From assembly GCA_043808785.1 (NCBI GenBank), contig JAZDEL010000004.1, forward strand, positions 90,001 through 122,000: 32,000 nucleotides of DNA, written 5' to 3'. The translations under genes were made by a program, and so were the position numbers. The notes beneath the pieces are model-generated. The model worked only from the letters and a program-made list of their open reading frames with translations, made no database searches and was not told the DNA's origin. The stretch is from Candidatus Iainarchaeum sp. GTDB lineage: Archaea > Iainarchaeota > Iainarchaeia > Iainarchaeales > JAZDEL01. This document shows, in pieces, positions 1-32,000 of the stretch. Each line of letters opens with the position of its first letter. Within the stretch, counting starts at the first letter, position 1.

Positions 1-166
1 GCGATTAACCGGTGCGGGCGGCGTACAGTTCGGGCAGGGGCAGCGCGCTAAGGGGCAAAGTTAACCCGCATATGCTTGTTTCGGCTTTTGGTTCCGATTT
101 TCTACATAACCAAAAAACGTGCGCAGCGCAAAAAAGGCGCAAACGGCGCGCAATCGGCGCACCAGA

Positions 167-177
167 ATATATAAATA
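167..177 (+). promoter_or_regulatory. TATA-like box for giant ORF A
   Basis: ATATATAAATA is the only strongly A/T-rich box in the GC-rich region upstream of the candidate starts at 262/271. It implies a leader of roughly 60 nt containing the palindromes CTAATTAATTAG (188-199) and TCGCCGC...GCGGCGA (216-222 / 248-254). Confidence 0.4.
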
Positions 178-261
178 GTTATTGAAACTAATTAATTAGT
201 GAATAATGAGTGAAATCGCCGCGGTTGCGCGCAAAATTTTGCCTGCGGCGGCGAAAGGGGG

Positions 262-3200
262 ATGCCGGGCATGGGCCTTAAAGAGATATACAGGGGAATG
301 GAAAACGGCTATTATTCGTTCCTTGACTCCCTTGATGCCAAGGGAATTCCCGTTTACAAAATCATAGACCCTATAGATAAAATTGTCCCGTCGCTTGCGC
401 TGCTGCTCGGGTTCGTTGCTCTTGTTATAATCGCGGGGCTGTTCCTGCTTATCGCGCCGATGGTTGTGCCGCAAGCATCGACACTGAAAATAAATGTTGC
501 GGATGAGGGGGGCACGCCGATTTACAGGGCGAAGGTTACGTTCACGCTTGATGAAAAAACCACTGAAGCGGAAACGGATTACGAGGGAATGGCGCAGCTG
601 GAGAATGCCGCTGTCGGGAAAAAGGTTTCCGTGAGCGCGGGGAAGGGCGGCTACCTGACGGAAAGCGCGGAGATTGAAATTACCGAGGCGCCGGTGCAGC
701 TGCGCACAATCACCCTCAAGGAGGAAAGCGCGGCATACGAAACAAAAACGATAAGGCTTGTCGATTCCGCGGGCGCATCGCTGATGGAAAGCTTCGTGCT
801 GAAGTTCACGTGCTCGAACCCGTACGCGGAACCGCCTGCGGATGTTTACCTCCAGCCCTCGGATTACGGCACGGCAACAGTGAGGGTGCCCACAAACTGC
901 GAAACCCTGCGCGTAACAGTGAAGGACGGCACGGGCTACGCGGATTACGGGCCTGTTGATGTAAGCGGGAGCGACAAGACAATAACCCTCAGCGCGGCGG
1001 AGCGCGGGAAGGGAATGATTATCGCGTACGTGAGCGGCGAGGAGGGCACGCCGCTCAACGGCATAACAGTGAACCTCTACAGGTATGACGATATTGCCGA
1101 TAACCCGAACGTGGGGCCCATAGATTCGGAATACAGCTACGGGGGGAAGGCGGAATTTTCAAAGGCCGCGGGCAGTTACGTGCTCCGCACCTATGACGAG
1201 GAGGGCACTTACGGCGAACAGCAGTCCCCGAAAATCGTGCTGATTGACGGCGATACCGTCAGTTACGGTTTCACCCTGAGCGCAAACGTGAAGGGGAGCA
1301 TAAAAATAAAGGTTACTGATGCGGACACGGATGAGGCGATTGAGAATGCGGATGTCACGCTCGCCTATGAATCGAGCGGCAACGAACTTGCGGGGATGAA
1401 AACCGATGAAGATGGGCTTGCCGAGTTCAACATAAGCAGGGACGAAACATACAAGGCGACGGCGTATGCGGAGGGCTACTCCTTAGGCACGCTCTCGGGG
1501 CTGAGGAAGTCCGCTGACCAGTACACAATCGAACTCGAAAAATGCACCCCGAGCAGGTGCGGGACACTGAAAGTGCTTGTGATTGACGAGGAAAATGTGC
1601 CTGTGCAGAACGCGATTGTCGTGCTTTACGACGCGGGAAAGAACTGGCTTACAGGCTATGGGGAAAGGCTTTCGGACATAAACGGCGTTGCGGAGTTCAA
1701 GGGCGTGAGTTCCGGGAATTACTGGGCGTTTGCTTTCAAGGAATCGGCATCGGGGAGAAGCGATGCCGCGTACTTCTCCTCGCGCTCGCAGGGTTCGGGA
1801 GCAACGCTGACTGTTGCAATGCAGATAGGGCAGGGCGTTATCAGGGCGAGGATTACGGACAAGTACGGCGAGCCTGTGCCTTTCGCGGGAGTAGATGTAA
1901 GGAATGCCGCGGACGGGGGGGAGATAGGCGCTTCCCTCGGCGACGCGAACGGGATTTTCACAATCGAGACAAAGGCTGACAAGCGCGTTTATTTGGTTGT
2001 GAGCAAGAAGGAGGGTATGAGGGAGCCGATGGCGGATTACGTTACAGTGAGCAAGGCCGTAAGCGCGGGAAGCATTGCGCAGTTCGATGTTGTGATGGAG
2101 CCCGAGATAATTGACCGCGATGTGGAGGTAAAATTCCTCGGGCTTTTCAATGCAAGCGGTGAGGCAAAGGTCCTCTCCGCAGGCGGGGAATACACGGCGA
2201 AATTCCAGGTGCGCGTGCCTGAGGAGGCGGATTATTCGGAGGCGGGCGTGCACATACGCACTGGCGATGCGCTCATAATGGAGAAGGACGGAATTTACAT
2301 AAAGAGCATTAATGTGCCAGAGGCATCGGCGATAAAGGCCGCTGCGTACGATGAGGCAAGCGGAATGGGGGAAGCGGATTACTCGCTCACTGCAGGGGAC
2401 GCGAAGTGGGCGAGCATTGTGTGGCAGAACCCCGCTGCGGGAATTTACGAGGTTTGGGCTGATGTGAAGGCAAAGGAAACCGCTTCCGTGGGGGACAAGC
2501 TTGTTGTCCACTACCGCGCATGGGCGGATAATTCGGAACGCGTATTTGACCCGAAAAACGAGAAGGCGGGTGTGGAGGAATTATATTACACAACGCGCGA
2601 TGCGGTTTATGAGGTGGGTGTGCAGACCTTTTGCGCGGGGGACTTCTGCTTCTCCGCGACAATAACCGATTTGGACGAGGGGCTTATCGAAAGCGTCAGC
2701 GAGGGATATGCAGGAGGCATTTTCAGGGATTACAAATTGTTCTTCACGCTCACGAACAACTCCGCAACAAGGATACATGATAACGCAAACCTCAGGATAA
2801 AGAACCCGGAGAAGAATTTGCTGCTTGCGGATTATTCCGTGTTCGACGCGGAAGGGGAGAACCTGAGCGGAACAATTAACGGCTACGAACTGCCGAGGCT
2901 CGATGTCGGGAACCTGAGCCCGAACAAGAAGGTTGCGGGAACAATTAATTTCACTACGCAAAAAGCCGGCAGCGGCACGGTGAACATCAGGCTTGTTTCG
3001 GATGAGAGCATTGTTTTCGAGAAGAACCTTGTTGTTTCGGTCGGGGCTGCGGGCGAACTTGATGTTTCCGTGCAGCCGAGCTCTTTCCCCTCGGGAATAG
3101 AGAACGACATAAACGTGCTTGTGCTCGACAAGGAAACAAGGCTGGAGATAGAGAAGGCGATTGTGCGCATAAAGGACAAGCACGACAATGTGATTATGCT

Positions 3201-6200
3201 GAGCAAAACAGGGAAGGACGGGTATGCATACCTAACCCTGCCTGCGCAGTCCCCCGGAACCGTGCTCAGGATTGAGGCGGAGAAGCAGGGCTATGATGTA
3301 AAAACCCTTGAGGTGAACATAAGCTCCGCAGTGCTGAGCGTTAACCCGCAGGCAATCGGGGTTTCCCTGAACGCGAAAACAAAGGCCGAGGCGGAGGACA
3401 GGTTCAGCCTTACCAACGCGACTTTCTTCCCGCTGAAGATAACGGAAATAAAACTTATAGGGAACCTTAAAGGGCTCATAGATATGGAGAGGGTTTCCTC
3501 ATGGCTCGAGGCGAATTACGTGAACCTTACCCTCGCCTCCGCGGAAAGGAAGGAACTGAGCCTGCGCACCTACCTGAGCGATGAAGGCATGGCACTTGAG
3601 GACAGGGACAGCCTTGATGCGGAACTGAAAATTATCGCGGGGAACTTCGGGCAGAAGTGGCAGTTTGTTGTTCCCGTGAAAATCTCCATAGGCATGGGTG
3701 GAGAGGTTGATAACCCCGCGTGCCTTGCGCTAACGCGCAGGGAGTGGAAGACAACAACACAGGGCAACGATGTTTCAGTGGAGTTCGGGATACAGAACAA
3801 CTGCACAATCGCGGGCAATCCTGCGGAACTGCGGGATTTGGGCGGCATGCTCGAGGTCACAGGGAACCAATTGGGCAGTTATAAAATAACCATTGTGCAG
3901 AACGAAACAGAGCTCAGGTCGGGTTATTTCAGGACGCTTTTGGGAAGGATGGATGCGGAGCAGGCGGTTTCCGCGGTTGTTACTTTCACGCCATACGGGG
4001 GCGTGAACGGAAAGAGCAGCGCGAAAATTGTGCTGCGCGCAGTGAACCCGCTGGAAGGGGAGAACCAGGTGCTCACGGTAAGCATGGACACCGAGATAGT
4101 TGCCGTGAACATAAAGGAATGCATCTCTTTCGACAGGGAGATTGTTGATGCGCTGCTTGAAAAGCCGCAGGCGGGGAAGCAGAACATGCTTTCGCAGTTC
4201 ACGATAACCACAAAGGGCTGCGGGGATAAAATTGATTTCGAGCTTGAGAGCGAACTCAGGCTGAGCGATACCGACTTCACTATGCAGGCGGACGACACGC
4301 ACAAGATAGACGTGATGTACTCGGATGTTTCTCCGGGGCAGTACCCGATTAAGGTTTACAAAACAGGCAAGGGCGGGAAGGAACTACTGAAGAACCTCAA
4401 GGTAAGGCTCTGGGAAGCGGGCTGCCTGCAGCTGAACAGGTACGAGTTCGAGATTTATGATGATGCCGCCGACCCTTTCGACGGATATGACAGTGCGGAA
4501 TTGCAGAACACGTGCTACAACAAGGAAGTCACTGTCAGCGTCGACATGAAGGACTGGAAGGCGGCGATGAAGGAAGGGAGCAACTGGGCGCTTGTGCTGT
4601 TCGCGGGAAGCCTGCTTTCGAAGGCGGGGAGCGCGCTGGGCGAGAGCAAGTGGCTGCCGAGCTGGCTCGGGGGAAGCGGGGGCATGTGGTTCGGGAGCGA
4701 GAGTTCAAAAACTGAAACCGCCAAGGCAACCGAATGCGGGGTTATTGAAGCACAAATAAAAAGCCTCACAGAGCAATGGAACAGCCTCTGCAGCAGCCAG
4801 GAACTGCGCTCAGCAAACCAAAGCATGTGCGAGGGCATAAGAAAGGACCTTACCGCGGCGGAAACGCAAAAGGTGAAGCTCGGCTGCGGCAAGGCTGCCA
4901 GCCAGGCAACGGGAAATTTAACCCTTGTCGGCATGCTTGAGGGCAACGAGTACGAGATGCCCGCAATTACGGGGCTTGCAACAGGGGCTGAAACGTACGC
5001 GCTCGGCGGGATCGCGTCGTTCCTCATGGGCAGCGGAGGCCTCGGCGGGGCGATGAGCATGATAACCAACGTAATCACGGGAAAGTCTAACCCGCTGACC
5101 TCGGGCGTGCTTGGCTTCCTTGCGGGAACGGTTATGGAGTACATGCAGCAGAAGGATTTTGAATTTGTTACCGTGCAGAAGGATTTGGAGACGCAGGGCA
5201 TAAAACTGCTTGCGGCAAAGGGCGATGCCGCGGAGCCCGCGATAACCGCCGCGTGGTACGGCGATGCGCGCTATGAAAAGAACCCCGCAAACACGAAACT
5301 GAAATTCGAGTTCAGGGAGATAAGGTTCGAGAACGTTGCGGGCGCGGGCGTGTTCGTCACGAGCAATGAGGAACCCGCATACCGCACGCTCACAATAGGC
5401 GGAATACAGCACAACTACCGCGATAAAACCTACAAGAAGGACGATTTCGAAATTATGAACGAGAAATCGTGGTTCGGCTTCCAGGGGGGTACGGAGAAGA
5501 TAGACACCGGCGTTGTGAAGCTTGATGAGGACGCAGCTGATAAGGTTGAGAAGAAGTACCATCTGGAGTTCAATTCAATACCGCCCGGCGACGAGGGCAC
5601 GGGCCCGACAGCGCCGCAGAACTGCCAGGCTGGAACAAGGACGGGCAGCACCGGCGCGGTTGCGCTGCCGCGCGTGAGCCTTAACTGGAACTGGTCATCG
5701 ATAGCCGCGGACGCGTGCGACCAGGGGAACGATAATTACATCTACTGCGACGCAACGCAGTTCGGCATAGAGGTGCTGAAGAAGGTGCACGATATAGATG
5801 ACTGGCTGCTGAAGAACGCGTCAAGGCTCGAGTGCCCGTCAGCGGAAGGGGCAACAGGCACGAACAGCGCGGAGATAGGGAGCTATGATATTGGAGTAAG
5901 CAGGATTTCGGCAAAGAGGGCGGGGAGCGACATAAATGTTTCCGTGGAAATCACGAACACAAACCCCGCAAAGGTGAAAACAACACTTGAGGTTAAGGTT
6001 ACGGACAGCGAGGGCAAGGATGCGGGAGATGTGTGCAGGTTCAAGGAATTCGGGGTTCTGAGCAAGGAGCCCAAAACCTGCACATTCACGCTCGCGGCGG
6101 GCAAGTACAGGGCTACGGCAACAATAACCCCGAAAGTAGATTGCGAGAACTGCGCAAACAAGACCGCTTCGGATTCGCTTGCAACTGAATTCCAGGTCGG

Positions 6201-7566
6201 GAGCGCGGGTGTTGCGGAGTGCGAACCCTACAGCACGGCAAGGCTGGATGAGTTTGTGGCTGCATCGGGAATCAGGGGCGCCGAGGAAATCCTCGGCAAG
6301 GTAAGCTTCAAGGCATACCTCATAAAGGACAGGTACACCGCGGACTTCCAGCGCGACTTCGACGATTACGCAAAGACAAGGAGCTTCTTCAATGCCGCGG
6401 AATGGTACAGGCAAAAGGACAGGGGCCTGGGCAGTTATTTCAAGAACGCCGAATTGTTCAGTTTCAAGCCGAAGTACGGCGAGGCAAACCCTGAGGGGCT
6501 TGCCCTTGTGGGCCCGGGATTGTACGACGTGAAAATAAACATCAAATATGAGGACAGGTCATGGGCGTTGTTCGACGGCAAGGGGCTTGAGAACGCGCAG
6601 ATTGATGTCGAGCTTGAAAGGCTGGACACGCCGGAACCGGACAGCCCGTTCTATTACATGCCTTTCGACGGCCCGATAGGCGAGGATTCCGGGAGAGTAG
6701 GGTACGGGGTTAATTACAAGGGAGAGGAAGTTACGCTTAACAGCGGGGCGGAGAGCGTCAGGACGGTTGAAATTCCCGGCTCAACACCAATAAGCAACGG
6801 TTTGGTCGAGGTTGAGGTTTCGGACAATTTCAGCAGGCTGAACGGCAGCGAGAAGGGCACAATACTCACAGTTACGCGCGGGCAGAACCCGAAGATCGCA
6901 TACACGCCGAGTTATGCAACGCCGGTGATGATGAAAATAACCAAGGGCACGGCAAAGGACAACGAGGCATGGGGCTTCTACAGTTTAGCGATTGACGGAA
7001 AGGCTGCGAGCGCGCGTGCAACCGGGGCTGCGCAGTGGACAGGCACTTACATGGCAAGGTGGAACGGAGTAGGGTACAACTGCAGGGACTTCGACGACAG
7101 GTCCGTGATAGAATCGTTCTACGAGAGCGCCGACCAGCACGGCTTAAGGACGGAGTGCGCGCTGCTCGGGGGGGATATCTCGATGACATCCTACGGCTTC
7201 GAGTTCTGCGACGTCACCAAATTCGGCAACCTGTACCTTAAAACCATATTTTACACCCCGCAGGGCCACTCCGCGCTGATGCGCACCGAGGTTTCAAAGG
7301 ACGGCATGGGCCTCTTCAGCGGCGGAATGGCGAACGCATCAATGGTGCAGCTGAACGGAGTGCAGGGCATGCCCTACAACCAGCACGGAACGCAGGGCAT
7401 AACCAGCGTGCAGAACATGTTTGATTTGGTAAGGGACGGGTATGCATGCGTAAGCAGCAGCGACACAAAGGCGGAGTTCTGGTGGAACCCCGCGAAGATA
7501 TACTTGACCGAGGAATTCCAGAAGAACGAGGACATGGCTGTGCAGGACTGCATAAAGGGCTCCTGA
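262..7566 (+). CDS. giant membrane-anchored surface protein, paralog A (2434 aa, beta-sandwich repeat-rich, function unknown)
   Basis: Uninterrupted 2434-codon ORF. About 40 N-terminal residues are followed by a hydrophobic helix (SLALLLGFVALVIIAGLFLLIAPMVV). Repeated 80-90 aa beta-rich modules (e.g. GSIKIKVTDADTDEAIENADVTLAYESSGNELAGMKTDEDGLAEFNISRDETYKATAYAEGYS) fit the prealbumin/CarboxypepD_reg pattern by eye. It is colinear and homologous with the next ORF. The ATG at 271 (MGLKEIY) aligns better with the paralog N-terminus than the ATG at 262. Confidence 0.9.
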   Translation: MPGMGLKEIYRGMENGYYSFLDSLDAKGIPVYKIIDPIDKIVPSLALLLGFVALVIIAGLFLLIAPMVVPQASTLKINVADEGGTPIYRAKVTFTLDEKTTEAETDYEGMAQLENAAVGKKVSVSAGKGGYLTESAEIEITEAPVQLRTITLKEESAAYETKTIRLVDSAGASLMESFVLKFTCSNPYAEPPADVYLQPSDYGTATVRVPTNCETLRVTVKDGTGYADYGPVDVSGSDKTITLSAAERGKGMIIAYVSGEEGTPLNGITVNLYRYDDIADNPNVGPIDSEYSYGGKAEFSKAAGSYVLRTYDEEGTYGEQQSPKIVLIDGDTVSYGFTLSANVKGSIKIKVTDADTDEAIENADVTLAYESSGNELAGMKTDEDGLAEFNISRDETYKATAYAEGYSLGTLSGLRKSADQYTIELEKCTPSRCGTLKVLVIDEENVPVQNAIVVLYDAGKNWLTGYGERLSDINGVAEFKGVSSGNYWAFAFKESASGRSDAAYFSSRSQGSGATLTVAMQIGQGVIRARITDKYGEPVPFAGVDVRNAADGGEIGASLGDANGIFTIETKADKRVYLVVSKKEGMREPMADYVTVSKAVSAGSIAQFDVVMEPEIIDRDVEVKFLGLFNASGEAKVLSAGGEYTAKFQVRVPEEADYSEAGVHIRTGDALIMEKDGIYIKSINVPEASAIKAAAYDEASGMGEADYSLTAGDAKWASIVWQNPAAGIYEVWADVKAKETASVGDKLVVHYRAWADNSERVFDPKNEKAGVEELYYTTRDAVYEVGVQTFCAGDFCFSATITDLDEGLIESVSEGYAGGIFRDYKLFFTLTNNSATRIHDNANLRIKNPEKNLLLADYSVFDAEGENLSGTINGYELPRLDVGNLSPNKKVAGTINFTTQKAGSGTVNIRLVSDESIVFEKNLVVSVGAAGELDVSVQPSSFPSGIENDINVLVLDKETRLEIEKAIVRIKDKHDNVIMLSKTGKDGYAYLTLPAQSPGTVLRIEAEKQGYDVKTLEVNISSAVLSVNPQAIGVSLNAKTKAEAEDRFSLTNATFFPLKITEIKLIGNLKGLIDMERVSSWLEANYVNLTLASAERKELSLRTYLSDEGMALEDRDSLDAELKIIAGNFGQKWQFVVPVKISIGMGGEVDNPACLALTRREWKTTTQGNDVSVEFGIQNNCTIAGNPAELRDLGGMLEVTGNQLGSYKITIVQNETELRSGYFRTLLGRMDAEQAVSAVVTFTPYGGVNGKSSAKIVLRAVNPLEGENQVLTVSMDTEIVAVNIKECISFDREIVDALLEKPQAGKQNMLSQFTITTKGCGDKIDFELESELRLSDTDFTMQADDTHKIDVMYSDVSPGQYPIKVYKTGKGGKELLKNLKVRLWEAGCLQLNRYEFEIYDDAADPFDGYDSAELQNTCYNKEVTVSVDMKDWKAAMKEGSNWALVLFAGSLLSKAGSALGESKWLPSWLGGSGGMWFGSESSKTETAKATECGVIEAQIKSLTEQWNSLCSSQELRSANQSMCEGIRKDLTAAETQKVKLGCGKAASQATGNLTLVGMLEGNEYEMPAITGLATGAETYALGGIASFLMGSGGLGGAMSMITNVITGKSNPLTSGVLGFLAGTVMEYMQQKDFEFVTVQKDLETQGIKLLAAKGDAAEPAITAAWYGDARYEKNPANTKLKFEFREIRFENVAGAGVFVTSNEEPAYRTLTIGGIQHNYRDKTYKKDDFEIMNEKSWFGFQGGTEKIDTGVVKLDEDAADKVEKKYHLEFNSIPPGDEGTGPTAPQNCQAGTRTGSTGAVALPRVSLNWNWSSIAADACDQGNDNYIYCDATQFGIEVLKKVHDIDDWLLKNASRLECPSAEGATGTNSAEIGSYDIGVSRISAKRAGSDINVSVEITNTNPAKVKTTLEVKVTDSEGKDAGDVCRFKEFGVLSKEPKTCTFTLAAGKYRATATITPKVDCENCANKTASDSLATEFQVGSAGVAECEPYSTARLDEFVAASGIRGAEEILGKVSFKAYLIKDRYTADFQRDFDDYAKTRSFFNAAEWYRQKDRGLGSYFKNAELFSFKPKYGEANPEGLALVGPGLYDVKINIKYEDRSWALFDGKGLENAQIDVELERLDTPEPDSPFYYMPFDGPIGEDSGRVGYGVNYKGEEVTLNSGAESVRTVEIPGSTPISNGLVEVEVSDNFSRLNGSEKGTILTVTRGQNPKIAYTPSYATPVMMKITKGTAKDNEAWGFYSLAIDGKAASARATGAAQWTGTYMARWNGVGYNCRDFDDRSVIESFYESADQHGLRTECALLGGDISMTSYGFEFCDVTKFGNLYLKTIFYTPQGHSALMRTEVSKDGMGLFSGGMANASMVQLNGVQGMPYNQHGTQGITSVQNMFDLVRDGYACVSSSDTKAEFWWNPAKIYLTEEFQKNEDMAVQDCIKGS

Positions 7567-7639
7567 AGGTTAAGCGCGCGCCAGAGGGGGCAATGGGGCT
7601 GCGGGGCAGAATGGGGGGGCATCACGCGCGATAGAATAA

Positions 7640-7650
7640 TTATATAAATA
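7640..7650 (+). promoter_or_regulatory. TATA-like box for giant ORF B
   Basis: TTATATAAATA lies about 86 nt upstream of the TTG start at 7736, the same geometry as for ORF A. It is followed by a 9-bp-stem hairpin in the predicted leader. Confidence 0.4.
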
Positions 7651-7664
7651 AGAAACGCCCTAAT

Positions 7665-7689
7665 TTAACCGCGCAAACCGCGCGGTTAA
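7665..7689 (+). promoter_or_regulatory. leader hairpin of giant ORF B
   Basis: TTAACCGCG (7665-7673), loop CAAACCG, then CGCGGTTAA (7681-7689) form perfect 9-bp inverted repeats between the TATA-like box and the start codon. Confidence 0.45.
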
Positions 7690-7735
7690 GCGACGGGCGC
7701 TGCAGCGGTGCGCAGGGTCAGAAGGGGCGGGTACT

Positions 7736-10700
7736 TTGCTGAAGGAACTTTACGAAAAGCTGGAGAACGGCTGGTACGACCTCCTTGACAAGGTCAACGC
7801 CTCGGTCCCTGTTTACAAAATTATAGACCCGATAGATAAGGTTGTCCCTTCCTTTGCGCTGCTGCTCGGCGCTGTCGGGCTAATTGCACTGCTCCTGCTC
7901 TGGTTTTTTGTGCTGCCAATGCTCACCGGGCCGCGGGGGGACGCAACCCTTACTGTCAAGATTGAGACCGAATCAGGCAGCGCGGTAAGGAGCGCGGCGG
8001 TTGAGATTTCATTTGCGGGCGAAACCCGGGACGGAAAAACCGGCAGCGGCGGGGAGGCGGTTTTTGAAAACATTCCCATGGGTTCCGAGGTTAAAATTTC
8101 AGTAACGAAAACAGGCTATGAGGATGCGGGGAAAACAATAAGGGTTTCGCAGAAGGAGGAAGCGGTTACAATAACTATGAAGGCAGGTGGGCCCCCTCCG
8201 CCGCCCGATAATCAGGTCACCATAACCTTCGTCGGCCCCGACGGGAAGAAGGCTTCCGGCGTAACCCTTTACCTCGACTTAAGGTGCAGTTCCGGCGCTT
8301 TCTTTGACGAGCCTCAGCGCACCACAACCACGGGCGATATCACGGTCACGCCACCGCAGGGCTGCGGAACCATTGTCGTGAATGTTTCGGGCGACGATTT
8401 CAGGCCGGGAAGCTATTACACGAACGGCGGCACTGTAAGGCTGCAGGGCAACGGAACAGATGAGATGGATGCGGGCACGGGCTCGATAATCATAACCGTG
8501 AAAGATGAAAACGGCACAAAGCGCCTGAGCGGGATTAAAATAACCGTTTACGATTCGTACGGCACAACCGCGGGGAGCGCATACACCTCGATGGGCGAGG
8601 CGGAATTTACCCTTGCCGCGGGGGATTACGTTGCGTCGCTCGACGATGAAAAGGGGGATTACGCAAGCGAAAGCCTCGAGTTCAGCATGGCGCCCGGGGA
8701 CGAACTGAGCGAAACCGTGACAATGGGCAAAATGCCCGGTGCGATATTAGAGGTTTCCGTTGAAGCCAGGGAGAGCGGCGCCTCGATTGAAGGGGCAATT
8801 GTTTTCCTCAGGGCGGAGAACGGGGCAATGCTGGAGCGCGAAACAGGGAACAGCGGCATTGCGCAATTCACGCTCTCGCCGAAGGACAGGGGAAAATATT
8901 ACGCCTCCGCAACTGCGGAAGGGTTCATCGCTTCGGATGAAACCGAAATAGACCTTGCCGATGTGAAAGCGGGGGAAACCGTAAATGTGGAACTTGCGCT
9001 TGAGAAATGCACCCCGCAGAAGTGCGGGCTGCTTAAGGTAAAGGTGATTGACGAGGACAGCCTCAAGGTGCAAAATGCGGAGGTTTCCCTCTTCAATGCG
9101 GAAACGGGATTCTGGGCAAAGGAGTACGGGAAGAAGGCGACGGATGTCAACGGCGCTGTCGAGTTTGCAAACGTCAGGGCGGGGAAGTATTACGCGCTTG
9201 CGCAGAAATACCCCGCAACAGGCCAGTCCGAACATTATGATGTCGACCCGAACGCAACCGGGAATGAGATTATTGTGAACATGGTTATAGGCAACGGAAC
9301 CCTGCGCGTGGAGGTTACGGATGTGGATAACGCGCCTGTGCCATTTGCGGACGTCGAAATCAAAACGCAGGGCGGGGAAGAGCTCGGCACTATTCCCGCG
9401 CTCGCGAACGGGATAATGAGCAGGGAATTCAAGGCTGACAAGAGTGTGTATGTTGTCGTGAGGAAGGAAGGGTACACGACATTCACCTCCACGCCGGTGC
9501 AGATTTTCCCGGACCGGGTTGAAACCATTTCCGCGAAATTGGAGGAGGAAATTTTGGGGGACAGGGCGAAAGTGGAACTGCTCGGGATTTTCGAAGGGAG
9601 CAAGGAAATGGAGAACCTTTCCGCGGGGAAAAAATACACAATAAAAATGCGCCTCAGGGTTCCTTCCGAGGGCGGGTTCGATGAGGTTGGTTTGCACGTG
9701 CGCACAGGCACGGAGAACCTTGCGGAGAAGGACAAGATTTACATCAATTGGGTTAACGCACCGTACAGCACTGTGCTGAAGGGTTCCACTTATAACGCGC
9801 CGCTTGGGAATGCGGACGGCACCGAGGAAATAACAAACGGCGACGCCAAATGGGCGAGCATAGTGTGGGGCGAGCCCGAAGCGGGAATTTATAATGCGGA
9901 TATAGAAGTGAGAGTGCGCTCCGAAACGACAAGAGGCTTCTTGCTCCCCTTCTATTACCGCGCATGGAGTTTAAAGAACGGGGAATACCTGCGCGACCCG
10001 CAGGATGACGCGCTCGGCAGCGCAGCGGAAACCGCGGAGAAGGGGGCGCTTTACGCCGAGGCGTACGTGAAGAACTATTTCGAGGGCACGTCCGAACTTT
10101 GCGATGATGAATTTTGCTACAGCGAGAGGGTTTATGATATTGCGGAGGGCATGAACCTTACCCAAACGCCTTACCCGATAAGGGTTACGGGGGAGTACAG
10201 GTGGGAGTTCACGATAACGAACAATTCGCAGACAATTCACGATAATGCGAACATAAGGGTAAAGAACACGCAGGAGGGTACAACGACTGATTCCGTTGTG
10301 CGGGTGCAGTCCTATACGCTTACAAACGCCGACGGGAAGGTTTTCACAGGGAGCAAGCCGACATTCGAACTTGAACAGATAGATGCGGGGAAAATGGGCT
10401 GGAACAAATCGGTTAAAGGCGAACTGATGCTGCAGGGAAGGGAACTTGAAGAAAGCAATATGGGGATTAAGATTGTTTCCGCGGGGAACGTGGTGTTCGA
10501 CAAACTGGTGCCCTTCGAGGTTTATTCGGAGAAGGATGTAAGGCTCACTGTAAAGCCGGATGTTATCCCCTCGCTTACCCCTACGGAGCTCAAGGTAACC
10601 GCCGAGTACGAGGACGAGCAGGAGGGCGAGTGGCTCGAACTTGAAAAGGCGTTTGTGACGGTTACGATAACAACGCCCGACAAGGCGCAGAGCAGGGAGC

Positions 10701-13700
10701 CGAAATACACCGACAAGAAGGGGATTGCGAAGTTCGATATTCCCGCCTCGGCCCCGGGAACGAAAATAAAAATACGCGTGGAGAAGCCGGGTTACGCGAC
10801 AAAAACCGCGGAGAAGGAGGTCAGCGCCAAGGTTGTTTCATTCGAGCCCGAAAGCCTTGCCTCCGAACTGAACCTTACGGACGCGCTGGAGAATTACCAG
10901 GAATTGAAAATTACCAACCTCACAACAAAAAACCTCAAAATAAGTTCAATGCACGCCACGGGCAGGCTTTACGGTTTGCTCGATTTGGAGCGCATGGACA
11001 GCTGGCTCGGGACGCAGTTGATTGAAATCAAGGAAGGGGAAACGGAAAGCATCAGCTTCCAGACAGCGCTGAACGAGGAGATTGCAGGCCTGCTGAAAAA
11101 GGTGCAAAGCGTGGAGGGCAAGCTTGTAATTAACATGGACGATTCCGCGGGAATAGGCACGTGGAGCTTTGAAGTGCCTTTCAGGGTGAGCATAAACCCC
11201 ACTGTTTCGACCAAGTACGAGAACTGCCTTGCTGTTTCGATAAAGGAGTGGAACGACACAATCTTCAACGGCTCAGCCACAATTACATTCACTGTTTCGA
11301 ACAACTGCGTTGACGCAAAGGACAAGCCCATGGCGCTGAAGAACCTGCGCGCGGGCATTAAGTGGAATTCGGACAGCATAGGGCTTGTGAAACTTACCGC
11401 AAAGGATTTGGAGAGCGGGGAAACCGCGCCGCTGGAAGTGCTGCAGGAAAGGGCTTACGCGCCGATGTTTTCCGGCGTTCCCGCGGGCGCTGAGTACGAG
11501 TTTGCCGCCACTTTCACGCCGAAGCCGAGCACGGAGCCCGGTTCGGTTGCGAAGTTCGATATTATGTTCGAAGCCTCCCTGCTCGGCGGAACGGGGGAGG
11601 AAACGGTTAACGCGAGCAATGCAATTGCCTCCACAATAACCGTTGCAAATATGGAGAAGTGCGTTACTTACGAGCCGAACCCCGAGGAAGGGGTAAAGGT
11701 CACCATGGATTCCACAAAGGACAAGCTGGGAGAGTTCAAGATAATCAACAACTGCGGCAATGCAGCGCTTGACTTCAGGTTCTGCCACGGCGATAACGGG
11801 TGCAAGGGAGGCACTGAAGAAGGGGGAATTACGCTGGGAGGCATACCTGATGACAGGGTAATAAAGGACCTCAGGAGCGGGGAGGACAAAACCATTACAA
11901 TAAAGTCCGCTGAAATGCCGGGGATTTACGGCGTTACAATAGAGGCGCGCGCAGCGGGCGGCGCTTGGGTGCAGATTGCGGTAATGGATGTCATTGTCCA
12001 CCCGCGCGCGGGAACTTACATAGATATGGACAAGTACAAGTTCACAATAATAGGGAAGGGCGCGAAGGACAGCGCGAAGGTCGTGAACACGATGGTTCAC
12101 GAGCCCGTGAAGGTCAAGGCGGATTTGTGCGCATGGGGGGAGGCTGTTAAGGATAAGAAGTTCTCAAGCGGACAAATTGCAGGCATATCGGCTGGCGCAG
12201 GGTTGGCAGCCGCGACCATTGCGGTAGCGACAGACTCGGCTGCGGCATATGCTATAGGCGGGGCAGTATTGGCAGCAGCAAACTCAGTTGCACCAGGTGC
12301 CGCCTTGGCTGCAGGGGCAGGCGTAATAGGACTTGCGGTCGTAGTTGTTGCAGTGATTGCGCTTTTGGCATTCAACGCCTTCAACAAAAAAGACTGCCAT
12401 GACGATACCGAGGTGCAGACCCTCGAGGATTATGTAATCCTCCTCGCGGGCGGAAGCGAACTCGCTCCCGATGCGCGCGGGATATTCTCCGGAATGGACA
12501 AGGAGGTTGCTGCGAAGTTCAACCTGATGATTAAGGAGTATGCGGACGAGAAGGAATATGTCGGCGCCGTGTTCGAGAACATCGGCGCGCAGGAGCAGGG
12601 TTCGGTTTACTCGGTTGCAAGCCTGAAGGTTACTGAGCACGTGCATGGAGACCCGTACCACAAGGGAAACGCATTTGTTGAATGCGATAACGGGCACTTC
12701 CGCCCGTGGTGGATAGGCGCTAGCGGAACGCAGGGTGCATGTAAAGGCGCTTATGACCAGGAAAACGAATACAAGTTCCACCTCAGGTTCAGGACAGGCG
12801 AGGAGAAGGAATCACTGCCGCAGACGGACTTCGACACATACCCCTGCATGGGCTCAAGCGGGGAGATAGGCAGGACAGGCACAGGTGCGGTGCCGCAGGT
12901 GAAGCTCGACTGGAGCTGGAACGAGCCGGAGGGCATCGCATACAACAGCTGCGACGCGGACAACCCCGAGGGGGTGTACTGCGACGCGACGCAGTTCAGC
13001 ATTGAGTTAAGCAAGAGGCTCTACCGCCTGCACGAGTTCCTGAAGATTAACGGCTATGATTTCACGTGCCCCGACCCAGGCAATTCCGCAAACACTGCGC
13101 TTGCGGAAAAGAATGCGGAAACAGGGACGCATGTGGTCTCAAGCGGAAAGCTCGGGCTGAGGGACCTGACAGCGGAGGTTTCGGGCAAGGATGTTGAAGC
13201 AACGGCAACCGTGCATAACAAGACAACGAAAATGCAGGATGCGGATGTTAAAGTGATTCTGCAGGGAGCGAACAAATCCGATGAGTGCACCATAAACATA
13301 AAAGATATCGGTACCGCGGCGGCAAAGGAAGGGAGCTGCGAATTCGGGGATTTGGACAGCGGGACGTACGCACTGCTTGCGCAGATTAGTTCGGTTACAA
13401 CGACCTCGCTGGACAACTCGACAGTCAGTTATGGCTTCATGATTGCCGAGGAGGCTTCGAAGGAAGCAAAGGCTTATGGCTGCGAGTTCTCCAGAAACAC
13501 CGAAACATACTACGGCGTGCCGAACATAGTTCGGTTCGTGGAGGAAACTGAAAACGTGAGGTGGACCGCTGACGTGCACAACATAAACGAGCTCAGGGAC
13601 CTGCTGAAGTTCAACGCTTACCTGATGAAAGACGGATATACGACCGACTTCAAAAAGGACTTCGTGCAGTATTACAACAACACGCCGTTCATGGATACGC

Positions 13701-14914
13701 CGACATATTTCACTGATTTGGAGAACGGCAAGGGGCTGGATGTGCTGTTTGATTCGGGGCTTGTAACTTACACCGAGAAATTCATAAACGAAACGGAAAC
13801 AAAGCTTGCGTCCGCGGGAATATATGAGGTTGAAATCGCCGCTTATTTCGGCAAGGACTGGAGGTTCTTTGACGACAAGGGAAAGGCGAACACCGCGGTT
13901 GCTGTCGTGCTTTACAGGCTCAAGGACGCATACCCCAACAGCCCGCTCTACAGCATGCCTTTCGACGGGCTTGTAGGATTGGAAGGGGAAACCTTCGACA
14001 GGCAGGGCTACGGCACGGGATATGACAACTTCAGCGCGGAGGACATGCTGCAGATAAACAACGACTCCGTGCCAGTGAAAACCTACATGAGCGCTGGCTC
14101 TAACCCGATTTCGAACGCGGAAACGGAAATCGTTTCCGACTTCAAGAGCCTGAACTCGGACCCTGAAACAAGGGGCGCATTGCTTGTGATTGACAGGAGC
14201 GGAGGAACGCCAAAAATGAGCTTCATGCCCTCGCGCGCAACGCCGGTGATGATGAAAGTAAGCAGGGAGGAGGCGACAAAGGAGCCTTTCGCCGCGTTCT
14301 ACACGGTCACAATGGGCGGCAGCCCGATAACCGTGAACAGCGGCACGCCCACGGGAACAGGCTCGGTGCTAACATACTGGGACGGCGCGGGAAACTGCCT
14401 GGACTTTGGCGGCACGCCCGTCTGGAAGAAGTTCTACCAGCAGCCCGACAGGCAGGCGGACAGCAAGGACGGCATAAGCGCATGGCAGAACGCATATGCA
14501 ATGGACTGGGAAAAGGCGCTGTACGGCGGCAACGTGTTCCTGCGCACGATATTCTACACAAGCCCATATGAGAACATGGGGCTTGCCGCCGCGCAGCCCG
14601 GCGATACGGTGAAATTCTTCACGCCCGACGGGGAGGGGCTGGCGGTAGAATTGAACGGGATAAACGGCATGGAGCACAATAAGAAGGGCGGCGGAAGCCT
14701 CGACACTATATACTCCATGGAGGACATATTCAGCCTTGTCGGGGAGCAGGCTGTGTGCGCGACAAGCACCGGCAACCAGGTTAAGTTCTGGTGGAACCCG
14801 CAGAAAATTTACACGCAGAAAGGGGACAGCGGAACAAGTATAAGCGAGATGACAACCGCGCTGAGCCCATATTCGGCATACGGGGACCTGGTGTGCATAG
14901 GCGGGGCAGGGTAA
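7736..14914 (+). CDS. giant membrane-anchored surface protein, paralog B (2392 aa, function unknown)
   Basis: Uninterrupted 2392-codon ORF. The TTG start gives (M)LKELYEKLENGWYDLLD...PVYKIIDPIDKVVPSFALLLG, which aligns with the N-terminus of ORF A. Conserved blocks shared along the whole length include EKCTP..CG.LKV.VIDE, GDAKWASIVW, IHDNAN, YCDATQF, MPFDG, ATPVMMK and FWWNP.KIY. Confidence 0.9.
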   Translation: MLKELYEKLENGWYDLLDKVNASVPVYKIIDPIDKVVPSFALLLGAVGLIALLLLWFFVLPMLTGPRGDATLTVKIETESGSAVRSAAVEISFAGETRDGKTGSGGEAVFENIPMGSEVKISVTKTGYEDAGKTIRVSQKEEAVTITMKAGGPPPPPDNQVTITFVGPDGKKASGVTLYLDLRCSSGAFFDEPQRTTTTGDITVTPPQGCGTIVVNVSGDDFRPGSYYTNGGTVRLQGNGTDEMDAGTGSIIITVKDENGTKRLSGIKITVYDSYGTTAGSAYTSMGEAEFTLAAGDYVASLDDEKGDYASESLEFSMAPGDELSETVTMGKMPGAILEVSVEARESGASIEGAIVFLRAENGAMLERETGNSGIAQFTLSPKDRGKYYASATAEGFIASDETEIDLADVKAGETVNVELALEKCTPQKCGLLKVKVIDEDSLKVQNAEVSLFNAETGFWAKEYGKKATDVNGAVEFANVRAGKYYALAQKYPATGQSEHYDVDPNATGNEIIVNMVIGNGTLRVEVTDVDNAPVPFADVEIKTQGGEELGTIPALANGIMSREFKADKSVYVVVRKEGYTTFTSTPVQIFPDRVETISAKLEEEILGDRAKVELLGIFEGSKEMENLSAGKKYTIKMRLRVPSEGGFDEVGLHVRTGTENLAEKDKIYINWVNAPYSTVLKGSTYNAPLGNADGTEEITNGDAKWASIVWGEPEAGIYNADIEVRVRSETTRGFLLPFYYRAWSLKNGEYLRDPQDDALGSAAETAEKGALYAEAYVKNYFEGTSELCDDEFCYSERVYDIAEGMNLTQTPYPIRVTGEYRWEFTITNNSQTIHDNANIRVKNTQEGTTTDSVVRVQSYTLTNADGKVFTGSKPTFELEQIDAGKMGWNKSVKGELMLQGRELEESNMGIKIVSAGNVVFDKLVPFEVYSEKDVRLTVKPDVIPSLTPTELKVTAEYEDEQEGEWLELEKAFVTVTITTPDKAQSREPKYTDKKGIAKFDIPASAPGTKIKIRVEKPGYATKTAEKEVSAKVVSFEPESLASELNLTDALENYQELKITNLTTKNLKISSMHATGRLYGLLDLERMDSWLGTQLIEIKEGETESISFQTALNEEIAGLLKKVQSVEGKLVINMDDSAGIGTWSFEVPFRVSINPTVSTKYENCLAVSIKEWNDTIFNGSATITFTVSNNCVDAKDKPMALKNLRAGIKWNSDSIGLVKLTAKDLESGETAPLEVLQERAYAPMFSGVPAGAEYEFAATFTPKPSTEPGSVAKFDIMFEASLLGGTGEETVNASNAIASTITVANMEKCVTYEPNPEEGVKVTMDSTKDKLGEFKIINNCGNAALDFRFCHGDNGCKGGTEEGGITLGGIPDDRVIKDLRSGEDKTITIKSAEMPGIYGVTIEARAAGGAWVQIAVMDVIVHPRAGTYIDMDKYKFTIIGKGAKDSAKVVNTMVHEPVKVKADLCAWGEAVKDKKFSSGQIAGISAGAGLAAATIAVATDSAAAYAIGGAVLAAANSVAPGAALAAGAGVIGLAVVVVAVIALLAFNAFNKKDCHDDTEVQTLEDYVILLAGGSELAPDARGIFSGMDKEVAAKFNLMIKEYADEKEYVGAVFENIGAQEQGSVYSVASLKVTEHVHGDPYHKGNAFVECDNGHFRPWWIGASGTQGACKGAYDQENEYKFHLRFRTGEEKESLPQTDFDTYPCMGSSGEIGRTGTGAVPQVKLDWSWNEPEGIAYNSCDADNPEGVYCDATQFSIELSKRLYRLHEFLKINGYDFTCPDPGNSANTALAEKNAETGTHVVSSGKLGLRDLTAEVSGKDVEATATVHNKTTKMQDADVKVILQGANKSDECTINIKDIGTAAAKEGSCEFGDLDSGTYALLAQISSVTTTSLDNSTVSYGFMIAEEASKEAKAYGCEFSRNTETYYGVPNIVRFVEETENVRWTADVHNINELRDLLKFNAYLMKDGYTTDFKKDFVQYYNNTPFMDTPTYFTDLENGKGLDVLFDSGLVTYTEKFINETETKLASAGIYEVEIAAYFGKDWRFFDDKGKANTAVAVVLYRLKDAYPNSPLYSMPFDGLVGLEGETFDRQGYGTGYDNFSAEDMLQINNDSVPVKTYMSAGSNPISNAETEIVSDFKSLNSDPETRGALLVIDRSGGTPKMSFMPSRATPVMMKVSREEATKEPFAAFYTVTMGGSPITVNSGTPTGTGSVLTYWDGAGNCLDFGGTPVWKKFYQQPDRQADSKDGISAWQNAYAMDWEKALYGGNVFLRTIFYTSPYENMGLAAAQPGDTVKFFTPDGEGLAVELNGINGMEHNKKGGGSLDTIYSMEDIFSLVGEQAVCATSTGNQVKFWWNPQKIYTQKGDSGTSISEMTTALSPYSAYGDLVCIGGAG

Positions 14915-14923
14915 GGAATCCGC

Positions 14924-15103
14924 ATGATGGAAACCGCGAGGAAAATTTACTATTCCGCAGAGGAGCGCTATTATTCAATCCTGGACGACGCGAATAAGGT
15001 CGCCCCTGTTTACGACGTGCTCTGGCACATAGACATCCATTTCCCCTCTTTCGTGCTTTTTCTTGCGGGGATTGCGGTTCTGGCAGTGATAATTGCGCAC
15101 TAG
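14924..15103 (+). CDS. 59-aa N-terminal-module-only paralog of the giant proteins (possible remnant of a third giant gene)
   Basis: My own translation is MMETARKIYYSAEERYYSILDDANKVAPVYDVLWHIDIHFPSFVLFLAGIAVLAVIIAH*. It aligns with the first ~55 aa of ORFs A and B (Y..LD, (V/A)PVY, ID, PSF.L.L.G plus the TM helix) and stops immediately after the helix. It is below the 60-aa cutoff of the ORF track. Confidence 0.5.
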   Translation: MMETARKIYYSAEERYYSILDDANKVAPVYDVLWHIDIHFPSFVLFLAGIAVLAVIIAH

Positions 15104-15163
15104 GCGCACACTTCAAAACCCCAAAAAACCACGCGCCCAAAAGGTTAGTTATTTAATAAGCGA

Positions 15164-15261
15164 GCGGGAAATCCCGCCGCGTTAGCAGCGGGATGAAACG
15201 AGCAAACAACAACTTTATAACGCACGGCAGAAAACCCCTGCGTTCAGGCAGGGGGATGGAC
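15164..15261 (+). repeat. two related hairpin units upstream of tnpB (candidate IS left-end subterminal palindromes)
   Basis: Unit 1 is GCGGGAAATCCCGC-CGCGTTAGCA-GCGGG-ATGAAAC (15164-15199). Unit 2 is CCCCTGC-GTTCAG-GCAGGGG-GATGGAC (15235-15261). The stems differ but stay complementary, while the loop (GTT.AG) and the 3' tail (GGGATG.AC) are similar. Confidence 0.5.
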
Positions 15262-15291
15262 GCCGCGTGCACCGGAAATGCCCCTTGCAAA

Positions 15292-15302
15292 CATATATAA
15301 AC
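15292..15302 (+). promoter_or_regulatory. TATA-like box for tnpB
   Basis: CATATATAAAC lies about 32 nt upstream of the ATG at 15334, implying a short or absent leader. Confidence 0.4.
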
Positions 15303-15333
15303 ACCAAAATACAAATTTAGTGCGGTAGATGTT

Positions 15334-16473
15334 ATGAAAGCCTACAAATACAGGATATATCCAAGCAAAGCGCAGGAACGGGAAATGAACAAACACCTGT
15401 GGCTGTCCAAGAATTTATGGAATGAACTTCTCGCGCACAATAAACGAATGTATAGGGACTACGGCTATTTCGCAACGAAAAACTCAATGCAACGGATGGT
15501 AAAAGAATATGGGCTGTTTTCTCAAACACAACAGGCTATTTCCGATAGGTTGCAAAAGGCAATAATGAGATATTTGAGTTTGAAAAAGCAGGGAAAAGAA
15601 TGCGGCTTCCCCCGCTTCAAATCAATAGGCGGAATGAAAAGCCTGGCATACCCGCAACATGGATTCAGACTTAATAAGAAACTAAAAGTCAGCCCATTCG
15701 GCGAAATAAAAATTAAGCGGCACAGGGAGATTGAGGGGAAGATAAAAACACTCTCCCTAAAGAAATATGCAAGTGGAAAGTGGTTCGCGGTATTCTGTGC
15801 AGAGCAGGAGAAACGGCAGCCCGCGCCGAACAACGGCGGGCAGATAGGCATTGACTTGGGATTGATTACTTTTGCCGCCTGCTCGGACGGAAAAAAGATT
15901 GTCAACCCTAAGCACATAAAACTGCACGAGGGCAAACTCGCATCCATGCAGAGGAGATTTGTCAGGAAAATAAAGAGAAGCAGGAACAGGATAAAGGCGA
16001 AAGTCAAAATAGCAAGGTTGCACGAGAGAGTTGCAAATTCAAGAAAAGACTTCCTGCATAAAATTTCCACGAATCTCGTTAATGATTGCTCCCTTATCGC
16101 ATTGGAGAAACTGCAAAGCCAGAAGATGGCGGAGCAGACTTATGGAAAATTCATAAACGATGCGGGTTGGGGCATGTTCGCGGATATGCTTCGCTACAAG
16201 GCTGAAAGTGCTGGTTGTGAGGTTGTGTTCGTGAACCCGAAGAATACGACAAAGATGTGCAGCAGATGCGGCTCGCTCCATGACTTGCCTCTCTCGCAGA
16301 GAGTATATTCCTGCGAGTGCGGGCTGGAAATGGATAGGGATGTCAATGCCGCAATAAACATGCTTGCGCTTGCTATGCAAGATACGCCCGGAATGAGCGG
16401 AATAAACGCCTGTGGAAATGGAACGATAGTTCCGTCAATGAAGCAGGAAGCCCGTGGCTTTAGTCATGGGTGA
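15334..16473 (+). CDS. tnpB: TnpB (IS200/IS605 OrfB-type RNA-guided nuclease), 379 aa
   Basis: The N-terminus MKAYKYRIYPSKAQ is typical of the family. RuvC-I GIDLGL, RuvC-II ALEKL, zinc finger CSRCG...CECG and RuvC-III DRDVNAAINM are all present. Confidence 0.9.
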   Translation: MKAYKYRIYPSKAQEREMNKHLWLSKNLWNELLAHNKRMYRDYGYFATKNSMQRMVKEYGLFSQTQQAISDRLQKAIMRYLSLKKQGKECGFPRFKSIGGMKSLAYPQHGFRLNKKLKVSPFGEIKIKRHREIEGKIKTLSLKKYASGKWFAVFCAEQEKRQPAPNNGGQIGIDLGLITFAACSDGKKIVNPKHIKLHEGKLASMQRRFVRKIKRSRNRIKAKVKIARLHERVANSRKDFLHKISTNLVNDCSLIALEKLQSQKMAEQTYGKFINDAGWGMFADMLRYKAESAGCEVVFVNPKNTTKMCSRCGSLHDLPLSQRVYSCECGLEMDRDVNAAINMLALAMQDTPGMSGINACGNGTIVPSMKQEARGFSHG

Positions 16474-16507
16474 TTCACACAAGAAAACCGTAGTGGTTAG
16501 GTAGGCA

Positions 16508-16960
16508 ATGCGGGCGGGTAACCGCCGAAAGCAGGGCGTGAATCGCATGGTAACGGGAACAGAACTTGCCGTACTCTTCAGCCTGGGCGAGGTCTGGGGC
16601 GACCTTAACCTTGTGCTGAAGATAATCGTGCTGATTACCGTTGCGAGCTTTGTGCGCGGCAATCTGGGTGACAGCGCGCTCTCCTGGATTGTGATAATAG
16701 GGTTCGGGTGGTTCGTGCTGTTCGACGGATGGATGCTGTTCGGGCCGGTGTATGTGCTTTACATACTTCTCGGTTTGGGGGTGAGCGGCATACTCGTGGA
16801 CTTCTTCTTCATATCCATGAACATGGGCGCGCCGATGGGCGGGCAGCAGCAGGAGCCCATAAGTTCGGGCACGGACGTGCTGCAGAAGAGGATGGTGCAC
16901 GGGCACATGCAGGGGCATATGGCTACGCACAAGCCAAGGCCGCCGATGGGGATGGGATGA
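16508..16960 (+). CDS. small polytopic membrane protein P1 (3 predicted TM) with a Met/His/Gly/Pro-rich C-terminal tail
   Basis: Hydrophobic segments are LNLVLKIIVLITVASFV, ALSWIVIIGFGWFVLF and GPVYVLYILLGLGVSGILVDFFFI. The tail is MNMGAPMGG...MVHGHMQGHMATHKPRPPMGMG. An alternative ATG at 16547 is plausible, because 16504-16548 looks like a repeat element. Confidence 0.65.
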   Translation: MRAGNRRKQGVNRMVTGTELAVLFSLGEVWGDLNLVLKIIVLITVASFVRGNLGDSALSWIVIIGFGWFVLFDGWMLFGPVYVLYILLGLGVSGILVDFFFISMNMGAPMGGQQQEPISSGTDVLQKRMVHGHMQGHMATHKPRPPMGMG

Positions 16961-16982
16961 GTAAAATAGCGATACCGTAAGG

Positions 16983-17366
16983 GTGAAGGGATGGGCGAAA
17001 GGGCGGCGCAATGCGGGTGATGCAATGAATGAAAACGGAAATGTGATAATTTTCATAATAATCGGCCTTGTTGCGATAGCGGCACTGCCTCCGATAATCC
17101 TCTCGATTTTCCCCGAGGCGAAGATACTTTTCCAGATACTGATGATTTTCACTATTTACTCGGCAGTGCGCGGCTACTTGGGTTCGGGGCCGCTGACACT
17201 TGTAATTTCCGCTGTGCTGATTTATTACATAGCGTTCAAATACGTGATAATAGTTTCCGCATTGTGGGCGTTCCAGATACTGCTGATGTTCGGGTTCACT
17301 TCGGTTATTGTCTGGGGAATAGGCACGAGCACAAGGAACCTGCAGATGCCGAAACCCGGGGGGTAG
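16983..17366 (+). CDS. small polytopic membrane protein P2 (paralog-like of P1)
   Basis: The likely start is the ATG at 17025, preceded by the SD-like GGTGAT (MNENGNVIIFIIIGLVAIAAL...). It has three hydrophobic segments. The loop AVRGYLGSGPLTLVIS resembles P1 FVRGNLGDSALSWIVI. Confidence 0.65.
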   Translation: MKGWAKGRRNAGDAMNENGNVIIFIIIGLVAIAALPPIILSIFPEAKILFQILMIFTIYSAVRGYLGSGPLTLVISAVLIYYIAFKYVIIVSALWAFQILLMFGFTSVIVWGIGTSTRNLQMPKPGG

Positions 17367-17476
17367 GGAAAGGCTGCATGCACAAACTGCGCGCTCGGGG
17401 TTGCCAAGCAGCGGCGCATGCCGCACGGGCGGCAATGCGGGCGGGAAACCGCGCCGCAAACGCGCGGAACTAAAGG

Positions 17477-17484
17477 TTTATAAT
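17477..17484 (+). promoter_or_regulatory. TATA-like box for P3
   Basis: TTTATAAT (within AAGGTTTATAATTA) lies about 33 nt upstream of the ATG at 17517. Confidence 0.4.
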
Positions 17485-17516
17485 TACCTGAAAACCAATA
17501 TGATTACGGCGTTCTT

Positions 17517-17780
17517 ATGGCTGCGATAGTACTCCAAAGCGCGATAATGGACAACATCCGCATAGTCATAACCCTTATCGTGTTTGTCTGGGTTTTCGGG
17601 TGGGCGAAGGAAAACACCGGGAGCGCGAAGCTTGCGATTGTTTTCGCGCTGATTGTGATTTACCTTACTCTCTGGCAGTTCCCCCAGCTTGTGTGGATTA
17701 TGGTTGCAATGTTCGTGCTTGCCGCGTTCGGCAAGGATTTCTTCGCGAAACTCAATCCTTTCCAGGAGAAGGGGTGGTAA
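17517..17780 (+). CDS. small membrane protein P3 (87 aa, 3 hydrophobic segments)
   Basis: MAAIVLQSAIMDNIRIVITLIVFVWVFGWAKENTGSAKLAIVFALIVIYLTLWQFPQLVWIMVAMFVLAAFGK has the same TM / basic-polar loop / TM / TM layout as P1 and P2. Confidence 0.65.
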   Translation: MAAIVLQSAIMDNIRIVITLIVFVWVFGWAKENTGSAKLAIVFALIVIYLTLWQFPQLVWIMVAMFVLAAFGKDFFAKLNPFQEKGW

Positions 17781-17912
17781 TGCTTGAGCCTGAAACTGCA
17801 CATGCGCAAATGGTTCGGGGTTCCGGAACCGTGCATGCGCAAAGGGGGCTGGTGAATTTGGAGCCGGCATGGAACCTGCGGCTGTGCGTTTGCCGCGCAG
17901 GGGGGTGGTGAA

Positions 17913-18248
17913 TTGGACACTTTCACCTACCTCATAGCCATCCTGCTGATGATGGTTGCCATGCAATACAACCAGAACTGGGTTATTGCAGCAACAGTGC
18001 TCCTGCTCACGCTTACCCAGCGCTCGGTTTCAACAGCGCTGCTGCTTATTGTTGCCGCCGGCGCGGTGTATTTCGTGAGCACCAGCGGGCTTTCCTCCAC
18101 AATGTGGCCTGTGCTTATTTTCGGGCTCATAACCTTATCCCTCATACTCGGCATGGGCGGAAAGCCGAAGCAGCCCGAGATGTACGGCCCCGAAGGATAT
18201 GGGGACCTGTTCGGCGGCGGGGGAATGGGCGGCATGGGCGGGGGCTGA
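17913..18248 (+). CDS. small membrane protein P4 (111 aa) with a Gly/Met-rich tail
   Basis: TTG start directly after GGGGGGTGGTGAA (SD-like). It has three hydrophobic segments and the tail GKPKQPEMYGPEGYGDLFGGGGMGGMGGG. Confidence 0.6.
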   Translation: MDTFTYLIAILLMMVAMQYNQNWVIAATVLLLTLTQRSVSTALLLIVAAGAVYFVSTSGLSSTMWPVLIFGLITLSLILGMGGKPKQPEMYGPEGYGDLFGGGGMGGMGGG

Positions 18249-18316
18249 ACCGCGCCAGTGCCGAACCCGAATAAATGCATTGATTGCGGGATGTGAACCT
18301 GTGCTTGCAACATGGC

Positions 18317-18340
18317 GGAAACCGTACAGGGCGGTTTTTT
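18317..18340 (+). terminator. hairpin plus T-run after P4
   Basis: GGAAACCG-TACAGGG-CGGTTTTTT: a 6-bp perfect stem (AAACCG/CGGTTT), extendable with G-U pairs, followed by a T6 run. Confidence 0.4.
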
Positions 18341-18341
18341 G

Positions 18342-18659
18342 ATGCGCATGCATATCGTGCTTGCCCTGCTCCTTGCAGCGCTTCTCCTTGCGCAGGCGGG
18401 CGTGATTTGGGCTGCGGCTTTTGCTGCGATAGGCGCTGCCGCTGTCCTGCTTTCCGCATTCCTTGACGGAACCGTGAAATTGGGGAAGGCGTTCGGAAGG
18501 GGCGTGAAGCAGGATTTGGGGAACGAGTGGAACGGAATAGAGGGCTCGAAGCCTAAGCCTGCGAAGTTTGAAGATGCTGCGGAAATTGTGCACGGCATTG
18601 CCTCAAGGCTTGCGGACGAGTCCAAAACCGAGAAAGCGGTGAAAGTTTTCGACAAGTGA
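18342..18659 (+). CDS. small membrane or secreted protein P5 (105 aa from ATG 18342; ORF opens at 18312)
   Basis: The N-terminus MRMHIVLALLLAALLLAQAGVIWAAAFAAIGAAAVLLSAF is signal-peptide/TM-like and is followed by a charged amphipathic C-terminal half. The upstream ATG at 18312 overlaps the terminator-like hairpin. Confidence 0.6.
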   Translation: MRMHIVLALLLAALLLAQAGVIWAAAFAAIGAAAVLLSAFLDGTVKLGKAFGRGVKQDLGNEWNGIEGSKPKPAKFEDAAEIVHGIASRLADESKTEKAVKVFDK

Positions 18660-18665
18660 TTTTTT

Positions 18666-18824
18666 ATGAGCGGGCACGGTGATGCGCACGGCGGGCATGC
18701 AAAGGAGAGCCGCGCGCCTCCTCCGCCCCCGAAAAAAGGGCAGGATGTTGTTGCATGGGCAGGGCAGGGCTGCAGCAATATGCTCAACAATTTCCAGAAA
18801 CTGATGAGGAAGAAGTTCTGGTGA
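18666..18824 (+). CDS. possible 52-aa small protein with a His-rich N-terminus
   Basis: My own translation is MSGHGDAHGGHAKESRAPPPPPKKGQDVVAWAGQGCSNMLNNFQKLMRKKFW*. The ATG follows a T6 run directly. There is no homology support. Confidence 0.25.
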   Translation: MSGHGDAHGGHAKESRAPPPPPKKGQDVVAWAGQGCSNMLNNFQKLMRKKFW

Positions 18825-18859
18825 GGCGGCGGGAACTTTCCTGCCTGCTGTGCGGCGGC

Positions 18860-19543
18860 TTATTTCCCGCCCATCTCGGCAAGCACTTTCCTGTCCGTCT
18901 CTAGTATTTTTTTAAGGAGCGCCTGCGTTGCGGAACTTGCCGCGCGCAGGTCGGATAACTGCAGTTCAATCGCGTCAAGCCTTTCCCTTACGCGCCTTAA
19001 TTCAACAGAGGGCTCCTGTATCACGACATCCCCGCGCGGCGCATCCATCTTCTCGTGCAGGCCCCTCAGCCCCTCTCCGAATCCGTCAATCTTCTCCCCC
19101 TGCTCCTCGAGCATTGTTTCAGCCGTGGACATGCGCATTGCCCTGTCGGCGCGCTCGTCGTCCAGATGGCGCTTTATTTTCTCCGCGGCCTTTGCAGCGA
19201 TGCGCTCCTGTATCTCCTCCTCGGCATCCGCGCTTTCTTCATCCGCGCCTCCCCCATCCTCGGCGCCCGCTTCATCCCCTTCGGCGCCTTCGGGTTCCGG
19301 CTCTTCCTCTTCATCATCAGCAGCCGTGGTTCGCCGCCCTCCTCCCCCTGCGCCTTTGCCCGAACCGCGCCCTCCGCTGCCGCGCGGCGCCTCTTTTCCC
19401 TTGCCCTGCGCCTCGGCAATCATCTGCTCCGCTTCCTTGTCATCAAGGCCTATATCGCGAAGCGTGGCCTTGATTGTTTCGTCATCAATGCCCGAAGAGT
19501 ACATGCGCTTTATTGTTTCGAGGACTATTTCCTTGCTTACCAT
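18860..19543 (-). CDS. acidic low-complexity / coiled-coil protein (227 aa), function unknown
   Basis: ATG start with a TATA-like CATATATAG on the minus strand at 19575-19583. The protein has an N-terminal small helical region, a Gly/Arg stretch, then an Asp/Glu/Ala-rich stretch (DDEEEEPEPEGAEGDEAGAEDGGGADEESADAEEE), then heptad-like segments (LRRVRERLDAIELQLSDLRAASSATQALLKKILE). Confidence 0.75.
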   Translation of the reverse strand: MVSKEIVLETIKRMYSSGIDDETIKATLRDIGLDDKEAEQMIAEAQGKGKEAPRGSGGRGSGKGAGGGGRRTTAADDEEEEPEPEGAEGDEAGAEDGGGADEESADAEEEIQERIAAKAAEKIKRHLDDERADRAMRMSTAETMLEEQGEKIDGFGEGLRGLHEKMDAPRGDVVIQEPSVELRRVRERLDAIELQLSDLRAASSATQALLKKILETDRKVLAEMGGK

Positions 19544-19688
19544 TCAAACCACGCACCGAACCCCTGAGATGCGCCTATATATGCGCGGAAGGCATATAAA
19601 AAACTATTGGGCGCGGGGAAAGGCGGAGGAAACAAAAACAAAAAACGCACGGTTCGTGGTTTGCGGGGTTTGGGGGTTTGCGCGCAGG

Positions 19689-19700
19689 TTTAAATATATT
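19689..19700 (+). promoter_or_regulatory. TATA-like box, apparently leaderless transcript for the 19719 gene
   Basis: TTTAAATATATT is centred about 25 nt upstream of the ATG at 19719. Confidence 0.45.
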
Positions 19701-19718
19701 GAAAGACAACTTATTTCC

Positions 19719-20393
19719 ATGCCTGTGAAACCGCTGCCACCCGAGCTTGTCAATAGGCTGAGAAAAGCCGCGAAGAAGCTTGACAGCCTGCACCTGAAAA
19801 TGAAGAATATGGACCACAGGGGCAAACATGGATATGGCCGTGTGAGGGAGATACGCCTGAATAAAAATAAAGGCGCGGAAGTTGTCATAAAAAGAACCCA
19901 CGGATTGGACCGAACACATGGAATGAGCGCGGACGAAGTAATCTCATGCATAGAAAATAAAGTAGATGAACACAACAAGGGGCTTGAAAACTTCTCCAAC
20001 CGTCCTAAAAGAGATGTGGGCGTATGGAAGAAGATGTGGCAAAAGGTATGGCGCAGCAAACAACAAACAATTGAGGTTGGCCCAAACTACATCCTACGCA
20101 AACCATTCGCACATGCAATCGGCAAAGACCTTATTGCGATGGAAAGAACGGGTTGCCCCAGCCTGAGAGAAGTATTGGGCGACAGATTGCCTTATGGCGG
20201 CACTCGTGAAAAAACAATAAGAGGCGCTACTTTCTTCGAAGAGATTAAGAAAAAACACAAGGTTACCGATGAAGAGCTAATAAATGCCACTCTAGAGGTC
20301 TGTGGAAGAACAGACATAGACCCCGACAATATGTTGCTTTTGGGATATGAAAAAGGGAAATTTATTTTCATGCCCCTGCTGGATTATTGGTAA
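19719..20393 (+). CDS. 224-aa protein with protein-kinase-like motif order (minimal or truncated PKL fold?), function unknown
   Basis: The internal ATG at 19719 is chosen because the upstream part of ORF 19125-20393 is antisense to the 18860-19543 gene and is Ser/Pro/Ala low-complexity. Motifs in order are GKHGYGRV, VVIK, DLIAMERTGCPSLREVL, DIDPDNMLLL and LLDYW-end. The region is visibly A/T-richer than its neighbours. Confidence 0.7.
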   Translation: MPVKPLPPELVNRLRKAAKKLDSLHLKMKNMDHRGKHGYGRVREIRLNKNKGAEVVIKRTHGLDRTHGMSADEVISCIENKVDEHNKGLENFSNRPKRDVGVWKKMWQKVWRSKQQTIEVGPNYILRKPFAHAIGKDLIAMERTGCPSLREVLGDRLPYGGTREKTIRGATFFEEIKKKHKVTDEELINATLEVCGRTDIDPDNMLLLGYEKGKFIFMPLLDYW

Positions 20394-20434
20394 TTCCCGC
20401 CAGCCAAACCGCCTCCTCCGCAAACCCGCAGCCT

Positions 20435-20518
20435 GCGCTAATTGGCTGTAGCCAATTGCGCCCATTTTGGCGCGCTATTCGGCTTGAGCCGAATGCGCCC
20501 ATTTGGCAACAGCCAAAT
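20435..20518. repeat. tandem 37-nt palindrome-containing units plus a second palindrome, upstream of the HerA-like gene
   Basis: Unit 1 is GCGCTA-ATTGGCT-GT-AGCCAAT-TGCGCCCATTTT (20435-20468). Unit 2 is GCGCTA-TTCGGCT-TG-AGCCGAA-TGCGCCCATTT (20472-20504). They are followed by TTTGGC-AACA-GCCAAA (20502-20517). Confidence 0.6.
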
Positions 20519-20557
20519 CGGACGAGCCAAAATAGGGCGGGTTCGGCAAACCCGCAT

Positions 20558-20580
20558 AACCGCGGGCGGTTTTTGTTTTT
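20558..20580 (+). terminator. hairpin plus T-rich run downstream of the 19719-20393 gene
   Basis: AACCGC-GG-GCGGTT is followed by TTTGTTTTT. It is also part of a repeated intergenic module (see findings), so a terminator role is uncertain. Confidence 0.3.
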
Positions 20581-20601
20581 ATGCTTCGCTTTGCGCACTG
20601 C

Positions 20602-20617
20602 AAATTAATAAATACTT
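20602..20617 (+). promoter_or_regulatory. TATA-like box for the HerA-like gene
   Basis: AAATTAATAAATACTT lies 40-65 nt upstream of the candidate starts GTG 20658 and ATG 20667. Confidence 0.4.
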
Positions 20618-20657
20618 AATCCGCCATATGGTAATGCCTTAAAAAGCGGAAAAGGGC

Positions 20658-22205
20658 GTGCGCGCTATGGAACTCTTCAAGATAGGCTACGGGCCGTGGA
20701 AGAAGCTCTTCGAGGGCGACTACCAGGGGCACACTATGGGCATTTACACGAACCCGGAAAGTGTTGTGCTTGCGGTTATTTATGAAATAGAGGGCAACAA
20801 GGCAACAGGCGCCGTTGTGGAGCTTTTCAAGACCTTTTTCGCGATAGGGGAAACCGAGGCCTTCGTTGAAACCCTGCCGCGCGAAGTAATTATGCTGAGC
20901 AAGCACTCCGAAAAGGAGAGCTTCAAGTTCATGCTGATTGCATCGAAACCCGAGTATGTGAGGTGGAGCGAGAGCGTTTTCATCGAGGAGGTCGACAGGC
21001 TGCTCAAGAGGCTGAACACCTCCGCAACCATGATAAAGGACGTTTCAAAGGCATATGATTTGCAATTGAAGGAGCTGGGCGAATGCTCGGAAACGGTTAA
21101 GGGCGCGTTCTTTGCGCAGCCGCTGCTTATCCCCTCGGTTGCATCGAGCGTTGCCTCTGCCCCCGCTTTCGGCGCAGGCACCGAGGAGGAAAGCGCGCCG
21201 AACGTCGGCACAGGGACATCGAAGGGCGAAATAATAATGGGCCTGACAAAGGAGAGGAAGGAGGTGCTTGAACCATTGGGGCTTTTCACAAAAACCGCGG
21301 TTTTCGGCGGAACGCCGAAAGACAGGAAGCACGTGCTGCACATACTTGCGGAAAGCGCGATGCTTTCCAATGTGCCTGTGATTGTTTTCGACTGGAACAA
21401 CGAGTTTTCGGGATTGGGGCAGTCATCTGAAAGCAGGGACGAGCTTGAGAAATACAAGGTGGATGCGGAACCGATAGGCCTGCCGCTCAAGCACTTCCGG
21501 CTCTTTAACGAGGTTGTTGTTGACCTGAACATGATAAACCCCGAGGGAATTTCGCAGATGTTCGGGATAGGCAGGAACGTTGTAAGCAAGATTATTTCCG
21601 ACACACTGAGGGCGAACACGGTGAAGGGCATAACCGATTTGGGGGGCAAGGTAAATGCAATAGAGCCCGGAGAGGAGCCGAGCGCATACCAGATAAGGAG
21701 GGCTGTGCGCGTGCTAAGGGTTATAGGGCTCCGTTACCCCGACCTTTTCGAAGGGAGCAACGATATGGAGGAGATGTCGAAGGGCTGGATGAAGGGTTTG
21801 GGGAGGGCTGCATTGCTGCACCTGCATACCGGAGATGCGAGGGTTAACCTCCTTGTCACGCACTCCATTCTCAGGTCTTTGCAGAAATATTACGCAAAGC
21901 AGGGCGAAACAAGGAAAGTGAAGGCAATGCTCATAATGCCCGAATGCGGAATGATGTTCCCGAGGAACCCGAAAAACATCCTCTCGCAGGAGGCGCCCGA
22001 GGTGCTGGTTGACATAAGCGGAAAATACGGGATAGGGTATGCGATAAGCGACGAGAAGCCCATAGATTTGGCTACCGCGGTTATAGAGAACACGGAGGCG
22101 AAGATAGAGATTGTGAAGGGCAACGATGCGGGGGTGCAGTTGAGGGACAGGAAAAGTTACAGGGTTTTCATACGGCCCGCGCTGAGCATGTGCACGGAGA
22201 AATAA
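20658..22205 (+). CDS. HerA/DUF87-like P-loop NTPase homologue with degenerate nucleotide-binding motifs (515 aa)
   Basis: TAVFGGTPKDRKHVLHILAESAMLSNVPVIVFDWNNEFSGL aligns by eye to the HerA P-loop region (..G.TGSGKS......vlIfDphgEY). KAMLIMPECGMMFP aligns to llviEEAH.f.P. SGKYGIGYAISDEKPIDL aligns to GRKyGlGlll.sQRPsdl. An ATG at 20667 is an alternative start. Confidence 0.75.
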   Translation: MRAMELFKIGYGPWKKLFEGDYQGHTMGIYTNPESVVLAVIYEIEGNKATGAVVELFKTFFAIGETEAFVETLPREVIMLSKHSEKESFKFMLIASKPEYVRWSESVFIEEVDRLLKRLNTSATMIKDVSKAYDLQLKELGECSETVKGAFFAQPLLIPSVASSVASAPAFGAGTEEESAPNVGTGTSKGEIIMGLTKERKEVLEPLGLFTKTAVFGGTPKDRKHVLHILAESAMLSNVPVIVFDWNNEFSGLGQSSESRDELEKYKVDAEPIGLPLKHFRLFNEVVVDLNMINPEGISQMFGIGRNVVSKIISDTLRANTVKGITDLGGKVNAIEPGEEPSAYQIRRAVRVLRVIGLRYPDLFEGSNDMEEMSKGWMKGLGRAALLHLHTGDARVNLLVTHSILRSLQKYYAKQGETRKVKAMLIMPECGMMFPRNPKNILSQEAPEVLVDISGKYGIGYAISDEKPIDLATAVIENTEAKIEIVKGNDAGVQLRDRKSYRVFIRPALSMCTEK

Positions 22206-22268
22206 AATCGCGGCTGCAGGGTTTGCCTGAACCGCATGGAGAAATAAAATAAAAAACAAAAATTCGGG

Positions 22269-22691
22269 TTATTTTTTCCCTGTTTTTTTGCCGAGTTTCT
22301 TCTCGACTATTTCCTCCACATCTTTCGCAGTTACGAATTCCACGGGGTTTATGGAATCAAGCAGGTATTTTATCTCCTGCACGCTTTCAGCTGTGGCGCT
22401 TTTATCCTTTACCCTGTTCAGCAAATCCTGCATATCCGCGTGCGACGCCGAGATGGAGGAAACTTCCTGCGAAAGCCTCGCTACCTCGTTCTGCAAATCC
22501 GCAACTTCCTTTCCGCTTGCCCCTGCCGCGCCCGAAATTCCGCCAGCCACGAGCTCCCTTACCTTCCTGTTCAGCACGATAAGGTTCCTGCCGAGGATTT
22601 TCTCGTTCCTCACTATGTATTTCAGTTTCTGGGAAATAATCAGTATGGAGGCGTTGAGCGCGTGGATGTCGCGCACGCTTTTATTTGCCAT
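22269..22691 (-). CDS. coiled-coil protein (140 aa from ATG 22691; ORF extends to GTG 22733), function unknown
   Basis: MANKSVRDIHALNASILIISQKLKYIVRNEKILGRNLIVLNRKVRELVAGG...EVADLQNEVARLSQEVSSI... is heptad-like with a Lys-rich C-terminus. Confidence 0.7.
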   Translation of the reverse strand: MANKSVRDIHALNASILIISQKLKYIVRNEKILGRNLIVLNRKVRELVAGGISGAAGASGKEVADLQNEVARLSQEVSSISASHADMQDLLNRVKDKSATAESVQEIKYLLDSINPVEFVTAKDVEEIVEKKLGKKTGKK

Positions 22692-22729
22692 GTCCGCGGG
22701 GCCCGACCTCTGAACCCTTCTTTCGTGCA

Positions 22730-22854
22730 CCAAAACAAATCACTTCCGCATCCTGCCGCCGAAATGCGCCAAAACAAACCACTCCGCTTGCGGGTTCGCC
22801 CTGTTTGCCGCGCCAAACCCATTCCGCGGCGCGGCGGAACAAATCACTACATTA
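22730..22854. repeat. direct repeats AAACAAA(T/C)CACT in the divergent intergenic region upstream of polB
   Basis: CCAAAACAAATCACTTCCGC (22730-22749), CCAAAACAAACCACTCCGC (22769-22787), the shortened CCAAACCCATTCCGC (22813-22827) and GGAACAAATCACTAC (22837-22851). Confidence 0.5.
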
Positions 22855-22881
22855 AAATACGACCTGCTGCTTAAAAATATA

Positions 22882-25800
22882 GTGGTTGTTATGCCGCGTG
22901 CAGTAAATGGCATTTTGCTTGATGTTGACTACGCAGCCGAGGGCGATGATGCGCGGCTCGGAATTTACGTGAAAACCAAAAGCGGAATCGAAAGGTTTGT
23001 GGAGAAAAACTTCAGGCCCTATTTTTACATAATTGCGGAAAGCGCCGTAGCGGAAAAAAAACTGCTTAAGGAACTGCCTGAAAAGGAATTCCCCGGCAAC
23101 ATAAAAATAACCGTGGTCGAGGCGGTTAAACGCAAAAATGCGGAGCACGTGCTGCGGCTTTCTTTCCGCAACACGGGCGAGTTGAGCTCGGCGAGGGAGC
23201 ACGTGCTGAAACTTCCGGGGGTGAGGGAAAGGCGCGAGTTCGACATACCTTTCGTGCGGCGCTACCTGATTGATTCCGGTTTAGAGCCGATGGGGGAAGT
23301 GGAACTAGGGGCAGGGGATGACGGCAGCATTGCATCCGCCAAGAACGCCAGCGGGGGCACTGCCTCGGCGAAAAACGCCGCAGCAGGCGGCAGCGCTGGC
23401 GGCGCGCTGAAGATGTGCGCATTCGATATAGAAACCTACACGCGCGGCGAGTTCCCCACGCCCGACAAGGATGCGGTAATTTCGATTTCATATGTCTGCG
23501 AAAACGGCGGAACCGTTTTCAGTTATGGTGAGGGCTGGGAAAAAGGCAAGGCAAACGCCGCGCACTGGGAAGGGCACGGCAAAAAGGGCGTCGAAGTGCT
23601 CAAGGACGAAAAGGAAATGTTAAAGGCTTTTGTTGATGCCGTGAAGCTCAGCGCCCCCGATGTGTTGGTTACATACAACGGCGACATGTTCGATTTCCCC
23701 TACCTCAAGGACAGGGCGAAAAAACTCGGCGTTAAGTTTGACATCGGCTTCGGCGGAACCGAGCCAATCTTCATCAAGAAAGGCATGGACAGCGCGGCAA
23801 GGCTGAAGGGAATACAGCACCTCGACGCTTACCAGGTCGTGCGCATACTCACGCGCATTGGGGCGCTGGATTTGATGAAGCTCGATTTGGAGAGCGTTGT
23901 GGAGGGAGTGTTCAAAAAGAAAAAGGAAAAGCTTCACCCCGATGACATGGCGAAACTTTGGCGCGAGAGGAAGGGGCTTGAGAGGCTTTCGGAGTACAAT
24001 TATGAGGATGCGTATTACACGCTGAAGATTGCGCAGGAGCACCTGCCGCTGTTTGCAGAACTCTCGCGCCTTGTAAGGCAGACGCTGTTCGACACAAGCA
24101 GGGCAATGAGTTCAACGCTTGTTGAGGCCCTGCTCATTGCGCGCGCATTCGAAACCAAAAGGCTGATTCCAAATAAGCCTGAGGAAGAGGATGTGAAAAG
24201 CCGCATGCTTCAGACCTTCAAGGGCGGGTATGTAAAGGAGCCCATAGCGGGACTGCACGAGAACATCGCGGTTTTGGATTTCCGCTCCCTGCACCCTTCC
24301 ATAATGATTTCACATAACGTCAGTCAGGAAACTTTGAAATGCGCGCACGCGGAATGCAAAAACGGAAAGAACCTTTCCCCCGACAAGGACTGGTTCTGCA
24401 CAAAAGAGAAAGGGTTAATTCCGGAAATGCTCGAAGACGTGCTGGATAAGAGGGTTGCGGCAAAAAAAGAAATGAAAAAGGCAAAGGAAGGTTCGCTCGA
24501 GCGCGCAACACTTGAGGCAAGGCAGCACGCGCTGAAAATTGTCCTGAACGCGACCTATGGTTCTTTGGGTTACGCGAGGTTCCGCTGGTACTCGCGCGAG
24601 GCTGCGAAGGCGGTTACGGCATGGAGCAGGCACTACATAAGGGAAACAATGCACTCCGCTGAGGAGGCGGGGTTCAAGGTGCTTTACGGAGACAGCATTA
24701 CTTCCGACAGGTTTGTCGTTGTGCAGAATCCGCTCGGGCATATCGAGGTCAGGGACATAGAGGGACTTTTCGCCGAGAGTGCGCACAAAGGAGTGCGCGC
24801 GGGGGGGAAAGAACAGGGCACGCTGAAAGGCTACAGGGCGCTCTCGTTGAATTTGCACAGCGGAGAGCCGGAATGGAAACCCATAACCTGCATAATAAGG
24901 CACAAGACAGGCAAGAAAGTTTTCAGGGCGTGGCAGAAATACGGCGAAACCCGCGTTACGGAAGACCATTCCCTCATAGTGCAGCGCGGCGGGGAAATTA
25001 AGGAGGCAAAGCCGCAGGAACTCAAAGGGGAACAGATGATAAGCGTCGGAATTCCGCGCGGAACCGAAAGCACGCTCAAGGAAATAGACCTTTTCGAAAT
25101 CATGAAAGGATACAGTTACGGCTCGAAATACAGGGGCATTGCAAAAACAAGCAGCATGCGCAGCGGCGGCGGATTTGTGTGGTTCGGCTGGATGAATAAA
25201 AAGAATCAAGTCAAAGTAAAAAGGAAAATCGCGGTTGAATCAGCGGAATTCGAGGCGCTGTGCAGGCTCCTCGGCGCATATGTTTCCGAGGGCAGTTCGT
25301 GCACGCGGGAAACGTGCGAAAAAAAGAAAGGGGCGAGCATAGCCTCGAGCGATGTGAAGTGGCTCGAGGCGCTGAAGCGCGATTACCACACGCTTTTCAT
25401 AAATGCGAAAACGTGCGTTATCCCGTCAATGGTTAAGGAACGGGTGCTGAACTACAAGGTGCGCGGGAAGGAGAAAACCGTGACATACAGGGATAACAGC
25501 CACAAGCTGCAGATGATGAACGAGACAAGCGCGGTATTTTTCAAAATGCTCTGCGGGCAGAAGAGTTACGGAAAAACGCTTCCTCAGTTCATATTCAATG
25601 CGCCTGACAAATACAAGAGAATTATGGTAAAAAAAATCCTTGAGGGCGACGGAAGCAGGAGCGTAAATGAGCGGCTCGGTTACAGCAAAGCCTACAAGGA
25701 AAGGTTCTTCAAGCTCGAGACAAAATCGCTCGGCCTTGCAAGCGGCCTCTCCCTGCTGCTCGAGCAGCTCGGGCAGAACCACACAATCCGCTACAGGCAG

Positions 25801-26649
25801 GAAAAGCAGACTTATTGCATAACCTCCTCATCAAAGCACAACAAAAAAATAATGACTAGGGTCTGGCGCGAACCTTACAGCGGGTTTGTTTACGATTTGG
25901 CTGTCGGGGGGAACAACAACTTCGTTGATGCGTGCGGCAGGATTCTGCTGCACAATACAGATTCAAGCCTCCTTTTGGTGCCAAAAGGAAAAACAAAAGA
26001 CGACGTGCTCGCGTTCATGGAAAAAATAAACAAGAAACTCCCCGGGGTTATGGAGCTCGAGTTCCAGGGAATGTACAGGCGCGGGATATTCGTGACAAAG
26101 CGCGAAGGAACCGCCGCAAAAAAAAGATACGCGCTCATAGATTTCAACGACAACATAAAAATCGTCGGGTTTGAATACGTGAGGCGTGATTGGGCGCGCG
26201 TTGCAAAGGAGACGCAGAGGGACGTGCTCTCAATTATCCTGAAGGAGGGGGACACACAAAAAGCGCTTGCCCTGCTCAGGCGCAGGGTTGCGGAACTGAA
26301 GGCGGGAAAAACCCCCAAAAGGGAACTTACAATAATGACGCAGATAACAAAGCCGCTGGGGAAGTATGCCTCCATAGGGCCGCACATTGCCGCCGCCAAA
26401 AAGGCGATTGCGCGCGGGAAGCAGTTGGGGATGGGCTCGCTCGTTTCGTACATAATCACAAAGAAGGGCAAGAGCATCAGCGACCGTGCGGAACTCGAGG
26501 AATTCGTGAAGGAAGGGGATTATGACGCGGATTATTACATAGAGAACCAGGTTGTGCCAGCGGTGCAGAAGATTTTCGCCGAGTTAGGGTATGCGCGCGA
26601 GGATTTGATTTCGGGGGGGAAGCAGGCGAGTTTGAGTTCGTTTTCGTGA
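22882..26649 (+). CDS. polB: family-B DNA polymerase (PolB), intein-containing precursor (about 834 aa extein plus 421 aa intein)
   Basis: Exo I FDIETY, Exo II YNGDMFDFPYL, Exo III YNYEDAYYT, motif A LDFRSLHPSIM, motif B KIVLNATYGSLGY, and motif C YGD//TDS split by the intein. The probable start is the ATG at 22891 (MPRAVNGILLDVDY); the ORF opens at GTG 22882. Confidence 0.95.
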   Translation: MVVMPRAVNGILLDVDYAAEGDDARLGIYVKTKSGIERFVEKNFRPYFYIIAESAVAEKKLLKELPEKEFPGNIKITVVEAVKRKNAEHVLRLSFRNTGELSSAREHVLKLPGVRERREFDIPFVRRYLIDSGLEPMGEVELGAGDDGSIASAKNASGGTASAKNAAAGGSAGGALKMCAFDIETYTRGEFPTPDKDAVISISYVCENGGTVFSYGEGWEKGKANAAHWEGHGKKGVEVLKDEKEMLKAFVDAVKLSAPDVLVTYNGDMFDFPYLKDRAKKLGVKFDIGFGGTEPIFIKKGMDSAARLKGIQHLDAYQVVRILTRIGALDLMKLDLESVVEGVFKKKKEKLHPDDMAKLWRERKGLERLSEYNYEDAYYTLKIAQEHLPLFAELSRLVRQTLFDTSRAMSSTLVEALLIARAFETKRLIPNKPEEEDVKSRMLQTFKGGYVKEPIAGLHENIAVLDFRSLHPSIMISHNVSQETLKCAHAECKNGKNLSPDKDWFCTKEKGLIPEMLEDVLDKRVAAKKEMKKAKEGSLERATLEARQHALKIVLNATYGSLGYARFRWYSREAAKAVTAWSRHYIRETMHSAEEAGFKVLYGDSITSDRFVVVQNPLGHIEVRDIEGLFAESAHKGVRAGGKEQGTLKGYRALSLNLHSGEPEWKPITCIIRHKTGKKVFRAWQKYGETRVTEDHSLIVQRGGEIKEAKPQELKGEQMISVGIPRGTESTLKEIDLFEIMKGYSYGSKYRGIAKTSSMRSGGGFVWFGWMNKKNQVKVKRKIAVESAEFEALCRLLGAYVSEGSSCTRETCEKKKGASIASSDVKWLEALKRDYHTLFINAKTCVIPSMVKERVLNYKVRGKEKTVTYRDNSHKLQMMNETSAVFFKMLCGQKSYGKTLPQFIFNAPDKYKRIMVKKILEGDGSRSVNERLGYSKAYKERFFKLETKSLGLASGLSLLLEQLGQNHTIRYRQEKQTYCITSSSKHNKKIMTRVWREPYSGFVYDLAVGGNNNFVDACGRILLHNTDSSLLLVPKGKTKDDVLAFMEKINKKLPGVMELEFQGMYRRGIFVTKREGTAAKKRYALIDFNDNIKIVGFEYVRRDWARVAKETQRDVLSIILKEGDTQKALALLRRRVAELKAGKTPKRELTIMTQITKPLGKYASIGPHIAAAKKAIARGKQLGMGSLVSYIITKKGKSISDRAELEEFVKEGDYDADYYIENQVVPAVQKIFAELGYAREDLISGGKQASLSSFS
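24694..25956 (+). mobile_element. intein with LAGLIDADG homing-endonuclease domain, inserted in PolB motif C
   Basis: Upstream junction is VLYGD/SITSDRFVVV (Ser1). Block B is VTEDHS (T..H). The two LAGLIDADG-type motifs are LLGAYVSEGS (about 25267-25296) and KILEGDGSRS (about 25630-25662). Block F is GFVYDLAVGGNNNFV. The C-terminal junction is RILLHN/TDSSLLLVP (HN plus Thr+1). Length is 1263 nt (421 aa), in frame. Confidence 0.9.
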
Positions 26650-26775
26650 GGCGCGCGGGCGGGGGGCAGGCATCCCTGAGTTCGTTTTCCTGAGGGGCGC
26701 CTGCACAAAAAAACAAAAAACCGCACGGCTGGTTCGCAGGGTTGGCGTGCCGCAACCGCCGCACGCAAAAAACCC

Positions 26776-26823
26776 GCGCTATTCGGGCCGTTGCCCGAAT
26801 GCGCGCATTTGCCTTTGGCAAAT
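26776..26823. repeat. second copy of the dual-palindrome element, upstream of the Cys-rich surface-protein gene
   Basis: GCGCTA-TTCGGGC-CGTT-GCCCGAA-TGCGCGCATTT-GCC-TTT-GGCAAAT has the same layout as 20472-20518, with both stems changed in a complementary way. Confidence 0.6.
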
Positions 26824-26838
26824 AGCGAACCAAAAAGG

Positions 26839-26849
26839 TTTATATATAT
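26839..26849 (+). promoter_or_regulatory. TATA-like box for the 26890 gene
   Basis: TTTATATATAT lies about 45 nt upstream of the GTG at 26890, with SD-like GGGGT/AGGGTG in between. Confidence 0.45.
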
Positions 26850-26889
26850 GGGAAGGGTAATCATATAGCGGATTCGGGGTTAAGGGTGC

Positions 26890-29800
26890 GTGGTAATTTT
26901 GGCGGGGAAAGGGGCGCTGCTGTTTGTTGCGGTTATTGCGGTTTGCCTTGCGGGGGCGGCGGGAATAGTTGCGACCAGCACAAGCATCCCGGGTTTCGGG
27001 TCCGGAGAATGGCAGGGCCCGGGAACACAGCCTGGCGGCGGCATTGACATAGGCGGGGGGGATATCGGCAACATAGGCGACGATATCATTACTGGAGATA
27101 CAATCCAAAATGGCGGGCCGTCGGTGTGCAAGTGGGGTACGCTGTGCATATGCGATTCCGTGGATACGTCGGGAAACACACTGACCTGCATAATAAGCAA
27201 GGATGCGACAATTTATGATGAAGACCCAGACTGCGATATCACAAAAAAAGAAAGCTGTTCTGCGAACATAAAAACTTTCTGGCAGCTCAGGTCCGCAAAT
27301 TATGCAAGTTACACACATGTGGTCTGGAAATTCGTAAACACAAAAAGCACGGAATTCAAGATTAAATCTCCGGCTTACGGCGAAACTTTTGCGGGAAAGA
27401 TATTCGGCTCCGGCGGCGTCAAGTTCGATATTGAAATGAACAACGCCGGCATATTTACGAACGGCAACTTCAGCATAACTGGCGCCAGCAACATTACGCT
27501 CGAGAACGGAAGCGACATATCCGCATTCGGAGGCGGGCTAACGCCAAATTTCGTCGAGATGGAGAGCATAGGCGGGGACCTGAAACTGACCGGCGGTTCG
27601 GCGATAAGGCGGTCTTTCAGGGGAAAGGGGGGCACATTTAGCGCAAACAACATAATTGTCGAAGACAGCGCAATTGCAAGCGAAGCAAGCGTGGTAAAGG
27701 GGGCAGGGGGGAAGATTGACGGCATCATAAAGGCAAACAACCTCATGCGGCTTAAAAACGAGCATTGCGGCACAGGATACTCGCCACAGGATTGCGAGGA
27801 TCCGCTTGGAGCGGGCAACCCTGATGTCGGATTTACCAAATTGAATACCTTTGAATTCCTCTCATACGACCCGTATGTGCCTCATAACGCGCAAAAACTT
27901 AACTACAGGATAGAAGCCGGAAGGCTTGAAATGCAAAACACAAACCTGAAGATTGCTTATAACGGCGAGGAGATACATGCCGGCGAACTTGATATGACGG
28001 ATTCGCGCATAGAGTGCATCGGGCAGGAGTCCTTAATAGACGACCCTGCAGAAAAAAACCCGATTGCTTATGACTGCACAATGTCGGTCACGGGCAATGC
28101 GGCAATAAAGGGGCGCCACAGCAACAGGAAAATAGCATATCCAAGCGACATAGAACTGCCAAAACGTTCGATAGACGGCTTCAAGACAATTAATGTAAGC
28201 GGAAACTTGGCGCTGAGTTCGGAGGCATACATATACAACCTCGGGAAGATTGACGATTGCTGGTCCCAGCCAAAGCAGAGTTCCAAAATAGGCAACACGC
28301 CACTGCAGGAAAAAGCGCTTACTGTCGGCGGCGCGCTGACAATGAACGGCTCGAGGATCGACGGCTGGGCGAATGTGGGGATTTCCGCCGGCTCAGCAAA
28401 ACTGGAGGGCATATTGTGGAATGCATACAGGAACGACGACTTGTATAATGACAGCCTGAACAAATTCACAATGTTCCCGTACGGCAGCACTGACGGCGTG
28501 CCGAATAATGATTACGATGATGAGGCAACTCTCTGGAATATTGCGAAGTTCAAGGTCGGCAACGGCTTCGCCGACAAGTTGGATATTAGCGGCGGGGCAA
28601 AGCTCATGAGGCTCGGCTACATCGGAGTTAAGGCTGTCGAGGTTGCGGGGGAATTCGCAACAGACAGCTCGACAACGCACTGCGAGACAGGCTGCGAGAT
28701 AAGCGCATGTTCCGCATCCGCCAAAGGCACGCCAAGCAAGTTTGAGGCGTGGTCGGGAAAGGGCGGGCAGAGCCTTGCGCTTACAACGTGCCCCGCGGCT
28801 TCGGATGACGACGGAAGCGGCAAAAAGTACAATGTTTCGGCGGGTGCGCTTACGGTAAAGTGCGAAACCGGAAACGAGCAATGCATTGAGAACATAAACT
28901 GGAACGGGACTCCGAAAATCGAGAAGAACACCGACTGCGGGAAGTGCGAGAGCAAGGATTTCAAATGCATCAAACCCATGACCGCCAATCCGGCAAGCCA
29001 GGCGGACACAGGCAAGTTCCCCACGGACATCAAAGCCCAATACACAAGCCCCATAGGGGCGAATAACATTTCCATTGACTGCTCAACCGATGCCGAAAAC
29101 CGGTTCCCCCCTGTAACCAAGAGCGGAAATACCGCAACCGCCCAGTGCATTTTCAAGGCACTCGGCAATCCCGGCTATGCCGTGCACAAGGTCAGCGAGA
29201 ACTACTGCGGCACCATCGATGTGCCGCACGGCACGCCTTACTGCTACGATATCACCGCCAACCCGAACTCCGAGCCGGATTTTAGCAAGGGGTTCCCGTC
29301 AACAGTAAAAGTCTTCTTCAAAGGCAAACCTACAAGCGCGGTCACGGTCGACTGCAACAACGGCACAAAATGGACAGTCACCGCCGACAAAATAAAGGAC
29401 GGCCCACTTGCCGGGGGAACGCCCGAATATTATTATGCGGAGGGCGTATGCACATATGCCCCGATTATGAACTACGACTGCGTCAAAAACTTCTACGACA
29501 ACATGAAATACAACATAAAGGCAAGCGGCGTCAGCCAGTCTTCGTCATGCATCGAACAGGTGCAGCACGGCACCTGCCTGGACACATGCCACCTCGAGCC
29601 GAAGGAGGTAAAGAAGTACAGCGGCGCGGCATTTACGCAGAATTTCACATATGTGCTTGAAAACACGAAGTCGAATTTCGAAGGCGCCGAGGTTGAGGTG
29701 AGCTGTGGGAACGGCAAGCCCGCATATAAGAACGGCAACCCTTCGGACCAGAAAATAACAATTTCCGGCGGAAAGGCGGAATTCACCTGCGCTTACGACA

Positions 29801-31323
29801 AGTGCGACAACAAGCTGAAGGTTTGTGTCTATGGCGTTACCGCGGCAATAAAGAAGAGTGGGGTCTCGGATTACTGCCACGCGGGTGCAACCGTGAGTTA
29901 CGGCGAGCCAGGCTGCATATTCGGGCCCTATGACCCGCTGACAGGGCAGCCAGCGGGCTGGAGCAGCAATGACGGCACGCCGGCATACGTGCTGTTCTAC
30001 ATGAGCGACAAGTATGCGGAAGGCGACAAGGTGTCGCTCTGGTGCAAGGGCACAGATAACCCGGAATCCAAAGATGCATACTTGAAAAAGAACGCGCCTT
30101 CTTACGATTGGGGCTATGTGCAATGGTACGTCAAAGGCTCGACAACCAACAACTGCGACCCGTGCAAAAAGGACACCACGCTTAGGGCAATGTATGACAA
30201 CAAAGGCATGGCATTCGACTGCACGGCGCTGTGCCAGAACACCACGGCGCCGCAGCCCGAATGCGGAAACGGGACCAAAGAGGGCGAAGAAGAATGTGAT
30301 GCCCCCGACCTTGATAACAAGCAGTGCAGCGATTTCACCGATTCTAAGGGCAATCAGTACAAATACGGCGAACTGAAATGCACAAGCGGCTGTGAGTTCG
30401 ACACAAGCGGCTGCGGCTACTGCGGCGACGGCGACATCGACTTACCCTACGAGCAGTGCGACGGCGGAGGCTGCGGGGCGGGGGAAACGTGCAGCGACTC
30501 GTGCTTCTGCACGGGCGGCGGCGGAACTGACGAGGACGTTTCAATAAGAATTCTCAGCGCAAACCCGCCGGGGGTCATCCAGGGCAGAAGCGTAGTGATT
30601 TCTGCCGGAATAGAGAACAGCTATAGCGAGAGCAAAACCCTGGATGTTAAGTTCGAGATAAAAAACACCAGCAACCCGGGCTTTAAAGAGAAAACCTGCT
30701 ATGAGCAGGTTACGATCGGCCCAGGAACCGGGCAGTCAGTCACACATTCGTTTGGCGGCAGCGGCGGTTTCGGCATCATGCGCTGCGGGGACGACGTTTA
30801 CTTCGACAATATTGGGGACAGATACCGGGCAATTGTGAGCATTGAAGGCATCGAACCGCCGGAGGCGGACGACGACACATCGGATAACTACAAGGACGAT
30901 GCATATTTCGAAATCGTCAGGGGCATAACCCCGCCGTCGGAAACGTTGGAGGACTGCTTCAACGGCGAGGATGACGACGGCGACGGCTTGATTGACTGCA
31001 TGGACAAGGACTGCCCGTGCCCGAGCGGAGAAACATGCAACCCGACGACATATAAGTGCGAGGCGACAGGCACGCCCGGCCGCTGCGGTGACGGCAACTT
31101 TGACCCAAGCACCGAGCAGTGCGACGAATCCGCAGGTGTCGGCGACGATTACTGCGTTAGCCAGCACGGCGGCGAAGCTGGCTGGACGTGCCAGAACTGC
31201 ATCTGCGTACCGCCCGGGGGCGGCGGCACAGGCGGCGGCTTCATCCCCGAACTGCCGATTTTCTTCGTGCCAGCGATGCTCGGCGCAGTGCTTGCGATAA
31301 TTTTCCTGAGCCGCAGGAAATAG
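26890..31323 (+). CDS. large Cys-rich cell-surface protein (1477 aa): signal-anchor, beta-helix-like repeats, Cys-rich repeats, CARDB-like module, C-terminal TM anchor
   Basis: The N-terminal hydrophobic segment is GALLFVAVIAVCLAGAAGIVA. GG.I/N..F-type repeats (NGNFSITGASNITLENGSDISAFGGGL, GGDLKLTGGSAI) suggest a parallel beta-helix. Cys-rich repeats include CGNGTKEGEEECD, CGDGDIDLPYEQCD and CGDGNFDPSTEQCDES. There is also CFNGEDDDGDGLIDCMDKDC. The C-terminus is GGFIPELPIFFVPAMLGAVLAIIFLSRRK. Confidence 0.85.
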   Translation: MVILAGKGALLFVAVIAVCLAGAAGIVATSTSIPGFGSGEWQGPGTQPGGGIDIGGGDIGNIGDDIITGDTIQNGGPSVCKWGTLCICDSVDTSGNTLTCIISKDATIYDEDPDCDITKKESCSANIKTFWQLRSANYASYTHVVWKFVNTKSTEFKIKSPAYGETFAGKIFGSGGVKFDIEMNNAGIFTNGNFSITGASNITLENGSDISAFGGGLTPNFVEMESIGGDLKLTGGSAIRRSFRGKGGTFSANNIIVEDSAIASEASVVKGAGGKIDGIIKANNLMRLKNEHCGTGYSPQDCEDPLGAGNPDVGFTKLNTFEFLSYDPYVPHNAQKLNYRIEAGRLEMQNTNLKIAYNGEEIHAGELDMTDSRIECIGQESLIDDPAEKNPIAYDCTMSVTGNAAIKGRHSNRKIAYPSDIELPKRSIDGFKTINVSGNLALSSEAYIYNLGKIDDCWSQPKQSSKIGNTPLQEKALTVGGALTMNGSRIDGWANVGISAGSAKLEGILWNAYRNDDLYNDSLNKFTMFPYGSTDGVPNNDYDDEATLWNIAKFKVGNGFADKLDISGGAKLMRLGYIGVKAVEVAGEFATDSSTTHCETGCEISACSASAKGTPSKFEAWSGKGGQSLALTTCPAASDDDGSGKKYNVSAGALTVKCETGNEQCIENINWNGTPKIEKNTDCGKCESKDFKCIKPMTANPASQADTGKFPTDIKAQYTSPIGANNISIDCSTDAENRFPPVTKSGNTATAQCIFKALGNPGYAVHKVSENYCGTIDVPHGTPYCYDITANPNSEPDFSKGFPSTVKVFFKGKPTSAVTVDCNNGTKWTVTADKIKDGPLAGGTPEYYYAEGVCTYAPIMNYDCVKNFYDNMKYNIKASGVSQSSSCIEQVQHGTCLDTCHLEPKEVKKYSGAAFTQNFTYVLENTKSNFEGAEVEVSCGNGKPAYKNGNPSDQKITISGGKAEFTCAYDKCDNKLKVCVYGVTAAIKKSGVSDYCHAGATVSYGEPGCIFGPYDPLTGQPAGWSSNDGTPAYVLFYMSDKYAEGDKVSLWCKGTDNPESKDAYLKKNAPSYDWGYVQWYVKGSTTNNCDPCKKDTTLRAMYDNKGMAFDCTALCQNTTAPQPECGNGTKEGEEECDAPDLDNKQCSDFTDSKGNQYKYGELKCTSGCEFDTSGCGYCGDGDIDLPYEQCDGGGCGAGETCSDSCFCTGGGGTDEDVSIRILSANPPGVIQGRSVVISAGIENSYSESKTLDVKFEIKNTSNPGFKEKTCYEQVTIGPGTGQSVTHSFGGSGGFGIMRCGDDVYFDNIGDRYRAIVSIEGIEPPEADDDTSDNYKDDAYFEIVRGITPPSETLEDCFNGEDDDGDGLIDCMDKDCPCPSGETCNPTTYKCEATGTPGRCGDGNFDPSTEQCDESAGVGDDYCVSQHGGEAGWTCQNCICVPPGGGGTGGGFIPELPIFFVPAMLGAVLAIIFLSRRK

Positions 31324-31348
31324 GCGTTCCGCCAAATGCTGGCAAGGC

Positions 31349-31362
31349 AAATAAATTTATTA
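31349..31362 (+). promoter_or_regulatory. TATA-like box for hicBA
   Basis: AAATAAATTTATTA is centred about 27 nt upstream of the ATG at 31383, which suggests a leaderless transcript. Confidence 0.4.
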
Positions 31363-31382
31363 ACTCATTCAGGCACTAATTA

Positions 31383-31613
31383 ATGGTGAGACAAATGAAA
31401 AAAAGGTTCTTTGAGGTTGTAATCGAAAAGGACGAGGAAGGCTGGTATATCGCGGATGTTCCCGCACTTCAGTCGTGCCACACACAGGGCAGGACAAAGC
31501 AGGAAGTCCTGAAGAACATAAAGGAAGCGATAGAACTCTGCCTCGAAGTAGAGGCGGACAAGGCAAAGAGCAGCGGGTTCGTGGGCATAGAAAAGGTCTC
31601 GGTTTATGCCTGA
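31383..31613 (+). CDS. hicB: HicB-family antitoxin (76 aa)
   Basis: FEVVIEKDEEGWYIADVPALQSCHTQGRTKQEVLKNIKEAIELCLEV is the typical HicB N-terminal (RNase H-like fold) signature. It overlaps hicA by 8 nt. Confidence 0.8.
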   Translation: MVRQMKKRFFEVVIEKDEEGWYIADVPALQSCHTQGRTKQEVLKNIKEAIELCLEVEADKAKSSGFVGIEKVSVYA

Positions 31614-31824
31614 AACAATAAAAACCCACAAACTGCTGAAACTGCTCAAGGAACTCGGCTTCGGGCAGGTTAGGCAGAAGGGTTCACACGTATTTTTCCA
31701 GCATCCTGACGGCAGGACAACATTGGTTCCGCTGCACAGCGAGATACGTGCTAAACTTCTCACAAAAATAATAAAGCAGGATTTGAAAATGGATAAAGAG
31801 GAATTCTTCAGGAAACTAGGGTGA
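31606..31824 (+). CDS. hicA: HicA-family mRNA interferase toxin (72 aa)
   Basis: KLLKLLKELGFGQVRQKGSHVFFQHPDGRTTLVPLHS contains the conserved G-S-H motif of the HicA/YcfA family. Its ATG lies inside the hicB 3' end (ATGCCTGA overlap). Confidence 0.8.
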   Translation: MPETIKTHKLLKLLKELGFGQVRQKGSHVFFQHPDGRTTLVPLHSEIRAKLLTKIIKQDLKMDKEEFFRKLG

Positions 31825-31850
31825 ACGCGCTCAGAGCATGCGCTGCATCC

Positions 31851-32000
31851 CTATTTATTCCCAAGTTCGGAAAGCAGTTCCCCTGTTGAAATAATTTTCA
31901 CCCTGTTCTGCCTTTTCAGCGCTGCATCGTTCGACCAGACGGTGCAGCCAAGGTGCAGGGCAAGGGCGATGTATGCGACATCATCTCTATCGGGGGAGAT
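31851..32000 (-). CDS. PIN-domain protein, C-terminal 49 codons (gene continues beyond the window)
   Basis: My own translation of the minus strand is ISPDRDDVAYIALALHLGCTVWSNDAALKRQNRVKIISTGELLSELGNK*. The pattern DD..(Y/F)(I/L)ALA......(I/V)WSND is typical of archaeal PIN-family C-termini. The stop (TAG) is at 31851-31853. Confidence 0.55.
   Translation of the reverse strand: MSPDRDDVAYIALALHLGCTVWSNDAALKRQNRVKIISTGELLSELGNK

What the first reader, a model, noticed from the sequence alone, without database searches (positions are those of the whole stretch)
262..14914. Tandem pair of colinear giant paralogs (2434 and 2392 aa) with no recognisable enzymatic domain
**Seen in the sequence.**
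- Two back-to-back same-strand ORFs occupy about 45% of the window, each with its own TATA-like box and long leader.
- They align end to end by eye. Shared blocks in order:
  - the N-terminal module (PVYKIIDPIDK plus a TM helix)
  - EKCTP(S/Q)(R/K)CG.LKV.VIDE
  - PVPFA(G/D)V
  - KADK.VY.VV.K
  - GDAKWASIVW
  - YRAW
  - TNNS...IHDNAN(L/I)R(I/V)KN
  - a central Gly/Ala-rich hydrophobic region
  - TGAV....(L/V).(L/W).W
  - YCDATQF(G/S)IE
  - AYL(I/M)KD.YT.DF..DF
  - SP(F/L)Y.MPFDG
  - ATPVMMK
  - TIFYT
  - FWWNP.KIY
- Percent identity was not computed. The blocks are separated by divergent stretches, so this is an old duplication, not an assembly artefact.

**Established knowledge.** The N-terminal two thirds carry repeats fitting the prealbumin/CarboxypepD_reg beta-sandwich pattern common in surface proteins.

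**Inference.** These are very large membrane-anchored cell-surface proteins, of the kind reported in small-genome episymbiotic archaea for host or cell contact. I recognise no protease, nuclease, glycosidase or ATPase motif anywhere in them.
Basis: partly seen in the sequence, partly recalled or inferred. Interest (0 to 1): 0.75.

Follow-up and report, generated by a model that had tools for sequence, protein, structure and literature searches.

The report
Conserved giant surface-protein pair, Iainarchaeota
Two adjacent 2,400-residue genes are ancient paralogs of an undescribed family of membrane-anchored surface proteins that many tiny DPANN archaea (Diapherotrites/Iainarchaeota) keep in the same order, ending in a 660-residue domain whose confidently predicted fold matches no known structure.

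Summary
ORFs 262-7566 (2434 aa) and 7736-14914 (2392 aa) fill 45% of the window. They are colinear paralogs, 32% identical over 2237 aligned columns, and all the motif blocks I tested occur in the same order.

The window comes from a Candidatus Diapherotrites (Iainarchaeota, DPANN) MAG. The pair is a conserved locus:
- A-type then B-type order occurs in 41 of 72 related loci and is never reversed.
- Arrays often hold 3-4 copies.
- They are usually followed by three small membrane proteins, a HerA-like protein and PolB.
- An exhaustive HMMER search finds 764 cluster representatives.

Architecture:
- a conserved 40-aa cytosolic motif plus a TM anchor
- CarboxypepD_reg-type Ig domains in the first ~600 aa
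- a further stretch with paired cysteines
- a Gly/Ala-rich hydrophobic centre, strongly TM-like only in B
- a 660-aa Cys-bearing C-terminal module

The C module has no Pfam, NCBIfam, PHROGs or PDB sequence match. Its AlphaFold model (pLDDT 92.5) has no global Foldseek analogue in PDB or BFVD.

My best reading, which is inferred, is a paired A/B envelope or adhesion structure that is not an enzyme. It is a new variant of the giant DPANN surface-protein theme, of moderate interest.

The parts
166..180 (+). TATA-like box upstream of the A-type gene
   Evidence: Sequence aatatataaatag lies about 90 nt before the ATG at 262, and an SD-like aaggggg run lies directly before the start. Promoter function was not tested.
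262..7566 (+). A-type giant gene (p1): 2434 aa, 264 kDa, pI 4.73. It is NCBI MFH1224881.1.
   Evidence: ORF list. Exact match in the protein collection. Orthologs score 2-4 times higher to p1 than to p2 in 41 or more loci.
262..459 (+). N-terminal module of p1: a conserved cytosolic motif (aa 1-41, LKEIY..ENGYY..LD..PVYKIIDPIDK) followed by a signal-anchor TM helix (aa about 42-66)
   Evidence: KD hydrophobicity 3.09. A 20-sequence alignment has invariant Y10, E14, Y18, D39, P43 and S44. This is the most conserved DNA stretch between the two genes, 62 nt at 87%.
475..2061 (+). Ig-like / prealbumin-type beta-sandwich repeats of p1 (aa about 72-600)
   Evidence: PF13620 CarboxypepD_reg scores E 3.8e-21 and 75.7 bits against a cut-off of 32.3, in 4 stretches. 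SpaA, bMG3, MG4 and Ig_DR_A0283-like also hit. Tiling places the domains at about aa 75-152, 346-420, 435-490 and 527-600.
2062..4566 (+). Second ectodomain stretch of p1 (aa about 601-1435). It has paired cysteines and no significant Pfam match.
   Evidence: Only sub-threshold DUF4352, CARDB and Filamin hits. The Cys pairs 791/796, 1154/1181 and 1287/1320 are matched in p2 by 789/794, 1164/1191 and 1309/1340.
4567..5241 (+). Central Gly/Ala-rich hydrophobic region of p1 (aa about 1436-1660), including a p1-specific 4-Cys helical insert
   Evidence: Translation. No window reaches KD 1.6. Partly conserved Gly residues and a hydrophobic stretch GVLGFLAGTVMEY appear across 61 A-type proteins. This is the least conserved part between p1 and p2.
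5584..7563 (+). C-terminal signature module of p1 (aa 1775-2434, 660 aa), with motifs TGAVALPRV, YCDATQF, AYLIKDRYTADFQRDF, SPFYYMPFDG, ATPVMMK, TIFYT and FWWNP
   Evidence: No Pfam, NCBIfam or PDB sequence match. AlphaFold2 gives pLDDT 92.5 and pTM 0.81. No global Foldseek analogue in PDB or BFVD, TMq at most 0.15. A profile of this region (alignment A1, p1 aa 1661-2434 and relatives) finds 764 cluster representatives.
5857..6198 (+). Ig-like beta-sandwich insert inside the C module (model residues 92-205)
   Evidence: This is the only part with structural matches: generic beta-sandwiches such as GH2 Ig-like domains, the Wzt CBD and 3isy, aligned over about 120 residues. The insert is absent from relative P0002.
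7636..7652 (+). TATA-like box upstream of the B-type gene
   Evidence: Sequence aataattatataaataag lies about 85 nt before the TTG at 7736, preceded by an SD-like gaaggggcgg.
7736..14914 (+). B-type giant gene (p2): 2392 aa, 259 kDa, pI 4.68
   Evidence: ORF list. 83% identical to the 2381-aa gene of L073 (this length equals P0008's), which has the same TTG start. B-type orthologs lie directly downstream of the A-type gene in 41 loci.
12176..12391 (+). Central hydrophobic segments of p2 (aa 1481-1499 and 1517-1552): a predicted membrane hairpin or re-entrant anchor
   Evidence: KD 1.71 and 2.98. Among the relatives listed, strong central segments occur in those that resemble p2 and lie 200-250 aa before YCDATQF. 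Hydrophobic character is conserved but sequence is not.
12833..14911 (+). C-terminal signature module of p2 (aa about 1700-2392)
   Evidence: Aligns with the p1 module at 28-31% identity and carries the same motifs.
14924..15104 (+). 59-aa mini-gene that encodes only the family's N-terminal module (cytosolic motif plus TM). It is NCBI MFH1224883.1.
   Evidence: tblastn from the N-termini of giants in other loci gives E 2e-9. The exact sequence is in NCBI. The same 59-aa ORF sits in L073 directly after the B gene, 83% identical, with pN/pS about 0.21.
16508..18659 (+). Small polytopic membrane proteins s1 (16508-16960), s2 (16983-17366), s3 (17913-18248) and s4 (18312-18659), syntenic with the giants
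   Evidence: Of 36 loci with at least 1.5 kb after the last giant, s1 homologs follow in 28, s2 in 29 and s3 in 25. The window and L073 copies are 78-97% identical. No Pfam match. A functional link is inferred only.

Best explanation
**Shown**
- The two genes are the A-type and B-type members of an ancient paralog pair of an undescribed protein family. The family is found almost only in Iainarchaeota ('Diapherotrites') and related DPANN archaea.
- Each protein has the following parts, in order:
  - a conserved ~40-residue N-terminal motif
  - one strongly hydrophobic helix
  - a run of Ig-like beta-sandwich domains with conserved cysteine pairs
  - a Gly/Ala-rich hydrophobic centre
  - a 660-residue, Cys-bearing C-terminal module with a confidently predicted fold that has no detectable analogue

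**Inferred mechanism**
- Each protein inserts as a type II (N-in) membrane protein through its signal-anchor helix. The short conserved N-terminal motif stays in the cytoplasm as a docking or targeting site.
- About 2,300 residues are exported.
- The Ig-like domains form a long stalk or arch.
- In B, the central hydrophobic hairpin re-attaches the chain to the membrane.
- The disulfide-bonded C-terminal modules of A and B act as the head that pairs A with B or binds a ligand.
- Together they build a hetero-oligomeric envelope spike or canopy with a structural and adhesive role, not a catalytic one.
- The small membrane proteins encoded just downstream (s1-s4), and the 59-aa N-module-only protein, are candidate membrane partners.
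For: **Paralogy and age**
- Searches show 32% identity, colinear from end to end.
- Searches show the A-then-B order in 41 of 72 loci, never reversed.
- One search shows separate A and B clades.

**Family size and range**
- One search found 204 stretches and kept 69 loci, nearly all Iainarchaeum, AR10 or Micrarchaeota MAGs.
- One search found 764 representatives, 498 of them at E<=1e-30. Most are 2200-3250 aa with the module at the C-terminus.

**Anchor and topology**
- Searches find an N-terminal TM in nearly all members and no TM in the C module.
- One search shows that P0002 has a signal peptide followed by the C module.
- Searches show 8 nearly invariant Cys in the C module.
- One search shows Cys pairs at homologous positions in p1 and p2.

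**Ig-like stalk:**. Longer relatives add only fn3 and Ig domains.

**No catalytic signature:**

**Ordinary evolutionary rate rather than arms-race diversification:** the giants are 83-89% identical between the window and L073, against 84% for PolB and 93% for the HerA-like protein.

**Conserved neighbourhood of small membrane proteins:**

**Conserved cytosolic motif, also found as a stand-alone gene under purifying selection:**
Against: - Nothing here shows expression, localisation, A-B contact or adhesion.
- Topology rests on a Kyte-Doolittle scan, not a dedicated predictor. The A-type centre is only weakly hydrophobic, so A and B may differ in topology.
- Four loci with enough flank (L023, L034, L040, L053) carry a single giant, so a heteromer is not obligatory.
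- The C module has invariant or nearly invariant acidic and aromatic residues: D249 and D258 in AYLxKDxYxxDFxxDF, plus D56/Q59, R371, D517 and W634/N635. These could equally form an active site or a sugar-binding site.
- Foldseek was run on the whole 660-aa model. The Ig-like insert dominates the hits and could mask a weak match to the core.
- Synteny with s1-s4 may only reflect conserved gene order in small genomes.
Confidence: 0.45

Rival explanations
1. The giants are the true S-layer of Iainarchaeota. A and B would assemble into a two-dimensional lattice covering the cell, in the way SlaA/SlaB do in Sulfolobales.
For: - Lineage-wide conservation and conserved synteny.
- Two co-encoded, membrane-anchored, acidic large proteins.
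- An ordinary evolutionary rate.
- No other candidate envelope protein was seen in the window.
Against: - No hit to any S-layer Pfam or NCBIfam model. The Micrarchaeum S-layer protein, by contrast, is 101 kDa and carries PF05123 (bioRxiv 10.1101/2021.04.28.441871).
- The giants have 26-30 Cys each, whereas S-layer proteins are typically poor in sulfur-containing amino acids (same paper).
- Both subunits are anchored and are about 260 kDa, above the usual 40-200 kDa range.
- Only 32 kb of the genome was examined, so a conventional S-layer gene elsewhere cannot be excluded.
Confidence: 0.15
2. The giants are a cell-cell contact apparatus that engages another cell. The Ig-like stalk would reach the partner, and the Gly-rich or hydrophobic central region would insert into the partner's membrane, like a fusion peptide or glycine zipper, to open a bridge.
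For: [quoted passage not shown]
- There is an internal hydrophobic or Gly-rich region that is not needed for anchoring, because an N-terminal TM already exists.
- Precedent: SPEARE giants of Nanohaloarchaeota (PMC6642349).
Against: - The central region is the least conserved part of the protein, at 50% identity even between close relatives and poorly alignable across the family.
- The giants are not fast-evolving.
- No structural match to fusogens or pore formers in PDB or BFVD for the C module.
- Several Diapherotrites have been argued to be free-living (statements quoted in PMC5905446 and PMC6642349).
Confidence: 0.15
3. The C-terminal module is a novel surface-tethered enzyme or lectin, for example a polysaccharide- or peptide-degrading domain, displayed on an Ig-domain stalk.
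For: - Invariant D249 and D258, nearly invariant D56, Q59, D254, R371, Y374, D517, W634 and N635, and many conserved aromatic residues.
- The globular, high-confidence fold is large enough for an active site.
- P0002 attaches the module to a different N-terminal part, which is the behaviour of a mobile functional domain.
Against: - No similarity to any enzyme family by Pfam, NCBIfam or PDB sequence search.
- Foldseek matches to glycosidases are confined to their non-catalytic Ig-like domains.
- Keeping two to four divergent paralogs in fixed order fits structural subunits better than a single enzyme.
Confidence: 0.1
4. The pair is cargo of a mobile element or provirus, for example a tail-fibre or adhesin-like protein, or else an assembly duplication.
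For: - A TnpB (IS605 OrfB) gene lies 420 nt downstream.
- Family-B DNA polymerases and HerA-like ATPases also occur on archaeal mobile elements.
Against: - No PHROGs hit for either giant or for the neighbouring genes tested.
- The same gene order, giants then s1-s3 then the HerA-like protein then PolB, recurs across dozens of MAGs and two complete chromosomes.
- TnpB is a separate insertion that is absent from the close relative L073.
- DNA identity between the two genes is limited to stretches of at most 62 nt.
Confidence: 0.02

Closest known systems
SPEARE proteins of Nanohaloarchaeota (Hamm et al. 2019, PMC6642349)
   Same: - Giant (3,300-8,500 aa) membrane-anchored proteins, mostly extracytoplasmic, in small-genome DPANN archaea.
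- Several copies per genome, taking up a few percent of it.
- Rich in adhesion-type beta-sandwich domains.
- Proposed to mediate contact with other cells.
   Different: - SPEARE proteins are defined by a serine protease, laminin-G domains and a cytoplasmic type III restriction-endonuclease region, usually with the TM near the C-terminus.
- None of these features is found here. Here the anchor is N-terminal and the conserved part is an extracellular C-terminal module of unknown fold.
- There is no sequence relationship.
Archaeal two-component S-layers (Sulfolobales SlaA/SlaB from my own knowledge; Micrarchaeum SLP_Mh from bioRxiv 10.1101/2021.04.28.441871)
   Same: - Adjacent genes for large, acidic surface proteins, at least one of them membrane-anchored.
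- Conserved across a lineage.
- Beta-sandwich-rich.
   Different: - No S-layer Pfam or TIGRFAM domain.
- Both subunits are homologous to each other and both are anchored.
- They are Cys-rich and about 260 kDa.
- Lattice formation is unknown.
Tandem 'Giant1-5' extracellular proteins of Apilactobacillus kunkeei (PMC12863079, abstract seen)
   Same: Consecutive same-strand genes for very large surface proteins that occupy several percent of a small (1.5 Mb) genome in a symbiont. The array arose by duplication.
   Different: They are bacterial, 3,000-8,000 aa, and have no sequence relationship to this family. Their anchoring and domains differ. I read only the abstract of that paper.
Bacterial Ig-repeat proteins with CarboxypepD_reg / SpaA / alpha-2-macroglobulin MG domains (Pfam PF13620, PF17802, PF11974)
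   Same: The first ~600 residues contain these domain types at significant scores. NCBI's PGAP names p1 'carboxypeptidase-like regulatory domain-containing protein'.
   Different: These domains make up only about a quarter of the protein and say nothing about function. The N-terminal motif, the hydrophobic centre and the C module that define this family are absent from those proteins.

Membership tests
Undescribed Iainarchaeota giant-protein family (defined in this report) | C-terminal signature module of about 660 aa with the motifs YCDATQF, AYLxKDxYxxDFxxDF, PFDG, ATPV, FYT and FWWNP | tested here: met
   Both p1 and p2 carry all the motifs in order. The profile search finds 764 representatives, and 45- and 110-sequence alignments show the conserved columns.
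Undescribed Iainarchaeota giant-protein family (defined in this report) | N-terminal cytosolic motif (Y..E...Y..LD...IDxIDK..PSF) directly followed by a TM helix | tested here: met
   Present in p1, in p2 and in the 59-aa mini-gene. Y10, E14, Y18, D39, P43 and S44 are invariant in 20 sequences. A minority of relatives (P0027, P0031, P0032, P0034) lack the motif but keep the TM.
Undescribed Iainarchaeota giant-protein family (defined in this report) | Same-strand tandem array with the A-type gene upstream of the B-type gene | tested here: met
   The window has A then B. The same order occurs in 41 of 72 loci and is never reversed. Four loci have a single giant.
CarboxypepD_reg-domain proteins (Pfam PF13620) | At least one domain above the Pfam gathering score | tested here: met
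   p1 scores 75.7 bits and p2 74.0 bits, against a cut-off of 32.3. This is membership at the domain level only.
SPEARE proteins (Nanohaloarchaeota) | Serine protease domain and laminin-G adhesion domains in the ectodomain | tested here: not met
   No peptidase or laminin-G family appears in Pfam at E<=1 or in NCBIfam at E<=0.01. The defining features are taken from PMC6642349.
SPEARE proteins (Nanohaloarchaeota) | Conserved cytoplasmic type III restriction-endonuclease region | tested here: not met
   No nuclease or helicase family hits. The only predicted cytoplasmic part is about 40 residues.
Archaeal S-layer protein families (PF05123 and related TIGRFAMs) | S-layer N- or C-terminal domain detectable by profile | tested here: not met
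   No such family appears in the Pfam or NCBIfam scans of p1 and p2.
Archaeal S-layer protein families (functional definition) | Forms a regular 2-D lattice and is among the most abundant cell proteins | not testable with these tools
   This needs cryo-EM or ET and proteomics of an Iainarchaeota-containing sample.
PGF-CTERM / archaeosortase-processed surface proteins | C-terminal PGF motif followed by a TM helix and a basic tail | tested here: not met
   The C-termini read ...QDCIKGS and ...LVCIGGAG, and no hydrophobic segment follows the YCDATQF motif.
Class II fusogens (fusexin / HAP2) | Structural similarity of the ectodomain to solved fusexin, HAP2 or viral class II structures | tested here: inconclusive
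   No such entry is among the 50 matches listed for PDB or for BFVD with the C-module model. However, only the C module was modelled, and the whole-model search is dominated by the Ig-like insert.

The most novel reading that the evidence does not exclude
The A/B giants may form a previously unrecognised envelope or cell-contact machine shared across Iainarchaeota. It would also include the stand-alone N-module mini-protein, the small polytopic membrane proteins s1-s4 and possibly the neighbouring HerA/DUF87-like protein. Its head domain would be a new protein fold. Its conserved cytosolic N-terminal motif would be a new docking or sorting signal that couples the surface structure to a cytoplasmic partner.
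Probability: 0.2. Interest if true: 0.8.

Novelty: new variant of a known kind. Interest (0 to 1): 0.55.

Why it matters
Iainarchaeota (Diapherotrites) are uncultivated DPANN archaea with genomes of about 1-1.25 Mb. Their cell envelope and lifestyle, free-living or symbiotic, are unresolved.

- This locus takes 14.5 kb here, which would be about 1.2% of such a genome. It takes up to about 29 kb where four copies stand in tandem.
- It is kept in the same order across the lineage.
- It therefore very likely encodes a core surface structure.
- It is a concrete, testable candidate for how these cells build their envelope or contact others.
- It also contributes a large, well-predicted domain without a known structural relative, and a conserved cytosolic N-terminal motif of unknown partner.

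Tried and rejected
- **Word-indexed protein searches.** Using the C module alone and then a 45-sequence profile returned only 2 and 7 proteins. The candidate cap hides the family. The exhaustive HMMER search and the genome scan were needed.
- **First AlphaFold run.** With 9 sequences it gave pLDDT 58, and only Ig-insert matches came back. I discarded it in favour of the 48-sequence run.
- **Alignment and job failures.** Alignments were too large or failed internally.
- **PDB sequence searches.** The C-module profile and full-length p1 gave only chance-level hits, E>=0.02.
- **PHROGs.** No hits.
- **Rfam.** No family reached its gathering score anywhere in the window. No tRNA was found.
- **The 1477-aa ORF at 26890-31323.** I tested it as a possible further paralog. 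It is unrelated, best E 0.2, and has no counterpart in the related loci.
- **The 59-aa ORF.** I first read it as a third paralog truncated by the TnpB insertion. I rejected this because L073 has the same 59-aa ORF, no IS, and pN/pS of about 0.21.
- **Exact-match look-ups.** The encoding-contig look-ups for p1 and P0168 found nothing on record. The source was identified through the listing of cluster members instead.
- **Literature.** Three full-text searches found no description of this family, only generic remarks on large extracellular proteins in a Diapherotrite.
- **The 515-aa neighbour.** I could not confirm the HerA/CedD assignment. DUF87 scores 17.9 bits against a cut-off of 23.2, CedD scores 21.8 against 600, and there is no PDB hit.
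Full report
**1. The observation**

The window holds two same-strand ORFs, 262..7566 (ATG, 2434 aa) and 7736..14914 (TTG, 2392 aa). Together they cover 45.3% of the 32 kb.

- BLASTP aligns the first 1520 residues at 30% identity, E 2e-166.
- A global alignment is colinear to the last residue, with 726 identities in 2237 aligned columns (32%). It scores 2191, against -251 to -311 for shuffled controls.
- At the DNA level the two genes share nothing longer than 62 nt at 87%, and that stretch encodes the N-terminal motif. A recent duplication or an assembly artefact is therefore excluded.
- TATA-like boxes at 166-180 and 7636-7652, and G-rich runs before the starts, are present as described. Leader length is unverified.
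- The TTG start of the second gene is conserved in its ortholog.

**2. Source and family**

p1 is identical to NCBI MFH1224881.1, a 'carboxypeptidase-like regulatory domain-containing protein' of a Candidatus Diapherotrites archaeon MAG on a 200,738-bp contig. The neighbouring 59-aa ORF and the TnpB gene are MFH1224883.1 and MFH1224884.1.

- A pattern scan of one genome per GTDB species found 204 stretches that encode relatives of the C-terminal region. The scan kept 69 loci. Nearly all come from Iainarchaeum, AR10, 'Diapherotrites' or Micrarchaeota MAGs, and two are complete chromosomes.
- Two loci are labelled Chloroflexi (L022) and Thaumarchaeota (L032). L022 has the same synteny, so it is probably mis-binned.
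- An exhaustive profile search of 1.84 billion cluster representatives found 764 proteins at E<=1e-3 and 498 at E<=1e-30. Most are 2200-3250 aa with the match at the C-terminus.
- The word-indexed searches badly under-report the family.

**3. The pair is ancient and its order is fixed**

- In 41 of 72 loci a gene scoring much higher to p1 (A-type) is followed directly by one scoring much higher to p2 (B-type). The reverse order never occurs. Most exceptions lack flanking sequence, and four loci have one giant only.
- Arrays often continue. Some loci have an upstream, more divergent 'Z' copy that still ends in the family's ...VC...WN... motif, and one or two further copies downstream of B. Up to four giants stand in a row in L012 and L014.
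- An NJ tree of 107 C modules splits into a Z clade (11), a B clade (48, with p2) and an A clade (48, with p1).

**4. Anatomy**

- **N-terminal module.** About 40 residues with a strongly conserved motif (consensus MGxxxxLKDxYxxxEDKYYxxLDxxDxxxPVYKIIDPIDKVVPSFAL; invariant Y10, E14, Y18, D39, P43, S44) are followed by a hydrophobic helix with KD about 3. This is the best-conserved part between p1 and p2.
- **Ig-like region.** CarboxypepD_reg (E 4e-21 and 1e-20), SpaA, bMG3, MG4 and Ig_DR_A0283-like hits lie at about aa 72-600.
- **Second ectodomain stretch.** From aa 600 to about 1435 there are only sub-threshold Ig-type hits. Cysteine pairs sit at homologous positions in both paralogs, for example 428/433 and 425/430, 791/796 and 789/794, and 1154/1181 and 1164/1191.
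- **Hydrophobic centre.**
  - p2 has strongly hydrophobic segments at aa 1481-1499 and 1517-1552. Among the relatives listed, those resembling p2 have similar segments 200-250 residues before YCDATQF.
  - p1 and the relatives resembling it have only a Gly-rich, weakly hydrophobic region.
  - This region is the least conserved. It is only 50% identical between close relatives, where the rest of the protein is 66-96%.
- **C-terminal module.**
  - It spans about 660 aa and has eight nearly invariant cysteines.
  - D258 is invariant in all three C-module alignments. D249 is invariant in two and nearly so in the third.
  - Nearly invariant residues include D56, Q59, D254, R371, Y374, D517, W634 and N635.
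  - An Ig-like insert present here is absent from the relative P0002.
- **General properties.** The proteins are acidic (pI 4.7) and weigh 264 and 259 kDa. N-glycosylation sequons are slightly above expectation, 20 and 22 against about 15.6 with SD 3.5.

**5. The C module has no known relative**

- No Pfam match at E<=1, no NCBIfam match at E<=0.01 and no PHROGs match at E<=0.001 falls in it.
- A 45-sequence profile finds nothing in PDB sequences below E 0.08.
- With a 48-sequence alignment, AlphaFold2 gives pLDDT 92.5 and pTM 0.81. The model runs in this order: a beta-hairpin, a 25-residue helix after YCDATQF, the Ig-like insert, a mixed alpha/beta segment containing the AYLxKD...DFxxDF helix, and a large beta-rich C-terminal half.
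- Foldseek against PDB and BFVD returns only about 120-residue matches to the Ig-like insert. These are non-catalytic domains of GH2 enzymes, the Wzt CBD and 3isy. Global TM-scores are at most 0.15.
- Two caveats apply. The whole model was searched, so a weak core match could be masked. No AlphaFold DB library was available.

**6. Location and topology (inferred)**

- The C module should be extracellular, for three reasons: its conserved cysteines, the absence of any TM segment in it, and P0002, which joins a signal peptide and an unrelated N-terminal part to the same module.
- p1 has no strongly hydrophobic segment apart from the N-terminal helix. The simplest topology is therefore N-in, with everything else outside.
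- By homology, B needs an even number of central spans or a re-entrant segment. That would tie the Ig-like region to the membrane at both ends.

**7. Neighbourhood**

- **59-aa ORF.**
  - Directly after p2 lies a 59-aa ORF (14924-15104) that encodes only the N-terminal module.
  - I first took it for a paralog truncated by the adjacent IS.
  - The close relative L073 has the order A (89% identical), B (83%), the same 59-aa ORF (83%), then s1, with no IS. The mini-gene shows pN/pS of about 0.21. It is therefore a conserved small gene in this clade.
- **TnpB element.** It spans about 15157-16478 and sits between a TATA-like TTATTTAA and the start of s1.
- **Downstream genes.**
  - The small polytopic membrane proteins s1, s2 and s3 follow the last giant in 28, 29 and 25 of 36 loci that have enough flank.
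  - A divergently oriented gene comes next.
  - A 515-aa protein with only sub-threshold HerA/DUF87 and CedD similarity follows, seen in 14 loci.
  - A minus-strand 154-aa ORF (22269-22733) and an intein-containing PolB complete the block.
- s1 and s2 are weakly similar to each other.
- Whether any of these genes works with the giants is open.

**8. Mechanism**

- I commit to a paired A/B, membrane-anchored envelope or adhesion structure, with confidence 0.45. It would consist of:
  - a signal-anchor insertion
  - a conserved cytosolic docking motif
  - an Ig-domain stalk or arch
  - a re-anchoring hairpin in B
  - disulfide-bonded heads that pair with each other or bind a ligand
- Between the window and L073 the giants diverge about as much as the N-terminal part of PolB and somewhat more than the HerA-like protein. 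This fits a core structural role better than an arms-race adhesin.
- The rivals, scored separately, are a true S-layer lattice (0.15), a partner-membrane-engaging contact device (0.15), a surface-tethered enzyme or lectin (0.10), and mobile-element cargo or an artefact (0.02).

**9. Comparison with known systems**

- It works most like the giant surface proteins reported for DPANN archaea. It is not a SPEARE protein, because the protease, laminin-G and restriction-endonuclease features are absent.
- It is not a member of the known S-layer families.
- It has no PGF-CTERM.
- Only the generic CarboxypepD_reg domain membership holds.
- Three full-text searches found no description of the family, only a generic remark about large extracellular proteins in the Diapherotrite Forterrea.

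**10. Verdict**

It is a new variant of a known kind: an undescribed family conserved across this group of DPANN archaea, with a fixed A/B order, a new cytosolic motif and a C-terminal domain that lacks a structural relative. Function remains inferred. Interest is 0.55.

Noticed in passing
window 14924-15104 (+); L073 10001-10180: A 59-aa ORF encodes only the giants' N-terminal module (cytosolic motif plus TM helix). It is identical to NCBI MFH1224883.1. A related genome keeps it at the same length and position, 83% identical with pN/pS of about 0.21. It therefore looks like a functional mini-protein rather than a decaying remnant.
   Followed up: yes
window about 15157-16478 (TnpB gene 15334-16473, +): An IS200/IS605-type element carrying TnpB only (OrfB_IS605, Cas12f1-like TNB and HTH domains) is inserted directly after a TATA-like TTATTTAA and 29 nt before the s1 start. 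The relative L073 has the uninterrupted site. The insertion probably separates s1-s4 from their promoter. Rfam found no omega-RNA family at gathering score.
   Followed up: partly
window 16508-16960, 16983-17366, 17913-18248, 18312-18659 (+): Four small polytopic membrane proteins (s1-s4) have no Pfam match. In most related loci, s1-s3 follow the last giant gene within a few hundred bases. s1 and s2 share a VRGxLG motif and weak similarity (E 1e-5).
   Followed up: partly
window 20658-22205 (+), 22269-22733 (-), 22882-26649 (+): A 515-aa protein has only sub-threshold HerA/DUF87 (17.9 bits against 23.2) and CedD similarity. It is followed by a minus-strand 154-aa ORF and a family-B DNA polymerase interrupted by an intein with a LAGLIDADG domain. 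The same three genes lie downstream of the giants in several other loci (for example L053, L057 and L062).
   Followed up: partly
window 26890-31323 (+): A third very large ORF (1477 aa) has no Pfam or PHROGs match. Its only hit is a sub-threshold 'acidic double-disulfide repeat' near the C-terminus. It is unrelated to the giants (best E 0.2) and has no counterpart in any of the 72 related loci.
   Followed up: partly
L001 3060-6605 (P0002, Logan SRR22387960): A 1181-aa protein joins a signal peptide and an unrelated Cys-rich N-terminal part to the family's C module, which here lacks the Ig-like insert. This shows that the module can move as an independent secreted domain. It comes from the same sample as the close relative L073.
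   Followed up: partly
L004, L012, L014, L015, L016, L020, L021, L024, L036 (ORFs upstream of the A-type gene): Many arrays begin with a further, much more divergent 'Z-type' giant of more than 1400 aa. It still ends in the ...VC...(L/F)WN... motif and forms its own clade. Window bases 1-51 hold the end of an upstream ORF (…AINRCGRRTVRAGAAR*) whose identity could not be determined.
   Followed up: partly
window 1-16000: The coding strand of the giants has a strong, uniform purine excess: GC skew +0.11 to +0.21 and AT skew +0.14 to +0.25. The AT skew fades or reverses at about 16-20 kb, where minus-strand ORFs are listed.
   Followed up: no
L022 (labelled Chloroflexi bacterium) and L032 (labelled Thaumarchaeota archaeon): These two contigs carry typical family genes, and L022 also has the s1-s3 synteny. 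They are probably Iainarchaeota contigs mis-binned into other MAGs.
   Followed up: no
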